Assembly: GCA_963662945.1 (NCBI GenBank)
Contig: OY759974.1
Span: forward strand, 288,001 to 352,000
Length of the DNA: 64,000 bases
DNA from: Arcobacteraceae bacterium
GTDB lineage: Bacteria > Campylobacterota > Campylobacteria > Campylobacterales > Arcobacteraceae
Direction of reading: 5' to 3'
Shown: positions 1 to 64,000 of the stretch, in pieces
Layout of the letters: every line of letters starts with the position of its first letter
How positions within the stretch are numbered: position 1 is the first letter of the stretch
Translations under genes and position numbers: made by a program
Notes under the pieces: model-generated
The model's input: only the letters and a program-made list of their open reading frames with translations
Told to the model about the DNA's origin: nothing
Databases searched by the model: none

Positions 1-186
1 TGATACAAATAAGTTTTCAAGATTTTTCATTTGATCATAATCACCTGAAAAAACAAAAGATCTATCTTTTCTAAATTTCCAATCATTATGATCTTCATAA
101 ATTGTTTGATATAAATTTGTTGTTAGTCCAATTTTAAATGATGAACTATCACTTTTTATTAATACATATACAAATGTGTTTTTCAT
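1..186 (-). CDS. GIY-YIG/T5orf172-like nuclease, N-terminal part (runs off the left edge)
   Basis: My translation: MKNTFVYVLIKSDSSSFKIGLTTNLYQTIYEDH...; matches the VYvl...fKIGxTxNL pattern. AAGGA RBS upstream. Not in the ORF track. Confidence 0.6.
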   Translation of the reverse strand, partial: MKNTFVYVLIKSDSSSFKIGLTTNLYQTIYEDHNDWKFRKDRSFVFSGDYDQMKNLENLFVS

Positions 187-223
187 ATTTTTTCCTTTTA
201 GGAATTAGATGTAAGAAATAATC

Positions 224-2122
224 TTACAATCCTAATTCATCTAATTTTGATTTTGGCTGCTCAACTGGTGGAATTTTATTTGAAGTTTTTTCTTCAATTT
301 TTTCTTGTTGATCATTATTTTGTTCAACAACTTGTCCACCACCATTTGAAGTTGGTTTTGTATCTTCAGATTTTTTATTTTGATTTTTAATTAGATTTGA
401 AATATCTAAATCATTTCTTGGAATAAATCCTTTTGCAATTTGAGGATAATTATCTTCATCAGTAAATTTCTTTTCAATTAAAGCCCAATCATAAGAACCA
501 TTTAGATAATAATATGTATTCTTTTTTAATTGTCCTAATTCAGAAGGTAGAATTGCTTTTTCAACTTTTTCACTTGTTGTATAACTTGATCCTTCTCTTG
601 ATGCTTGATTTTCTGCACCTGTTGAAGTTGTCATTGAAGTTGATTGAACTTTTCCATCACCAATGATGTTTGCACAAAATTCTCTTGTATCAGGATCACC
701 CAATTTAAAAATCAATTTACTTGAACAAGAACCTACAATTGCAAGTGCTAATTCTTTTCCATATATACTTGTCATTTTTCCAAAATCTTGAATACCTAAC
801 CAAAATGCACCACCTAAACTTCTTGCTAAAAGAACACCTTGAATAATTGAAGGAATCTTTTTTAACATTCCTAATTCATCTAAAATAAAATAAACTCTTC
901 TTGTATCACTATCTGAAAAAGATAATAATGTTTTAATTATTGAATCAACAAATACTGCAATTCTTGTTGAGTTTAATTCATCATTCTTAACATCATTTAC
1001 TAAGAAGATTGTTGAGTGTCCATCTTCACATTGTAACCATTCTTCTAAATCTAATTCTTCCCCATCATTAGAATCAGGTAATGATGTAAAGAACCCAACT
1101 TTTGATCTAAAATTACTCATAAAGATACCTGCTTGACTTTCAGAAGATGTTAAATGTCCATAAGCAATTTCTGCCCCTTGAACACCTTCAAGTTTATTAG
1201 CAAGTTGAGATGGACTTAATTTGATAAGTTGTTTAACTACTATATTTGTTTTCTTATCATTTACAATACAATATATTAAAATACCTTTTAATATATCCCT
1301 TGCTGTATCAGTCCATATTGTATCTTTTTCATCAGGGTTTCTTGTAATAATTGATGCAATCATTGAATCAATATCATCAATTAATTTGATCATAGAAAAT
1401 ATATTAAAATTCAAACTTCTTGAATCTGAAAAGTTAAATATATAATCTGTTTCAGGATTATAAAATCTTTCAATCCAATCAAATTTTACTGTGTGAACTA
1501 AATATCTTCCATAAGATCTTTTTTTTCTTAATTCTCTATAAAATTGATTAAGTGCAACTGTTTTTCCTGAACCTGCTGATCCAAATAATATTGCATGAGA
1601 AGTTTCAGTTTCCTGATCAACTTTAATATTATTTGTAATAGTAACACCTTCAATTTTATCTTTCTTTTGAAGTTCTTCAAGTTGTTTTTCTGTTAGAGTT
1701 TTTGATCCTTTAAGATGTTGATCTTCTAAAACTTTATTTGCAAATTTATTAGCAATTATTTTTTTAAGATAAATTGTTGTTGCAAATATTACAAAAAACA
1801 ATGAAAGAAATATTGTTAAAAGAAGATCAATATTATCCATAATTTTTGGTAAGAAATGTTCATATGCTCCTCTTGTTGAAACTAATTCACCTCTTAACAT
1901 CATATTATCTTGAAATGTAAATGTTGATTTTAAAACTGCTTCAAAATATAAAAGATTGATCTTCTCTGTTGGAAAAAAAGCACCAACAATATATAAAACT
2001 AATATTGCTCCAACTATTCCTGCAATTGCAGGATATAGTAAATGTTTTTGCCCTCTTGATATTGAATTATCAACAACATCAAATTGAGCAACTGTACTAA
2101 ATTTTTTTTGATTTTTTATCAT
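224..2122 (-). CDS. Type IV coupling protein (TrwB/TraD family)
   Basis: Two N-terminal TM segments, Walker A GSAGSGKT, Walker B FILDELG, ARSLGGAFWLGIQD and typical C-terminal PSELGQL motif. Confidence 0.9.
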   Translation of the reverse strand: MIKNQKKFSTVAQFDVVDNSISRGQKHLLYPAIAGIVGAILVLYIVGAFFPTEKINLLYFEAVLKSTFTFQDNMMLRGELVSTRGAYEHFLPKIMDNIDLLLTIFLSLFFVIFATTIYLKKIIANKFANKVLEDQHLKGSKTLTEKQLEELQKKDKIEGVTITNNIKVDQETETSHAILFGSAGSGKTVALNQFYRELRKKRSYGRYLVHTVKFDWIERFYNPETDYIFNFSDSRSLNFNIFSMIKLIDDIDSMIASIITRNPDEKDTIWTDTARDILKGILIYCIVNDKKTNIVVKQLIKLSPSQLANKLEGVQGAEIAYGHLTSSESQAGIFMSNFRSKVGFFTSLPDSNDGEELDLEEWLQCEDGHSTIFLVNDVKNDELNSTRIAVFVDSIIKTLLSFSDSDTRRVYFILDELGMLKKIPSIIQGVLLARSLGGAFWLGIQDFGKMTSIYGKELALAIVGSCSSKLIFKLGDPDTREFCANIIGDGKVQSTSMTTSTGAENQASREGSSYTTSEKVEKAILPSELGQLKKNTYYYLNGSYDWALIEKKFTDEDNYPQIAKGFIPRNDLDISNLIKNQNKKSEDTKPTSNGGGQVVEQNNDQQEKIEEKTSNKIPPVEQPKSKLDELGL

Positions 2123-2133
2123 AATTTTTTCCT

Positions 2134-2667
2134 TTAAAATCTGTAAGTTTCAACAATACCTTCTAATAAATCTTCAAATGGTAATGTGTGTTTCTCTGAA
2201 GAATTTGTTATTGGTAATTTTGCTACTGATATTTCATTTTGATTGATGTTTGTTATTGCAAGTAAATTGTTTTTAGCTGTAATAATTACATCACCTTTTT
2301 TATAAGAAGAAACATTTTGTTTTTCTTGATCTGTTAATTTTAATTCATACATTTTTTGAAATAAAAAAACTTCTGCATCATTTAATCTTTTAGTATCAAG
2401 ACTATTTATTAAATTTCTCATTGATGTTTCAAAAATATCTCCCATAGTATTTTTAATATCATTTATAGATTTTTTATTTTCATAACTTAACTTTTGAATT
2501 TCCTGTTCAAAATTAATATTGCTTGTATTTTGATTGTTATTTGGATTTAAGATTTGATTTTTAATCAAATGTTTCTTATCAATACCTGTTTCTTTTTCTA
2601 TCTGATCAAATAGATCTGCTTCTTCTATTGATAATCTGATTGATACTACTTTTGTATTAGCACTCAT
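2134..2667 (-). CDS. Ribbon-helix-helix relaxosome accessory protein (TrwA-like position)
   Basis: N-terminal VVSIRLSIEEADLFDQIEKETG resembles an RHH domain. Lies between the oriT-like region and the T4CP. Confidence 0.55.
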   Translation of the reverse strand: MSANTKVVSIRLSIEEADLFDQIEKETGIDKKHLIKNQILNPNNNQNTSNINFEQEIQKLSYENKKSINDIKNTMGDIFETSMRNLINSLDTKRLNDAEVFLFQKMYELKLTDQEKQNVSSYKKGDVIITAKNNLLAITNINQNEISVAKLPITNSSEKHTLPFEDLLEGIVETYRF

Positions 2668-2769
2668 AATAATTTTTTCCTTTAAAATTTAATTTGTTGA
2701 AATAATTCAACTTACTTTGTTATATGAAAAATTAAAATTATTTTTACTTTTTGTGTTTTTTAATAAAAT

Positions 2770-3115
2770 TTTGTTGTAAACATTGATTTAATCCACAAAT
2801 AGGAAGCTAATAAGGGGTAAAAAAGTGAAATGTTTACACTTTTATAGTGTAAACACTAAAATCATCAAATATAGGAATTATGGGGTTTTTAGAGAATTTT
2901 GATAATCATCAAAATATAGCTAATTATTAGGAATTAGTGGCTTTACTTGTGTAAACAAGGTACAAACCCCCTGTTGGGAGTCTTGTACCTTCTCTAAATT
3001 AGAAAATCATTTATGATTTTCAGCATCTTGAAAAGATGCCATATATTCTCAAAATGAGAATGACAAACTCTCAACATATTCTCAAAATAAGAATGTTTAA
3101 CCTATCTAATTCCTA
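2770..3115. other. Putative origin of transfer (oriT) region
   Basis: Non-coding, with tandem inverted repeats: TGTTTACACT/AGTGTAAACA 2831-2855, AAGGTACAA/TTGTACCTT 2957-2991, GAAAATCAT/ATGATTTTC 3002-3021, GCATCTT/AAGATGC 3023-3039, ATTCTCA/TGAGAAT 3045-3061. Repeated TGTAAACA and TAGGAATTA. Confidence 0.6.
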
Positions 3116-3524
3116 TAAAACAAATAAAAAAAAGATTTATAAATCTGATTAAAACTTTTTTATTACAAAATATATTCATTGAAAGTGTTTTAAAATTTAA
3201 TCATAAGAGAGACAAGCCAATAGTGAAAAACTTTTTAAAAAAAACTTTTGAATAATTGGAAATATTTTATTATTAAACTCAATACTTTCAATTAATATCA
3301 TTTTCATAATATATTTGAAATTCAAATATGTAATATTTAGAATGAATATAGTTTTGGTTAGTTTAAATAGTTGATTAGTTTGTTTGAATAAGGGGTTCAT
3401 CCCCTGAAAAGAAACCTTTTGGTTCTGATCAAAAAAGATTTTGAAAAGATAAGAAAATTTCTAAAAGAAATTTAATTAGCTTTGGTTTGTAGCTATGCTT
3501 TATCTAATTATTATTTTATCTTTT

Positions 3525-4235
3525 CTAAATTTGCATCATTGCTTTGAATGTATTATTTGATATTTGTGAATATTTATTTTCAGCATTATCACTTTTTAAA
3601 TATGATAAAAATTTATCAAGTGGTATTGTTGTTAATTTATTTGAATTTTTACTTTTCAAATGAACTTGAATAATATTTTTACTTTCAGTAATTATAAATA
3701 ATGGAATATCTGTAGGTTTAGTTTTTACTATTTTTCTTAATGAATATTTTGTTGTTTTCTTTAATCCATAAATAAAACTAACTGGTTTCACTTGAATACC
3801 AATTTTTATATCTCCATCAATTAAAAAATCTATACCTTTTTGACAATCTTCATCAGGATTTGAATGTGATATTGTATATCCTGTTGGTAAATGAAAATTT
3901 AATTCATCAAATACTTTCTGTTCTCTTTTAATCCCTATGAATGATTTGTTAATGAATGTTTCTGTTACATATTCTTTTAATGTGTTGTAATTGATACTCT
4001 TTTCAAATTGTTGCCATTTATTTGTTCTTTCTTCAATAAATGATGATAAGTCTTTTTTGATTTTTTTCATTAAATATTTATTATAAAACTCAATAAATAT
4101 TTCTTTTGTAATTTGATTTAGATTATATTCTTTTAATATTTCTTGAGCAACTTCCATTACATAAAATCCACAATCTATTGGTGAATTGATTTTATATTTG
4201 TTAAATGATTGGTTTATTTGATATGAACTTGTCAT
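3525..4235 (-). CDS. MjaI-family-like PD-(D/E)xK restriction endonuclease
   Basis: KSFIGIKRE...DEDCQKGIDFLI...IGIQVKP resembles the MjaI family core motifs. Confidence 0.65.
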   Translation of the reverse strand: MTSSYQINQSFNKYKINSPIDCGFYVMEVAQEILKEYNLNQITKEIFIEFYNKYLMKKIKKDLSSFIEERTNKWQQFEKSINYNTLKEYVTETFINKSFIGIKREQKVFDELNFHLPTGYTISHSNPDEDCQKGIDFLIDGDIKIGIQVKPVSFIYGLKKTTKYSLRKIVKTKPTDIPLFIITESKNIIQVHLKSKNSNKLTTIPLDKFLSYLKSDNAENKYSQISNNTFKAMMQI

Positions 4236-4342
4236 AATCTTGTTTCCTTGTGTTTTAAAATTTGTTATACACTGTTATAAGACAAACTTTTCAGAAAAAA
4301 TATTTTTAATACTTTTTATTAAATGATTTTGATTAGGAAAAA

Positions 4343-4377
4343 TTAGGCATAAAAAAACCTCTCAAAAGAGAGGTTAT
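4343..4377 (-). terminator. Intrinsic terminator
   Basis: AACCTCTC-aaaa-GAGAGGTT hairpin with a U-tract on the minus strand, just after the stop at 4381. Confidence 0.8.
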
Positions 4378-4380
4378 GAA

Positions 4381-4797
4381 TTAACAAAAATATTTATTAT
4401 AGATTAGATGAATTAAAATATTTTTTATATTTTCATCAATATGATTAGATAGATCAATATCTTCATTGAAAAAAGATTCAAGAGTTTCTAAAAGAAGTTC
4501 TCTTTCTTCTTGATCATTTGTAAGATCACCAAGTAATGTTTCAATATTAAATTGTATATTGAATGAAAAATGTTTACCTATTACTGTAATAGAATCATCT
4601 TGTTGAATAAAACTTGCTCTATCATAATCTTCAATGATAGTATTAATTAAATGATCAAATGTTAATCCATCTTCATTTACATTAATTAGTTCTTCATAAG
4701 TTAATCCTGTATTTATTAGATCAATTAATTGTTCTTTAGAAAAACCAATACCAATTAAAAAACTGAATTGTTCTTTTGTTAAAATATTATTCTTCAA
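4381..4797 (-). CDS. Small acidic hypothetical protein
   Basis: ORF track starts at 4839; a TTG at 4797 has an AAGGA RBS and is the better start. About 26 D/E versus 8 K/R by hand count. Confidence 0.7.
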   Translation of the reverse strand: MKNNILTKEQFSFLIGIGFSKEQLIDLINTGLTYEELINVNEDGLTFDHLINTIIEDYDRASFIQQDDSITVIGKHFSFNIQFNIETLLGDLTNDQEERELLLETLESFFNEDIDLSNHIDENIKNILIHLIYNKYFC

Positions 4798-4943
4798 TTT
4801 TTTTATCCTTTTATTTGATTTGATCAAATTAATGACCATTATTGGTTATAGGTAGGTAAATACTAAAAAAAGAAGAATAAAAAAATCCCCACTTAATTAA
4901 AAGTGAGGATAACTTGTTATTTGTTTTATCAAAATGCTATATT

Positions 4944-5102
4944 CTAATCTATCAAATCATAGAGATCATATTTATTTAATAATATGAATTGATCTTCACC
5001 ACTTTCTAAATTCTCTAATGCAAAATTTCTTAAAATTGGATCATTTACATTAAATACTAATTTTGTTAATTCCCATATTTCTTTTTCTAAATTTTCTTTC
5101 AT
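4944..5102 (-). CDS. 52-aa acidic hypothetical protein
   Basis: My translation: MKENLEKEIWELTKLVFNVNDPILRNFALENLESGEDQFILLNKYDLYDLID. Has the AAGGAAACAAAATT leader shared with its neighbours and a hairpin downstream near 4885-4910. Confidence 0.6.
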   Translation of the reverse strand: MKENLEKEIWELTKLVFNVNDPILRNFALENLESGEDQFILLNKYDLYDLID

Positions 5103-5169
5103 AATTTTGTTTCCTTTAAATTTAATTTGATCATTTGATCTACAATGTTATATAAATAAATATTTATAA

Positions 5170-5529
5170 TTATGCAACTTCTAATTCTAATTCATCAATT
5201 AGATTATCTAATGTAGTTGGTGCATATTTAATTTGATCCATTGGATGAATTTCAAGTTGAACATTTTGTTTTTCTTTCATTCTTTTTTCTTCAATTAAAT
5301 CCATTTCTGCAATTAATGCTTCTTCTAATGAATTGAAACCCCAAAACTCAAATGTATATTCAGGTGATCCAAAACTTCTTCCATAACCTGCTAATTTGAT
5401 ATATGTTGCTTCTTTTGATCCTTCAATAATTTTATATAAAATTGAAATATTTTCTTTAATTAATTGATTGTTAGTTGCTAAAACTATTCTGTCTTGTGAA
5501 TTTGTAAATGTGTTTATTTTTGTTTTCAT
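5170..5529 (-). CDS. Hypothetical protein
   Basis: 119-aa ORF; 5' leader identical to that of 3525-4235. Confidence 0.7.
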   Translation of the reverse strand: MKTKINTFTNSQDRIVLATNNQLIKENISILYKIIEGSKEATYIKLAGYGRSFGSPEYTFEFWGFNSLEEALIAEMDLIEEKRMKEKQNVQLEIHPMDQIKYAPTTLDNLIDELELEVA

Positions 5530-5684
5530 AATCTTGTTTCCTTGTGTTTTTAAAATTTTTAATATTGAGTTAATCCTTATTAACTTCTTACTTATAATAT
5601 ATAATTTTTTATATTATTTTTCAAGTATTTAATAGAAAATATTAAAGAATTTTGAAATTTCTTTTAGGGAAAAAATATGAGTGA

Positions 5685-7406
5685 TTAGAAGTTAGTTTGA
5701 GTGAAATATTTTTGATCAGGAATAAAAGGGATTATATCATTTTCATTAAATTGATAATCTAAATCAAATATGTTTAAATCTTTTTTGAGTTTAAACTTTG
5801 GATATATATTATTTTCATATCTATAAACATTAAATAGTTCAACACCATTTTTTGATCTTGTAATAATTCTTCTTGGGGTTGATGTATCAATATCAATATC
5901 TTGTAAATGATAATAGAAAAATTCTATCTGATCAAGTTTTAATAATTTCTTTTCTAATATAGTATCATCATTATAATACTCTTGAAATAATTTATCTTCT
6001 AAATATTTCATAAATACTTCTATATCTTGTTCTTTTGATTTCATATATTCATATGATGCTTCTTTATCCATATTAAAAATTGATAATAAGATATATTTGT
6101 TATTGATTATATATTTATCTAAATATTTAATCTCTAAAACTTTTTCACTTCTTTTATGAGGATTATCAACATATTCATCATATTTACTTCTATTTTTTTT
6201 ATTATCAATTTTATTTTTATAAAAATGTTTAATTGCTATTGACATACTTTTATAATTATGATGTTTTTTAAATTTGATAATTTCAAAATAATTAGTAAAA
6301 ATATCTATAAGAGGAAAAAGAAAAAACATACTTCTTTCTAATTTTGTAGTAATAACTTTTAATTGATGATATGTTGATAATTTATCAGCAATATTTGTAA
6401 GAGCATCTTTTAATTCTTCAATTGTTTCTTTTGAATGATATGTTTGAAGTAAATATTCAGGATCATTCATTTTTTCTTGATATTCAGATTTCTCTTTTAA
6501 TTTTATATTTTGTTCTTCTAATGAAAGTGGATTACCAAAATCATCAAGGAAATAATATTCAGGTGATTTTTTTTCTGAATCAAAATGATAATATTTATTA
6601 CCATTATCACTTTCAATATAATCTGTTTCATAATCAATTGAATAAAGATTTTCTAAATTAGTATAAAGTTGTCTATATGGAGCATAATATTTTCTTTGCC
6701 ATTTTTTTAAATGATCATTAGTAAAAATATTTATTTCTTTAATATCTGAAATAATCATATCAAGTTCATTTGATGCAATACTAATATTTTTAATATGTTG
6801 ATTGTTAATTTTAGTTCTTTGAAAATTTGAAGTAAATTCTTTATATTTTTCAATTCTATTTTCTATAATATTTAATTTATTGAGAATCATTGTATATATT
6901 TTTTTTGCATTAAACTCACTATTAATTATATTTGTTATTTCATTAATACAATAAGTTTTAGAATTTGAAAAAAAAGTATTATGATTTTCTTTATCATATT
7001 TTTTAATTAATTCTTTTAGTAGTGGAATATATGATGCTTTGATATTTGATAAGGTATTTATTTGATCACATATAAATTGTGTATTTTTTTTATTTTTAAA
7101 AGCAATAGAACTAATATATAGAATAATACTATTATTTGAAATTACATAATTATTATATTTATCTTCAATATTTTCTTTCATTTCAATACAATGATTTCCA
7201 TTATCTTTATTCAAATATAGAATTATATATTCAAATGTTTTATTTCTATAAAGGATATATTTTTGATCAGATTTAGAAACTTCTTTAAGGTTTTTGATCT
7301 CTTGTATTTTCTCAATATGATTTATCATTGTATTTATTACATCTGAAAAGTTTTTCAATGATGTTAATTCTTGTTTTGTCTTAATATAAGGTGTTCTTTT
7401 AGCCAT
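5685..7406 (-). CDS. Hypothetical protein (K/N/I/Y-rich)
   Basis: 573-aa open frame in very AT-rich DNA; no motif recognised. Confidence 0.65.
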   Translation of the reverse strand: MAKRTPYIKTKQELTSLKNFSDVINTMINHIEKIQEIKNLKEVSKSDQKYILYRNKTFEYIILYLNKDNGNHCIEMKENIEDKYNNYVISNNSIILYISSIAFKNKKNTQFICDQINTLSNIKASYIPLLKELIKKYDKENHNTFFSNSKTYCINEITNIINSEFNAKKIYTMILNKLNIIENRIEKYKEFTSNFQRTKINNQHIKNISIASNELDMIISDIKEINIFTNDHLKKWQRKYYAPYRQLYTNLENLYSIDYETDYIESDNGNKYYHFDSEKKSPEYYFLDDFGNPLSLEEQNIKLKEKSEYQEKMNDPEYLLQTYHSKETIEELKDALTNIADKLSTYHQLKVITTKLERSMFFLFPLIDIFTNYFEIIKFKKHHNYKSMSIAIKHFYKNKIDNKKNRSKYDEYVDNPHKRSEKVLEIKYLDKYIINNKYILLSIFNMDKEASYEYMKSKEQDIEVFMKYLEDKLFQEYYNDDTILEKKLLKLDQIEFFYYHLQDIDIDTSTPRRIITRSKNGVELFNVYRYENNIYPKFKLKKDLNIFDLDYQFNENDIIPFIPDQKYFTQTNF

Positions 7407-7559
7407 AAAGATATTTTCTCATAATTTACATAATAGCACCCTGACATATAGAATTTAATTAAATTAGTATCAGTAATAACTGTTAAAGTTGTATATGAAA
7501 AAAAAGTTTATAACTTTATTTTTTTGTTATTTAAAAACTTATTGTTAATAAGTTAAAGG

Positions 7560-7577
7560 TGAGTAAATATTTACTCA
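7560..7577. promoter_or_regulatory. Perfect 18-bp palindrome, possible operator in a divergent intergenic region
   Basis: TGAGTAAAT/ATTTACTCA, flanked by two shorter inverted repeats. Confidence 0.4.
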
Positions 7578-7618
7578 ACAAATATATGCACATTATTATG
7601 TGATAAAAGGAAAAAATT

Positions 7619-8287
7619 ATGAAAAAAATAATAAAAACAAAAGAAGAATTAAGAGATTTAATTTTAAGTGATGAACTTAATAATAATACATTGAATGACT
7701 ATGATTATAGTTCTATTACTGATATGAGTTTTATGTTTGCAGGTTGTAAAAATTTAACTACTATTCCAAAACTTGACACATCAAATGTAATTAATATGAG
7801 TTATATGTTTGCAAATTGTCATAGTTTAACAGAGATTCCAAAATTTGACACATCAAATGTCTCTTATATGGGTTTTATGTTTAAAGGTTGTAAAAATTTA
7901 ACTACTATCCCACAATTTGACACATCAAATGTAATTAATATGGGTTTTATGTTTTACAATTGTGAAAGTTTAACTACTATTCCAAAATTTGACACATCAA
8001 ATGTTGAATATATGAGTTATATGTTTTCAGATTGTGAAAGTTTAACAACTATCCCACAATTTGACACATCAAATGTCTTTGATATGAGTTTTATGTTTTC
8101 AGGTTGTAAAAGTTTAACAACTATCCCAAAACTTGACACATCAAATGTTGAAGATATGAGTTTTATGTTTTCAGATTGTGAAAGTTTAACTACTATCCCA
8201 CAATTTGACACATCAAATGTTGAAGATATGAGGTATATGTTTGAAGGTTGTCTTAGTTTGAAATCTATCCCACAATTTGACAATTAA
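7619..8287 (+). CDS. BspA-like/DUF285 leucine-rich repeat protein without signal peptide
   Basis: Seven full and one partial 24-aa repeat of the form MSFMFxxCxSLTTIPQFDTSNVxx. Confidence 0.9.
   Translation: MKKIIKTKEELRDLILSDELNNNTLNDYDYSSITDMSFMFAGCKNLTTIPKLDTSNVINMSYMFANCHSLTEIPKFDTSNVSYMGFMFKGCKNLTTIPQFDTSNVINMGFMFYNCESLTTIPKFDTSNVEYMSYMFSDCESLTTIPQFDTSNVFDMSFMFSGCKSLTTIPKLDTSNVEDMSFMFSDCESLTTIPQFDTSNVEDMRYMFEGCLSLKSIPQFDN
7724..8284 (+). repeat. 72-bp coding tandem repeat, about 7.8 copies
   Basis: GACACATCAAATGT recurs every 72 bp. Confidence 0.9.
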
Positions 8288-8662
8288 GGAAAAAATTTGA
8301 ATTAAAATTTGGGAAGATGAATGGTGTAGAGATATGGGTGAAAGTGAAGAATGTAATTATGGATAACAGTATTACAATAATTGAGTATCTGAATAAAGTT
8401 GTTGGGATAAGCCAATCTATTCTATTATCCTTGTGAAGAGAGTATTGCCAAATACTTAAATATTATCATAGAGATATGAAATATTTTTCTGATCAAAAAA
8501 ACAAACCAAATAATCCTCAATGGTGGAAAAAATGCTTCATAGCATTTTTGTAACCTTTGGTTTGTGATAGATAATTTAAAGATAGAAAAGGTAAATACCA
8601 TTTATATATATTAATATATATATGGTTTTTTAAAACAAATTAAAATTTAAAGGAAACAGATT

Positions 8663-9673
8663 ATGAAAAATATTAGTAAATTGATTGAAATAATCAAAAG
8701 AGAAACAGAAAGTAAAGTAAAAACAGATTATATATTTTTAGGGTATTACACTTTATATATGTATAAATTATTATTAAATATGTATAATCCTGAAATCAAA
8801 GAAAAAGATTTTTATAAATATTTTTATAGAACATTAAAACATACAGATGATAAAAATTCATTTATCATTAATAATGGTAAAAATGAAATAATTCTAAAAA
8901 ATAGTTTTAAATTAGGTGGTGCATTAGATGTATTAGCAGGTGTTGATATGATATTAGATCATTTTAAAAAAACATTAACTCAAAAGCAATATGATAAGAT
9001 AAAATATAATTGGGAATCATTAGGATTAATACAATTTAAAAAAGAACTTAAAACAAATAGAAATGGTTTAGAAAAAGTTATTAAAGCATATGATGAGATT
9101 GATCATCTTGGAATTGAAGATTTAATCAATATATATGAAAAATTAAATGTAAGTGATAGAACATATAATGATTTTTTTACTCCACCTGATATTTCTATAT
9201 TTGCTTCAAAATTAATGGTTCAAAAATATATTGACAATAATAAAAACAATAAAAAAGAAGTCAATTTTTGTGATATAGCTTGTGGTTGTGGTAGATTGTT
9301 ATATTATGGAATGATTGAATTAAAAAATAATGGTATTGATAATATAAGAATATTTGGAAATGATATTTATGAACCTGTATGTGTATTTACAAAATCAATA
9401 TTAGAATTAGTGAATTTTGGGAAAGTACATATTTTTCAAAGTGATGCACTAACATCTAAACTTCCACTTCCTAAAATGGATATACTTTTAGGTAATCCAC
9501 CTTTTGGTGGATCTTATGATAAAGATAAAATTTTAAATTTATCAAGATATAAAAAAGAAAATATGGGTATGGATATTCAATTTGAAAATATTGATTTATT
9601 AAGATTAAAAAAACTAACACCATTAAATGATATAGAATATACTGCAATTGAAAAAAATTATAGAGAAATCTAA
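8663..9673 (+). CDS. Orphan N6-adenine DNA methyltransferase (N-6 MTase fold)
   Basis: DFFTP, DIACGCGRLL (motif I) and NPPF (motif IV). Confidence 0.85.
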   Translation: MKNISKLIEIIKRETESKVKTDYIFLGYYTLYMYKLLLNMYNPEIKEKDFYKYFYRTLKHTDDKNSFIINNGKNEIILKNSFKLGGALDVLAGVDMILDHFKKTLTQKQYDKIKYNWESLGLIQFKKELKTNRNGLEKVIKAYDEIDHLGIEDLINIYEKLNVSDRTYNDFFTPPDISIFASKLMVQKYIDNNKNNKKEVNFCDIACGCGRLLYYGMIELKNNGIDNIRIFGNDIYEPVCVFTKSILELVNFGKVHIFQSDALTSKLPLPKMDILLGNPPFGGSYDKDKILNLSRYKKENMGMDIQFENIDLLRLKKLTPLNDIEYTAIEKNYREI

Positions 9674-9773
9674 CTTTTGAGTAAGTTATATATTTTTGAT
9701 CAGAAAAATATATAACAAAAAATGAAGTAAAGACTTCAAGACACATATTATTAATATAAAAAAGGATATTAAG

Positions 9774-9887
9774 ATGATATTTAAGGGTAAAGATAACTTA
9801 GAGCTATTAAAAGTTCTAAAAGTAAAGAATTTGACACAAAAAAAGTTTATGGACTTTTTAAAAAAGTTTAATAAAAATAAACAATAA
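9774..9887 (+). CDS. 37-aa basic peptide
   Basis: MIFKGKDNLELLKVLKVKNLTQKKFMDFLKKFNKNKQ; AAGGA RBS; terminator directly after the stop. Confidence 0.55.
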   Translation: MIFKGKDNLELLKVLKVKNLTQKKFMDFLKKFNKNKQ

Positions 9888-9888
9888 T

Positions 9889-9924
9889 ATAACCTCTCTT
9901 TTTGAGAGGTTTTTTTTTGCCTAA
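9889..9924 (+). terminator. Intrinsic terminator, near-identical inverted copy of 4343-4377
   Basis: AACCTCTC-ttttt-GAGAGGTT followed by a T-tract and GCCTAA. Confidence 0.8.
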
Positions 9925-9954
9925 AATTTAATTGTTTTTTGATAAAATAAAGTT

Positions 9955-10545
9955 ATGACTAAACAAGAAACAACAAAAATTAATTCAATTATTCAAAATT
10001 TATTAGAAATTAGAAAAGACAGCTTTGTTCATCATATTCACCAAATTAATGATGTTAAGTTTCAAACTGAAATGAATATGTTACCTGAAGATCATCCCAT
10101 ACATCAACACCATAATGAAATTAATCAATTTTATAATGATTTAGGAATAGATCAAAATGAGATCAACAATATGACAGATGAAGAATTTGATGAAGCTTAT
10201 GATAGTCAATTTTATGAATATCAACATACATATTCTAATATTTGGGAAGAATTTCATTCAAGATTTGATAAAACACTTGTTGAATTAAATGCTCTTTTAG
10301 AGACTAATGATCAGTTGGATGAAGTATTAGAAATTGAAAAGAAAATGCAAGAAATAAAATCAAAAAAATTTATTACTACATCACAATTTGAATTACTTTA
10401 TGGATATGGTACTGATTGGCAAAAGAATAAAAGATCAAAAACAAAAGAATCTTTACCTTATATTCAAGAATATTCAGGTGCAACTATTAGATATGATGTT
10501 AAAGAAGTTGAAAATTGGTTTGATCAAATGGGTATTAGAAGGTAA
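9955..10545 (+). CDS. Protein with C-terminal excisionase/AlpA-like winged-helix domain
   Basis: C-terminal FITTSQFELLYG...LPYIQ...IRYDVKEVENWF resembles MerR/Xis-type HTH domains. Confidence 0.55.
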   Translation: MTKQETTKINSIIQNLLEIRKDSFVHHIHQINDVKFQTEMNMLPEDHPIHQHHNEINQFYNDLGIDQNEINNMTDEEFDEAYDSQFYEYQHTYSNIWEEFHSRFDKTLVELNALLETNDQLDEVLEIEKKMQEIKSKKFITTSQFELLYGYGTDWQKNKRSKTKESLPYIQEYSGATIRYDVKEVENWFDQMGIRR

Positions 10546-10638
10546 AATTAGGGTTACTGATTTATAACTACTGAACTACATAGATTTATTTTAATTTAGA
10601 TAGAATAGTAACTATTTATAAAAATAGGTATTATTAAA

Positions 10639-13335
10639 ATGAGTGAAGCAAAGACAAGAGCAGATTTAATTGATGTTGAATTAAATAAATGTGGTTGGAA
10701 TGTCAATGATAATTTAAAAGTAATTCAAGAATATGAGATTGAATTAGATGATACTCTACCATCATTTTTTGATAGAACTAAAAGATATGTAGATTATGCA
10801 CTTTTAAACAAAACAGGACAAATTATTGCTATTGTTGAAGCTAAAAGAGAGAGTAAGTCTGTAAGTAGTGCAAAAACACAAGCAGAATACTATGCAAGAA
10901 GAATTAAAAACTATCAAGGTTTTGCTCCATTTATCTATATAACAAATGGATTAGAAATAGAATTTTGGGATAGTGAAAATTATCCTATTAGAAAAGTTCT
11001 ATCTTACCACTCATTAGAAGATTTAGAAACTTATAGAAAAAGAAATGATAATAATATAATTTTATCTCCTGAACTTTTAAACAAAGATATTGCAGGTAGA
11101 GCTTATCAAATTGAAGCTATCACAAGAACAACAGAAAATCTAAATGAAAAAAATAGAGAAATCTTGTGGGTTATGGCAACAGGAACTGGGAAAACAAGGA
11201 CTATCATATCTCTTGTAGATATTCTTTTAAAAACAGGATTTGTAAAAAGAGTTTTATTTTTAGCAGATAGAAGAGAATTAGCAAGACAAGCTATGGATAA
11301 CTTCAAAGAACACCTACCAAACCAATCAAGACAAAGAATAGAAACAGAAACTTTTGAAAAAGACAAAAGATTATATGTATCTACTTATCAAACTATGATG
11401 TCATTACTTAAAAAAGTTGATATAAGTCAGGGGTTTTTTGATCTAATAATTGCAGATGAAAGTCATAGAAGTATTTATAACTATTATGGACAATTATTTT
11501 TAAAATTTGATAGTTTAAAAATAGGTTTAACTGCTACTCCTGTTGATTTTATTGATAGAGATACTTTTAAATTCTTTGGAACTGATAAAGGTAATCCAAC
11601 TTTTGCATATACTTATGAACAAGCTATAAAAGATAAATACCTTTGCCCTTATGAGGTTATGAATATTCAAACAAAGTTCCAAGAAAAAGGTATTAAATTT
11701 GATTTATTATCAAAAGAGGAACAAGAAAAACTAAAAAATAGTGGTTATGTTGAAGATGATATAGACTTTGAGGGAAGTAGTATAGAAAAAATGGTTATCA
11801 ATGATGATACAAATAGAAAAATACTTACTACTTTTATGGAAAATTGTTATAGACACCCTATTTCAAATCTTCCTGCTAAAACTATACTTTTTGCTGTTAG
11901 TAAAAAACATGCTTACAGATTAGAACAACTTTTTAATGAATTATATCCACAATATCACTCAAAAGTAGCAAAAGTAATAGTATCAGAGTTAAATAATACA
12001 GAGGAACTGATAAAAGAGTTTAGAGATGTTGATAGTGGTTTTAATATAGCTATTTCTGTTGATATGTTAGATACAGGTATAGATGTTCCAAGTATTATGA
12101 ATCTTGTATTTGCTAAACCTGTATTTAGTAGGGCTAAATTTTGGCAAATGATAGGAAGAGGTACAAGACTATACAATGAAGTATTTAATAAAGAAAAGTT
12201 TGTAATCTTTGATTTTTGGGGTAATTTTCAATACTTCAATGAAACCCCTGAGGGATTTGAACCAAAAGAACAAATATCTTTAAATAGAAAAATATTTAAT
12301 GAAAATATTCAACTGCTTAAAAGTTTAAAGGATGAAGAGTTTGAATATGTCAAAGAAGAGATAAAATCACAAATTGAAGCACTACCAAAAGATGATTATT
12401 TTATCAAATCAAAGGCTACCCTACTTTCAAATATCAATGAAGATTTTTACAATAATATAAAATCAAATATTCTATCACTTGGAAATATATCTGAATTAGT
12501 TGATAGAATTGAAGTCAAAGAACCACAAGAACTTCAATTTAGAGTTAAAGTTAAAAAACTTCAAAATGTAAAAATAAAAAAAGATACTAAACTTATTGAA
12601 AAGTATATCAATAGTATTTTGATAGATATTGAAAAAGTTAGAGTAAATAAAACCCTATCAATAGTAAAAAAACATATAGAACTACTTAATAAGTGTTCAG
12701 ATGGAAAATATTGGGCTAATATTGATTTTAATACTACAAATGAAATAACAGATATTTTAGCACCACTTATGAAATACAAATCAAAAAATGATATTCAAGT
12801 AGCTCATTTTGATTTAGAAGATAGTATATCTTCTATTACAGATATTGAGATAAACCACCCATCTGTAAATATACAAGAGTATGAAGATAATATTTTAAAA
12901 ACTCTTCAATCTATTATAAATCAATCTCAAACTTTGCAAAAATTGTTTATAGGTGCTCCACTAAATGATGAAGATATAGAAAGTTTAAAAAATGATTTAT
13001 TAGAGCAAGGATTAGATAGTGAAAAACTATGTAAAATCTTTGATTGTAAATCAAATGATATGATTGAGATACTTTCAAACATAATTAATAAAAAAGAGTA
13101 TAAACTACCATTCTTACTTGATAAGTTTATAGAAACACATACACTAAACTCAAATCAAATAGAATTTATCAAAGCAATCAAACATTATGTTTTAGAGAAA
13201 AAAGATATTGAAAGAAAAGATTTAATGGAAAATCCATTTACCAAGTTTCATAAAATGGGAATAATGGGTATGTTTAAAGGTAGTCAAATGAATGAGTTAG
13301 TTGAGATAATAGATAATAAGGATGTAGCTGTATGA
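10639..13335 (+). CDS. hsdR: Type I restriction enzyme R subunit
   Basis: DY...VEAK nuclease motif, MATGTGKT, DESHR, QMIGRGTR. Confidence 0.95.
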   Translation: MSEAKTRADLIDVELNKCGWNVNDNLKVIQEYEIELDDTLPSFFDRTKRYVDYALLNKTGQIIAIVEAKRESKSVSSAKTQAEYYARRIKNYQGFAPFIYITNGLEIEFWDSENYPIRKVLSYHSLEDLETYRKRNDNNIILSPELLNKDIAGRAYQIEAITRTTENLNEKNREILWVMATGTGKTRTIISLVDILLKTGFVKRVLFLADRRELARQAMDNFKEHLPNQSRQRIETETFEKDKRLYVSTYQTMMSLLKKVDISQGFFDLIIADESHRSIYNYYGQLFLKFDSLKIGLTATPVDFIDRDTFKFFGTDKGNPTFAYTYEQAIKDKYLCPYEVMNIQTKFQEKGIKFDLLSKEEQEKLKNSGYVEDDIDFEGSSIEKMVINDDTNRKILTTFMENCYRHPISNLPAKTILFAVSKKHAYRLEQLFNELYPQYHSKVAKVIVSELNNTEELIKEFRDVDSGFNIAISVDMLDTGIDVPSIMNLVFAKPVFSRAKFWQMIGRGTRLYNEVFNKEKFVIFDFWGNFQYFNETPEGFEPKEQISLNRKIFNENIQLLKSLKDEEFEYVKEEIKSQIEALPKDDYFIKSKATLLSNINEDFYNNIKSNILSLGNISELVDRIEVKEPQELQFRVKVKKLQNVKIKKDTKLIEKYINSILIDIEKVRVNKTLSIVKKHIELLNKCSDGKYWANIDFNTTNEITDILAPLMKYKSKNDIQVAHFDLEDSISSITDIEINHPSVNIQEYEDNILKTLQSIINQSQTLQKLFIGAPLNDEDIESLKNDLLEQGLDSEKLCKIFDCKSNDMIEILSNIINKKEYKLPFLLDKFIETHTLNSNQIEFIKAIKHYVLEKKDIERKDLMENPFTKFHKMGIMGMFKGSQMNELVEIIDNKDVAV

Positions 13336-14504
13336 TAAATAATCTTCCAAGTGGTTGGAAAGAAGAAAAAATTGGTAATATAATAAATTTAACAATTGGT
13401 AAAACTCCATCAAGAAAAAAGACTGAATATTTCACTGGTGATAATTTATGGGTATCAATTGCAGATATAAAATCAATCAATTTAACTGATACAAAAGAAA
13501 AAATTACAGAACAAGCAATCAAAGAAAGTAATATCAAAAAAGTTAAAGCAGGAACTCTTATTATGAGTTATAAATTATCAATTGGTAAAATGGCTTTTGC
13601 TTCACAAGATTTATACACAAATGAAGCAATAGCAGCTTTAAATATTGAAATTGAAGATTTAGATAAAAAGTTTTTATACTACTACTTATTAAATGCAGAT
13701 TTAGAAAAGACAACAGATAGAGCAGTAAAAGGTAAAACATTAAATAAAGCAAAAATTGAACAAATTCCTATTCAATTTCCACCACTTCAACAACAAGAAA
13801 AAATAGTAAAAGTTCTTGATACTACTTCAAATCTAATAGAAAAACAAAAAGAGCTTTTGAAAAATTATGATTTATTTTTAAAATCAAAGTTTATAGAGAT
13901 GTTTGGAGATCCAATTAAGAATCCTATGGGGTGGAAAACTAATCAAATAAAAAATGGTGTAAAGAAAGTTAAAAATGACAACCCATTAAAACAACCACAA
14001 AAAACATATATTTACATTGATATAGGTTCTTTAAATAATAAATATATTGAAAATTATAATTATATTTTAGGAGAAGATGCACCAAGTAGAGCAAAACAAA
14101 TAACATTTTTTAATGATATACTTGTATCTACTGTAAGACCAAACCTAAATAATGTGGCAATGGTAAAATCTACATATGAAACTATTTTATCTTCCACAGG
14201 TTTTTGTATTTTAAGAACAAATGAACAAATATTTAATCCATATTATTTATTTGAAGTAGTAAAACATCAAGGTTTTATACAAAGCTTGATAAATGTAGCA
14301 AAAGGTGCTTCATACCCTGCTGTAAGTAATAATGATATATTAGATTTAAAAATAACAGTTCCTCCAATAGAACTTCAAAATAAATTTGCTTCAATAGTTG
14401 AAAAAATAGAAACTATAAAAGAAAAAGAAAATCAAAAACTAAAACAGCTTGAAGATTTACATAATAGTTCAATGCAAAGAGCTTTTAAAGGGGAAATTGA
14501 ATAA
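13332..14504 (+). CDS. hsdS: Type I R-M specificity subunit
   Basis: Two TRDs with conserved PPLQQQEKIV and PPIELQNKF helices, and MFGDP. Confidence 0.95.
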   Translation: MINNLPSGWKEEKIGNIINLTIGKTPSRKKTEYFTGDNLWVSIADIKSINLTDTKEKITEQAIKESNIKKVKAGTLIMSYKLSIGKMAFASQDLYTNEAIAALNIEIEDLDKKFLYYYLLNADLEKTTDRAVKGKTLNKAKIEQIPIQFPPLQQQEKIVKVLDTTSNLIEKQKELLKNYDLFLKSKFIEMFGDPIKNPMGWKTNQIKNGVKKVKNDNPLKQPQKTYIYIDIGSLNNKYIENYNYILGEDAPSRAKQITFFNDILVSTVRPNLNNVAMVKSTYETILSSTGFCILRTNEQIFNPYYLFEVVKHQGFIQSLINVAKGASYPAVSNNDILDLKITVPPIELQNKFASIVEKIETIKEKENQKLKQLEDLHNSSMQRAFKGEIE

Positions 14505-15514
14505 TGGCTATTTTTAGATTTAAAAATGATAATTTTGACAAAATAGAACAAACAAAGTTTTCAACAGAGGGAATACTTGAAACAAAAAATATTCAAAAAG
14601 CTTTAAAGAAACAGATAGATATTATATCCTCAAATCTTTTAGTTATATCAGAAGAGTTTTCAGAATGGGATGATAGTAATAGAAGAATAGATTTACTTGC
14701 TATTGATAAAGAAGCAAATATTGTAGTTATAGAACTAAAAAGAACTGAAACAGGTGATCATATGGAACTACAAGCATTAAGATATGCTTCAATGGTTTCA
14801 ACATTGACATTGAAAAGAGCAGTTGAAATATTTGAAAAGTATTTAAAGTCAATTGATAGTGATTTAAACCCACAAGAAGAGATTTTATCATTTTTGGGTT
14901 GGAGTGAAGAAGAGAGTAAAGATGAGTTTGCTAATGATGTAAAAATTATACTTGTTTCAAGTAATTTCTCAAAAGAACTTACAACTTCTGTAATGTGGTT
15001 AAATGAAAGAAAAATAGATATCAAATGTTTTAGACTTATACCATACAAAATGGATAATGAAGTTTTAATTGATGTTCAACAAATAATCCCTTTACCTGAA
15101 GCAGAAAGTTATCAAATAAAAATAAGAGAACAAAAAGAAGAAAAAAGAGAAGCAAGAACTGGAATAAGAGATTATTCAAGATACTCTTTTAATGGTGAAA
15201 ATGGATTATCAAAAAGAGGTATTGTTTTAACTATTTGGAAACAATATTTAAAAGATAACCAAAATTTAACTATCTCTAAACTTCAAAATGATTTTCCAAG
15301 AGATATAAAAGGTAATTTATTTGTTTTAAAACAACAAGCATTAGAACAACAAGAAAGAGATAGTAATAATCTAACAAGATACTTCCTTGAAAATGAAGCA
15401 GTTGCAATTATTAATAACAGTGAATATGTAATCTCTAATCAATGGGGAAAAGGTAATATAGAAAAGTTTGTTAGTTATGCAAAAAAATTAGGTTATGAAA
15501 TAAATGAGGAATAA
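14504..15514 (+). CDS. NucS/EndoMS-like PD-(D/E)xK nuclease domain protein
   Basis: RIDLLAIDKEANIVVIELKR and QALRY motifs, plus an extra C-terminal domain (SNQWG). Confidence 0.7.
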   Translation: MAIFRFKNDNFDKIEQTKFSTEGILETKNIQKALKKQIDIISSNLLVISEEFSEWDDSNRRIDLLAIDKEANIVVIELKRTETGDHMELQALRYASMVSTLTLKRAVEIFEKYLKSIDSDLNPQEEILSFLGWSEEESKDEFANDVKIILVSSNFSKELTTSVMWLNERKIDIKCFRLIPYKMDNEVLIDVQQIIPLPEAESYQIKIREQKEEKREARTGIRDYSRYSFNGENGLSKRGIVLTIWKQYLKDNQNLTISKLQNDFPRDIKGNLFVLKQQALEQQERDSNNLTRYFLENEAVAIINNSEYVISNQWGKGNIEKFVSYAKKLGYEINEE

Positions 15515-15517
15515 TAA

Positions 15518-16990
15518 ATGTTTGTAAGAAGTGAAGTAAAAAGTAAAATAGATAGTATTTGGAATAAATTTTGGAGTGGTGGGATTGCTAATCCACTTGA
15601 TGCTATACAGCAAATAACAGCTTTAATATTTTTGAAGCTTTTAAATGAAAATGATAATAAAAGTATTCTTCAATCTTCATTTACAGGTGAAGAATATAAT
15701 TCTATTTTTGAAAATGATAAAATGGCTAAATGGGATAACTTTAAAGAGCTTGATAGTGTTAGTATGCTTGAAACTATAAGAGATATTGGATTTCCTTTTA
15801 TCAAAAAATACAATGAGGGAAGTGAGTTTAATAAATCATTAAAAGATATGGCTTTTATTATCACTAAACCATCTTTATTAAGTGAAACTGTTGAGGGTAT
15901 TGATCAGATATTTAATATCCTTGAAGAAGATGAAGAGGGATTTATGGATAGTCTTGGGGATATGTATGAATATCTTTTAAGTGAAATTAGTTCCAGTGGT
16001 AAAAATGGACAATTTAGAACACCAAGACATATTATTCAAATGATGACTGAACTAACAAATCCACAAATTGGAGAAAAAGTTTTTGATCCATCTTGTGGTA
16101 CAGCAGGATTTTTAGTAAGTGCTTATACTCATATGTTAAAGCCATATACTGATAAAGATGGAAAATTAGGGGCAAATCTAACAGATCAAAAACTATGGAA
16201 TAAACTATCAAATGAAACTTTCTATGGAAATGATAGTGATATAAGTATGATCAGAATATCTATGATGAATATGATGTTACATGATATAAGTAATCCACAT
16301 ATAAAACAAACAGATACACTTTCAAAAGGTTATAATGAAAAAGATATGTATCAAGTGGTTTTAGCCAATCCACCATTTAAAGGAAGTATTGATAAAGAAG
16401 ACCAAAATGAGAACTTCTCTATCACTTCAACAAAAACAGAACTTTTATTTTTAGACTTGATTGAAAGAGTATTAGATATTGGTGGTAGATGTGCAGTTAT
16501 TATCCCTGATGGTGTTTTATTTGGTAGTTCAAATGCTCATAAAACACTTAGAAAGAATCTATTAGAGAAGAATGAATTAAAAGCTGTTATATCTATGCCA
16601 AGTGGGGTATTTAAGCCTTATGCAGGGGTTTCTACTGCTGTTTTAGTTTTTGTAAAAGGTGGAACTACTGATAAAGTATGGTTCTATGATATGGAAGCTG
16701 ATGGATATAGCTTAGATGATAAAAGAAATAAAATTGAAAAAAATGATATACCTGAAATCATAGAGCAATATAATAAAAAAGATAGTGATAGTTATAAAGA
16801 AACTAAAAAACACTTCTTCATAGATATAAAAGATATAAAAGAAAATGATTATGATTTATCAATAAATAGATATAAAAATATTGAATATGAAGAGATTGAA
16901 TATCTGCCTACAAATGAAATTTTGGGGGAGATTGAAAATCTATCTAATGCTATAAATGATGATTTAAGTGAATTAAAAAATCTCTTATAG
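15518..16990 (+). CDS. hsdM: Type I R-M methyltransferase subunit
   Basis: GQFRTPRHI, DPSCGTAGFL, ANPPF. Confidence 0.95.
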   Translation: MFVRSEVKSKIDSIWNKFWSGGIANPLDAIQQITALIFLKLLNENDNKSILQSSFTGEEYNSIFENDKMAKWDNFKELDSVSMLETIRDIGFPFIKKYNEGSEFNKSLKDMAFIITKPSLLSETVEGIDQIFNILEEDEEGFMDSLGDMYEYLLSEISSSGKNGQFRTPRHIIQMMTELTNPQIGEKVFDPSCGTAGFLVSAYTHMLKPYTDKDGKLGANLTDQKLWNKLSNETFYGNDSDISMIRISMMNMMLHDISNPHIKQTDTLSKGYNEKDMYQVVLANPPFKGSIDKEDQNENFSITSTKTELLFLDLIERVLDIGGRCAVIIPDGVLFGSSNAHKTLRKNLLEKNELKAVISMPSGVFKPYAGVSTAVLVFVKGGTTDKVWFYDMEADGYSLDDKRNKIEKNDIPEIIEQYNKKDSDSYKETKKHFFIDIKDIKENDYDLSINRYKNIEYEEIEYLPTNEILGEIENLSNAINDDLSELKNLL

Positions 16991-17022
16991 AATCTATAAC
17001 CTTTTTATAGAATGGAAATAAA

Positions 17023-18294
17023 TTGAATAAAACCAGAGAACAATTATTAACTAAATTATATAGTATTTACATATTCATTATAAAAAAATTATCAAATGAT
17101 ATTATAAATACAATAGTGAGCTGTAATACATTAATTTACAATAAAATATATATTAGAGTATTTGAAATTTACAAAGATAATACTATTGAACAAAACAAAA
17201 AATTTACCAAGTATTTATATGAGTGTGTTTTGGGATTGAATCCATTGATTGATGAAGAGGATAAGGGAGAATTAGATTTATTAATAAAAGAAATAATATC
17301 AAGTGAATCAAAACTAATAGCTAAACATTATATATTAAGGGCATATTTTGATTATTATATATCTACTAATAGTGTTTTTAAAATAATAAGCAAAAAAAAT
17401 ATCAAAACTAATTTTAAAAAAGCTAAAAAATATGATTTAGATATAAAACTTTTAAGGAATAAAGATTACAAAGCTTTCAAAAAAGATATAAAATCAGAAT
17501 TGAAAGATATATCAAATAAGATAAAAATTATAAATAAAGAAAAAATAAAACTTGAAAAAGAAAAGACAATTAATCCTATTGAAATTAAAATATCAAATAT
17601 AATTGCTTTAATTTCAATTTTTTCTGCATTATCCCTAATTGGAGGCATAATTTATAATCAATTACTTTTTTACTTTTTAGGATTAAATGCAACAAACTTT
17701 TTTAATATATCAGATTATATCTCTTCAAGTGTTGATGTTCTATTTATTGTATTTATTTCTATGGCTATAGCAATACCTTTTTATTTTTTGAAAACTATTC
17801 ACCTTTTAGATGAACAAATCTTAGATGATCAACTTGGAACAAATATTCAAATTGAAAATAACAAAAAAGAATCAATTATTAAATGGTTTATGTATATTTT
17901 ATTAATTTTGGTAAATATTGCATTGTATATTAAAGATAAAGAGATTAATTTTGATTTTTTACTTGTCCTTATATATACTTCTATAATCTTTTCTTTACCA
18001 AAATTAGGTTTTATGAAGTATATTAAAAATTCATATCATTTTGCCTTGTCTATATTAATAATACTTAACTTTTTATTTCTAATAATTTCAAAAGCACATA
18101 ATGAAAAAGAAAATATTAAAACTGATAATTACAATAATAAATATAAAATTGTTTTAAAAGAAAAAAATAATAACAAATACTCATTTATTCAATCTAATTC
18201 AAACTATACTTTCTTATTTAATAAAAATGAAAATAAAGTTATAATCATACACAATAATGAGATTGAAAGAATAGAAGTCTTACTTAATGAATAA
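17023..18294 (+). CDS. Hypothetical multi-pass membrane protein (start uncertain)
   Basis: Soluble N-terminus, then about 5-6 hydrophobic segments. Confidence 0.65.
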   Translation: MNKTREQLLTKLYSIYIFIIKKLSNDIINTIVSCNTLIYNKIYIRVFEIYKDNTIEQNKKFTKYLYECVLGLNPLIDEEDKGELDLLIKEIISSESKLIAKHYILRAYFDYYISTNSVFKIISKKNIKTNFKKAKKYDLDIKLLRNKDYKAFKKDIKSELKDISNKIKIINKEKIKLEKEKTINPIEIKISNIIALISIFSALSLIGGIIYNQLLFYFLGLNATNFFNISDYISSSVDVLFIVFISMAIAIPFYFLKTIHLLDEQILDDQLGTNIQIENNKKESIIKWFMYILLILVNIALYIKDKEINFDFLLVLIYTSIIFSLPKLGFMKYIKNSYHFALSILIILNFLFLIISKAHNEKENIKTDNYNNKYKIVLKEKNNNKYSFIQSNSNYTFLFNKNENKVIIIHNNEIERIEVLLNE

Positions 18295-18359
18295 GAAAGT
18301 ATAGTTTAGATTTTAATACACTACAGATATTAAAAATAGGGTTAATTAGTGTCTATTAG

Positions 18360-18378
18360 GTACATAAAATAGTACATA
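18360..18378. repeat. GTACATA direct repeat, candidate integrase arm-type site near attR
   Basis: GTACATA-aaata-GTACATA, about 65 bp before the junction. Confidence 0.4.
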
Positions 18379-18442
18379 GTAGAGTTTATAAAATCACTAT
18401 AAACCCCTTAAATAATAGGCTTATAGCTATAAGTGGAACATA

Positions 18443-18541
18443 GTAATATCTTTTGCACCCCTACTTTTAGGGATGCCTATAGCTTGGTATTCACACCTTA
18501 TAGGTTTTGCTCTTGGGTGGGTTATGGGATACATTCTTTAA
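18443..18541 (+). pseudogene. Orphan 3' end of a rhomboid-family intramembrane protease gene (probable attR)
   Basis: Frame reads VISFAPLLLGMPIAWYSHLIGFALGWVMGYIL*, with a rhomboid-like (A/S)HLxG helix. In-frame stop upstream at 18416; its stop overlaps the convergent gene's stop. Confidence 0.7.
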
Positions 18542-19536
18542 GATAATTTTTCAAAAATCTTTTTAGCTTGAATAATTGCTCCCTCTATATAACCACCTTG
18601 TTCAAAAGAAAATTCTGTAGAACTAAATAATACTTTGTCCCCATATTTACTTGTATCGATCCCATAGTTTGGATGAGCTGTCATATTATTAAAATCTTCT
18701 TTTGTAGAAGTATATTTTTCTCTCTTCCAATCAACAAGATGTATAGCTAAAATTTCACTTTCCTCTATATCAAAAACTCTTTGTAATTGTTCTATTAACT
18801 CTTTTTTATAATTATCAGTATCCACTTTAATTCTTACAAATCCAAACAATGCATTTTTGGTACGAGTAGTAGCATCATGTATCTCAGCCAACGGTCCAAT
18901 ATTTGAGAAAACAAATCCACTCAAACCTTTCTCTCTCCAAAATGAAGTTTTAAATTCAATGACACACTTTGCACTATTTCCCATCCAAGTTTGAGTATTT
19001 TTCATTTTCTCTTTTAATTGTATTGGCAGTGGTGGGATAAAATTTAAATTTTGGGCAATTCTTGGAGGAAGTGTGGAGATAGCATAGTTGCTTGTATACT
19101 CTTTAGTCTTTGTTTTTATTGTTATATTTTCTTGCTTTACTATGGATACAACTTCACTATTTAAAACTATATTGACATTTTGTAATTGATTGTGTAATTT
19201 ATCTATAAGCTTTGTAAGTGTCCCATCCATTCTTGCTGATGGGATATTTTGTTGTGGCATAAATTTTTCAACACTATTTTGTGTATCATACAAAGCATAG
19301 CCATTTTCATATTGTAAAAAGAGTTGTAAATCAAATTTTTCAATAAGTTCTAAAATATTTTTGTGATGTTGCCATACCCAAGATGGTCCCATATCATGAC
19401 CATCTATACTATATATTCTTCCACCTATTCTATCTCTAGCTTCTAAAATAGTTATATCATATTTTTTTTGGAGTAAATAAGCTAAATATAACCCACTAAC
19501 TCCAGCACCGATAATAACTATTTTTTCTTTTTTCAA
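18538..19536 (-). CDS. Flavin monoamine oxidase family FAD oxidoreductase
   Basis: IIGAGVSG, EARDRIGGR, DMGPSW, GYIEGA. Confidence 0.85.
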   Translation of the reverse strand: MKKEKIVIIGAGVSGLYLAYLLQKKYDITILEARDRIGGRIYSIDGHDMGPSWVWQHHKNILELIEKFDLQLFLQYENGYALYDTQNSVEKFMPQQNIPSARMDGTLTKLIDKLHNQLQNVNIVLNSEVVSIVKQENITIKTKTKEYTSNYAISTLPPRIAQNLNFIPPLPIQLKEKMKNTQTWMGNSAKCVIEFKTSFWREKGLSGFVFSNIGPLAEIHDATTRTKNALFGFVRIKVDTDNYKKELIEQLQRVFDIEESEILAIHLVDWKREKYTSTKEDFNNMTAHPNYGIDTSKYGDKVLFSSTEFSFEQGGYIEGAIIQAKKIFEKLS

Positions 19537-19543
19537 TTAGATT

Positions 19544-20563
19544 TTATCCCATAGGATACATTATTTCTAATTGTATCTGTTGTATTTTTTTCATAGTTTC
19601 ATCGCTTAATTTTACATCAAATGCAGCAAATGAGTCATCTAATTGTTCAGCAGTTCTTGCTCCTATAATTGTAGAAGCAACAAAATCAAACTGCTTTGAA
19701 TAAGCAACAGCAAGTGTTACTGGTGATATGTTTAATTCTTTTGCTAACTCCATATATTTTGCAGTAGTTAAGAGTGATTTTTCATTTACAAATCTTGTTG
19801 CTTGTCCTTGAATTCTAGGATTTTTGCTTTTTAAATATTCAGAATATCGTGCAACATCTGGATAAAACTTTCCATTGTATTTTCCACTTAAAACTCCACC
19901 TGCAATTGGAGAATATGGTAGTAATGAAATCTGCTCTTTTTTACAAACTTGTGCTAACTCATCTAAAAATCGAGGATTATTTAATGAAAAATTGTTTTGA
20001 ATAGATTCAAATCTACTAATACCTAGTCTTTTTGATGTTTCATTCGCTTTTGTTAAGCCATAAGCACTATCATTTGAAGTTCCAAGATATCTCACTTTTC
20101 CCTCCTTAACTAACTCTTCAAAAGCTTTAAGTGACTCTTCTATGGGTATAACAGTATCAGGCCAATGCATTTGATACAAATCTATATAATCAGTTCCTAA
20201 ACGCTTTAAACTTCCCTCGATAGCTTTTTTAATATGAAATTTATCAATTGCAGTTAGACCGTGTCTCACAGGTGGTACAAACCAACCATTTGCAGCCCCA
20301 GCCACTTTTGAAGCAATAATCAGTTTATCTCTCGTTTTTCCCTTAAGCCAACGTCCAATAATCTCTTCCGTAAGTCCCATATATTTAGCATCTGGTGGTA
20401 TTGGATAAATCTCTGCTGTATCAAAAAAGTTTATACCTCTATCGTACGCTTTATCCATAATTTTAAAAGCTTCTTTTTCATCACTCCACGAACCAAAACT
20501 CATAGTTCCTAAACAAATTGGTGTAACTCTTAAACCTGTTCTACCTATATATCTATATTCCAT
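19544..20563 (-). CDS. Aldo/keto reductase (Tas-like)
   Basis: LGTMSFG, DTAEIY, DYIDLYQMHWP. Confidence 0.9.
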   Translation of the reverse strand: MEYRYIGRTGLRVTPICLGTMSFGSWSDEKEAFKIMDKAYDRGINFFDTAEIYPIPPDAKYMGLTEEIIGRWLKGKTRDKLIIASKVAGAANGWFVPPVRHGLTAIDKFHIKKAIEGSLKRLGTDYIDLYQMHWPDTVIPIEESLKAFEELVKEGKVRYLGTSNDSAYGLTKANETSKRLGISRFESIQNNFSLNNPRFLDELAQVCKKEQISLLPYSPIAGGVLSGKYNGKFYPDVARYSEYLKSKNPRIQGQATRFVNEKSLLTTAKYMELAKELNISPVTLAVAYSKQFDFVASTIIGARTAEQLDDSFAAFDVKLSDETMKKIQQIQLEIMYPMG

Positions 20564-20625
20564 AGCTAAACCTTTTAATCACTTTTTGGTATAATACCGA
20601 AAAATTATTAAAGGCAATTAAGTAT

Positions 20626-21183
20626 ATGAGTTTAAAAGAAAAATTAATTACAAGAAGCAATGGTGCATGTGAACTGTGTGGTTCAACTGAAGACTTAACA
20701 GTATATGAGGTAAATCCAAGTGATGGAAGTGTAGATAAAGCTATTTTAACTTGTGGAAAATGTAATGAACAATTACAAGATATGACTAATCTTGATGCAA
20801 CTCATTGGTATTGTCTCAATGACAGTATGTGGAGCGAAGTTGATGCTGTAAAAGTTGTAGCATATAGAGTATTAAAAACATTAAATAACCAAGAATTACT
20901 AGATATGATGTATTTAGAAGATGATGTTAAAGCTTGGGCAGAACAAGGTTTATTTGAAGAGAACAATAAAGTAATCCATAAAGATAGCAATGGTGTAATT
21001 TTAAATGCAGGTGATACAGTAACTATCATAAAAGATTTAGATGTAAAAGGAACTGGCTTTACTGCAAAAAGAGGAACAGCTGTAAGAAATATATCTTTAC
21101 CTCACGATGATTCTGAACATATCGAGGGAAGAGTAAATGGCGTTAAAATTATGATATTAACAAAATACCTTAAAAAAGTATAA
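20626..21183 (+). CDS. PhnA/YjdM domain protein
   Basis: CELC..CGKC zinc ribbon; DSNG..GD.V..IKDL.VKG. Confidence 0.85.
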   Translation: MSLKEKLITRSNGACELCGSTEDLTVYEVNPSDGSVDKAILTCGKCNEQLQDMTNLDATHWYCLNDSMWSEVDAVKVVAYRVLKTLNNQELLDMMYLEDDVKAWAEQGLFEENNKVIHKDSNGVILNAGDTVTIIKDLDVKGTGFTAKRGTAVRNISLPHDDSEHIEGRVNGVKIMILTKYLKKV

Positions 21184-21231
21184 GTTATATTGTAGTATAA
21201 TAGCTTACAAAAAATAATTTAGGATATTTCA

Positions 21232-22053
21232 ATGACTGAAGTTTTATCAAAAAAGATAGATTCATTACCACCACTACCAAAAACAATACTCGATCTTGAA
21301 GAATTTAAAAAATCTCCAAATAAAGATTTAGAAGTTTTAGAAAAAATAATCGAACAAGATCCTTTAATAGTTGCTACTTTATTAAAAGTTTCAAATTCAG
21401 CAATGTTTGGATTTAATAACAAAGTTGAAAATGCTAGTCGTGCTATACATCTTTTAGGAGTTAACTTTACTTTATCTATTGCATTTGGTAGTGCAATTAA
21501 AAATGCACTTGATATTGATTTAGCTGCTTATGGTATAAATGCAGATAGATTTATGTCTATTGCAAATTTATCTTCAAATCTATTAAAAGAGTGGATGAAA
21601 AAAGTAGACAATACTTTAAAAGATGAACTTCTATTACCTATTTTTTTACTAGAAACAGGAAGATTCGTTTTATCAGGTGTTGCAATAGAAGATAAAGTAC
21701 ATAAAGAGTTCTATAAAAGAATTCATCAAAATCCACTTGAGATTTCTGCTATTGAAAAAGAATTCTTTGCAGTAAGTTCAACACAAGTTACATCATCAAT
21801 CTTTAAACACTGGAATTTAAGTGATTCGTTAGTAGATTTAATTAAATATTCTGATGATATAGAAAATTGTCCTAAAAATTATCTAAAAGAAGCACAAATA
21901 TTAAATGTAGTAAAAACTATTTGTAATGTAACTGATCCATTAGGTGATCAATTTGTTGAAGCTGGTATTAAAAAAGCTCATGAGTTTGGTTTAGATACTA
22001 AACATTTAGAAAAAGCTATTGAAACTATGCAAGATAGATTATTAGAAGAGTAA
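21232..22053 (+). CDS. HDOD domain protein
   Basis: LPPLP..IEQDP..LLKVSNSAMFG..AIHLLG. Confidence 0.9.
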   Translation: MTEVLSKKIDSLPPLPKTILDLEEFKKSPNKDLEVLEKIIEQDPLIVATLLKVSNSAMFGFNNKVENASRAIHLLGVNFTLSIAFGSAIKNALDIDLAAYGINADRFMSIANLSSNLLKEWMKKVDNTLKDELLLPIFLLETGRFVLSGVAIEDKVHKEFYKRIHQNPLEISAIEKEFFAVSSTQVTSSIFKHWNLSDSLVDLIKYSDDIENCPKNYLKEAQILNVVKTICNVTDPLGDQFVEAGIKKAHEFGLDTKHLEKAIETMQDRLLEE

Positions 22054-22061
22054 AAACTCTT

Positions 22062-22652
22062 TTAATAATTTAGTTTTTTTACTTTATCAACTACTTCTTG
22101 TAGGTTCTCTTTTATTTCATTTTCACTCATAGTTCCACTGGTTGTTCCAACTTTAATTTTTCCAATATGAATATTTTCGATAGTACCATCTTGTTTTACA
22201 TTGTAAACAAAATATTTTAAAGCATCTGATGTTGGTACTTGTAAAAAATTTCGGATTGCACCATCTCTATCATATATCCAAGGAAGATGTTTATCACCTT
22301 TAAGTTTTGTATTTTGCGTATGAGCTTGCCATCTTTTGATAAACCAAGGTTCATTTGATATATTTGACACAATTATAAAATCTCCTTCATCTAAATCCAA
22401 CATCTCATCAAGTGTTTTTGCTAAAATAATTGATTCATGATTTCCTACAAAAATAATAGTCTCAGGTTTTATAATACTTTTTGTAATAAATTTCTGATTT
22501 TCGAAACCTATTAGTTCTACACTTTGAGGTAAGTTCTCAATATTAACTGCAACCTTTTCTATTTTTTTCGGAGCATCTACTGTTAACAGCGTAAGTGCAA
22601 CAAGTGCAACAATACTTATAATCACAAGTTTTATTATTGACCATATTTTCAT
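22062..22652 (-). CDS. Hypothetical exported or membrane-anchored protein
   Basis: N-terminal hydrophobic helix. Confidence 0.7.
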   Translation of the reverse strand: MKIWSIIKLVIISIVALVALTLLTVDAPKKIEKVAVNIENLPQSVELIGFENQKFITKSIIKPETIIFVGNHESIILAKTLDEMLDLDEGDFIIVSNISNEPWFIKRWQAHTQNTKLKGDKHLPWIYDRDGAIRNFLQVPTSDALKYFVYNVKQDGTIENIHIGKIKVGTTSGTMSENEIKENLQEVVDKVKKLNY

Positions 22653-22661
22653 AACTATCCT

Positions 22662-23753
22662 TTATTTTATCTTTCTAACTTCTCTTTTAAAAAGTCTATC
22701 AACTAAAATATTTTCATCTATTTTTATATCTTTTATTATGCTATCTACTAATTGTTTTGCAAGATAAGGAGATAATACAAATCCCCTTCCCCCTACACCG
22801 TTCAGCATAAACAGATTTTCATATTTACTAAAACGTTTTGATTCTACATTTGTACCATTTTTTAGATATGGAAACTCTTTAAGAGTCTGCTTGCTATTAA
22901 TAATTTGTCCAACCATAGGAAAATAATCTACACTACTAGCTCTAGCACCACAATAATCTTTTACTATTTTTATCTCTTCAAGTTTGATAATATCAGCTGC
23001 TTTTTCTAGTAGTTCTTGATAGTTTTGTTCTATATTATCTACATCTATTTTTTCTCTATGATGTGTCGCTCCTATTGAGACTAAATAGTTATCTTTATTT
23101 GCAAAACTTTTAGATACAGAACAAGCTTTATGATAATTATAAGGAACTTTTGTAGATGTTTCAATATCTATTCGTCTTCCCCAAACAGCTCGTATATTGA
23201 TATAAAACTCATCTATAAGATTTATTTCATATCCTGTTGTTAGTATAATATTTTTTGCTTTTAATTCATCATTAATAAGCCAAAAACCATCTTGGTATTC
23301 TAAATTCTTCACTTCATAATTGAATTTTGTTTGGACATTCTTAGTCATATTTTTACAAAGTGCAAAACTATCTACAACAGAACCTATCTCAAAAAAATAA
23401 CCATCACCATCTTTTTTAAAATCAAAATCCATATAAGGGATATAACTTTGAAACTTTTCCTCTTCACTACTATTTTTTGGAATTCTTGTTGTTCCACAAT
23501 TTTTAATATATGTAGGAAAGTTTCTTTTATAAAACTCTGTAGAGTAATTCAACGACGTGGTAACCAAATCTTTGAAAAGATTTGGCTTTCCTAAAAGTGG
23601 AGATAAAAATGCCCCAGCAGCTCCAGAAGCTCCTTGTGCTACATCACTACATCTATCAACTAGAAGTATATTTTTATTATATTGAGACAACTCATATGCC
23701 ACACTACAGCCGCAAATTCCAGCACCTACTATAATGTAGTCATAATTGTTCAT
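22662..23753 (-). CDS. FAD-dependent oxidoreductase (MnmC C-terminal/DAO-like)
   Basis: IVGAGICG, GASG, GARASSVDYFPMVG, GGRG. Confidence 0.8.
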   Translation of the reverse strand: MNNYDYIIVGAGICGCSVAYELSQYNKNILLVDRCSDVAQGASGAAGAFLSPLLGKPNLFKDLVTTSLNYSTEFYKRNFPTYIKNCGTTRIPKNSSEEEKFQSYIPYMDFDFKKDGDGYFFEIGSVVDSFALCKNMTKNVQTKFNYEVKNLEYQDGFWLINDELKAKNIILTTGYEINLIDEFYINIRAVWGRRIDIETSTKVPYNYHKACSVSKSFANKDNYLVSIGATHHREKIDVDNIEQNYQELLEKAADIIKLEEIKIVKDYCGARASSVDYFPMVGQIINSKQTLKEFPYLKNGTNVESKRFSKYENLFMLNGVGGRGFVLSPYLAKQLVDSIIKDIKIDENILVDRLFKREVRKIK

Positions 23754-23762
23754 ACTAACAAC

Positions 23763-25787
23763 TTATATAGTTATCTCTTTAATATCAGCTATAGCTTTAA
23801 AAGAGTTATATACAACTGCAATAAGGTTTTTTCTATTTGTTTTTATTTTTTCATTTTCATGATTAACAAAAACATTATCAAAGAAATTATCAAGTTCTGG
23901 TTTTAAAGCAAAAAGTGCATCAAGTTGTTCATCAAATGTTGTATATACTTTTGCTGCAACTGCACTATATTGTTTGAATAATACTTTTTCTGCTTCATCT
24001 TCAAAAAGTGTTTCATCAATAGTTAAAGTTGCTGTTGTATCCAAATCTTTTACAATATTCGCAACCCGTTTAAAAGTATCACTCATACTTTTAAACTCAC
24101 TACTGTTTACAACTGGATTTAATGCTTCAATTTTCAAACTTATACTAAATAAATCTTTTTGACCATCACTATTTAAAACTGCTTTTATAACACTTGGATT
24201 TACATAACTATAAAGTTTGTATAATCTTTCATTTAAAAACTCAATTAACTGTGCTTTGTCTAAGTTTGGATATTTTTCAATCGAATTATCTATAATTGAT
24301 TCTATATCTAAATGCAATCTATGTTCAACGGCAATTCTAAAGATTCCCAAGGCAGCTCGTCTTAGGGCAAATGGATCTCTACTTCCCGTTGGAATCATAC
24401 CAACACTAAAAAGACCCATAAGATTATCAAGTTTATTACTTAATGCCACGACACAACTAAATGTATTTGAAGGAGTTGCACTTGTCTCTCCGTCTGGAAG
24501 ATATTGTTCTTTTAATGCTGTACAAACTAAAGGATCTCTTCCCTCTTTTTGTGCATAGTAATATCCCATAATTCCTTGTAAATCAGTAAATTCATACACC
24601 ATATCAGTAATAAGGTCAGCTTTACTAATCATCACAGCTTCCTCTATTAAAGCTTTCTCTTCATCCATATCAAACTGATTTGCAATAAGTTGTGCTATAA
24701 AAGCTTCTCTTTCACATTTGTTATAAATTGAACCTAACCCTTCTACAAAACTTACTCTTTTAAGTCCTTCGTTATTCAATCCATTTTTAATATCATTTTT
24801 CCAAAAGAACATACCATCACTTAATCTTGGTCTTAAAACTCTTTCATTTCCTGCAATTATATGAGAAAAGTCTTTTGTGTAAGAGTTTGATACTACGATA
24901 AATTTATTTGTGATTTTTCCATCTTTATAGACTGCAAAATATCTTTGATGCTCTTTCATAGAACCTATGATTACCTCTTCAGGTAACTCTAAAAATTCTT
25001 CATCAAATGTTCCTAAAAGTGCAGTTGGATACTCTGTAATTGCCACAACTTCATCAAGAAGTTCTTCATCTCTTTCAATAGTAATATTGTTTTCTTTTTC
25101 AATAGCATCCATTTGAGATAAAATATTTGCACGTCTCTCTTGTGGATATAAAATAACTCCATGTTTATCAAGCTTACAAAAGTAATCTCCTGCAAATTCA
25201 AAACTAAATGGCTCATAAGAAACCATTCTATGAGCGGCACTTGTTTTTGATGATTTGATACCGTAAAGTTCAGCGTCAACTAAATCTTCACCTAAAACAA
25301 TACTTAATCCCCTAATAGGTCTGATAAAACTATCCGTTCGATCTGCCCATCTCATTGATTTACCAAAATTAAGTTTAGCAATAAACTCATTTACCATTGC
25401 ACCTAAAAGTTCACTTGCTTGTTTCCCTGTTACAGTTTGTTTAAAATATAAAAACTCTTGACCATTTTTTGAAGCAGTTTGCAACTCTTCTACACTCACA
25501 CCACATTTTTTAGCAAATCCTTGTGCTGCACCTGTTGGTACACCATCTTTATAAGCAATTGCAACTGGTGCTCCCCAAAGCTCTTCTTCAATATCTTCTT
25601 GTGCAACTTGAAATTCTCTATGCCAAAATACCAATCTTCTTGGTGTATAATAAAAATTAAACTCACATAGTAAATTATTCTCTTCTAAAATATCTGACCA
25701 TTTTTTTTCAATATTTGGCAGCTCTTTTAAAAATGGTATAGCTGGTAACTCTTCAACTAAAATTTCTACTAATAATGGCTTGATCAT
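23763..25787 (-). CDS. glyS: Glycine-tRNA ligase beta subunit
   Basis: EELP, TPRRL, FIRP, GSRDPFALRRAA. Confidence 0.97.
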   Translation of the reverse strand: MIKPLLVEILVEELPAIPFLKELPNIEKKWSDILEENNLLCEFNFYYTPRRLVFWHREFQVAQEDIEEELWGAPVAIAYKDGVPTGAAQGFAKKCGVSVEELQTASKNGQEFLYFKQTVTGKQASELLGAMVNEFIAKLNFGKSMRWADRTDSFIRPIRGLSIVLGEDLVDAELYGIKSSKTSAAHRMVSYEPFSFEFAGDYFCKLDKHGVILYPQERRANILSQMDAIEKENNITIERDEELLDEVVAITEYPTALLGTFDEEFLELPEEVIIGSMKEHQRYFAVYKDGKITNKFIVVSNSYTKDFSHIIAGNERVLRPRLSDGMFFWKNDIKNGLNNEGLKRVSFVEGLGSIYNKCEREAFIAQLIANQFDMDEEKALIEEAVMISKADLITDMVYEFTDLQGIMGYYYAQKEGRDPLVCTALKEQYLPDGETSATPSNTFSCVVALSNKLDNLMGLFSVGMIPTGSRDPFALRRAALGIFRIAVEHRLHLDIESIIDNSIEKYPNLDKAQLIEFLNERLYKLYSYVNPSVIKAVLNSDGQKDLFSISLKIEALNPVVNSSEFKSMSDTFKRVANIVKDLDTTATLTIDETLFEDEAEKVLFKQYSAVAAKVYTTFDEQLDALFALKPELDNFFDNVFVNHENEKIKTNRKNLIAVVYNSFKAIADIKEITI

Positions 25788-25942
25788 ATTTTTTCTTCCT
25801 CTTTAATATTTTGATGTTTTTCTTCTGATTCTTCTAATCTTTTTTTATGTTTTTCCACTTGTGTTTCATTCATACCTCTTAAAAATATAAATAAAATATA
25901 TGCTAATCCAACCCAAATTATTATGTCAAATACTTCTTTCAT
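25784..25942 (-). CDS. 52-aa single-TM hypothetical protein
   Basis: My translation MKEVFDIIIWVGLAYILFIFLRGMNETQVEKHKKRLEE...; ATGA overlaps with both neighbours. Confidence 0.7.
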   Translation of the reverse strand: MKEVFDIIIWVGLAYILFIFLRGMNETQVEKHKKRLEESEEKHQNIKEEEKI

Positions 25943-26316
25943 AATAAGCCTTTATAGATTGCACCATCTATCTCATCAAGTGCTATTTTTTCTATCTCTT
26001 CACTATCTTCTATAACTGCTAAAATTTGACTGTCAAACATATAGTTATCAGCAATTTTTTGAGATTGAATTAAAATATTAACTCTAGGTATAATATACTT
26101 TGCACCAAGATTATGAGCATATATAACTTCTTTTATACTATGTGCTAAAACAGCACAGTTTATATCATTTGCTTTAGTATACTTCAATAAATCAAAATCA
26201 AAATCAAAAAGCACTGTTGAAGCAGGAGAAGTTTTTTTGATCTCTTCAATAGAAGTTATTTTTTCTATTTTTTCATATTCTATGTTTGGGTCACCTAGTA
26301 AAATCATTTTAAACAC
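25939..26316 (-). CDS. Hypothetical protein
   Basis: ORF tightly packed in the ribA-rsmG-glyS operon. Confidence 0.75.
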   Translation of the reverse strand: MFKMILLGDPNIEYEKIEKITSIEEIKKTSPASTVLFDFDFDLLKYTKANDINCAVLAHSIKEVIYAHNLGAKYIIPRVNILIQSQKIADNYMFDSQILAVIEDSEEIEKIALDEIDGAIYKGLL

Positions 26317-26522
26317 TCACGGCTACAAAAATATTTTCCATTACTTAAGATTGCTTCATCTTTTGATACATAAGTACCACAACTAGGACATTCTACTAAC
26401 GTATCTGTAATCTCTTCATGTTTATCTTTTTTGTTTAAACTTTCTTCTCTATTTTTTTTAAAAAAAACAATATACACTAAAAATATTACAGCTATTACAG
26501 CCAAAATTTTAAATATCATCAA
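26304..26522 (-). CDS. PP0621-family small zinc-binding membrane protein
   Basis: TM helix, then CPSCGTYV...FCSREC. Confidence 0.8.
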   Translation of the reverse strand: MMIFKILAVIAVIFLVYIVFFKKNREESLNKKDKHEEITDTLVECPSCGTYVSKDEAILSNGKYFCSRECLK

Positions 26523-27111
26523 ATAACCCTTTTCTTTTTATGTACAAATAGTTTCTATGTTCTCCACTTTGTACAACTTCATAATTCTTTATTTTAGCAT
26601 CTTTTATCTCATCTTCACAAATACTCCCTTTGTAAAAAAGATATTCAGTATCCTGTGAAGCAATATTATTTGTGATACTTAAAAGTAATGTTGTATTTGT
26701 AACTGCCCTACTTGTAATCAGATCAAAATCTTGTGGAGGAAGATATTCTACCCTATTTTGTACCACTTCTACATTTTCCAATTTTAAAGCACTTTTAACA
26801 AAATTTAAAAATGCCACTCTTTTGGCACGTGGCTCTATCAAAGATACTTTTTTTGCAGGATATGCAATAGCAAGTAACATTCCAGGATATCCAGCACCAG
26901 TTCCTATATCTGCTAGTGTTTCAAAAGGATTTAAAAATTTGACAGGATAAATACTATCTAGAATATTATCTTCAATTTCCTCTTTTTTTAGCTGAGCTGA
27001 TAAGCTATGTACTGCTCCCCATTGCTGTAAAAGAGTGATAAACTTTTCACATCGTTCATAGAACAAATCATCAAATTCTAAACCAATCTTTTTACATTTA
27101 TCTTTTAACAC
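26509..27111 (-). CDS. rsmG: 16S rRNA m7G527 methyltransferase
   Basis: DIGTGAGYPG, TSRAV. Confidence 0.93.
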   Translation of the reverse strand: MLKDKCKKIGLEFDDLFYERCEKFITLLQQWGAVHSLSAQLKKEEIEDNILDSIYPVKFLNPFETLADIGTGAGYPGMLLAIAYPAKKVSLIEPRAKRVAFLNFVKSALKLENVEVVQNRVEYLPPQDFDLITSRAVTNTTLLLSITNNIASQDTEYLFYKGSICEDEIKDAKIKNYEVVQSGEHRNYLYIKRKGLFDDI

Positions 27112-27124
27112 TGTTTTTACCTAA

Positions 27125-27685
27125 TTAAAAAAGATGATCCATCTTTTCTTTTTTTGTTTTTAAATAATTCTCATTTTGTGCAGTTACGCCAACTTGCACA
27201 GGGACTCTATCTACTATTTCCAATTTAATACCATTGAGTTTTGCTGGATTATTTGTCATAAGTTTTATTTTATCTATTTTATAATAATCAAAAATAAAAT
27301 CAACCACTTCATAAGTTCTTTGATCTGATGCAAAACCTAATTGATGGTTTGCTTCAACTGTGTCAAATCCTTTATCTTGTAAAGCATAAGCATTTACTTT
27401 ATTTAGTAATCCTATATTTCGCCCCTCTTGACGTAAATAAATAACCATTCCACCATTTGCAGAAATATAGTCTAATGCATAATTTAATTGTGCCTGACAA
27501 TCACACTTTATACTTCCTATGGCATCACCAGTAAGACACTCACTATGTATCCTTACAGTTGGGATAGATTCTAGTTCTTTTGTAAATATTACAAGATGCT
27601 CTTTAATACCTTCTTTAAAAGATTGTATTAAAAAATCTCCATGTTTTGTGGGTAACTTCGCAACATTTGAAACTTCTATGTTCAT
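27125..27685 (-). CDS. ribA: GTP cyclohydrolase II
   Basis: RIHSECLTGD..CDC, QEGRNIGL, TNNP. Confidence 0.96.
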   Translation of the reverse strand: MNIEVSNVAKLPTKHGDFLIQSFKEGIKEHLVIFTKELESIPTVRIHSECLTGDAIGSIKCDCQAQLNYALDYISANGGMVIYLRQEGRNIGLLNKVNAYALQDKGFDTVEANHQLGFASDQRTYEVVDFIFDYYKIDKIKLMTNNPAKLNGIKLEIVDRVPVQVGVTAQNENYLKTKKEKMDHLF

Positions 27686-27744
27686 AAAATTTTAATTCCT
27701 ATTTAGTTATGATATCGGGATTATAACTAAAAAGGTTTACAGAT

Positions 27745-28719
27745 ATGTTTAAAAGATTTAGAAGATTGAGAATTAATGAGAATTTAAGAAATTTAGTAAA
27801 AGAAACTACACTTACAAGTGATGATTTTATCTACCCTCTTTTTGTACGAGAAGGTCAAGGTATCAAAGATGAAGTTTCATCTATGCCTGGTGTATTTCAA
27901 ATGTCAATTGATGAGATTTTAAAAGAGTGTGGATATATTAGAACATTAGGACTAAAAAGTATTATACTTTTTGCAATACCTGATGTAAAAGACAGCGTTG
28001 GTAGTGAATGTCTATGTGAAAATAGTATCATAAGTAGAACAATCAAAGCTATCAAAAAAGAATATCCTGATATGTTTGTTGTTACTGATTTATGTTTCTG
28101 TGAATATACAGATCACGGACACTGTGGAATACTCAATGAAGATTCAACAGTAGATAATGATGCAACATTAGAACTTTCAGCACAGCAAGCACTTGTACAC
28201 GCTAAAGCTGGAGTTGATATGATAGCTCCAAGTGGTATGATGGATGGTATTATTGAAACATTACGAAAAGCTTTAGATGAAAATGGATTTGAAAATCTTC
28301 CTATCATGGCATACAGTACAAAGTTTGCAAGTGGATATTATGGACCATTTAGAGATGTAGCAGAATCAGCACCATCTCATGGAGATAGAAAAATGTACCA
28401 AATGGATCCAGCTAACAGACTTGAAGCACTAGAAGAATCTCTTGAAGATGAAAAACAAGGTGCAGATATTCTTATGGTAAAACCTGCTCTTGCGTACCTT
28501 GATATTATTCGAGATATAAGAAATAATTCAAACTTACCATTAGCAGTTTATAATGTAAGTGGAGAATATGCTATGCTTAAAAATGCAGGTGCTGCTGGAC
28601 TTATTGACTATGAAAGAGTTATGGTAGAAACTTTAATAGGATTTAAACGAGCTGGTGCAGATATAATTATCAGTTACCATGCAAAAGAATATTGTGAGTT
28701 AATTCAAAAAAATAAATAA
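27745..28719 (+). CDS. hemB: Porphobilinogen synthase
   Basis: [23 protein letters not shown]. Confidence 0.97.
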
Positions 28720-28720
28720 T

Positions 28721-28822
28721 ATGGAAACTTTTCAAAATGAACTTTTCTCATTTTCTATTATCACAGCTGTAGTACTACTTTTAGCACTACTTACTGTGAA
28801 ACTAGAAAAAAAGTATAAATAA
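28721..28822 (+). CDS. 33-aa single-TM peptide
   Basis: METFQNELFSFSIITAVVLLLALLTVKLEKKYK, 1 bp after the hemB stop; fills the gap to the next gene. Confidence 0.45.
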   Translation: METFQNELFSFSIITAVVLLLALLTVKLEKKYK

Positions 28823-28826
28823 CTTC

Positions 28827-29591
28827 CTATTTTAAAAAAGCTTTTTTAAAAAATGGGGAAACTTCTGATGGATTCCAAGAGAGTATTAAAGAATTTTGTT
28901 TTAAATTTCCATAGTTTTTCAAATGACCAATTATCGCATCTCCTCCAAACTTAGAATATAACTTATAGTGTTCTTCTTTAATACCTAAGAAAGTCATATC
29001 AATTTCATTATTGATAAAAATCATATGAATTGCTGCCATAATATTTTTAAACTCTAAACTTAAACCTTGAGTTTCTTTATATACAATAAGTCTTGAAAGC
29101 TCTCCAATTATATTATATTTTTGTCTTTGTTCATCAAAAGAAAACTTATCTTCAGATGGTAATTTATTTGGAGAATCAAATATTAATCGTGTTGTTCCTG
29201 TAACTTTTTTCTCAGTTTTATATAATATTATGGCTGCATTTGTATCATATAGATCAAAATTTAATCCACAAATTGTATCTGGAAACTCTTTTTGATAATT
29301 TAAACTGCTATAAACATCACTTCTAAGTTTAAATACTTCAATAATATTTTCTGCTGTTGTTGCTAATTGAAGACTTTTATTTTCATTTGGAAATACTAAA
29401 TTTTTATTAAAACTAATAGTTTCATCTATAGTTTTTTCTAAAAATATTCTTTTTTTAAATAACTCTAATGCCTCTTTTTGTTGATTATTAAAACTCTCTG
29501 GCATATAACTTAGTGTTTTAGAGATATTATTTTCTACAAGTTTTTGTAAAACCTCCAGTGAATTATTTTTGTTTATGTTTACTTTAAACAT
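28827..29591 (-). CDS. FeeM-like N-acyl amino acid synthase (AHL-synthase/GNAT fold)
   Basis: VFKLRSDVY..NFDLYD..GTTRLIFDS..LPS..GELSRL pattern typical of NAS/LuxI-fold acyltransferases. Confidence 0.7.
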   Translation of the reverse strand: MFKVNINKNNSLEVLQKLVENNISKTLSYMPESFNNQQKEALELFKKRIFLEKTIDETISFNKNLVFPNENKSLQLATTAENIIEVFKLRSDVYSSLNYQKEFPDTICGLNFDLYDTNAAIILYKTEKKVTGTTRLIFDSPNKLPSEDKFSFDEQRQKYNIIGELSRLIVYKETQGLSLEFKNIMAAIHMIFINNEIDMTFLGIKEEHYKLYSKFGGDAIIGHLKNYGNLKQNSLILSWNPSEVSPFFKKAFLK

Positions 29592-29648
29592 GATTTATCC
29601 TTTGTGTTAATTTGGATAATCATTGTACTAAAGGGTTTAGTTTAAAAT

Positions 29649-29663
29649 GTCACATATTTTAAG
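29649..29663 (-). promoter_or_regulatory. GTCACAT-N4-TAAG box (plus strand) upstream of the synthase
   Basis: 21 nt from a TACAAT -10 box at 29622-29627; GTCACATATTT recurs at 29757-29767. Confidence 0.55.
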
Positions 29664-29783
29664 ATTATTTTAAGAAAATAGGAATTTTAATATATTGATA
29701 TTAAAAGGATTATAGGGATAAATGAAAAATTTAAAGAGAAAAATGAAAAATGAAAAGTCACATATTTAAATAAAATATATAAC

Positions 29784-30473
29784 TTATTTTAAAGATGATA
29801 ATTGATATCCATTAGAATAAGCAACTTGTATGATATTACATCCAAGTTTTGATTTTAATCTATATACAAGAGTTCGAAGAGAACTATTAGATGGTGCATT
29901 ATCTGCCCATAACCTATGTTCTAATTTTTCACTTGAAACTACCGTACCATTGGCTTCTGTCAAAATACCTAATAATTGTCGCTCTTTGAGTCCAAGTTTA
30001 ATATGTTTGCTTTTATAATACAATTTACTATTTTTTAAATCAAAGTAATAACCAAAACCAATATAAATATGATCTTGATTTATGGTTTCATATTCTAATT
30101 TGTTAATCTTATAAAGAGCAAGCATAATAGTTGTTTTTAGTTCTTCTCTTTTAAAAGGTTTTACAAGATATCCAACAGGATCTGTAGCAAAAGCTTTCTC
30201 CATAGTATCGTCATCAGAAAATGAAGTAAGATAGAGTATAGGGATATTATATCTTACTTTTATTTCATTGGCTAATTCTATTCCATTTCTACTTTTACCA
30301 AGGTCTATATCCATCATTGTTATATCTGGTTTGTTTTGTGCAATACTAATTAAAGCGTCATTATATGAGGAAACTGTATTGGTAACTTCAAAATCTAATT
30401 TCTTTAGTGCACTTTTTAAATCAGCTGCAGTTATTGGGTTATCTTCTACAATAAGAACTTTAGCTTTAATCAT
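29784..30473 (-). CDS. Response regulator (REC plus winged-helix DNA-binding domain)
   Basis: VED, MDI, KPF; C-terminal LRTLVYRLKSKL..GY. Confidence 0.9.
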   Translation of the reverse strand: MIKAKVLIVEDNPITAADLKSALKKLDFEVTNTVSSYNDALISIAQNKPDITMMDIDLGKSRNGIELANEIKVRYNIPILYLTSFSDDDTMEKAFATDPVGYLVKPFKREELKTTIMLALYKINKLEYETINQDHIYIGFGYYFDLKNSKLYYKSKHIKLGLKERQLLGILTEANGTVVSSEKLEHRLWADNAPSNSSLRTLVYRLKSKLGCNIIQVAYSNGYQLSSLK

Positions 30474-32307
30474 TTTCTCTCCATATTATTGTATTTTTTA
30501 CTCCATCTTTTATTGTTATAAGAATCTCTCCTCTAAGATGATCTTGTACAAGAGTTTTTACAAGTATAAGACCAAAAGAATGTTTTACAGTATTTGGATC
30601 GTAACCTTTCCCATTATCTTCTATACTAAGATAAAAAGTATTTTGAACTTTATGAAGTTTTACTATAATTTTTCCAATATCTTCTTCAAATGCATATTTA
30701 AATGAATTTGTTATCAATTCATTTAATATTAAACCACATGAGATAGCCGTTTCAACCTCTAACTTTACATCTATATCATAAAGAATATCAATCTCATTTT
30801 CGAAACTATCTTGCAACCCCATAATCAAATTATCAAAATATTCATGAGCATTAATATGAGAAATATCATGTTGCTTATAAAGTAATTCATGTAAATGACT
30901 CATAGCATTTATTCTATTTTGAATAGTTGTAAAAGTATTTTGCATCTCTTCATCACTTACTTCATCTGCTTGAAGTCGTATTAGAGATATGATAGTTTGC
31001 ATATTGTTTTTTACACGATGATTTAACTCTTTTAATAGAGTTGTTTGTTGATTTAATGATTCTTGTAGTTTTTTTGTTTTTTCTTTTACTTCAATACTCA
31101 ATCTTTCATTTTCTGTTTCTTGTTGAATTATGAGTTTTTTATCTGCAATATTTTTCTCATATTGTAGATTATTGATTTTATCTGCTAATGCTATAGAAAA
31201 AAGTAATGCTTCAGAGATAAATGTTAATTCAACAATATATGGAAAATATTGATAAATATTAAGTATACCTGTACTTGATAAATACATAGTAATACCACCA
31301 ATAAAAACAATTAACCAACCACCTAATATAAAATAAGCTTGTCTATTTTTTTTAAATGAAGCATATATAACTAACATAATTAAATATATTAGTAATACTA
31401 TAGATAATAAATTTCTATATTTATGTCCATGCTCAAGTATCATAAATAATAAAACAGTTATAGGTATCAAAAAGATGAGTATATTTAAGATTTTATTCCA
31501 AATTGGATATTGTATAGTTTTAATAAAAGTTTTTGAAAAAAGTGCTAAAAAGAAGACTGGTAATGCTATAAATATAGCAGCATATTGTACAGAATAAATT
31601 AACCATTCATTTTTAATTAAATAAATATGTGCCATACCTGTATACATCAAATGATGTATACTTATACCAACAAGATATAATACATAATAAAGATAACTTA
31701 TATCTTTCGTAAAAAAGTATATAAATATATTGTAAAAGGCTAAGATAAACATCGCTCCAAAAAATAGTTGTAATATAGACTGATGTTTTAACTCTTTATT
31801 ATAAAACTCCTGTATATCCCAAAGGTTTAATTGAACAATGAGGGTTGTAATATATGAAGATGCCTTTATATAATAAATTTTAGTTTCATTTGGTTCCAGT
31901 AAAATCTCAAAATATGGATTGAGTGTTTTTCTACTCTTATTTATTTGAAGAAGACCATCTTTATAGGCACTTTTTGTTGAGATTTCAAAAAAATTAATAT
32001 GTGTGGTCAAAGGATTTGCATACTCAATAATTTTTTCTATAACTTTATCACTTTGATTATGAAGTGTAAATTTTATCCACACATCAAAATCTGGGGAATA
32101 TCCAAAAGACAATCTCGATTGAGTGATTGTTTTAAACTCTATATCTTTTTCTTGAATATCTTCAATTGTCAGTGATTTAGTATTATCCTCATATATAAAT
32201 GACTGTGATAATAACTCAATATTAGAACTCTTTTCATTGATTATTATAGGTGTTGCTTGAATAATAGTTGTAAGTAATATAAAAAATAGTAATTTTATTT
32301 TTATCAT
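30466..32307 (-). CDS. 7TM-DISM sensor histidine kinase (7TMR-DISMED2, 7TM, HisKA_2, HATPase)
   Basis: SFGYSPDFDVWIKF extracellular domain, 7 TM helices, ELNHRVKNNMQ, NELITNSFKYAF, DNGKG. ATG at 32307 with a signal peptide is preferred over GTG at 32358. Confidence 0.9.
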   Translation of the reverse strand: MIKIKLLFFILLTTIIQATPIIINEKSSNIELLSQSFIYEDNTKSLTIEDIQEKDIEFKTITQSRLSFGYSPDFDVWIKFTLHNQSDKVIEKIIEYANPLTTHINFFEISTKSAYKDGLLQINKSRKTLNPYFEILLEPNETKIYYIKASSYITTLIVQLNLWDIQEFYNKELKHQSILQLFFGAMFILAFYNIFIYFFTKDISYLYYVLYLVGISIHHLMYTGMAHIYLIKNEWLIYSVQYAAIFIALPVFFLALFSKTFIKTIQYPIWNKILNILIFLIPITVLLFMILEHGHKYRNLLSIVLLIYLIMLVIYASFKKNRQAYFILGGWLIVFIGGITMYLSSTGILNIYQYFPYIVELTFISEALLFSIALADKINNLQYEKNIADKKLIIQQETENERLSIEVKEKTKKLQESLNQQTTLLKELNHRVKNNMQTIISLIRLQADEVSDEEMQNTFTTIQNRINAMSHLHELLYKQHDISHINAHEYFDNLIMGLQDSFENEIDILYDIDVKLEVETAISCGLILNELITNSFKYAFEEDIGKIIVKLHKVQNTFYLSIEDNGKGYDPNTVKHSFGLILVKTLVQDHLRGEILITIKDGVKNTIIWREND

Positions 32308-32353
32308 CGGTAGTTTTCCATGATGTATTTTATCAAAATTTCTTGAATACTTT

Positions 32354-32368
32354 GTCACATCAAATAAG
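32354..32368 (-). promoter_or_regulatory. GTCACAT-N4-TAAG box upstream of the kinase-regulator operon
   Basis: 21 nt from a TAAAAT -10 box at 32327-32332, the same spacing as at the synthase. Confidence 0.55.
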
Positions 32369-32404
32369 TTTTGTTTAATTTTATTTGATGTCTATAATAA
32401 TCTA

Positions 32405-33940
32405 TTATTTATATAAAACTCTTACAATACCAAAAATAAATAGTACTATTGCTATATTGTCATAATCTGAACTAAGCATAAGTAAAAAAAATCCACCAAG
32501 CATAAAACTAAATCCATTTATAATCGGTTTTATATAGCTTTTTAACTCTTTTGAGATATATTCAAGTTGTCCTTTTGAGAGTTCAACTTCAAGAGTACCT
32601 TCACTTGCTTTTTTTATGACTGTTTTAAAATCTTTTACAATAAATGGTATATCTTTTATCTCTTGTTGTAAAGTTTCTAAAATACTTTCTTTTGCTCCCA
32701 ATGCCTTTGGGATATTTTTTTGTAAAATTGGTAATATATCTTTAATCCCATTGAAATTTTCAATATAGGTTGTTCCAAGTCCCTCAATTATAGCACTCAC
32801 ACGAAGTATATAAATAGCATCACTAGGGAGTTTAAAAGGGAAATCTCTTGTCGTTTCAAGTACTTCAAATGCCAACTCTTGCATAGATTCGTTTGTGAGA
32901 TTTTCATTTGAAAATATCTCAAACATCTTCGCTGTAAAGGTTGCTAATTCACCTAACGGTGCTTCATAGCTAATAGTTCCCAAGCGTTTATTTGCACTAA
33001 TATATGCTTCATAGTCTTGTTCATTTGCAGCTTTTAAAAGTTCTATTATTGCTATTCTTGTCTCATTTGGTACAGTTTTCACCATTCCAAAATCTAAAAA
33101 AACCAATCTAGATTCTTTTGTGATAAGGATATTTCCAGGATGTGGGTCTGCATGGAAATATCCATTGATAAGCATCTGTGTAGTATAAAAATTTACAAGT
33201 TCAGAGATAATAGCTTTAAAATCAATATTGTTTTTAAGAATATTTTCTTTGTCATCAAATCTATATCCCTCTTCAAAACTCATAACTATAGCATCTCTAC
33301 TACAAAACTGTTCATAAGGGGTAGGAAAGATTATATTGCTATTTTTGTAAGTATTAGCAAATTTTTTGAGATTGGATAATTCTATTGAGAGATTTACCTC
33401 TTGTAAAATCATCTTTGAAAATTCACTTATCACTGCATCAATTGAATTTTTTGTATAAAATGAAAAAAATGGTTTGAAAATTTTATTGAAATAATTAATG
33501 ATTCTTATATCTGCTACAACTTGCTCTTTGATCCCATATCTTTTGAGTTTTACAGCTACTTTAGTTCCATCTTGTAAGTAAGCACTATGTACTTGTCCTA
33601 TAGAAGCAGATGCTATAGGACTAGAATCAAAACTTTTAAAAATATCCTCTTTGAAACAGCTATGATAAACACTATCAAAGTGCTCTTTTTTCATAGCTGG
33701 TAGTTGGTCATGAAGCTCTTTTAACTCCACAAGATATTCTTGTGAAAAGAAATCTGCTCTTGTGGCTAAAACTTGTGCTAATTTAATAAAACTAGCTCCA
33801 AGCATTATGATAGTAATTTTTAGTTTTTTTGGTTTTAATGGCTTAAAAAAAAGAAAACTCTCTTTTTTCTTAATCACCATAAAAAGTGTCAGTAAAAAAG
33901 TAAAAACGCGATAAACTCTTAGTGGAGAATAAAATTTCAT
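32405..33940 (-). CDS. AarF/UbiB (ABC1) family kinase
   Basis: FIKLAQ, ASASIGQVH, VAVK, HADPHPGN, DFG. Confidence 0.92.
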   Translation of the reverse strand: MKFYSPLRVYRVFTFLLTLFMVIKKKESFLFFKPLKPKKLKITIIMLGASFIKLAQVLATRADFFSQEYLVELKELHDQLPAMKKEHFDSVYHSCFKEDIFKSFDSSPIASASIGQVHSAYLQDGTKVAVKLKRYGIKEQVVADIRIINYFNKIFKPFFSFYTKNSIDAVISEFSKMILQEVNLSIELSNLKKFANTYKNSNIIFPTPYEQFCSRDAIVMSFEEGYRFDDKENILKNNIDFKAIISELVNFYTTQMLINGYFHADPHPGNILITKESRLVFLDFGMVKTVPNETRIAIIELLKAANEQDYEAYISANKRLGTISYEAPLGELATFTAKMFEIFSNENLTNESMQELAFEVLETTRDFPFKLPSDAIYILRVSAIIEGLGTTYIENFNGIKDILPILQKNIPKALGAKESILETLQQEIKDIPFIVKDFKTVIKKASEGTLEVELSKGQLEYISKELKSYIKPIINGFSFMLGGFFLLMLSSDYDNIAIVLFIFGIVRVLYK

Positions 33941-34200
33941 TTTAACTCTTGTTTGAGTTTCTCTAAATCCTCTTTTGTTGCAAGACCTAGTTCATCTATA
34001 ATCTCTTTTAGTGTAGTTTTTATCTTTTCTTTTATTTTGTCATCTTCCTCTTTCCCTTTGGCTTCAATTGATTTTAGAAAAGATTTTGCATCATCTTTTT
34101 TAATTTTCCCTTTCTCTTCAAGTTTTGAAAGTTCATCTTCAACTTTTTCTTTGAAAACAGTAGCAAAACCTACCCCGGTATAAAGTAATTCTTGTAACAT
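33937..34200 (-). CDS. Phasin-like small protein
   Basis: LYTGVG..L..KG....A..LATKEDL pattern, as in AarF-linked phasin-like proteins. Confidence 0.65.
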   Translation of the reverse strand: MLQELLYTGVGFATVFKEKVEDELSKLEEKGKIKKDDAKSFLKSIEAKGKEEDDKIKEKIKTTLKEIIDELGLATKEDLEKLKQELK

Positions 34201-34264
34201 AATATCTCCTTTAATTTGTAATATTTTATTATTAAATTATTTTAGTATATAAAAGTTTTATTTG

Positions 34265-34284
34265 GTAGTTTTGAAATGTTAGTT
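34265..34284 (-). promoter_or_regulatory. Stress-cluster motif, copy 1 of 9
   Basis: Plus strand GTAGTTTTGAAATGTTAGTT; 20 nt from TAAAAT. Confidence 0.65.
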
Positions 34285-34294
34285 AGTGATACTT

Positions 34295-35020
34295 TTAAAA
34301 TTCACTCATATAGGTTCTATAGATTAGAGGTACCATTTGTTGTTGCAGTTTTTTATTTGTTCGTGATTCTATTGCAACACTATTAAAAAAAGTTTTCCAA
34401 AGTGTACTAAACTTCTTTTCATCATCACTCACTTTTGGTTCTTGAAAACTCGCTATCTTTTGAATCCCTGTAAAGTTATCATCTTTTATAAAAGCTATCT
34501 CTCTTTTTATATCGTGGATAATATATCTTTGGTTGTTAAATCTTGCAAGAAAATGTTTTCCTAAAAAATAAACTACATTGAATTTTGTCTCAATTTTACC
34601 ATATAAAGTTCCATCATCAAGCTCTACAAATCTTATAAATCCACTCATCTTATGATTATGACGAAAAAGTTCTTTTTGGAGATTTTGTATATTTTGTACA
34701 AACGAGATATTGATATTGGATAACTCTCTTTGATTTTTAAATCCCAAGATAATAAAGTGTAATAGATCAAGCTCAAAATATACACTATCACACATAAAGA
34801 TATTTAAAATAGTTTCAAAATTTCTTTTGGTAAATTTTGTTTTCATTGCTTCAAGTACTTTTAGGGAGTTTTGTTCATCATATTCTATAGTTACAATATC
34901 ATCTAGTATAAGTGTATCTGGTAACTCTTTGGTTATAACTAATGGTTGTATCTTTTTATAATATACCTCATGAACTAAAGATAAAAATCCTTCAAAAGTT
35001 CCATCATATACTAACGTCAT
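34295..35020 (-). CDS. TIGR03915/DUF4130 putative DNA repair protein
   Basis: YDGTFEGFL, HKMSGFIRF, HF..RF, IHD, LWKTFF. Confidence 0.88.
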   Translation of the reverse strand: MTLVYDGTFEGFLSLVHEVYYKKIQPLVITKELPDTLILDDIVTIEYDEQNSLKVLEAMKTKFTKRNFETILNIFMCDSVYFELDLLHFIILGFKNQRELSNINISFVQNIQNLQKELFRHNHKMSGFIRFVELDDGTLYGKIETKFNVVYFLGKHFLARFNNQRYIIHDIKREIAFIKDDNFTGIQKIASFQEPKVSDDEKKFSTLWKTFFNSVAIESRTNKKLQQQMVPLIYRTYMSEF

Positions 35021-36255
35021 ATCTCACCTGTAATAGCACTATAATCTAGATCAAACAAAGAGAGCTCTTTTGGTTTAGGTGGTTGTAAAAAATCTAATTT
35101 GATATTTTCTCGATACATTGGTATCTCTTTTTGATATTTTCCATTACACACTATAAAATATCGAGCTTTTTTTGTAGAAATCTTGAGTTTTTTCAGATCA
35201 TCAAATGAGAGCTTTTTAAATCTTCTAGCATTGATAATCTTATATGCACCCCTTACTCCAATCCCTGGTATTCGGATAAGTTCCTCCAAAGATACTTTGT
35301 TTATCTCCATAGGAAAGTATTGCATATTATTTAAAGCCCATACCATTTTAGGATCAAGCTCCTCATCTAGATTTGGATTCTCACTATTGAGTATCTCATC
35401 TGCTTTAAAGTTATAAAACCGCAAAAGCCAATCAGCTTGATAAAGGCGATGTTCCCTTAAAAGTGGTGGTTTACTATCTCCTATTATTGGAAGATTTTTA
35501 TCATTATTTACAGGGATATAGGCACTATAATATACCCTTTTTAATAACGCTTTGTCATACATCGCTGAACTTAAGTTGAGTATCTCCATATCTGTTTCTG
35601 GTGTGGCTCCTACTATTAGTTGTGTGGACATACCTATAGGTTTATTTGATGATTCCATACTTATTTCACGCGCTAATTTTAGGGGTTGTAGAACTTTCTC
35701 TTTTGTTTTATTTGGGGCTAAGAGTTTAAGACTTTTATCACTTGGAAGTTCTATATTTGAACTCACACGACTAGCCAGTTGAACAACTTCTTCTATCAGT
35801 CTTGCGTCACTTCCAGGTATTAGTTTTACATGGATGTAGCCATTGAACTTATACTCATGCCTTAAAATTTTTAAGGTTCGCAGGATCAGGTTCATAGTAT
35901 GGTCTTCATTATCTATAATACCACTACTTAAAAAAAGTCCCTCTATATAATTTCTCTTATAAAAGTTTATAGTAATATCTGCTAACTCTCTTGGAGCAAA
36001 GGCCGCTCTTGGAATATCATTTGATTCTCGATTTATACAATAAGCACAATCATAGATACAAAAATTTGTAAGTAGTACCTTTAGAAGCGATACACATCTT
36101 CCATCAGCTGTAAAAGTGTGACAGATACCACTGTTGTGTGTAGCTCCTAGCTCTCCTGTTTTGTAGTTATTTTCTGTACCACTTGAACTACAACTCACAT
36201 CATACTTAGCACTATCACTTAAGATTTTCATCTTATCATATATATCTTTTCTCAT
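35017..36255 (-). CDS. Putative DNA modification/repair radical SAM protein (TIGR03916)
   Basis: AKYDVSCSSSG, CIYDCAYC, REHRLYQADWL, HhH IPGIG. Confidence 0.93.
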   Translation of the reverse strand: MRKDIYDKMKILSDSAKYDVSCSSSGTENNYKTGELGATHNSGICHTFTADGRCVSLLKVLLTNFCIYDCAYCINRESNDIPRAAFAPRELADITINFYKRNYIEGLFLSSGIIDNEDHTMNLILRTLKILRHEYKFNGYIHVKLIPGSDARLIEEVVQLASRVSSNIELPSDKSLKLLAPNKTKEKVLQPLKLAREISMESSNKPIGMSTQLIVGATPETDMEILNLSSAMYDKALLKRVYYSAYIPVNNDKNLPIIGDSKPPLLREHRLYQADWLLRFYNFKADEILNSENPNLDEELDPKMVWALNNMQYFPMEINKVSLEELIRIPGIGVRGAYKIINARRFKKLSFDDLKKLKISTKKARYFIVCNGKYQKEIPMYRENIKLDFLQPPKPKELSLFDLDYSAITGEI

Positions 36256-36280
36256 AAGGGTATTTTAGCTTGTTTTTTTC

Positions 36281-36302
36281 TTGCTATTAAAATATATTGC
36301 AA
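36281..36302. promoter_or_regulatory. Imperfect palindrome over the -35 region of the radical SAM promoter
   Basis: TTGCTAT-N8-ATTGCAA; TAAAAT -10 box at 36262-36267, 6 nt from the ATG. Confidence 0.45.
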
Positions 36303-36311
36303 ATTGACAGA

Positions 36312-36521
36312 TTATTTGTTTGGTAAAGTATTTATCACTACTTTTTCACCATCTACCACATATTCAAACTTATGTTTTTTACAAAACTTTTCATCACCTT
36401 GTACGCACATATTTTGCGCTATTTCAAAAGCTTCTTCTATAGTATCAAAACAAAGCTCTTTTGTCCAAGATTTTCTTTTTTTTCCACAACTACACATATT
36501 GTTTATCTCTATTTTTGTCAT
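36312..36521 (-). CDS. Small Cys-rich hypothetical protein
   Basis: CSC...C...FCKKH; GAGG RBS. Confidence 0.75.
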   Translation of the reverse strand: MTKIEINNMCSCGKKRKSWTKELCFDTIEEAFEIAQNMCVQGDEKFCKKHKFEYVVDGEKVVINTLPNK

Positions 36522-36575
36522 TAGGTTTCCTCGTATAATAAATTTTTGAATAATACGATAAGTTTTGGATTTTTT

Positions 36576-36595
36576 GTATATTTAAAATGTTAGTT
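36576..36595 (-). promoter_or_regulatory. Stress-cluster motif, copy 2
   Basis: GTATATTTAAAATGTTAGTT; 20 nt from TATTAT. Confidence 0.65.
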
Positions 36596-36653
36596 TGGTA
36601 CTATAAAAATATCTTCATAGAGTTTATGAGAATTATTTTCACATAAGTACACA

Positions 36654-37100
36654 CTATCTCTTTTCAAGTAATAATTTGGTTTGTTTATGGCGATAGGTAA
36701 ACATATTTTCTATATCTTTTTTGATTAAAGGTGCGATTATTTTTCCAAATATCCCAAAAGGTAGTTGATATTTTATAGCATCTTTAAGTTCACACATACT
36801 TCCTTTTTGTGTAAAGATATGTTGATGTTCCCAAAATGGAAAGGGAGACTTAATAGCCACATCAACCATCAAGTTTGGGTATTGGTATTTTTCGATTTTT
36901 ACTATCCAATTTATGGGGACAAAAGCTCTTGTGGTTTTTAACTTTATTACTTTTCCCTCATAGGTTTTTTCTTCATAATCTAAGAGTTCAACTTTTGTAT
37001 GTTTTGGTGTTATAAGTTTAATATTATTGGTATCTAGATGAAAATTAAAAAGCTCCTCTAAAGTACAATTTATAAGTATAGATTGTGTAATAGTTTCCAT
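36654..37100 (-). CDS. SRPBCC family protein
   Basis: LFNFH..N+..ITP, SPFPFWEHQHIF, MFTYRH. Confidence 0.88.
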   Translation of the reverse strand: METITQSILINCTLEELFNFHLDTNNIKLITPKHTKVELLDYEEKTYEGKVIKLKTTRAFVPINWIVKIEKYQYPNLMVDVAIKSPFPFWEHQHIFTQKGSMCELKDAIKYQLPFGIFGKIIAPLIKKDIENMFTYRHKQTKLLLEKR

Positions 37101-37101
37101 G

Positions 37102-37638
37102 TTACTTCAATAACTCTACAATATCTTGTTCAATTTGTTGTGGTGTAGTAGATGGGGCATATCTTTTGATAACTTTTCCATTTTTATCAACTAAAAATTT
37201 TGTAAAATTCCATTTAATAATATCTGTTCCCATAAAACCTTGAGAATTGTTTTTTAAATACTTATAAAGCTCGTGAGTATTTTCACCATTTACATCTATT
37301 TTACTAAACATATCAAATTTTACACCATAGGTTAAACTACAAAACTCTTTTATCTCATTTTCTGTTCCTGGTTCTTGTGCTAAGAATTGATTACATGGAA
37401 ATCCTAATATTGCTAAGCCCTTATCTGCATAGTTTTCATGTAGTTTCTCAAGCCCCTCATATTGTCCTGTAAATCCACACTTACTAGCTACATTTACTAT
37501 TAACATCACTTTATTTTTATACTTTTCTAAAGTAAACTCAGCCCCATTTATATCTTTTACTTTTATATCATATATACTCATACTCTGACCTCCTAGTAAT
37601 ATATTTATTACCAATATTATTGTAACGATTATTTTCAT
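37102..37638 (-). CDS. Glutathione peroxidase family protein
   Basis: VNVASKCGFT, GFPCNQF, KWNFTKFL. Confidence 0.95.
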   Translation of the reverse strand: MKIIVTIILVINILLGGQSMSIYDIKVKDINGAEFTLEKYKNKVMLIVNVASKCGFTGQYEGLEKLHENYADKGLAILGFPCNQFLAQEPGTENEIKEFCSLTYGVKFDMFSKIDVNGENTHELYKYLKNNSQGFMGTDIIKWNFTKFLVDKNGKVIKRYAPSTTPQQIEQDIVELLK

Positions 37639-37654
37639 CTTTTTTCCTTTTACT

Positions 37655-38296
37655 TTATGGCTCTAACCTGTGTATATCCCAATTATTATCATCTTGTAAA
37701 GTGTACTTAAATCTATCATGAAGTCTATCTTTCCCACCTTGCCAAAACTCAAAAAGTGTAGGTTTTATAATATATCCACCCCATTTATCTGGAAATGGAA
37801 TCTCTCCTTTTGCAAATTTTTTTCTTATTTGATCAAATTTTTGCTCTAGGATACTTCGTGAACTAACAACTTCACTTTGATGAGATACCCAAGCTCCTAT
37901 TTGACTTCCTCGTGGACGACTTAAAAAATATTTTAAAGATTCAGTTTTACTTATCTCTTCAATTGTACCCTCAATGCGAAGCTGTCTTTCAAGTCCAAGC
38001 CAAGCAAAGTGAGCTGCAACAAAGTTATTTTGTGATATTTGTTGTGACTTTTTACTTCCATAGTTTGAAAAAAATACAAAACCACTTTCATCATATCTTT
38101 TTAATAAAACTGTTCTTTGACTTGGTTTTAAATCAGTTCCAACTGTAGCTAGAGTAAAGGCATTTGGTTCAATAAGTTTTGCTTCAACTGCTTGATTAAA
38201 CCACAATTCAAATTGTCCAAATGGGTTGTTATCTAAATCTTCTCTATGAAGTCCTTTTGTTGTATATTCTTGTCTCATTGTTGTTAAATCTGCCAT
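37655..38296 (-). CDS. pdxH: Pyridoxamine 5'-phosphate oxidase
   Basis: RTVLLK, SRPRGSQIGAW, EFWQG..RLHDR. Confidence 0.95.
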   Translation of the reverse strand: MADLTTMRQEYTTKGLHREDLDNNPFGQFELWFNQAVEAKLIEPNAFTLATVGTDLKPSQRTVLLKRYDESGFVFFSNYGSKKSQQISQNNFVAAHFAWLGLERQLRIEGTIEEISKTESLKYFLSRPRGSQIGAWVSHQSEVVSSRSILEQKFDQIRKKFAKGEIPFPDKWGGYIIKPTLFEFWQGGKDRLHDRFKYTLQDDNNWDIHRLEP

Positions 38297-38308
38297 CTTT
38301 TTTCCTTT

Positions 38309-38593
38309 TTACCAAGGACCTTGAAACCTATTTGGTTTATGGTCACATTTTTTGATATGTTTTGTAACTCTACTCTGAACCCTTTTTCTCCACCTATCAT
38401 AAGCTTTTTTGCTTATAAGTTTTCTCATTTTGTTTTTTACTTGGTTTTCAGTTAAACCATATTGTGCATATATTATATCAAATGGCAACCTATCTTGCCA
38501 AGCCATTTCGATGAGTCGATTTTCATCAAACTCCTCGAAAGTCAAGTCTCTTTGTTTTATAGGTTTTAGTTTTTCTTTTCTTTTGTAGTTCAT
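38309..38593 (-). CDS. TIGR03643/DUF2805 family protein
   Basis: IEMAWQDRLPF..QYGL.E..V...MR..WRKRV. Confidence 0.85.
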   Translation of the reverse strand: MNYKRKEKLKPIKQRDLTFEEFDENRLIEMAWQDRLPFDIIYAQYGLTENQVKNKMRKLISKKAYDRWRKRVQSRVTKHIKKCDHKPNRFQGPW

Positions 38594-38607
38594 TGATAAT
38601 TCTTTTA

Positions 38608-38919
38608 TTAAGATACTTTATAATCTTGTAATATTTTACAATTATTACAATTCATGAGTATCTCATCTTGGTTGCATATTACACAAGGGTGTAATTCTGA
38701 GAAGACTCTTTTAACTATTGTATTGTTTGAATTATTAACAGCTACATAAGAAACATTCATAACTGGGTCAAAAGAGAGTTTTTGTAGTGTTTTCAAAGAG
38801 GTATAAATGTTTTTTGCAACAACTCTTCGTATTCTTGAAGACGGGTGTTGAGATAGCTCTGACAAAACATTTTTATCTGTTGAATTTTTTGCAATTTTTA
38901 AAAGTTCAATTGTTGACAT
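38608..38919 (-). CDS. Hypothetical protein with LRV-like repeats and C-terminal Cys cluster
   Basis: VAKNIYTS..L.KL..D; CVIC..CNNC. Confidence 0.65.
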   Translation of the reverse strand: MSTIELLKIAKNSTDKNVLSELSQHPSSRIRRVVAKNIYTSLKTLQKLSFDPVMNVSYVAVNNSNNTIVKRVFSELHPCVICNQDEILMNCNNCKILQDYKVS

Positions 38920-38973
38920 ACTATACCTTTTTTCAAATATTTTTGTAATTGTATAATTTTTTAAAATAACTTT

Positions 38974-38993
38974 GTAGTAGTATTATATCGGTT
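38974..38993 (-). promoter_or_regulatory. Stress-cluster motif, copy 3
   Basis: GTAGTAGTATTATATCGGTT; 20 nt from TACAAT. Confidence 0.55.
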
Positions 38994-39009
38994 GATAAAC
39001 ATTTATCTA

Positions 39010-39366
39010 CTACTCTACTATAAAGTCTTGTAAATTTGTTTTCCCATAGGTTATTTCAGAATTGGCATCTTTTATTTTTTTTGCTACAACTCCTATAAGA
39101 GTTTTTACACCATTTGTTTTTTCTGGGTCTGTTAATGGAAGTAATCTTACAGTTACAGCTTCCCCTTTACTTGAAAGTTGTATAAAAAAGTTTTGTGATT
39201 TCCCATTTTCAACAGCAATACTCTCAAGTAAAGCAGAACTTTCTCTATGATTTATATATTTATCTGTTATTTTTAAAATACCTTTTTCTATTGGTTGTAC
39301 AAATAACTCAATGGCATCATAACACTCTTTTACATTTTTTGCTTTTTCTAAAACTATATGTGGCAT
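39010..39366 (-). CDS. Hypothetical protein
   Basis: 118-aa ORF with AAGGA RBS. Confidence 0.75.
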   Translation of the reverse strand: MPHIVLEKAKNVKECYDAIELFVQPIEKGILKITDKYINHRESSALLESIAVENGKSQNFFIQLSSKGEAVTVRLLPLTDPEKTNGVKTLIGVVAKKIKDANSEITYGKTNLQDFIVE

Positions 39367-39423
39367 ACTTTTTTCCTTTATTATTCTATACTAGTTCATT
39401 ATATAATTTTTTTTGATAACTTT

Positions 39424-39443
39424 GTAGTTAAATTTTGTTTGTT
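39424..39443 (-). promoter_or_regulatory. Stress-cluster motif, copy 4
   Basis: GTAGTTAAATTTTGTTTGTT; 20 nt from TATAAT. Confidence 0.65.
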
Positions 39444-39466
39444 TATATACTTTATAAAATTAGGGG

Positions 39467-40759
39467 TTATTTTTCTATAAATAAAAGTAGTTTTTCATCT
39501 ACTAAAGCTTCTACTTTATCTCTACCACTATGTTTTGCTTTATAAAGTGCTTTGTCTGTTTTTGCAAACAATGACTTTTTATTATCACTATGTTTAAAAT
39601 AACTTACTCCAAAACTTGCTGTTAGTTTTATAGATTGAAAATCGTGTTGTTTAATAATAGATTTTAACTTTTCACATATATCTATAGTTTCATCGATATT
39701 TTTATCAATTATTAAAGCAAATTCTTCCCCACCCCATCTAAAAAACTGATCATTGTCTCTAATATTTTCTCTAATTAGCCTTGCAAACTCTTTTAAAATA
39801 AAATCTCCTTTTTCATGACCATGCTTATCATTAATAACTTTAAAATGATCAATATCTATTAGAACAAGAGAAAATATTTCTTGATTTAATCTATAGCCCT
39901 CAATTTTTTCATCTATTGTTTTATCAAATTTTCTTCTATTGAATATATTTGTTAGTGGGTCTATATAAATCTCTTTTTTTAAATCCTCTTCATACTTTTT
40001 TTGTTTCGATATATCTTGGGAAATACTTACATAATAGATACTACTTCCATTATCATCTTTAATAGTTGTAATATGTTTTTTATCATAAAAAAATGTTCCA
40101 TCTTTTTTTTTACTTTCAAACACACCACTAAAACTTCCATTTTTTAAAAGGGTACGCCACATAGTTTTATAAAACTCATCATCTTGCATATCTGATTTTA
40201 AGATTCTTGAGTGTTTTCCTGTAAGTTCATCTTTCCCATAGCCTAATGTAGTATTAAATGTTTTATTTGTATAAACTATCACACCATTTAAATCAGTCAC
40301 TAAAATGAGATTATTTGAATTTTCTACAATAGAACTTAGTAATTTTTCATTTTCAAATTTTATTTTTTGGTCTATTATTTTTTGAAAAGATATGTATGCA
40401 ATTGTATTGTTATTTTTATCTTTTAAAGGTGATATTGACCATTTTACATTATAGCTACTACCATCTTTTCTATAATTTACACTTTGTCCTATAAAATCGT
40501 TACCATCAATGAGTTCTCTTTTTAACTCATTGAGTATTTTATAATTAGACTCTTCTCCTTGAAGAATTTTAGGATTTTGACCTATAAGTTCTTCTTGTAA
40601 ATAGCCTGTTTCTAAACAAAAAATAGAATTTACATATATAAATTTTATCCCATTATCCCAGTTTGCATCTGTTATAGCAATAGGCTCTATACTATTTTCA
40701 AAAGCATTGAGAAGTGAATTTATATTTGATAATTCTAAAAGTTTATTACATTGAGACAA
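39467..40759 (-). CDS. PAS-PAS-GGDEF diguanylate cyclase
   Basis: Two PAS domains, DIDHFK, RWGGEEF. Confidence 0.92.
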   Translation of the reverse strand: MSQCNKLLELSNINSLLNAFENSIEPIAITDANWDNGIKFIYVNSIFCLETGYLQEELIGQNPKILQGEESNYKILNELKRELIDGNDFIGQSVNYRKDGSSYNVKWSISPLKDKNNNTIAYISFQKIIDQKIKFENEKLLSSIVENSNNLILVTDLNGVIVYTNKTFNTTLGYGKDELTGKHSRILKSDMQDDEFYKTMWRTLLKNGSFSGVFESKKKDGTFFYDKKHITTIKDDNGSSIYYVSISQDISKQKKYEEDLKKEIYIDPLTNIFNRRKFDKTIDEKIEGYRLNQEIFSLVLIDIDHFKVINDKHGHEKGDFILKEFARLIRENIRDNDQFFRWGGEEFALIIDKNIDETIDICEKLKSIIKQHDFQSIKLTASFGVSYFKHSDNKKSLFAKTDKALYKAKHSGRDKVEALVDEKLLLFIEK

Positions 40760-40760
40760 T

Positions 40761-41819
40761 TTATACCCTTCTTATAGGTTCAGCAGTAGGTTTTGCAAAA
40801 TAGTATCCTTGAGCTAAATCAACCCCAATACTTTTGATTGTTTCAAGTTCATAAACTGTTTCAATTCCCTCTGCTAATACTGTTATATTATGTTCCTTTG
40901 CTAAATTGTACAATGCTTTATATACTGATTGTTTCAGCTCATTTGTATCTATTCCACTTATAATATTTCTATCTATTTTTATAATATCAGGCTTTAGTTC
41001 AATAAGCATATTTAAACTAGAATACCCTTCACCCACATCATCTAAAGCTATTTTAAATCCTTTTGCTCTGTAGTATTCTAAAATACTTTTAAGATGTGCT
41101 TGATCTTTTACAAGTTCTGTTTCAACAACTTCAAATACTATTTGAGATGGGTCAAATTCTAATTGTTTTGCCCATTTTACAGTTGAGTTTAAACAAAATT
41201 CTGGATCATAGATAGATGTTGGGATAAAGTTTATAAATACTTTTTGGTGAACTTTTTTTGTAGCTGCTGTTTTTAAAGCACTCTCTCTACAAAGTCTATC
41301 AAGTTTAAAATTAAAATCATTCTGTTTTGATTTTCTAAATAGTTCGTCCGGATACATTAAACTTCCATCCTCTTTTACACCACGTGCAAGGGTTTCATAT
41401 CCATAAATTTGATTATCATTCATATCAATAATAGGTTGAAAATGTACTGTTAAAGATTCATTATTTACTATATCAAAAAAGTCTTGGTCGTCAAATAGAT
41501 TTATATATCTTTGCAGTGGTTTAGCTGTTAAGATTGATTGGAAGTTAAAGTGCTTTTCATCATCAGAGATAAATACTTTAATAGTATCTCTTTCAAGCTC
41601 TTTAAAGTAATTTTTAAATGCATCCAAGTTTTCACAAAAAAACTCTTGAACATTATTAGTTCTAATACTAATAAGTCCATTAAGGTTTTCAGGATTTAAT
41701 TGAAGTTTATTTAAAAACTGTTCTGATTTTATCATCAGTTCTTCAATCTCACTTATAAAAAATATGATACCATCACTATTTTTTAAGATAAATTTTTCAC
41801 TACATTTTGTACAAGCCAT
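40761..41819 (-). CDS. EAL domain c-di-GMP phosphodiesterase
   Basis: FQPI, ETLAR, DDVGEGYSSL, KIDR, EGIE, QGYYF. Confidence 0.92.
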   Translation of the reverse strand: MACTKCSEKFILKNSDGIIFFISEIEELMIKSEQFLNKLQLNPENLNGLISIRTNNVQEFFCENLDAFKNYFKELERDTIKVFISDDEKHFNFQSILTAKPLQRYINLFDDQDFFDIVNNESLTVHFQPIIDMNDNQIYGYETLARGVKEDGSLMYPDELFRKSKQNDFNFKLDRLCRESALKTAATKKVHQKVFINFIPTSIYDPEFCLNSTVKWAKQLEFDPSQIVFEVVETELVKDQAHLKSILEYYRAKGFKIALDDVGEGYSSLNMLIELKPDIIKIDRNIISGIDTNELKQSVYKALYNLAKEHNITVLAEGIETVYELETIKSIGVDLAQGYYFAKPTAEPIRRV

Positions 41820-41872
41820 TATAGTCTCCTTTAATTACTTTTTAATATTTTATCTAATAGGAGTAAGGGTTT

Positions 41873-41892
41873 GTAGTGTTTATGTGTGAGTT
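41873..41892 (-). promoter_or_regulatory. Stress-cluster motif, copy 5
   Basis: GTAGTGTTTATGTGTGAGTT; 20 nt from TAAAAT. Confidence 0.65.
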
Positions 41893-41898
41893 AAAAAG

Positions 41899-42396
41899 TT
41901 ATTGTTTGATATTTAAAGCCAATTTGACTAAATTAATGTTTTTATGAAGCTTTTCTACTCTGTGCTCAAATTCATTTTTATGTGTATTGTAATAGATTGA
42001 ATTTTTTATATCCTCAAGTTTCTCATCAAAGTGTACTATTGTTTGATGTTGTATATCTTCATTTGTTAAACCTACAAGTAATTCAGGAGTTTGTTTTTCT
42101 AACTTTATGATTACATGTTCTAAGGTGTATTTATTATCAACATTTACTTCTAAATATTCACACATATCTATATATATTTGGTTAACATGTGAACCATATT
42201 TGTTGTAAATAACCCCTGCAAAATCATTAAGATATTTATGATAGTTTTTATAATTAGAGAAAAATTCTTTTATAATTTGATATTCAAATTCTTGATCTTC
42301 ATCATAGATTTTATCTATCATATGCTTTACTGACAAATTTAAAATTTGATTATCATTTTGTGTTCTTAGTTGTTGTAAAAAAATATTTTTAGTCAT
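41899..42396 (-). CDS. Hypothetical protein
   Basis: ORF track starts at 42414; ATG at 42396 has a GGAG RBS and leaves room for the promoter. Confidence 0.7.
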   Translation of the reverse strand: MTKNIFLQQLRTQNDNQILNLSVKHMIDKIYDEDQEFEYQIIKEFFSNYKNYHKYLNDFAGVIYNKYGSHVNQIYIDMCEYLEVNVDNKYTLEHVIIKLEKQTPELLVGLTNEDIQHQTIVHFDEKLEDIKNSIYYNTHKNEFEHRVEKLHKNINLVKLALNIKQ

Positions 42397-42442
42397 AATA
42401 AACTCCAATTTCATTAATTATATCAACTATTGAAGTTTATTA

Positions 42443-42462
42443 GTATATATATTTTGTTAGTT
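42443..42462 (-). promoter_or_regulatory. Stress-cluster motif, copy 6
   Basis: GTATATATATTTTGTTAGTT; 20 nt from TATAAT. Confidence 0.65.
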
Positions 42463-42468
42463 AAAATA

Positions 42469-43365
42469 TTAATGCTCTTTTGTTTCCCATATTTTATTGT
42501 ATTGTTCCTCTGTTAGTTTTACTAACTCTAACTCTTCAAGAAACTTATAAAGTTCATTCCATCTTTTATCATCTGCTTTTATATTTGTCTCAAATCTTGG
42601 AATGGTATCCTCTATAATTTTATTCATAAGGTTGTTATTTTCTTGTTGTGTGTAGTCAAAGTAAATAAATTTTGCCATATCAATATTTTCTTTACAATAT
42701 TGAGCCATATTATTAGTAACTTCAATAAACTTACAAAGTGCTTCTCCTTTTTCTTTGATAACTGTATCAGTTGTCATAAACTCTAAAGCTGAAAAGTTTG
42801 GATAAGGAGATAGATTCTGATCTATAAAAAGATTTTCAAAATTTTTTGCTTCTGCTTCAATTCCCTCAAAGTTATAAAAACAAAGCCATGCACCATCAAA
42901 GCTCTCATCATTTTTCATATTATTAATATGCCAAAAATCAGTTTCTACAAAAGTGACATTTTCTCTTAAAAGTTCAAATCCCTCTTTTTGAGCATACCTT
43001 TTTATTATCTCAAAACCTATTTTATTGGTTACTTCGTTTGCTGCTGGAGTTGTAATTTTTATAGGTTGGTTTGATTTTAGTTTTTCAACTCTATCTTTTC
43101 GTATCATCACTCCACCTCTTGTTTCAAAAAAACAACCCATAGATTTCAACCCATCAAAGTGATGTTCAAAAAGGTGTAAAGGTTCATTACAATGGATATC
43201 TATATCTGTATTTTTTAACTGTTCAAATCCATCATAGTGTTCATCTGGAGCTACTATCTCTAGGTCAATTCCTGCCTCTTTATATTTTCCTGTTTTGATA
43301 CCTGTTATCATTGGTAAATGGTCTGGATTTAAAAACCACTCTAGTGCTATTTTTATTTTTGTCAT
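42469..43365 (-). CDS. NMT1/THI5-like protein, no signal peptide
   Basis: LEWFLNPDHLP N-terminus; NFEGIE. Confidence 0.8.
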   Translation of the reverse strand: MTKIKIALEWFLNPDHLPMITGIKTGKYKEAGIDLEIVAPDEHYDGFEQLKNTDIDIHCNEPLHLFEHHFDGLKSMGCFFETRGGVMIRKDRVEKLKSNQPIKITTPAANEVTNKIGFEIIKRYAQKEGFELLRENVTFVETDFWHINNMKNDESFDGAWLCFYNFEGIEAEAKNFENLFIDQNLSPYPNFSALEFMTTDTVIKEKGEALCKFIEVTNNMAQYCKENIDMAKFIYFDYTQQENNNLMNKIIEDTIPRFETNIKADDKRWNELYKFLEELELVKLTEEQYNKIWETKEH

Positions 43366-43374
43366 ATTTTTCTC

Positions 43375-44001
43375 CTACTTAAATTGTTTAGCATAATATA
43401 TGGCATGTGAAGTTATATCAACACTGTTCCAAATATCACTTATAATACTGACCATATCTGGTCTAAAATTTATAATCTCATCTATGTTTTTGCTGTTGAT
43501 TCCACCTATAGCACAGATAGGAATTTTGAGTCTATTTCTTGCTATTTTTAGAGTTTCTAGTGGTACTACATTTGAATCAGGTTTTGTAGGGCTAGCATAA
43601 AATGAACCAAAAGCAACATAATCAGCCCCTAAAAGTTCAAATCTTTTTGCAAGTGCTACATCTCCATAACAACTCACCCCTATAACTCCTTGAAATTTTT
43701 TCCGTATATCTATAAAATTTTCATGGTCGCTTTTTCCTATATGAAGTCCATCACATTGGATTTTGATTGCAACTTTTATATTATCATTGAGTACAAAAAG
43801 TGCATTGTACTCTTCACAAAGTTTTTGGATTTTTATGGCAATTTGTTCTAAAACAACATCACTACTTTTTTTGTCTCTAAGTTGTACAATTGTAGCACCA
43901 CCACTTAATGCTAATTCTACTTTTTCCAAAACTTTATCAGAGGGTGTAAGCTTATCATCTGTGATAACATAAAGTCCTCTTAGTTTTCTTTGATATGACA
44001 T
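43375..44001 (-). CDS. thiE: Thiamine phosphate synthase
   Basis: VQLRDK, ND, GVSCY, SPTKP, AIGGI. Confidence 0.93.
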   Translation of the reverse strand: MSYQRKLRGLYVITDDKLTPSDKVLEKVELALSGGATIVQLRDKKSSDVVLEQIAIKIQKLCEEYNALFVLNDNIKVAIKIQCDGLHIGKSDHENFIDIRKKFQGVIGVSCYGDVALAKRFELLGADYVAFGSFYASPTKPDSNVVPLETLKIARNRLKIPICAIGGINSKNIDEIINFRPDMVSIISDIWNSVDITSHAIYYAKQFK

Positions 44002-44780
44002 ATTTCACCTGCTATTCTATGAGATATAGGTCCATTTCCAGAACCAATTTTTGGAGCATTTTTAATCCCTAAATAGATAAATTTTTTAGCTATTTGAAGA
44101 GATTCTTGGAGTGATTTTCCTAAACTTAAGTTTGCTGCAATGGCACTACTAAAACTACATCCAGTACCGTGAGTTGCAGTTGATTCTAGATATGGAGTAT
44201 CAAAGATAAACTTTTCTCTTCCCATAAAAAGTGTATCCACACTTCTTTTGTGGTCATTTATCTCTTGGATATGATTTTTTATCACTACTGAACAAGGAAG
44301 TTGAAAAATATTTTTTAAACTATCCGTAGAGGCAAATTCATATCCTAAAAGTTCTTTTGCTTCAAAAATATTTGGGGTGATAAGGGTCACATAGGGGAAA
44401 AGTGATTTCATATTTTCTATAGCATCTACACTTAAAAGTTTTGAACCAGCTTTAGAGATAAAAACAGGATCAAATACTATTGGGATATTCAAATCTTTTA
44501 TAAACTCCCTTACTGTATCAATAATCTCATTTGAGTAAAGCATCCCAATTTTTATAGCACTTACTTCAAAATCATCAAATACAGCTTTGATTTGAGCATT
44601 TATAAAATCAGGGGTAATATCAAAAATATCTGTCACACCTTTTGTATTTTGGGCAGTTAATACAGTAATAACACTCATCCCAAACACACCAAATGCCTCA
44701 AATGTTTTTAAATCAGCTTGAATACCAGCTCCACCGCTACTATCACTACCAGCAATAGTTAAAACTATTTTTGTACTCAT
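43980..44780 (-). CDS. thiD: HMP/HMP-P kinase
   Basis: IAGSDSSGGAGIQADLKT, TAQNT, THGTGC. Confidence 0.95.
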   Translation of the reverse strand: MSTKIVLTIAGSDSSGGAGIQADLKTFEAFGVFGMSVITVLTAQNTKGVTDIFDITPDFINAQIKAVFDDFEVSAIKIGMLYSNEIIDTVREFIKDLNIPIVFDPVFISKAGSKLLSVDAIENMKSLFPYVTLITPNIFEAKELLGYEFASTDSLKNIFQLPCSVVIKNHIQEINDHKRSVDTLFMGREKFIFDTPYLESTATHGTGCSFSSAIAANLSLGKSLQESLQIAKKFIYLGIKNAPKIGSGNGPISHRIAGEICHIKEN

Positions 44781-44832
44781 AAAATTCCTTTTTATTTTAT
44801 GAGGATAGTTTATAATTTATAGAGATTGTTTT

Positions 44833-44852
44833 GTATTATAAAAATGTCTTTT
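44833..44852 (-). promoter_or_regulatory. Stress-cluster motif, copy 7 (weaker)
   Basis: GTATTATAAAAATGTCTTTT; 20 nt from TAAACT. Confidence 0.45.
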
Positions 44853-45565
44853 TATAGGCTTCTTCTCTCAAGATAATCTCGAAACTCTTTTGCACCATCT
44901 TTGGAACTTGTAACAATCTCATCTATACCATGAAAACTTATCTCTAATTTTGATTGTTCAACACTTTGCATCGATTTTATTTTGTCCGTGTTTACTATGA
45001 TTGAACGGTGGATTCTAAAGAAGCTTTTATTTTGAAGTAGGGTATCCATATCTCCTATTTTTCTTCGTACATACACATCAGCATCTTTGATCCGTACAAT
45101 CACTTCATCTAAATCTGCTTTGATATAAAAAATATCATTTATCTCTATAAGATAGATTTTATTTCCCCTTTTTCCCATGATTTTTTTCCCTGTTGTGGTA
45201 GGGGTGATTTCCAAATATTTTGTCACTTTTGTAAGAGCATTTTTGACATTTTCTAGTGTTGTTGGTTTAAGAATATAATCAACTCCACCAGCTTTAAAAG
45301 CATCAATTGCAAACTCTTCATAGGCAGTTTGGAAGATAATAAAAGTTTGAGGTTCAATATCTAAAATTTTATTTGCTAGTTCAAGTCCTGTAATATTTGG
45401 CATTTGGATATCTAAAAATACAACGTCATATTTTGTTTTTTGAATATTTTCTAAAACATCTCTTGGGTCATTAAAACTTGTGATATCTTCAATCCCAAGT
45501 TCATGTAACAGTCTTGTTAGTCTACTTGTTGCTAATTTTTCATCATCTACTATTAATATTTTCAT
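44852..45565 (-). CDS. LytTR-family response regulator
   Basis: DDE..LDIQMP..DYILKP; FFRIHRS. Confidence 0.93.
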   Translation of the reverse strand: MKILIVDDEKLATSRLTRLLHELGIEDITSFNDPRDVLENIQKTKYDVVFLDIQMPNITGLELANKILDIEPQTFIIFQTAYEEFAIDAFKAGGVDYILKPTTLENVKNALTKVTKYLEITPTTTGKKIMGKRGNKIYLIEINDIFYIKADLDEVIVRIKDADVYVRRKIGDMDTLLQNKSFFRIHRSIIVNTDKIKSMQSVEQSKLEISFHGIDEIVTSSKDGAKEFRDYLERRSL

Positions 45566-46554
45566 TGTTTCCCTTTGAGTTTGATTTCGAATGTTGTATT
45601 GAGTTCATCAGCTATATAGTGTAACTTTCCAATTTCTAGAAACTCTAATCTTTTTGAAAGATTGGATAACCCTGTACCAAAATTTATTGAAAGTGGTTTT
45701 TTTCCATTGTTTGATACAGTTATTGTATGGTTTTTGATTTCAATTATGATTTTGAGTTCACAAGAGTTATAACCATGTTTTATAGCATTTTCTACTAATA
45801 GTTGTATAGAAAATTTTGGAACTTTAATATCATCTATAGAGTGATTTTTTATTTCAAGTTTTATTTTATCTTCAAAACGGATATTTTCTATATTCACATA
45901 GGTTTGTACCATAGAGAGTTCATCTTCTATAGGGATAATACTCTCTGTTTTAATAGCATTTCGTAAAAATTTAGAAAGATTGAGTATAGAGTTTTCAGCT
46001 TTTTTTGGGTCAATATACACCAATTCACTCATAGAGTTTAATGCATTAAATAAAAAGTGTGGATTGAGTTCATTTTCTAGTGTTTTTATTTTGCTTAGTA
46101 ATATCTCATTTTTAATCGATTCATTTTTATATTTCATAGAGATAAACTGATGTAAAATAAGCCCAACTAAAAAAGTCAAAAATCCAATAGTTATAGTGAT
46201 ATAAAGCCAATAAGGTTTTATTAAAGTGAGAATTTGTGTATCAAAATTTAAAAAAATAGCAAAACTAAATAAAAATCCAAAAGCCCCAGAACAAAAAGAG
46301 AAAAAGAAACTAATAATATACCAAAATTTTTCATTCACATTTGGGAGGATAAAATTATTTGATATAGTAATAAGTAAAGATGCACACAACGAGATACAAA
46401 TAGCCGTAGTTACACTAAAAATTATTGTGGAGAGGTGTTGTAAATTGTTGTTTAAAAAGTATAAAAACAAAGAGATAAAAAATCCAAAAAAAGCTCCGAT
46501 AATAACAATATAAGTCCAATCATTACTAGAGATTTTTAATTCAACTGTTTCCAT
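45562..46554 (-). CDS. LytS-type sensor histidine kinase
   Basis: Four TM helices, LNPHFLFNALN, LVENAIKHG, GTGLSNL. Confidence 0.92.
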   Translation of the reverse strand: METVELKISSNDWTYIVIIGAFFGFFISLFLYFLNNNLQHLSTIIFSVTTAICISLCASLLITISNNFILPNVNEKFWYIISFFFSFCSGAFGFLFSFAIFLNFDTQILTLIKPYWLYITITIGFLTFLVGLILHQFISMKYKNESIKNEILLSKIKTLENELNPHFLFNALNSMSELVYIDPKKAENSILNLSKFLRNAIKTESIIPIEDELSMVQTYVNIENIRFEDKIKLEIKNHSIDDIKVPKFSIQLLVENAIKHGYNSCELKIIIEIKNHTITVSNNGKKPLSINFGTGLSNLSKRLEFLEIGKLHYIADELNTTFEIKLKGKQ

Positions 46555-47956
46555 TTAATTCCTTTTGTAATACATCAACCCCAAGTGCAACTCCAGGCCA
46601 ACCTTGACCTGCAAAAACTGTATCTCCCACATTATAAAGTCCATCAAATGGGGTATTACAACTAGGTAATTGTGTGATATTGTGAAATCCTATCGCTTTT
46701 CCACCACAATTATATCTATTTATATATCTATTAAAAGTAAATGAGGTAGCACTATGTATTTTTGTAATATTTTCTTTTTTTAAACTTGTAAAATATTCTA
46801 AAAATTTATTGAGTATATAGTGTGTTGTTTCCTCTTTTGTTTTATCATAATTAACTAAATATCTCCAAAAGTTTGCTTTTGTATGGGTCGAAATAGTTAC
46901 GCTAGTTCCATTTTGACTTAAAATCTCATCATCACTTTTTGAAAAAGAGACAAAAAAAGAGTTGGAGATACAGTTTGGTAAAGACTCATTATAGATAAAT
47001 TGATAATGCTCTAAAAAATCATATTTTTTATCTAAAGTCAGATAGATTACAAAAGCACTTTGGTCACTAAAACTAAAACTATTATAATATTTTTGTATCT
47101 CTTTATTTTCAAATAATTCAGCTGATTGATAGATAGAGGAGTTTAGAATCAGTTGTTTTGTTCTATATTCATTTTTTTTAGATTGGAGTATATAGTTTTT
47201 CCCATCTTTTATAATTTTTTTTATCTCCTCACTCTTTTTCACCTCTATATCTTTGAGTATCTCTTCTATTAAACTTCCCATTCCCCCATATACATAAAAT
47301 ACATCATGAAAAGGGTAAGATAGACCAAGTGCTAAAGATAAAAGTGAAATATTTTTTGAGGTAGTTTGTATTGTTATAAGAAGTTGTGCATCGATAAAGT
47401 TTTGATACTCTTGTGAAATATCGCCTAAAGTTGTTTTGATAAAACTATCAGCACTTTTGAGTAAATCAAACCGAAAAGTCTGGAGGAGTTCACCTATAAA
47501 AGAGGTAGTTTTGAGGTATCTTTGAAAACTATATTTTCCATAATATATCTTTTTTAGTTGCCAAAATTTTTCATCTATTTGTTTTATTTTATTCCAAAAA
47601 AGTTTATTATTTTTATTTGGATAGGTTTGTTCAATATTTTCTAAAAAAGTATCAAAATCTTTAACTCTATCTATCGTTCTCTTTTCTTGAACAACTCTTA
47701 TAGCTACTTTGCTTTTAGAAACATTAGGGACAATGCCAATAGTATCAAAATGCTTTTTAAGAATATGACCATCTTCATATCCTACAAGTGTTGTTGCCCC
47801 TGTGTTATAATAGTTTCCAGTTTTTCTAAAAGTACTAGCACAACCACCAAGATTTTTATCTTTTTCAAATAAAGCTATATTTTTATTGGCATTAAGAGAT
47901 GCTATTAAACTTCCCCCAATACCACTACCAACTACAGCTATATTAAATGATTGCAC
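46541..47956 (-). CDS. Phytoene desaturase/CrtD-like FAD oxidoreductase
   Basis: VVGSGIGG, LGGCASTF, GAT, GDTVFAGQGWPGV. Confidence 0.8.
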   Translation of the reverse strand: MQSFNIAVVGSGIGGSLIASLNANKNIALFEKDKNLGGCASTFRKTGNYYNTGATTLVGYEDGHILKKHFDTIGIVPNVSKSKVAIRVVQEKRTIDRVKDFDTFLENIEQTYPNKNNKLFWNKIKQIDEKFWQLKKIYYGKYSFQRYLKTTSFIGELLQTFRFDLLKSADSFIKTTLGDISQEYQNFIDAQLLITIQTTSKNISLLSLALGLSYPFHDVFYVYGGMGSLIEEILKDIEVKKSEEIKKIIKDGKNYILQSKKNEYRTKQLILNSSIYQSAELFENKEIQKYYNSFSFSDQSAFVIYLTLDKKYDFLEHYQFIYNESLPNCISNSFFVSFSKSDDEILSQNGTSVTISTHTKANFWRYLVNYDKTKEETTHYILNKFLEYFTSLKKENITKIHSATSFTFNRYINRYNCGGKAIGFHNITQLPSCNTPFDGLYNVGDTVFAGQGWPGVALGVDVLQKELNGNS

Positions 47957-48005
47957 CTTTGCTCCTATTGTTTTTTTATTATTATAGAGTTTTTTTGCTA
48001 TTTTA

Positions 48006-48025
48006 GTAGAAGTTAAATGTTAGTT
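48006..48025 (-). promoter_or_regulatory. Stress-cluster motif, copy 8
   Basis: GTAGAAGTTAAATGTTAGTT; 19 nt from TATAAT. Confidence 0.65.
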
Positions 48026-48098
48026 AAACATTTAAACTTCTCAATTACATTTAGGTGAAGTCTCTTATCTTTACGACTAATCTACCAATAAATTTTTA

Positions 48099-49034
48099 CT
48101 ATATACTCTCATATAAATTTTTCAAGCACTTTATAAACAAACGGTGATGATTTGGTGCTTTTGCTACACGATAATCTTCAAATCCTAATTCAGCAGCAAC
48201 TTCTCTATACTCGATATCTAGTTCCCCTTGTGTTTCTGAATTATCTACTGTAAACGAAGTTGGATAGATGATTACCTTTGAATTTTTCTCAATAACTTCT
48301 GCTAACTTATCTTCTAAATAGGGTCTAAGCCACTCCATAGGTCCTAGTCTTGATTGGTATGCTACTTCTATATTTTTGAACTCTATTCCTTGTTTATCTA
48401 GCTCTTTTCTAGCGGCTTTAACATTAGCTAAAATATGTTTTTGATAAAAATCCCCTTTATCGATAGTTCTTTGTGTTAATCCATGAGCTGAGAAGATAAG
48501 AGTAAACTCTTTACTATCATCTTTACCTAAACTCTCTTTAATCCGTTCTACTATGGTTTGATTATATAAATCATTCTCATAATAATCATCTATAGTTTTA
48601 ATTTTTTTTTCAATACCATATTTTTTTGCCTCATTTACAAGATCTTCTATACTTGATTTTGTAGTCGTAGAGGAATAATGTGGATACATAGATATTGCAC
48701 ATATCTCATCATACTCTTTGATTTTAGGTATCACTTCACTAGCAAATGGTGGTGTATATCGCATCACATGAAACACATCAGCATCTACCTCTTTAGCTAG
48801 CCTTCTAACAAGTCTTTTTGTATGACCAACTATAGGGGAAACTCCACCTAATAAACTATAATTATGTTGAGCTTCTTTCAGTCTTTTTTTTCGTATAATC
48901 CAACCTATCATTGCTCGTATTGGCTGGGGTGCTCCTATGATATATTTATCATTAAACATATTTTTTAAAAAAACATCCACTTCGCTAAGATTGTTGGGAC
49001 CACCCATATTCATCAAAACTATCGCTTTTTTCAT
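48099..49034 (-). CDS. hemH: Ferrochelatase
   Basis: MNMGGP, MRY, FSAHGL, YQSRLGPMEWLRP, DNSET..ELD. Confidence 0.95.
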   Translation of the reverse strand: MKKAIVLMNMGGPNNLSEVDVFLKNMFNDKYIIGAPQPIRAMIGWIIRKKRLKEAQHNYSLLGGVSPIVGHTKRLVRRLAKEVDADVFHVMRYTPPFASEVIPKIKEYDEICAISMYPHYSSTTTKSSIEDLVNEAKKYGIEKKIKTIDDYYENDLYNQTIVERIKESLGKDDSKEFTLIFSAHGLTQRTIDKGDFYQKHILANVKAARKELDKQGIEFKNIEVAYQSRLGPMEWLRPYLEDKLAEVIEKNSKVIIYPTSFTVDNSETQGELDIEYREVAAELGFEDYRVAKAPNHHRLFIKCLKNLYESI

Positions 49035-49082
49035 TTTATAAAACTCTTTTTGTTTTATTGTATAGTTTCTTAAGATTAATTT

Positions 49083-49102
49083 GTATCTATATAATGTTAT
49101 TT
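49083..49102 (-). promoter_or_regulatory. Stress-cluster motif, copy 9
   Basis: GTATCTATATAATGTTATTT; 20 nt from TACAAT. Confidence 0.55.
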
Positions 49103-49149
49103 AATAAGAATAGTACTAATAGAAAAATTGAATAAGGCTAGTATTTATA

Positions 49150-49224
49150 TGGTGTTCGAGATTGGATTTGAACCAACGGCCACTACAATGTCAATGTAGT
49201 GCTCTACCCCTGAGCTACCCGAAC
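49150..49224 (-). tRNA. tRNA-Val(GAC)
   Basis: GTTCGGG/CTCGAAC acceptor stem, TAGCTCAG D-arm, TTGACAT anticodon loop, GGTTCAAATCC T-arm, encoded CCA. Confidence 0.96.
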
Positions 49225-49250
49225 TTTTTGAAAAGTTCGGAATTATACAC

Positions 49251-52200
49251 TTATTTTAATTTATATTGTTTTAAACTATAAAAAACAACAGGAATTACAA
49301 ATAAAGTTAAAACTGCAGAACTAGTCATTCCCCCTATCATAGGAACAGCAATAGCTCGCATAACTTCGCTTCCTACTCCACTTATATACATAATAGGAAG
49401 AAGTCCACCAAGTATTGCAAATACTGTCATAAGTTTAGGACGAAGTCTTAAAACTGCTCCATTTATCACTATTTGCTTTAGCTTATCAATTGTACATTTC
49501 TCATTTGTTGCATCAAAATCACTCAGGGCTTCATCTAGATAAACAAGCATAACGATTGAAGTTTCTGCTGCAATTCCTAAGAGTGCGATAAATCCTACAA
49601 TAACAGCAACACTTATATTCATATGAAGATACTCAATATACCAAATTCCTCCTGCAAGTGCCAAAGGAAGTGTAAAAAATATAATAGAGGTATACAATAT
49701 ATTTTTAAATGCAAAATAGATAAGTATAAATATCAATAAAAAAGTCAAAGGGATAATAAATGTCAAAGTTCTCATAGCACTTTCTAGATATTGACTCTGA
49801 CCAGCCCACTCAATATAATATCCAGTTGGTAATTTTATCTCTTCTAAAAGTTTTACCGCCTCCTCTTTATATGCTTGAGGTGAGATATCATTTTGAGGTG
49901 TAATATAAATAAAGTTTACATTCATAGCTTTTTCAGACTTTATCACTGATGCACCCATTTGATAGTTTAATGTTGCAAATGTTTCTAGCGGGAAGTAGCC
50001 AAATTTTGTTTTTATTTTTAACTGTTTTAATTGATTTATATCCCCTCTTGAACTTATATCATATCGCAAGCTTATCGGGTATCTTTCTAGTTGGTCATAC
50101 ATCGTAGATACTTTTGCCCCACCAACTCCATAAGAGACAGTATCAAGGATATTTTGTTTTGTAATACCATATTGACTTAAGGCAACACTGTTTATATCTA
50201 TATTTAGATAGTAACCATTATTTATCTTATCAGAAGAAACAGAGAGTGTTTTTTTAGATGTTTTGAGTTTTTGTTCTATTTGCAACGCAATATCTGATAA
50301 TATTTTATGGTCATCCCCATAAAGCTTAATACCCAAAGGTGTTCGTATACCTGTAAGAAGCATATCTATTCTTCCTCGTATTGGATACGTCCATGAGTTG
50401 ATAAGTCCTTGCACTTGTAAAGCTTTATCCAAGTCTTGCATAAGTTTTTTATAAGTCATACCCTCTCGCCATTGATTTTCAGGTTTAAAAGTGATAATTG
50501 TTTCTATCATTGCTAATGGAGCTGGGTCAGTTGCGGTATCTGCTCGTCCGCCTTTGCCAAATACTGTATCAACTTCTGGAAAACTTTTAATAATTTGATT
50601 TGTTTTTTGTGTTAATCTTTTTGCTTCATCTATCCCTATCCCATAAGGAGTAACTGGCATATACATAAAAGTTTGTTCATTCATCATAGGCATAAATTCC
50701 CAATTTTGTTTTTGGTATAAATAATATGAAAATCCTAAAAAAACAATACAAAACACTATCACAACATATCGAAGTTTCAATGCAATATTTAACATTACTA
50801 AATATATTTTTTGAAAAAAGCTATTTATAAAATTTTTCTCTTCAGGGACTATATTTCCTTTTATAAAATATATCATCAAAATAGGAACTAAAGTAATAGA
50901 GAGTATTGCACCAACAAGCACTGCAAAAGTTTTTGTAAATGCTAGTGGTGTAAAGAGTTGCCCCTCTTGACCTTCTAATACAAAGATTGGTAAAAAAGAA
51001 ACTACCACAAGCAAAAGTGCAAAAAATATAGGTCGACCTACAAATTTTGCAGACTTTATGATTGTTTCTACCCTTTTTGCTGGTGTGATTACTTCCCCTT
51101 TAAGTTCTAGTCTATGAAGATACTTATGAGCATTTTCAACCATCACTATACTGGCATCCACCATAGCACCAATTGCAATAGCAATACCCCCTAAAGACAT
51201 AATATTTGAACCAATATCAAATAGATACATCAATAAAAATGTAAACATAACTGTAATTGGTAAAGTGATAATAATAATTAATGAACTTCTAAAATGAAAT
51301 AAAAACAATCCAGTTACAATAAGTACAATAATTGACTCTTCTACTAAAGTCTTTGTAAGTGTTGCAATAGCTTTGTCTATTAAACTACTTCTATCGTAAG
51401 TTTCTACTACCTCTACATCATCTACTTTGAGACTTTTTAATTTCTCTTTAACTGCTTGGATAACTTTATATGGATTTTCTTTAAATCGTACAACTACAAT
51501 ACCACCTACTGTTTCCCCTTGCCCATTAAGTTCAGCCATCCCTCGTCTATTTTTTGAAGTGATATTTACTTGGGCTATATCTTTTATTTTTATAGGAATT
51601 GTTCCATTGACTTTTATTGTGATATCCTCTATTTGTGCTATATTTTTTATATACCCACTTGCAGTAATAAGATGTTCAAAACCATTTTCAAGTATAAGTC
51701 TTCCACCTGTGTCATTATTAAAAGCTAAGAGTTTTTGTCGCACCTCATCTATAGATATATCATACTGTACAAGTCTATCTTGATTTAAAGTTATCTCATA
51801 GTTTTTTATAAAGCCACCGATAGTTGCTACCTCGCTTACCCCATCTACTCCTAAAAGTGCGTATTTATAAAAATAATCTTGTAGGCTTCGCAATTCATCT
51901 AAACTTTTTGTATCTGATTTTAAAGCATACTCATAAGCCCACCCTATTCCAGTGGCATCAGGTCCCATAGTTACCTCAACACCCTTTGGTAAAGAAGGTG
52001 TTATTTCAGCTAGTTTTTCAAGTATTCTATCTCTTGATTTATATAAATCAGCACCATCTTTAAAAATCACATATATCAAGCTGTTTTCAAAACTACTCAT
52101 AGCTCGTACAGTATTAATATCTTTTAAAGACAACAGTGCCGAAACCAAAGGATAACTTACTTGTTCTTCTATAAGCTTTGGTGCTTGCCCACCCCATTTT

Positions 52201-52352
52201 ACTTGTACAATAACTTGCGGTGGTGAAAGATCTGGCAAGGCATCAAGTGAAGTATTTTTTATAGCAAATATTGACCCTACAGCTAATATAAGTGTAACTA
52301 TCAGTACTAAAAATTTATTTTTGACACTAAAGTCAATTATACTTTCTACCAT
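49251..52352 (-). CDS. cusA: CusA/CzcA heavy-metal RND permease
   Basis: DALPDLS, GPDATGIGW, IAIGAMVDA, RIDML, RLRPKLMT. Confidence 0.93.
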   Translation of the reverse strand: MVESIIDFSVKNKFLVLIVTLILAVGSIFAIKNTSLDALPDLSPPQVIVQVKWGGQAPKLIEEQVSYPLVSALLSLKDINTVRAMSSFENSLIYVIFKDGADLYKSRDRILEKLAEITPSLPKGVEVTMGPDATGIGWAYEYALKSDTKSLDELRSLQDYFYKYALLGVDGVSEVATIGGFIKNYEITLNQDRLVQYDISIDEVRQKLLAFNNDTGGRLILENGFEHLITASGYIKNIAQIEDITIKVNGTIPIKIKDIAQVNITSKNRRGMAELNGQGETVGGIVVVRFKENPYKVIQAVKEKLKSLKVDDVEVVETYDRSSLIDKAIATLTKTLVEESIIVLIVTGLFLFHFRSSLIIIITLPITVMFTFLLMYLFDIGSNIMSLGGIAIAIGAMVDASIVMVENAHKYLHRLELKGEVITPAKRVETIIKSAKFVGRPIFFALLLVVVSFLPIFVLEGQEGQLFTPLAFTKTFAVLVGAILSITLVPILMIYFIKGNIVPEEKNFINSFFQKIYLVMLNIALKLRYVVIVFCIVFLGFSYYLYQKQNWEFMPMMNEQTFMYMPVTPYGIGIDEAKRLTQKTNQIIKSFPEVDTVFGKGGRADTATDPAPLAMIETIITFKPENQWREGMTYKKLMQDLDKALQVQGLINSWTYPIRGRIDMLLTGIRTPLGIKLYGDDHKILSDIALQIEQKLKTSKKTLSVSSDKINNGYYLNIDINSVALSQYGITKQNILDTVSYGVGGAKVSTMYDQLERYPISLRYDISSRGDINQLKQLKIKTKFGYFPLETFATLNYQMGASVIKSEKAMNVNFIYITPQNDISPQAYKEEAVKLLEEIKLPTGYYIEWAGQSQYLESAMRTLTFIIPLTFLLIFILIYFAFKNILYTSIIFFTLPLALAGGIWYIEYLHMNISVAVIVGFIALLGIAAETSIVMLVYLDEALSDFDATNEKCTIDKLKQIVINGAVLRLRPKLMTVFAILGGLLPIMYISGVGSEVMRAIAVPMIGGMTSSAVLTLFVIPVVFYSLKQYKLK

Positions 52353-53344
52353 TGTTCATCTTCTTTTGCATTGTTATACAATCCATTAGTAATAGCATCA
52401 CTATCCAATAAAAACATAACTTTATCTATTACCTCATCATTTTCATTTAATCCACTTAATATTTCAAATTGATTTGGATTAATTCTTCTTGCAATGATTT
52501 CTCTTGGTTCAAATTGATCACCACTTGGAATAAATACAAAATGTTGATTTGCTTTTGTGAGAACTGCTGATTTTGGTAAAACTAACATTGTTTTACTATT
52601 CTCATAAATTTTTGCTTTTGCAAACATCCCTGGGTATATTTTTAAATCTTTGTTATTTATTAAAACTCTCACATCTATAGTCTTTGTTTGTTCATCTATA
52701 GTTGGATAGATAAAATCAACTTTTGAAGTCACAACACCAACACCCTCGATAAAGATTTTTACTTTCATATCTTTTTTGATGTATGATAAATCTTTTTGAT
52801 ACACTTTAACTATAGCCCAAAGCTGTTTCATACTTGCTATTTGAAAAAGAAGCTGCCCTTTTTTAACGGCACTTCCAGTATTGATTTGTTTTGTTATAAT
52901 ATATCCACTATAAGGAGAATAGATATCTATATTTTCTTGCATTTTGTTTGCTTTTAAAATATTTACTATTTGTTTTAAATCTATATCAAGATTTTTAAAC
53001 TTATCCATATAACTTTTATATCTTCTTTGATTGTTTAAATCTATAGATAAAAACTCTTGTAGTGAGGTATACACTTCATTTGAATAAATACTAAATAGTT
53101 TTTCACCACTATTAACATAACCATATTTTTTGTCTTGATAAAGCTTTTGAACAAAACCATCAAATCGTAGTGTAATATCTTTTATATCTGTTTCATCAAG
53201 TACTATATCTGCATAAAACTCTTTTGATAAACCCAATGTTTGCTTTTGTACCGTAACTGTTGTTTTATTGAATACTTGTGCACTATCTAAAGTTTTTGCA
53301 TTCATATTCAATAGTACCAAAAAAAGTAATAATAGTAATTTCAT
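52346..53344 (-). CDS. CusB/CzcB membrane fusion protein
   Basis: Barrel-sandwich and beta-barrel MFP motifs, FIYP, PGMFA, FLLDSDA. Confidence 0.88.
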   Translation of the reverse strand: MKLLLLLFLVLLNMNAKTLDSAQVFNKTTVTVQKQTLGLSKEFYADIVLDETDIKDITLRFDGFVQKLYQDKKYGYVNSGEKLFSIYSNEVYTSLQEFLSIDLNNQRRYKSYMDKFKNLDIDLKQIVNILKANKMQENIDIYSPYSGYIITKQINTGSAVKKGQLLFQIASMKQLWAIVKVYQKDLSYIKKDMKVKIFIEGVGVVTSKVDFIYPTIDEQTKTIDVRVLINNKDLKIYPGMFAKAKIYENSKTMLVLPKSAVLTKANQHFVFIPSGDQFEPREIIARRINPNQFEILSGLNENDEVIDKVMFLLDSDAITNGLYNNAKEDEQW

Positions 53345-53349
53345 ATAGT

Positions 53350-54540
53350 TTATCCTTTTATATCATAATATGCTAACTTTGAAACAGCATCAAAATATAT
53401 CTCTAATTCATCATATTTCATAAGCTCTAACTCATACTTTTCATTTACTGCATCATACATACTAAGGCTACCCATTATATTTGTACTACTGTGAAGTTCA
53501 AACAACTCTTGAAGTTTTTCATTTAATGGTAATAAGTTTTTAGTGATGATACTTATATTGTGTCGTGACTTAGTAGCTTTTTTTGTTAAGTCTTCAATAT
53601 CAGTTTGAAACTGTTGCTCTGCTACTGCTAATCTATCCATCTTTTGATGTTTTGTTATCTTTTGTTTTGCTACTTTTAATTCTTCAGTTCCTTGAATACT
53701 TAAAGGAATTGCCACATTAAAAGAAAGATAGTCTTCAAATCTTTCTCTTTGATTGTACGACATACTAAATTTTACATCATCTATCTTTTTACTATTTTCA
53801 TAAGCTATTTTTTTATCTTCTTGATTCAGTTGTTCTTTGATTGAGGCTATAAATGGATGTGTTTGATTGTATTTTACATTTATATCTTCTGTATATTCCA
53901 AAGGAACTTTGAGAGAGTCAACTTTTGTATATACAAGATTTTCTAGTGCAATATAGTATTTCTCTTTTTGATACTCAAAATTATTCTTTTTCAACTCTAA
54001 CTTATAAAGCTTCAAATCAATTTTTACTATATCGCCTTGTTTTATCTTTCCATTGTCATACAATACATTTGCTATATCTTTTTGTTTTTCTAAGTTTTGT
54101 ATATACTTATCTAGTACTTCTATTTTATTTTCTATTATAGTTGTTTTATATGCATAGTTTTCAATTGTAGATTGTAACTTTAATCTATAATCATCTAAAA
54201 GAAAAGTTTGTATCTTCGTATCATATACACTTATATCTTTTTTTAAATCTAACTTCCCATTTGTAGGGATACTTTGTGTATAGGAGATATATTGTGTTTG
54301 CATAGCTTCCAAATCTCTAGCACTTGCATCATCTAATTGTATATCATTGACACCTATCCCTAGGACAGGATTTGCCCAAGTAGTACTCAACTTTGTGTCA
54401 TATAGAGACTTTTCTATAGATTTATTTTTCTCTTGAAGAGTATAGTTTTTCTCTTTTGCTAGAGCTAGAAGAGTATCTAAACTCATCGCACTAGCATAAG
54501 AAGAAAAAATAAGTGAAGTGATAAGTATATTTTTTAACAT
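53350..54540 (-). CDS. TolC-family outer membrane protein (CrdB-like)
   Basis: Signal peptide, helical OEP-like sequence, position in the operon. Confidence 0.8.
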   Translation of the reverse strand: MLKNILITSLIFSSYASAMSLDTLLALAKEKNYTLQEKNKSIEKSLYDTKLSTTWANPVLGIGVNDIQLDDASARDLEAMQTQYISYTQSIPTNGKLDLKKDISVYDTKIQTFLLDDYRLKLQSTIENYAYKTTIIENKIEVLDKYIQNLEKQKDIANVLYDNGKIKQGDIVKIDLKLYKLELKKNNFEYQKEKYYIALENLVYTKVDSLKVPLEYTEDINVKYNQTHPFIASIKEQLNQEDKKIAYENSKKIDDVKFSMSYNQRERFEDYLSFNVAIPLSIQGTEELKVAKQKITKHQKMDRLAVAEQQFQTDIEDLTKKATKSRHNISIITKNLLPLNEKLQELFELHSSTNIMGSLSMYDAVNEKYELELMKYDELEIYFDAVSKLAYYDIKG

Positions 54541-54552
54541 AATATTTTCGTG

Positions 54553-54933
54553 TTAAATATTAACACTACCTCTTACTGTGTGTATTACACCATCACTTGT
54601 TTTAAATTTTAAGTGATATTGCCATGTTCCACCCATACTAAAGTTAATAGCTGTTTTATATACATTACCAACTTTTGTTGCTTTTTCCTCTTGTTCCATA
54701 TATGGCATACCTGGCATCTCTGGCATAAAGAATTTTATTTTAACCTTAGCACCTTCTACATCTTTTCCATCTTTTTGCAATGTTACAAAAAACTCATTGT
54801 TCCCAACGATTGGTGTATTTTGAGTATAAAGTCTTATGGCATAACCATCTTTTACACCATTTTGATCTACAGTTTCTCCATAAAGAGAAACACTTAATAA
54901 CAATGTCAGTAATCCTAAAAGTAAGTTTTTCAT
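54553..54933 (-). CDS. CrdA-like (YtkA/FixH fold) periplasmic copper-resistance protein
   Basis: Signal peptide, MPEMPGMPYM, FSMGGTWQ; same gene order as H. pylori crdA-crdB-czcB-czcA. Confidence 0.8.
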   Translation of the reverse strand: MKNLLLGLLTLLLSVSLYGETVDQNGVKDGYAIRLYTQNTPIVGNNEFFVTLQKDGKDVEGAKVKIKFFMPEMPGMPYMEQEEKATKVGNVYKTAINFSMGGTWQYHLKFKTSDGVIHTVRGSVNI

Positions 54934-54981
54934 TTCGTAAACCTTTCTATTTTTATTTATATAGAAGAAGTTTACTTATTT

Positions 54982-55003
54982 TGTGTGTAGTTTGTGTGTA
55001 GTT
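54982..55003 (-). promoter_or_regulatory. 11-bp direct repeat (OmpR-type box) upstream of the efflux operon
   Basis: TGTGTGTAGTT twice. Confidence 0.7.
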
Positions 55004-56145
55004 TATAAAAAGTGAATAGTAAAAGTAGTACCAATATTCAAATCTGATTGAATATCTATAGTAAATCCATATTTTTTTGCAATATTATAAACGATATTCA
55101 GTCCCATACCAAAACCACCTTCTAAAGAGGTAGCTCTATAATACCTTTTAAATATATTGTCTAATTTATCTTTATCAATACCTATTCCCGTATCTTTTAT
55201 AGTTAATCTATGATCTTTTAATATTATAAGTATCTCTCCACCTCTTTTATTGTACTTTATACTATTTGACACTAAGTTAGTAAAAATTCTTTTGAAGTCC
55301 TCGTCATTCATTTTTATTGATGTGACTTCTAAATTAGTTTCTATCTTTATATTTTTTTTATTCGCAAGAAGAGTAAAATACTCTAATTCATTTTTCATAA
55401 TATCATCTATTTGTATAGTAGCTATATTGGTATTATTTTCTTTTTTCAAAAATAAATATGTTAAATCTTTATAAATTTCAGATATTCTTTTTGCACTTAG
55501 ATAGATTCTTTCTACATTTTTTGGGTTTTGTATAGCTTCTTTATTTGCACACATCATAATAGCAGTAATTGGCGTATTAAGTTCATGGGTTGTATCTTTG
55601 ATAAAATTATCAAGTCGTTCTCTCTCATTTTGTATAGGTTTCATAAACATTTTAATAAGTTTATATCCTATTACACACATGATAATATAAAAGATTAAAA
55701 AACCTATAATTACATCAAAATAGATATCTTCTACAATCTTCTGAAAATGATTGTTTTTTACTACCACATAATCGATACCCAAGTGTCCTAAAGCACTTTT
55801 ATCTACCACTATGATTGCATTGTCTTGTATATAATTTTGTTTAGAAAAATCTATTGTATCTTCAAGTTTTCCAAAAACTTTTTTTTGATTTCTATCATAA
55901 GTTGAAAATATATATTCTGGAGTATCAAAAGGTTTTAAATCTAACATTCTATCTTGCATCTGTGCATTGATAATTTGAGCAGATATTTGAAAAGCTCTAT
56001 TTTGCATATTTGACAATGTAAGACTATATATCATATTATGTTGCATTTTAAATACTAAAACAGCGACAATACCCAAAAGAATAAATACAGAAATATAATA
56101 TAAAAGAATAAACTTAATAAGTATATTACGTTCTTCAGTTCTCAA
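55003..56145 (-). CDS. Sensor histidine kinase (CrdS-like)
   Basis: DTTHELNTPIT, NSIKYN, DTGIGI, GFGMGL. Confidence 0.9.
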   Translation of the reverse strand: MRTEERNILIKFILLYYISVFILLGIVAVLVFKMQHNMIYSLTLSNMQNRAFQISAQIINAQMQDRMLDLKPFDTPEYIFSTYDRNQKKVFGKLEDTIDFSKQNYIQDNAIIVVDKSALGHLGIDYVVVKNNHFQKIVEDIYFDVIIGFLIFYIIMCVIGYKLIKMFMKPIQNERERLDNFIKDTTHELNTPITAIMMCANKEAIQNPKNVERIYLSAKRISEIYKDLTYLFLKKENNTNIATIQIDDIMKNELEYFTLLANKKNIKIETNLEVTSIKMNDEDFKRIFTNLVSNSIKYNKRGGEILIILKDHRLTIKDTGIGIDKDKLDNIFKRYYRATSLEGGFGMGLNIVYNIAKKYGFTIDIQSDLNIGTTFTIHFL

Positions 56146-56794
56146 AACGATATCCTATCCCTTTTACAGTTCCTATTATCTCTTCTCCTACTATTTTTCG
56201 TAAGTTTTTGATATATGTTCTTATTGTTGCATTAGATGGTGTTGTATCATATTCCCAAATATTTGATACCAACTCTTCTAAACTTATAATTCTATTTTTA
56301 TGTTTGATAAAATACTCAAAAATCTTTGCCTCTTTATTGGATAATAAATAACTTTGATTCTCTTTGGTTATTTTATGATTTAAAAAATCATATTCTATAT
56401 TCAGACCAAACTTTACGGTATCAAAGGACTCAATATGTTTTATCTTTTTAATATGATTTATTCTTATCTCTAATTCTTTAAGTTCAAAAGGTTTTTTAAT
56501 ATAATCATCACAACCTACATCAAAGCCTCTTTGTAAATCATCTGTTGTGTTCAATGAAGTGATAAATATAGCAGGAGTATCAATCTTCGCTTCTTTGATA
56601 TTTTGAAGTACTGTAAATCCATCTAAAGAGGGAACTCCCACATCAAGTAGTAACAAATCAAAACTTTCATCATAAATAGTATCTAAAGCCTCTTGTCCAT
56701 CATAGAAAGAGACAACTTCATAACCAAGAGTGACCAAAAACTCTTCAATGAGTTCGTTAAGTATAACATCATCTTCTAGTAAAAGGATCTTCAT
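56135..56794 (-). CDS. OmpR-family response regulator (CrdR-like)
   Basis: LLEDD, LDV, KPF, IRTYIKNLRK, KGIGY. Confidence 0.92.
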   Translation of the reverse strand: MKILLLEDDVILNELIEEFLVTLGYEVVSFYDGQEALDTIYDESFDLLLLDVGVPSLDGFTVLQNIKEAKIDTPAIFITSLNTTDDLQRGFDVGCDDYIKKPFELKELEIRINHIKKIKHIESFDTVKFGLNIEYDFLNHKITKENQSYLLSNKEAKIFEYFIKHKNRIISLEELVSNIWEYDTTPSNATIRTYIKNLRKIVGEEIIGTVKGIGYRFEN

Positions 56795-57480
56795 ACTATC
56801 ACTTTTTTTCTATATAGTTCTGCCAAAGCTATAGCAAATTCTTCTTTGTATTTTTTATAACTTAAACCATTTTTTTTCATAAAAATTTTTAAATTTTCTT
56901 TGAGTGTTTTTGTTTTTGAAAGAGATTTAAGTAACTTATACATATAAACATTTATCTCTCTATACACTACCTCTTCTAATTTAAAATCAAAATATCCCAA
57001 GATATAGGTTTTGTGTTTCTCTTCTAAATTCATATTTAAAAAGTTATAACCGTATTTTTGAAGAATCACTTTGTTTGAAAGTTTATAATTGTTTTTGAAA
57101 GAAAATTTTTCTAATGGCTTCTTAGACTTTTTTTGCATAAAAATATATAATTCACTATATTCAAAATAGAGTAACTCATCTCTATATTCTAAAGTATTAA
57201 AAAATTGTGATGATTTTATGAACTTTCTATATTCATTTGAGATCTTCCATAAAAAAGGGGATAAAACACTTGTTTGGATAAACCCATATAAAGATTGTTC
57301 AAATTCAGCTTCAAGCTCATTTTGTTGCACTACTTCATAAAAAATTGGAAAAGAGTTGCTTATTACATCAAAAAAATTGCTATACACAAGATATTTATAC
57401 ACACCAATAGAATCTTTTTCTACATCTTTTTTTCCCGTAATTTGTTCTATAAAATCTTTTTGTAGATTATGCTCTTTCAT
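56791..57480 (-). CDS. HvfC/DUF2063-like RiPP partner protein
   Basis: LQKDF..VYKYLVYSN..FP..SPFLW..ELLYFEY; adjacent to DUF692. Confidence 0.78.
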   Translation of the reverse strand: MKEHNLQKDFIEQITGKKDVEKDSIGVYKYLVYSNFFDVISNSFPIFYEVVQQNELEAEFEQSLYGFIQTSVLSPFLWKISNEYRKFIKSSQFFNTLEYRDELLYFEYSELYIFMQKKSKKPLEKFSFKNNYKLSNKVILQKYGYNFLNMNLEEKHKTYILGYFDFKLEEVVYREINVYMYKLLKSLSKTKTLKENLKIFMKKNGLSYKKYKEEFAIALAELYRKKVIV

Positions 57481-58303
57481 TACTTTTTCTTTTATTATAG
57501 ATTTTTTTCATCTTCTTATACTCTTTTTCCATCACTTGCAGTTTTGGAATATTATTATCTCTCTCAATCATTGGGGAAACATCTATTTTATCTAAAGTAT
57601 ATTTCAAAAGTTCCCACGTGTCATTATTGACATCTGTTCCATGGGAGTCTATTATCATCTGAACCTTGTTATCAAAATAATGCCCTGCTGTATGGATATA
57701 AGATACTTTATCTAAATCAAGGCTTTTGATAAACTTCTTCGCATCATAGTTATGATTGACACTATTTACATAGACATTATTAACATCCAACAAAAGCTTT
57801 GCTCCACTTTTATGAAGTAATTCATTGATAAAATCACTCTCACTTAGTTCAGATTCAAGGCTATGATAATAGGTTGCATTTTCTACAGAGATATTTCTTC
57901 CTAAGAAGTCTTCTGTATATTTGATATTATCACTTAGGTTCTCTATCATTTTATATGTCAAAGGAACTGGTAAAAGTTCATGTAATTGTAAGTTATCAAA
58001 TGAGGAGTAACTAATATGTTCAGAATAGTATTTTATATCATATTTATCAAGTAAATTTTTGAGTTTTTTGAGGTACTTTTTATTTGGTCTTGTATTTGCA
58101 CCAAGTGAAAGTGAAACTCCATGGGCAACAAGTGGCATAGAGTTTGCTATTTGTTCAAACTTATCTTGATACCAAACAGGTATATCTATCCAGTTTTCTG
58201 GGGTTATCTCCCACCAGTCAGGGACAAAAGAGTTTTTTTTGAAATCTATCTCATCAAAAAACTCTCTTCTTAAACCTAAACCACAGCCACTAATATATTT
58301 CAT
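57467..58303 (-). CDS. MNIO/DUF692 multinuclear non-heme iron oxidase (HvfB-like)
   Basis: GLGLR, EITPENW, HGVSLSLG, SEH, EN, LLLDVNNVYVN, HTAGH, DSHG, ERD. Confidence 0.93.
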   Translation of the reverse strand: MKYISGCGLGLRREFFDEIDFKKNSFVPDWWEITPENWIDIPVWYQDKFEQIANSMPLVAHGVSLSLGANTRPNKKYLKKLKNLLDKYDIKYYSEHISYSSFDNLQLHELLPVPLTYKMIENLSDNIKYTEDFLGRNISVENATYYHSLESELSESDFINELLHKSGAKLLLDVNNVYVNSVNHNYDAKKFIKSLDLDKVSYIHTAGHYFDNKVQMIIDSHGTDVNNDTWELLKYTLDKIDVSPMIERDNNIPKLQVMEKEYKKMKKIYNKRKSNERA

Positions 58304-58311
58304 AATTTAAA

Positions 58312-58614
58312 TTATGATCCACATTTTCCTGAAGCAGCTTTTTCAGATTTAACTTTTTTCATCTCCTCTTGCCCTTTTGCACCACATGTTCCAGCTGCAC
58401 ATTTACTTGTTCCACACGATGAAGATTTCATTTTTTCTTCTGACATTTTAGTTTCAGATGGTTTTTGTTTCATCTCGTTATCTTGTGGAGCATTTGAACC
58501 ACAAGCCCCTTTTCCACATTTACCAGCTGCACAAGCCCCTGCTGCAAATGATGCTGTAGTTGTAGAAATAACAGCCCCTAAAAGAGCCCCTGCTAATTTT
58601 TTCTTTTTACCCAT
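58312..58614 (-). CDS. HvfA/oxazolin-like Cys-rich RiPP precursor with signal peptide
   Basis: Sec-type signal; GKCG-like repeats; 7 Cys. Confidence 0.82.
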   Translation of the reverse strand: MGKKKKLAGALLGAVISTTTASFAAGACAAGKCGKGACGSNAPQDNEMKQKPSETKMSEEKMKSSSCGTSKCAAGTCGAKGQEEMKKVKSEKAASGKCGS

Positions 58615-58658
58615 AATAACTTCCTCTTGTATAATTTTTTCTAATGATACAATTTTAA

Positions 58659-58680
58659 TGTGTAGTAACTGTGTAGTAAC
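58659..58680 (-). promoter_or_regulatory. 11-bp direct repeat upstream of the RiPP-TCS operon
   Basis: TGTGTAGTAAC twice; shares the TGTGTAGT core with 54982-55003. Confidence 0.7.
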
Positions 58681-59667
58681 TTAGATTAAATATTTACTGA
58701 TTTCATCTTTAGTTGGCAATTTTTGTCCCTCTTGTGTAAAACTTTCATTTTCATCTTCAAAGATTACAGTGTACTTTGTATCAGCTTCTGTTTTTCCATA
58801 AGTAACTATAAAAGTAGCAGCAAGTTCTTTTTCCTCTTGTGTAGCTTTTTTATCTAATAAACTAAAAGGTCCAGTAGCATCTAAAATTCTTGCTTTATAG
58901 TACTTCTTACTTATAGTGTTTTTTAATTTTTCATTATCCTCTTGATGTCGTCCAACTATAAGTTTTGCACCATGTGGAAGTCGTAAGTGTCTCCCAGCTT
59001 TTAAAGTATCTATATCTTCAACCTCTAATTTATCATGATCAACAAAATCTCTTAAACGATTGCTAAATTGAACTTCAGTAAGTAAACATCCACCACCTGG
59101 TGATTCAAAATCTTTCAGTCCAATCTCTTTTGCCATATCAAGCTGTCTTTGTCTGTTTCTTCCATTGATATCAAGAAGTTTTTCTCTGTTCACCCATCCT
59201 TCTCGCTCAGGAAGTGAAGGTTCAAGAAGTTTTGCACACATAGGTCTTACAATCAAATCATCATAGTTACTTAAAGACTTTACACTCTCCATAGCATCTT
59301 TTCTCTGGCTCATCGGTCGCTGACCTACAACTTCACCACTTATCATAAATTGTGCATCATATTTTTCAAGTAATTGACCTGTATATCGAAACATAAAACC
59401 ATGACAATCTATACATGGATTAAAATTCTTTCCATAACCATATTTAGGATCAAATAAAACCTCTTCTAAATATAATTCTCGTAAATCCAATATCTCTAAC
59501 TTTACACCAATTTGGTCACACATATTTTGCATATGTTCTTGTCTATCGACAGTTGAACCAAATCCAATATTAACATTTACTGCAATTACCTCTATACCTT
59601 GGTCTACAATCAGCTTCATAGCCAAAGTAGAATCCAGTCCACCACTAAAAAGTGCTAGTGCTCTCAT
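58681..59667 (-). CDS. PP-loop tRNA sulfurtransferase-like protein (ThiI/MnmA-related)
   Basis: SGGLDS, NPCIDC, GEVVGQRPMSQ, GGCLLT. Confidence 0.8.
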   Translation of the reverse strand: MRALALFSGGLDSTLAMKLIVDQGIEVIAVNVNIGFGSTVDRQEHMQNMCDQIGVKLEILDLRELYLEEVLFDPKYGYGKNFNPCIDCHGFMFRYTGQLLEKYDAQFMISGEVVGQRPMSQRKDAMESVKSLSNYDDLIVRPMCAKLLEPSLPEREGWVNREKLLDINGRNRQRQLDMAKEIGLKDFESPGGGCLLTEVQFSNRLRDFVDHDKLEVEDIDTLKAGRHLRLPHGAKLIVGRHQEDNEKLKNTISKKYYKARILDATGPFSLLDKKATQEEKELAATFIVTYGKTEADTKYTVIFEDENESFTQEGQKLPTKDEISKYLI

Positions 59668-59677
59668 TTATATCCTT

Positions 59678-61024
59678 CTATTTTATTAATTTCATTGGGT
59701 CGATATATTTACTATCTTTTGTAGCTTGAAACTCTAAAGTGTCATTAATTCTTCCTACAACATACCCTTTTGGTATCCATTTTCCAACTGTTAATGTTGG
59801 AGAAATTTGGTCTAGATGTGAATAAATTGTATGTAAGCCATTGCTATGTTTTACAATAACAACTTTTGCTAAAAGACCAGAGTTTTCTTTTGCATAAACA
59901 ATTTGTCCTTTAAATACACTAAATACTTTTGCATTTGGTATTTTAGTTTTTAAAGCCACTGATTCATTAAATAATTCCATTTTATAAACATCATCATAAT
60001 ATTTTCCAAATTTTTTCTCAACTGTATATGACTTCAATGGTGCCATTGTTTTTACACCATCATATTTAGATATTTTAATTCCTTTTGCAGAAGAACCTAT
60101 TTTTCGAACTTCCACATCAATATCTTTATCTAACTCCTTTTTCTTCTCAAACTTCATCTGTTTTGTTTCTTCTACAGCTATCTCTTTATCTTTTGTTTCA
60201 ACTCGTTTTAGTTTGGCAAGTTTTGCTTCTTCTGCTTTTTTGCGTGCAGCTTCTTTTCTTCTTTCTATCTCTTTCGCTTTTTTTATTCTTATCTCTTCTT
60301 TTTTTATCTCTTCTTGTTTAAGAATATTCAAGCTTCCAAGTAAATCAGTAATTTGATTTTGTTTATCTATAATTGTTCGTAAACTTTGTTGGTATTTTGT
60401 ATGTTGTTCTTTTAATGTTTCTAATTTCTTTTCATAAGTTGCTTCAAGGTCTTTATATTTTTCTCTTACATTTTTTTGTTCTTCAAGAAATTTATTTATC
60501 TCATCAATTTTTCTCTCATTATCTCTAATTTGATTGTTGATTTTGAGATAATTAATATTAATATCTATCATTTCTTGTTTGTTATTATCAAATACTAAAG
60601 TATAAACCTCTTTACCAATCACATCTTTCAAAGATTCTTTGTTAGCTTGTTCAATCCCCATACTCATAGCATATCGTTCAATTACAAAATCAACTACATC
60701 TTTTTCTATTTTTTCTCTAATTTTTATTAATTTATCTGATTCTTCTTTAAGTTTATCTACTTTTTCTTTTGCACTTGCAAGTTTCATTTTATTTAAAACA
60801 AGTTGTGTATTTGTAGTATCTAAAACAGAAACAATTTTTTTATATGCTTCTTCCTCTTCATTAATCCTCTTTGCTAGAGATTCTAAATTATTATTGATAT
60901 TCTCTTTTTTTGAAGCAATATCTTCAAACTCTTTTTTATTTGTATTTATTTTCTTTTCAATATCTTTTACTGAGGCATCAACAAAAGAATACAATAATAT
61001 AAAAGAGAATAATAATTTAATCAT
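59678..61024 (-). CDS. EnvC-like murein hydrolase activator (coiled coil plus degenerate M23)
   Basis: Long coiled coil; M23 domain (YSHL) lacking the full Zn ligand set; downstream of ftsEX. Confidence 0.85.
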   Translation of the reverse strand: MIKLLFSFILLYSFVDASVKDIEKKINTNKKEFEDIASKKENINNNLESLAKRINEEEEAYKKIVSVLDTTNTQLVLNKMKLASAKEKVDKLKEESDKLIKIREKIEKDVVDFVIERYAMSMGIEQANKESLKDVIGKEVYTLVFDNNKQEMIDININYLKINNQIRDNERKIDEINKFLEEQKNVREKYKDLEATYEKKLETLKEQHTKYQQSLRTIIDKQNQITDLLGSLNILKQEEIKKEEIRIKKAKEIERRKEAARKKAEEAKLAKLKRVETKDKEIAVEETKQMKFEKKKELDKDIDVEVRKIGSSAKGIKISKYDGVKTMAPLKSYTVEKKFGKYYDDVYKMELFNESVALKTKIPNAKVFSVFKGQIVYAKENSGLLAKVVIVKHSNGLHTIYSHLDQISPTLTVGKWIPKGYVVGRINDTLEFQATKDSKYIDPMKLIK

Positions 61025-61830
61025 TACTTCGATTTATATTGGATTAGAAGTCCAAAAAATGTTATAAATGGGATTATAAAAGACAATAAAAAGATTTGAA
61101 AAATTTCAAATTCCAAATGTATAATTTTAGGCATAATTGATATTATCTCTGGTTGTACAAATAAACTAATATTATTTACAACAACTATTAACAATGAAAT
61201 AACAATAATACTTGAAACAATAGCACTTAAAATTATTGTTTTAATAATCGGTTTTGAACTGTATAATAACGAACCACCATGAAGTTGAATAATAGATATT
61301 CTTTCATTATGTTCAAAAAACCATATTTTAATTTGTTTTGAAAGCAATAATAATGAAAGTGCTAATACAACCATAAATAAAATAAATACAATATCTTGTA
61401 TTAAAATTAATAACGAATATATTTGATTATGATCTGTTGAAAAAGTTTCAACTCTCTTGATATTTGTCATCTGCTTGAGTTCTTTTTTTATCTGTTCAAG
61501 CTTACGTGTAGTTGGGAATTCTTCTAGATGGATTTTATAAAAGTATGGTAGTTTTTTATTTAATAACTCCAGTGATGAACTTGATAAATTTTCTTGAACA
61601 CCCTCTATAATTTTTGTTCTACTTAAAGGTTCTATATCTTTAACTTTAATATCGGCTAAAGTATCAATATCTATAAAAGGGGTATTTGTAATCACAACAA
61701 TCGCATAATCATTTGCTATACTACTTTTATAACTATTTACAACTTTATCCACAAGTAAATATATAGAAAAAATAAAAAGCATAATAATCAAAGGAAAAGT
61801 AAAAGATAAAAACGATTTAAGAAGCTTCAT
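61024..61830 (-). CDS. ftsX: Cell division permease FtsX-like
   Basis: Four TM helices; follows ftsE. ATG at 61830 has a G-rich RBS. Confidence 0.8.
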   Translation of the reverse strand: MKLLKSFLSFTFPLIIMLFIFSIYLLVDKVVNSYKSSIANDYAIVVITNTPFIDIDTLADIKVKDIEPLSRTKIIEGVQENLSSSSLELLNKKLPYFYKIHLEEFPTTRKLEQIKKELKQMTNIKRVETFSTDHNQIYSLLILIQDIVFILFMVVLALSLLLLSKQIKIWFFEHNERISIIQLHGGSLLYSSKPIIKTIILSAIVSSIIVISLLIVVVNNISLFVQPEIISIMPKIIHLEFEIFQIFLLSFIIPFITFFGLLIQYKSK

Positions 61831-62479
61831 AAACAACCCCTTCATCAATATTAAATCTTCTAAATTTTACCCCTAAATCTGTTGGTATTCTATGTGTTAC
61901 AACTACAATTGTAATTCCTAAAATCTCATTTGCATTTTTAAGAAGTTTCCAAATTACATCTGAAGAATAATCATCAAGGTTTCCAGTTGGTTCATCTGCA
62001 AATATGATGCTAGGATTATGTGCTAAGGCTCTTGCAACGGCAACTCTTTGTTGCTCCCCACCACTTAGCTCCTCAGGGTATGCACCAACTTTATGACTTA
62101 ATTTCACGTGTTTAAGAAGTTTTTTTACTTGATTTTTACAAATAGTATCATCATAATTATGAACTTTTAAAGGGAGCATAATATTTTCTTCAATAGTATA
62201 ATCTTTAATAAGTTTATAATCTTGAAAAACAATTCCTAGATCTTTTCTTAACGTTAAAAGTTTATTGTAATTTTTTTTAGATAAATCAACTTTATTTACT
62301 AATAAGTGTCCAGATTTTACAGCTAATCCACCGTAAAAAGCCTTTAAAAGTGTAGATTTTCCACTACCACTTGAACCACTTATAAAAATAAAATCTTTTG
62401 GTTTGATATTAAAATTAGCATTCTCAATAATATTTTTTTTATTATCATAGGATAATGTAATATTATTTGCTAAAATCAT
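61817..62479 (-). CDS. ftsE: Cell division ABC ATPase
   Basis: [32 protein letters not shown]. Confidence 0.9.
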
Positions 62480-63636
62480 TTTAGTATCTCCAATATTGTT
62501 TTATGTGCTTCTAGATTAGCTCTTGTAATAATAGGTTCCCCTTGAAAATATCTCATATTTCCATTTTCTAAAAGTAAATATTTTGATACTGGTCTATTAA
62601 AACTTCCAAAAGTTACTTTAATGAGTAAACCGCTTATATTCTTATCTTCAATATCATAACAAGATTCAAAATGCACCATATAATCATCTTTTATAATAGC
62701 ATTTGTATCTATTTTTGATTTAAGAGTCTCTTTTTCATATAAATATGGAAAAGCAAAATCATCTTCTAAATATACTTCTTCTGAGTTGTCTTTTGCTGTT
62801 ATTTTGACATCCCAAATAGTTTTTTCTTGTCTTTTCCATCTTGCTTCATATTTACTAGTAACTGCTAAATCTTCATTTGTAAGTATCTCATAATGATACC
62901 CTTTAAAGTGTTCCAAAAGAGATGTAGAATATTCAAAATAATTCGGACTATCTGTTCTAAGTTCTAAAGTTCCACCAACTTTTAAAACTCTCATACACTC
63001 TTCTATAAATTCAACACTCATAACTCGTCTATGTGGTTTTTTATCCCAAGGAACTGGAAAATGTACAAAAACTTTCCCTACACTATTTGATTTTAAAAAC
63101 TCTAAAAATAATCGTGCATCATAATTGATTACCAAAATATTTTCTATATTTTGTATTTTTGCTTGTTTTAAAACTTGCTCAATTGAGGGATAATGTATCT
63201 CTAATCCTATGATGATTTTATCAGGATTTGTTTTTGCTTGATGTAAAAGATGTACTCCACTTCCAAATCCAACTTCAACATATATCTCTTTTTCTGTATG
63301 AAAATCTTTAACAAAATAGTTAATATCTTTCAAATATTTTTCTTCTGGTTTTACTTTGTTATATATTGAATTTACATTTGAAAAAAGTACTTCACTTTCA
63401 CTTAGTTTTTCATAATCATTTAATGCTGTTTTCATAAGACTTACAGGTGTAAGTCTAGTTGCACTATCAAGTTTTACTAAATTATTTCCATTTTTTACAA
63501 CTTTTGTTAATAAAAATTCTTTGTTGTCATATACAGCACAAATTTTTTTATCATAATCACAAGTTGCTACAAATCTAAAATGTCCAGAACTACTTGTAGT
63601 AATATCGCTATGAGGTTTTAATAGAAGATGTGGCAT
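62476..63636 (-). CDS. trmB: tRNA m7G46 methyltransferase (extended Campylobacterota form)
   Basis: EVGFGSG, FPVPWDKKPHRR, RTD, SKYE. Confidence 0.93.
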   Translation of the reverse strand: MPHLLLKPHSDITTSSSGHFRFVATCDYDKKICAVYDNKEFLLTKVVKNGNNLVKLDSATRLTPVSLMKTALNDYEKLSESEVLFSNVNSIYNKVKPEEKYLKDINYFVKDFHTEKEIYVEVGFGSGVHLLHQAKTNPDKIIIGLEIHYPSIEQVLKQAKIQNIENILVINYDARLFLEFLKSNSVGKVFVHFPVPWDKKPHRRVMSVEFIEECMRVLKVGGTLELRTDSPNYFEYSTSLLEHFKGYHYEILTNEDLAVTSKYEARWKRQEKTIWDVKITAKDNSEEVYLEDDFAFPYLYEKETLKSKIDTNAIIKDDYMVHFESCYDIEDKNISGLLIKVTFGSFNRPVSKYLLLENGNMRYFQGEPIITRANLEAHKTILEILK

Positions 63637-64000
63637 TAATCAGCTCTTACCCCATCTGCTAATTTAGGTAACTTAATAGACACCTCTTGTGTTTTTTCAG
63701 AAAGAAGACCATACGCATCAACTGCTTGTAACGTATAATTATACTCAACACCTCTTACAACATCTGGATCTTCAAATCTTAAACCTTGAACATTTGGAAT
63801 CAATTTTTCTTTAGAAGAGATAAACGATTCTTTTGTAGTTTTATAAATATTGTATGAAACTGTTCTATCATCTGTCGATACCCAATTTAATATTACTTTA
63901 TTTCCTTGAATTTGAGATAGTGTAATCTGTGGCACATTTGGCTTTGCCAATGTTGAACCCATAACTGGTGATACTTGTTTAATATCACTCTCTAAACCAT
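63636..64000 (-). CDS. Fibronectin type III domain protein (FlpA-like), C-terminal part
   Basis: Frame is open to the window edge (..GLESDIKQVSPVMGST..); Fn3 motifs LNW..YNIY..Y.Y...AVD..GL.S. Confidence 0.8.
   Translation of the reverse strand, partial: GLESDIKQVSPVMGSTLAKPNVPQITLSQIQGNKVILNWVSTDDRTVSYNIYKTTKESFISSKEKLIPNVQGLRFEDPDVVRGVEYNYTLQAVDAYGLLSEKTQEVSIKLPKLADGVRAD

Follow-up and report, generated by a model that had tools for sequence, protein, structure and literature searches.

Results

Integration of a mobilizable element into the 3′ end of a rhomboid gene

The window that we analysed (64,000 nucleotides; G000:C1:288001-352000, from a genome of 2,497,315 bp) opens inside a 44.5-kb integrative mobilizable element (IME) of Arcobacteraceae that is free of both CG and CTAG. 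The element starts 26,052 bases upstream of the window, at genome position 261,949, and occupies window positions 1-18459. Its integration target is the 3′ end of a rhomboid gene, and it is bounded by a 16-bp att core, with attR (18444-18459, + strand; genome 306,444-306,459) identical to attL (genome 261,949-261,964). The original 3′ end of the host rhomboid gene, now displaced, follows at 18460-18541 (+); it is paralogous to genome 261,965-262,046 and contiguous with the rhomboid gene in empty sites. The site is empty in all five same-genus genomes, where both flanks meet and overlap at the att core. Within the element lies the right copy of an imperfect 47-bp direct repeat (18334-18380, +; left copy at genome 262,085-262,131), consisting of an 18-bp exact core with flanking matches, and these repeats are probably integrase arm-type sites. 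GTAC-containing repeats cluster at both ends of the element.

As well as a tyrosine integrase, a Rep3 initiator, a MobF relaxase-helicase and its own coupling protein, the element encodes ArdA, an ArdC-like (ArdC-N) protein, an MjaI-family (CTAG) nuclease and a type I restriction-modification (R-M) system; neither VirB4 nor mating-pore genes occur among its genes. An earlier note on the window had described a mobile element with R-M cargo, a description that our analysis supports. In the leading region, a repeated module of about 500 bp stands before each of the ArdA and ArdC-N genes, and its 299-nt core folds into a long ssDNA hairpin (z -5.5 in one copy and -6.4 in the other). We count this anti-restriction equipment, ArdA and the ArdC-N gene, as support for defence evasion.

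On the - strand, the window begins with the 5′ part of a gene for a 194-aa T5orf172-domain protein (1-186; a weak match to PF10544, E 8.6e-4), the remainder of which lies before the window. It is followed by genes for a 632-aa type IV coupling protein (TrwB/TraD-like; 224-2122; PF10412, E 8.6e-68), a 236-aa MjaI-family restriction endonuclease-like protein (3525-4235; PF09568, E 2.5e-10, 40.9 bits against a cut-off of 22.7) and a 573-aa protein with no Pfam, NCBIfam or PADLOC match (5685-7406). The + strand encodes a 222-aa DUF285 repeat protein (7619-8287; PF03382, E 8.5e-51), a 336-aa solitary N6-adenine methyltransferase-like protein with an NPPF motif (8663-9673; PF02384, E 2.8e-11, and mad2 and type I methyltransferase models), and a 196-aa protein (9955-10545). 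The second of these has 31% identity to a 404-aa methyltransferase of the G179 island described below, and a relative of the third (49% identity over 88 aa) is encoded where the G099 island ends on the right. The hsd operon comprises HsdR (10639-13335, +; ResIII, EcoEI_R_C and HSDR_N; 83-85% nt identity to three other islands), HsdS (13332-14504, +; PF01420), a PDC-S11 defence-candidate protein with a NucS/Cas4-like nuclease fold (14504-15514, +; PDLC04909, E 2e-119) and HsdM (15518-16990, +; PF02384, E 1.1e-66; 90-91% aa identity in G099, G137 and G179). HsdS is just 35-39% identical between islands, so the specificities differ. The final gene of the element encodes a 423-aa protein with only a faint TauE match (17023-18294, +). 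The methyltransferases encoded by the element are of the N6 type only.

Extent of the CG-free tract

From genome position 261,901 to 306,657, a distance of 44,756 bp, there is no CG, and the window holds the last 18.6 kb of this tract. Because the window edge truncates it, the size of 18 kb given in the earlier note was too small. The runner-up gap between CGs in the whole genome is 1,744 bp, and outside the element no 10-kb window genome-wide falls under a CG observed/expected ratio (o/e) of 0.19. For the whole tract, 617 CGs would be expected from composition, or 212 from the host o/e (P(0) ~1e-92), and CTAG is absent against an expectation of about 66-67 (Markov) to 90 (composition). For window positions 1-18656, where neither word occurs, the expectation is 258 CGs from composition, 88 from the host genome-wide o/e of 0.34 and 121 from rest-of-window density, together with 38 (composition) or 33 (rest-of-window density) CTAGs. 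In the host chromosome there are 17,769 CGs and 4,316 CTAGs.

The first CG and the first CTAG of the window lie at 18657 and 19436, exactly where the earlier note had placed them, and the first GGCC and CCWGG at 20160 and 26882. Past the element, the window contains 295 CGs and 81 CTAGs; at 19,500-20,600, for which about 13 CGs had been reported, CGs are indeed present, and the count is 15. GGCC and CCWGG are absent from the element part as claimed, but with expectations of 1.6-3.6 and 2.7-4.1, respectively, in positions 1-18656 their absence is not significant taken alone and lies within chance. CATG is depleted eightfold in the tract (11 against 89-90 expected), and counts in the element are also low for GATATC (1 against 18), GAATTC (1 against 14) and ATGCAT (0 against 8.6). 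GC content is 23.5% in the element and 28.9% in the host.

The absence of CG acts at the DNA level rather than through codon bias, as had been proposed. It extends to every one of the 16 flanking contexts. Host codon usage would predict 115 CGs inside codons, the element's own C3 and G1 frequencies would predict 101.5 across codon junctions, and 154 would be expected outside ORFs; none is observed in any of these three classes. As a boundary marker, composition is sharp, yet not exact: the first CG past the element (18657-18658), within the flanking amine-oxidase gene, lies 213 bp from the start and 198 bp from the end of the right att core, and the left att core is 48 bp inside the last CG.

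Relatives, other CG-poor islands and apparent removal of new CGs

No close relative of the element was present in 60 related genomes or species representatives. The closest relative, L008, is syntenic, with 60% aa identity in the relaxase, and has 3 CGs in 9,179 bp (o/e 0.02) and no CTAG; the CG-free state is thus ancient within the element lineage and has persisted over deep divergence. The remaining 51 metagenome loci have a CG o/e of at least 0.30, and several relatives in the relaxase lineage are entirely without other 4-mers, namely GATC (L020, L022, L038, L040 and L062) or CTAG (L019 and L063).

Three islands in other Arcobacteraceae genera (G099, G137 and G179) have a CG o/e of 0.02-0.04, with flanks at 0.20-0.24, and have in common with the element a type I R-M module of 83-89% nt identity. 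In the backbone comparison, which rests on annotated G099 and G179, the relaxase differs from that of the element in at least these two islands, and the integrase also differs in G179. The 21 CGs that remain in these near-free islands have no preferred context. In another family, an ortholog (HsdM, 82% aa identity) contains 33 CGs in 1,473 bp (o/e 0.68), and the absence of CG is therefore not a protein constraint. Nor is the pressure general to the family's mobile elements, since the MobF loci of G027 and G028 are not CG-poor (o/e 0.63-0.82) and ten loci with related integrases have normal CG density.

In a four-way alignment of hsdR and hsdM from the islands sharing the R-M module, each of the six CGs is a singleton. 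Of the 233 third-position sites in codons where a transition would create a CG, 3 show it, compared with 95 of the 672 sites available to the same transitions elsewhere (Fisher p 5e-10), an 11-fold suppression in the shared module. Maintenance of the CG-free state is ongoing, and judging from this alignment, new CGs seem to be continually removed from the element.

Discussion

Proposed selection and its possible agent

We favour, with rather more confidence than doubt, a model where continuing purifying selection on the nucleotide sequence, as defence evasion, keeps the element CG-free. Of the two readings offered by the earlier note, selection fits best, given the 11-fold suppression of CG-creating transitions and the CG-rich ortholog in another family. 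Such selection would keep CG and CTAG out of the DNA and hold CATG and several 6-bp palindromes at low counts, in effect extending restriction-site avoidance down to the dinucleotide. Every CG could be removed synonymously, with AGA for arginine, no NCG codons and no C|G junctions, and hence at no cost to the proteins. Each new CG would expose the incoming element to a DNA-directed defence during strain-to-strain transfer, the target being either CG itself or CG-containing sites that would be C5-methylated in the donor and then cut by methyl-dependent nucleases in recipients without C5 methylation.

We infer that the selective agent is a defence system. Our analysis found no nuclease or methylase with bare CG specificity, and we know of no nuclease of that kind. 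The CGs in the chromosome of the present host are apparently unprotected, so CG as such is not cut there. As family context for the model, C5 methyltransferases occur in 88 of 151 family genomes but in none of the four with CG-poor islands, and G000 carries an Mrr-type nuclease. Across the family, the presence of Mrr and that of C5 methylases are not mutually exclusive. The family's commonest C5 methylase resembles M.HhaI (GCGC), which would account for one CG context only.

Alternative explanations

The element and the three islands could instead be recent, independent arrivals from an unsampled lineage that is globally near CG-free. The element is one of a kind in its genome, lacks a close relative among the genomes compared and differs from its host in GC content, and the few singleton CGs of the sister islands are what would be expected after transfer. 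We nevertheless hold this to be unlikely: sampled Arcobacteraceae chromosome fragments never fall below an o/e of 0.14, and the shared module diverges by 11-17% across four genera, which would call for a diverse reservoir clade that is absent from 184 family genomes. L008 is equally CG-free despite its divergence, and import would only shift the puzzle to a whole genome.

For CTAG, the model that we favour already includes a probable source of the avoidance within the element itself. Its MjaI-family gene, the sole copy in the genome, has no adjacent methyltransferase, and no PF01555 partner was found for it, whereas G096 has a canonical MjaI-family nuclease/methylase pair side by side; the two nucleases have a D...Q-x-K motif in common. 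CTAG is exactly zero in the element and L008 and nonzero in the three islands, which are without an MjaI-family gene. The MjaI family is rare (4 of 184 genomes), which makes recipients an unlikely source of CTAG avoidance. This distribution suggests that the absence of CTAG is probably due to the element's own MjaI-family endonuclease, acting without an adjacent methylase. Extended to CG, the argument would be that nucleases of the element cut DNA containing either word, in competitor exclusion, abortive infection or addiction, and that site loss avoids suicide. Several element proteins are without function assignment and might supply such an activity, but this account is also an unlikely one: the host is alive with all of its CGs and CTAGs, a point that bears on CG, no candidate CG-specific nuclease was identified, and the islands have mainly the type I module in common with the element, with differing specificity subunits.

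Loss of CG by mutation alone, without selection, appears distinctly unlikely. CG cytosines would be methylated or deaminated in hosts or at the ssDNA transfer stage, with CG decaying to TG/CA much faster than it arises, and the host family is indeed CG-depleted overall (o/e 0.14-0.58 in about 25 sampled loci), with C5 methylases in 88 of 151 family genomes. Relative to the host rate, the element has an excess of about 240 TG and CA dinucleotides, roughly as many as the CGs that it lacks, and on the + strand, the inferred transferred strand, TG exceeds CA in genes of both orientations (D = 0.147). This asymmetry is, however, just ~2.5 SD over the replichore baseline of ~0.04, and is missing in the three other islands. 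No C5 methyltransferase (PF00145) was found in the element or in any of the four genomes with CG-poor islands (G000, G099, G137 and G179), which argues against 5mC decay in present hosts. To arrive at zero of 617, CG would have to be destroyed several hundred times faster than it is created, and a mutational equilibrium would not reach zero of several hundred sites; together with the N6-only methyltransferases of the element, this speaks against the long residence in CpG-methylating hosts proposed in the earlier note. The loss of CTAG and CATG would also be left unexplained. Lastly, an artefact of sequencing, assembly or masking is extremely improbable, as the window contains no N, ORFs are intact throughout the element, 97-99% of sampled words are present in contigs of four public runs, and three other genomes and a metagenome contig, all assembled independently, repeat the near-absence.

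Comparison with known systems

The purifying selection that we favour has several partial parallels. Restriction-site avoidance is reportedly treated by Sharp 1986 and Rocha 2001. Shaw et al. 2023 (PMC10359461) describe such palindrome avoidance in phages and plasmids: as in the element, mobile DNA loses short palindromic R-M targets through point mutation, mobile genes are affected more strongly than core genes, and anti-restriction genes and solitary methylases occur alongside. Published surveys cover 4-6-bp targets and report partial depletion, and in this article plasmids avoid 4-bp palindromes no more than core genes do; its text nowhere uses the word 'dinucleotide'. In the element, a 2-bp word is gone from 44.5 kb, plus a 4-bp word.

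The CpG methyltransferases and CpG under-representation of Mollicutes are said to be covered by Wojciechowski 2013. PMC9465063 ties this under-representation to the CpG-specific methyltransferases M.SssI and M.MpeI, and gives prokaryotic CpG methylases as known only in Mollicutes. There too, AT-rich prokaryotic DNA is CG-depleted and CG is the recognised unit, but depletion is genome-wide, moderate (o/e 0.46-0.5 in M. agalactiae) and linked to C5 methylases. In the element it is total, confined to mobile DNA and found in a host without a C5 methylase. Engineered CpG-free gene-therapy plasmids resemble the element in the synonymous removal of CG from genes and backbone, and are man-made, small and meant to evade vertebrate TLR9 and silencing. 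Plasmids of this kind are reportedly treated in PMC7751972 and PMC5086335; the element, in contrast, is natural, has divergent natural relatives and occupies an att site left empty in sister species. In the case of ZAP, a host factor reads the CG dinucleotide as non-self, so that, as here, a parasite genome is purged of a dinucleotide in which the host itself is poor; that system is eukaryotic and acts on RNA. Both ZAP, as a CG-sensing protein, and the suppression of CG in RNA viruses of vertebrates are named in PMC11282364, and the literature searched yielded no bacterial counterpart.

Overall, the element resembles MOBF-type IMEs and defence islands in its integrase, att repeats, relaxase, coupling protein, Rep3 and R-M or PDC cargo. 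Unlike known MOBF-type IMEs, it has a relaxase at most 30% identical to that of any PLSDB plasmid, a Rep without a PLSDB relative, and a composition without precedent. Its lack of CG and CTAG and the apparent continual removal of new CGs hint at a CG-directed barrier to gene transfer of a kind not yet described.

Results

Extent of the CG-free tract

Direct counting placed the first CG of the window at position 18657, and the first CTAG, GGCC and CCWGG at 19436, 20160 and 26882, respectively; for CG and CTAG these are exactly the positions that an earlier note, made by eye, had given. Window positions 1-18656 contain no CG, against 258 expected from base composition, 88 if the depleted rate of the host chromosome applied and 121 if the density elsewhere in the window did, and no CTAG, of which about 33-38 were expected; by direct count, the remaining 45 kb of the window hold 295 CG and 81 CTAG. 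The lack of GGCC and CCWGG, also pointed out in the note, is uninformative in this interval because the expected counts are too low (1.6-3.6 and 2.7-4.1, respectively). The proposed size of 18 kb proved too small: the window, at positions 288,001-352,000 of the single-contig genome of 2,497,315 bp, cuts through the CG-free stretch, which extends from 261,901 to 306,657 (44,756 bp) and is 2.4 times larger.

The tract as a whole, with a GC content of 23.5 %, has 0 CG against 617 expected from composition, or 212 at the host observed/expected ratio (o/e) of 0.34, and 0 CTAG against 66-90 expected. The observation is real and far beyond chance. No equally long CG-free tract exists elsewhere in the genome, where the second-longest CG gap is 1,744 bp and no 10-kb window outside the element has a CG o/e below 0.19. 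The third-longest gap (window 41489-43035, 1,546 bp) is in ordinary chromosome. Short palindromic targets are under-represented in the element relative to Markov or composition expectation, CATG being found 11 times versus 89-90 expected, and the other restriction targets avoided are GATATC (1 versus 18), GAATTC (1 versus 14), ATGCAT (0 versus 8.6) and CTCAG (2 versus 21); GATC, AGCT and TGCA are not depleted in the tract. Four of the 11 CATG sites fall within 170 bp in the gene for an HD-domain protein (L002:1676-2305, in a piece of the element that lies before the window), which may be a later acquisition, already CG-free, in which the purging of CATG is incomplete. Four sequencing runs of one study contain the element, the data being contigs, and one run of a second study holds just eight short identical contigs at a depth of 2-8.

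The tract is an integrative mobilizable element

The tract is a 44.5-kb integrative mobilizable element (IME) and not an ICE, because it combines an integrase, att and empty sites, a relaxase and a coupling protein without a VirB4 of family PF03135. The source names in the cluster of its Lon protease place the host in Arcobacteraceae. It is flanked on the left by Lon and rhomboid protease genes and on the right by amine oxidase and aldo-keto reductase genes, and an identical 16-bp att core is present at genome positions 261,949-261,964 and 306,444-306,459. Next to the right core stands a diverged second copy of the final 82 bases of the rhomboid gene; therefore, the 3′ end of that gene was the insertion site, and the element supplies a substitute for it. 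All five complete genomes of the same genus have an empty site, in which the 5′ part of the rhomboid gene is contiguous with the displaced 3′ end and the two overlap at the core. No tRNA gene was found. The amine-oxidase gene adjoining attR (window 18538-19536) has a normal CG content and no match at the same place in the five same-genus genomes, and may have been inserted at this hotspot in a separate, older event. In four of these five genomes the aldo-keto reductase gene lies within about 2 kb after the rhomboid gene, and in one of the four it follows directly.

The tyrosine integrase, located at one end of the element, is a protein of 422 aa with a SAM-like N domain and a Phage_integrase match of 25 bits, just under the cut-off of 27.1, and has homologues at 33-51 % identity in 14 other genomes of the family. 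Each end of the element has a cluster of ATGTACYT-like repeats containing GTAC, at L001:10085-10260 (L001 being a piece of the genome that includes the left end) and window 18334-18380; of 31 GTAC sites in total, six fall in a 135-bp stretch on the left and two belong to the right repeat. These repeats are probably arm-type binding sites of the integrase. Transfer functions are represented by a 1,349-aa MobF/TrwC relaxase-helicase (TrwC E 1.4e-47) and a TrwB-type T4CP coupling protein (E 8.6e-68). A search with PF03135 as the only VirB4 family found no VirB4 anywhere in the genome, and the element has no ORF of VirB4 size.

The remaining gene content includes a pentapeptide-repeat protein, a Rep3-type initiator, the HD-domain protein, ArdA, an ArdC-N protein, a T5orf172 protein, an MjaI-family endonuclease-like protein, a DUF285 protein, a solitary N6 methyltransferase, which had no match in a structure search against the PDB, and a type I restriction-modification (R-M) operon in which HsdR, HsdS and HsdM stand together with an embedded PDC-S11 defence-candidate gene. 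A 267-aa ORF on the minus strand encodes a repetitive protein and contains eight copies of a repeat with a 21-nt period (L002:9266-9561).

Two copies of a non-coding module of ~500 bp, 92-95 % identical to each other, immediately precede the ardA and ardC-like genes, in DNA before the start of the window (L002:13560-14084 and L002:16032-16545, or genome positions 283,560-284,084 and 286,032-286,545). A core of 299 nt is predicted to fold as one long imperfect hairpin in each copy (-43 and -40 kcal/mol; z -5.5 and -6.4), and ~214 bp of the module are conserved at 72-73 % in two of the related islands described below (those of G099 and G179). In plasmid leading regions, Frpo-like ssDNA promoters and ssi elements take the form of long imperfect hairpins ahead of the early genes for anti-restriction, and the module looks like a candidate for this class.

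CG avoidance acts on DNA and is maintained

The earlier note had seen in the missing CG an effect at the DNA level rather than codon bias, and the counts bear this out. In a set of crude ORFs (33 element genes, 31.8 kb in total), arginine CGN and all NCG codons number 0 against 115 expected under host codon usage, and a C-ending codon never precedes a G-starting one, although the C3 and G1 frequencies of the element predict 101.5 such junctions; in the host, CG at codon junctions has an o/e of 0.45. The 12.6 kb outside this ORF set likewise have no CG, where 154 are expected. CG avoidance, therefore, acts on DNA and not on proteins.

Maintenance of this state was assessed in a four-way alignment of hsdR and hsdM from the element and the three related islands (4.17 kb, 841 variable columns), in which all six CGs are singletons. 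Transitions that would create CG (T to C before G, or A to G after C) were found at 3 of 233 third codon positions with conserved neighbours, versus 95 of 672 sites for the identical transitions in other contexts, an 11-fold deficit (Fisher p 5e-10). The orthologous R-M module of a genome from another family in the order served as control. It has 33 CG in 1,473 bp (o/e 0.68) in surroundings of 8-30 CG per kb, and its HsdM is 82 % identical in amino acid sequence, so the proteins do not demand CG-free coding; the removal of CG is due to something specific to this pool of elements. The 21 residual CGs show no context preference.

Relatives of the element and spread of the trait

The HsdM protein is 90-91 % identical in three of 150 other genomes (G099, G137 and G179, from three other genera of the family), and the DNA of the type I R-M module is 83-89 % identical to the modules of these genomes, each of which lies inside a CG-poor island: 17.2 kb with 5 CG (o/e 0.02) in G099, 11.4 kb with 7 CG (o/e 0.04) in G137 and 19.5 kb with 6 CG (o/e 0.02) in G179, the flanks having a CG o/e of 0.20-0.24. 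The G099 island occupies the same rhomboid site and has an integrase 51 % identical to that of the element. In G179, the island differs in its integrase and encodes a CBASS pair, another Rep3 and a relaxase of the MobA/VirD2 type. These differing gene sets show that the trait spans different backbones. The CBASS pair, a DncV-like cyclase and a Cap15 effector, stands next to the shared R-M module (G179:C1:1284310-1286261, equal to L097:1310-3261).

Relatives of the relaxase were sought more widely. Sixty related genomes yielded no close relative and only two distant matches (28-30 % identity), PLSDB nothing above 30 % identity, and species-representative genomes 19 loci, none above 36 % identity, in an alignment scan and none in a single-protein pattern scan; CG o/e was 0.5-0.88 in the five of these 19 loci for which it was computed (L060-L063 and L077). 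The part of the element within the window (1-18656) had no DNA match among plasmids, its Rep had no relative in PLSDB, an Aliarcobacter MobF query returned nothing from PLSDB at E 1e-80, and nothing was found among viral contigs. A protein search of metagenomes recovered relaxase relatives at 56-60 % identity. The contig of one of them, the nearest (L008, 9,179 bp), is syntenic with the element over five genes and has 3 CG against 150 expected (o/e 0.02), 0 CTAG and 3 CATG; the other 51 metagenome loci have a CG o/e of 0.30-1.23. Because synonymous sites are long saturated at 30-60 % amino acid identity, the CG-free state must be old and maintained.

Several distant relaxase relatives with ordinary CG levels are each fully without another 4-mer, GATC being absent from L020, L022, L038 and L040 (16-70 expected) and from L062, and CTAG from L019 (46 expected) and L063.

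An association of CG avoidance with the integrase family was considered and rejected, since ten places with related integrases (32-50 % identical) in nine genomes have ordinary CG density and no CG-free run longer than 1.9 kb; that of G082 is somewhat low, at 0-3 CG per kb. These ten were drawn from 19 matched places, of which two (in the studied genome and G099) were analysed separately and seven (the rest of G003 and G012, and G024, G026 and G072) were left out. The MobF loci of two further genomes (G027 and G028) have a CG o/e of 0.63-0.82. CG avoidance is not general to the mobile DNA of the family.

C5 methylation and methyl-dependent nucleases

No C5 methyltransferase (PF00145) was found in the studied genome or in the three other island hosts, and the element itself encodes only N6-type enzymes. 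One or more PF00145 matches occur in 88 of 151 family genomes, so that the chance of all four island hosts being without one is ~3 % by a rough reckoning; related genomes are not independent, and the figure is only a hint. The commonest C5 methylase of the family, which accounts for nine of the ten loci listed (50-94 % identical), aligns end to end with M.HhaI (E 8e-74). Its members (L099-L105, L107 and L108) are ~325 aa long and come from several genera of Arcobacteraceae; seven of them share 71-94 % identity with one another, and the two outliers have 50-71 %. The studied genome has an Mrr-type nuclease, and the McrBC and SRA families are absent from it. Across the family, Mrr and C5 methylases do not exclude each other. 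No enzyme specific for bare CG was identified.

The o/e of TG and CA is 1.31 and 1.13 in the element versus 1.16 each in the host, and synonymous replacement under selection would produce such an excess as well. On the plus strand of the element, TG is commoner than CA for both gene orientations, and the asymmetry is about 0 in the three sister islands. A strand-specific CG-to-TG signature was dropped as evidence, as its value (D = 0.147) is only ~2.5 SD above the replichore baseline of ~0.04. Across the genome, the asymmetry (log ratio of o/e) flips sign with the replichore, from ~+0.04 at roughly 0.09-1.3 Mb to ~-0.045 elsewhere, with one outlying host window of 0.25 at 934 kb.

Absence of CTAG and the MjaI-family nuclease

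The MjaI-family endonuclease gene of the element (PF09568; 40.9 bits, cut-off 22.7) is the sole copy in the genome, in a family present in 4 of 184 Arcobacteraceae genomes. The element nuclease and its homologue in G096 have in common an ID(F/Y)L...GIQ(V/I)KP motif (D...Q-x-K). The specificity of the family we take to be CTAG, and its usual arrangement is a pair of nuclease and PF01555 methylase, as in G096, where the two genes overlap. No methylase adjoins the element nuclease among its neighbours; the only PF01555 locus of the genome lies at a distance of 855 kb, with a match to the G096 methylase at E 1e-4, and the solitary N6 methylase is 4.4 kb from the nuclease gene. CTAG is exactly zero in the element and in the metagenome contig L008, and merely below the level of the flanks in the three islands, which do not carry the MjaI-family gene. 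In our reading, the lack of CTAG protects the element from its own predicted nuclease. The host chromosome has 4,316 CTAGs, whose survival may mean that the nuclease is inactive, that it has another specificity, or that it is matched by the solitary N6 methylase.

Discussion

Our data favour, on balance, a model in which continuing selection acts on a guild of mobilizable, defence-carrying elements to expose neither CG nor, in this case, CTAG to defences that target DNA. The earlier note had offered two readings, selection for escape from a CG-directed or modification-dependent defence and long residence in CpG-methylating hosts with loss of 5-methylcytosine by deamination. The first is the better supported, by the 11-fold suppression of CG-creating transitions. 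Mutational decay by deamination, with which the TG excess would agree, is weakened by the lack of C5 methylases in the four island hosts and in the element, and we consider it improbable. To unameliorated import from a reservoir lineage that is itself CG-free we attach equally little weight; the few singleton CGs of the sister islands would fit such an arrival, and the metagenome contig L008, equally CG-poor at 60 % relaxase identity, speaks against it by showing that the state is old. Self-immunity to a CG nuclease borne by the element, parallel to our reading of the CTAG gap, is just as unlikely.

Selection against CG could operate through cytosine methylation. Strains of the family would be either C5-methylating or free of C5 methylation, with some of the latter cutting methylated DNA, and elements shuttling between the two kinds of strain would fare best if they were never cytosine-methylated. 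This scheme, which requires methylases for all CG contexts, is coherent but unproven. Alternatively, some factor could read CG directly on incoming DNA. A bolder proposal, which we regard as possible but rather doubtful, is that Arcobacteraceae or their mobile elements harbour a DNA-discrimination system recognizing bare CG, from which the guild escaped by deleting every CG. Such discrimination might consist of a CG-directed nuclease acting on incoming DNA, or of CpG modification coupled to a modification-dependent nuclease. If true, these would be the first natural CpG-free replicons, and the system would be a bacterial counterpart of the CpG-based sensing of non-self in animals.

The CG-reading agent, whose identity gives the finding its interest, would, if it exists, represent a new kind of barrier to horizontal transfer. 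The absence of CG also provides a compositional marker for spotting elements of this type in genomes and metagenomes. Furthermore, as the element demonstrates, CG is dispensable for encoding a complete set of genes for conjugation, replication and defence, a property that is useful for vectors in hard-to-transform Campylobacterota.

In the literature searched, neither a prokaryotic element free of CG nor a bacterial defence directed at CG is described. According to one paper, no CpG methylases of prokaryotes are known outside Mollicutes (PMC9465063), and a survey of target avoidance across plasmids is limited to 4-6-mers (PMC10359461). The CG-free element is apparently an extreme form of restriction-site avoidance that has so far not been described. 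Mobile DNA is known to get past restriction by target avoidance, which is normally partial and concerned with sites of 4-6 bp. We know of no agent in bacteria that reads CG, outside the orphan CpG methylases of Mollicutes. In contrast to known target avoidance, a dinucleotide is here wholly missing from a natural element of 44.5 kb, and several unrelated backbones in the same family are nearly without CG, a state that is actively maintained; this implies a selective agent that reads CG itself.
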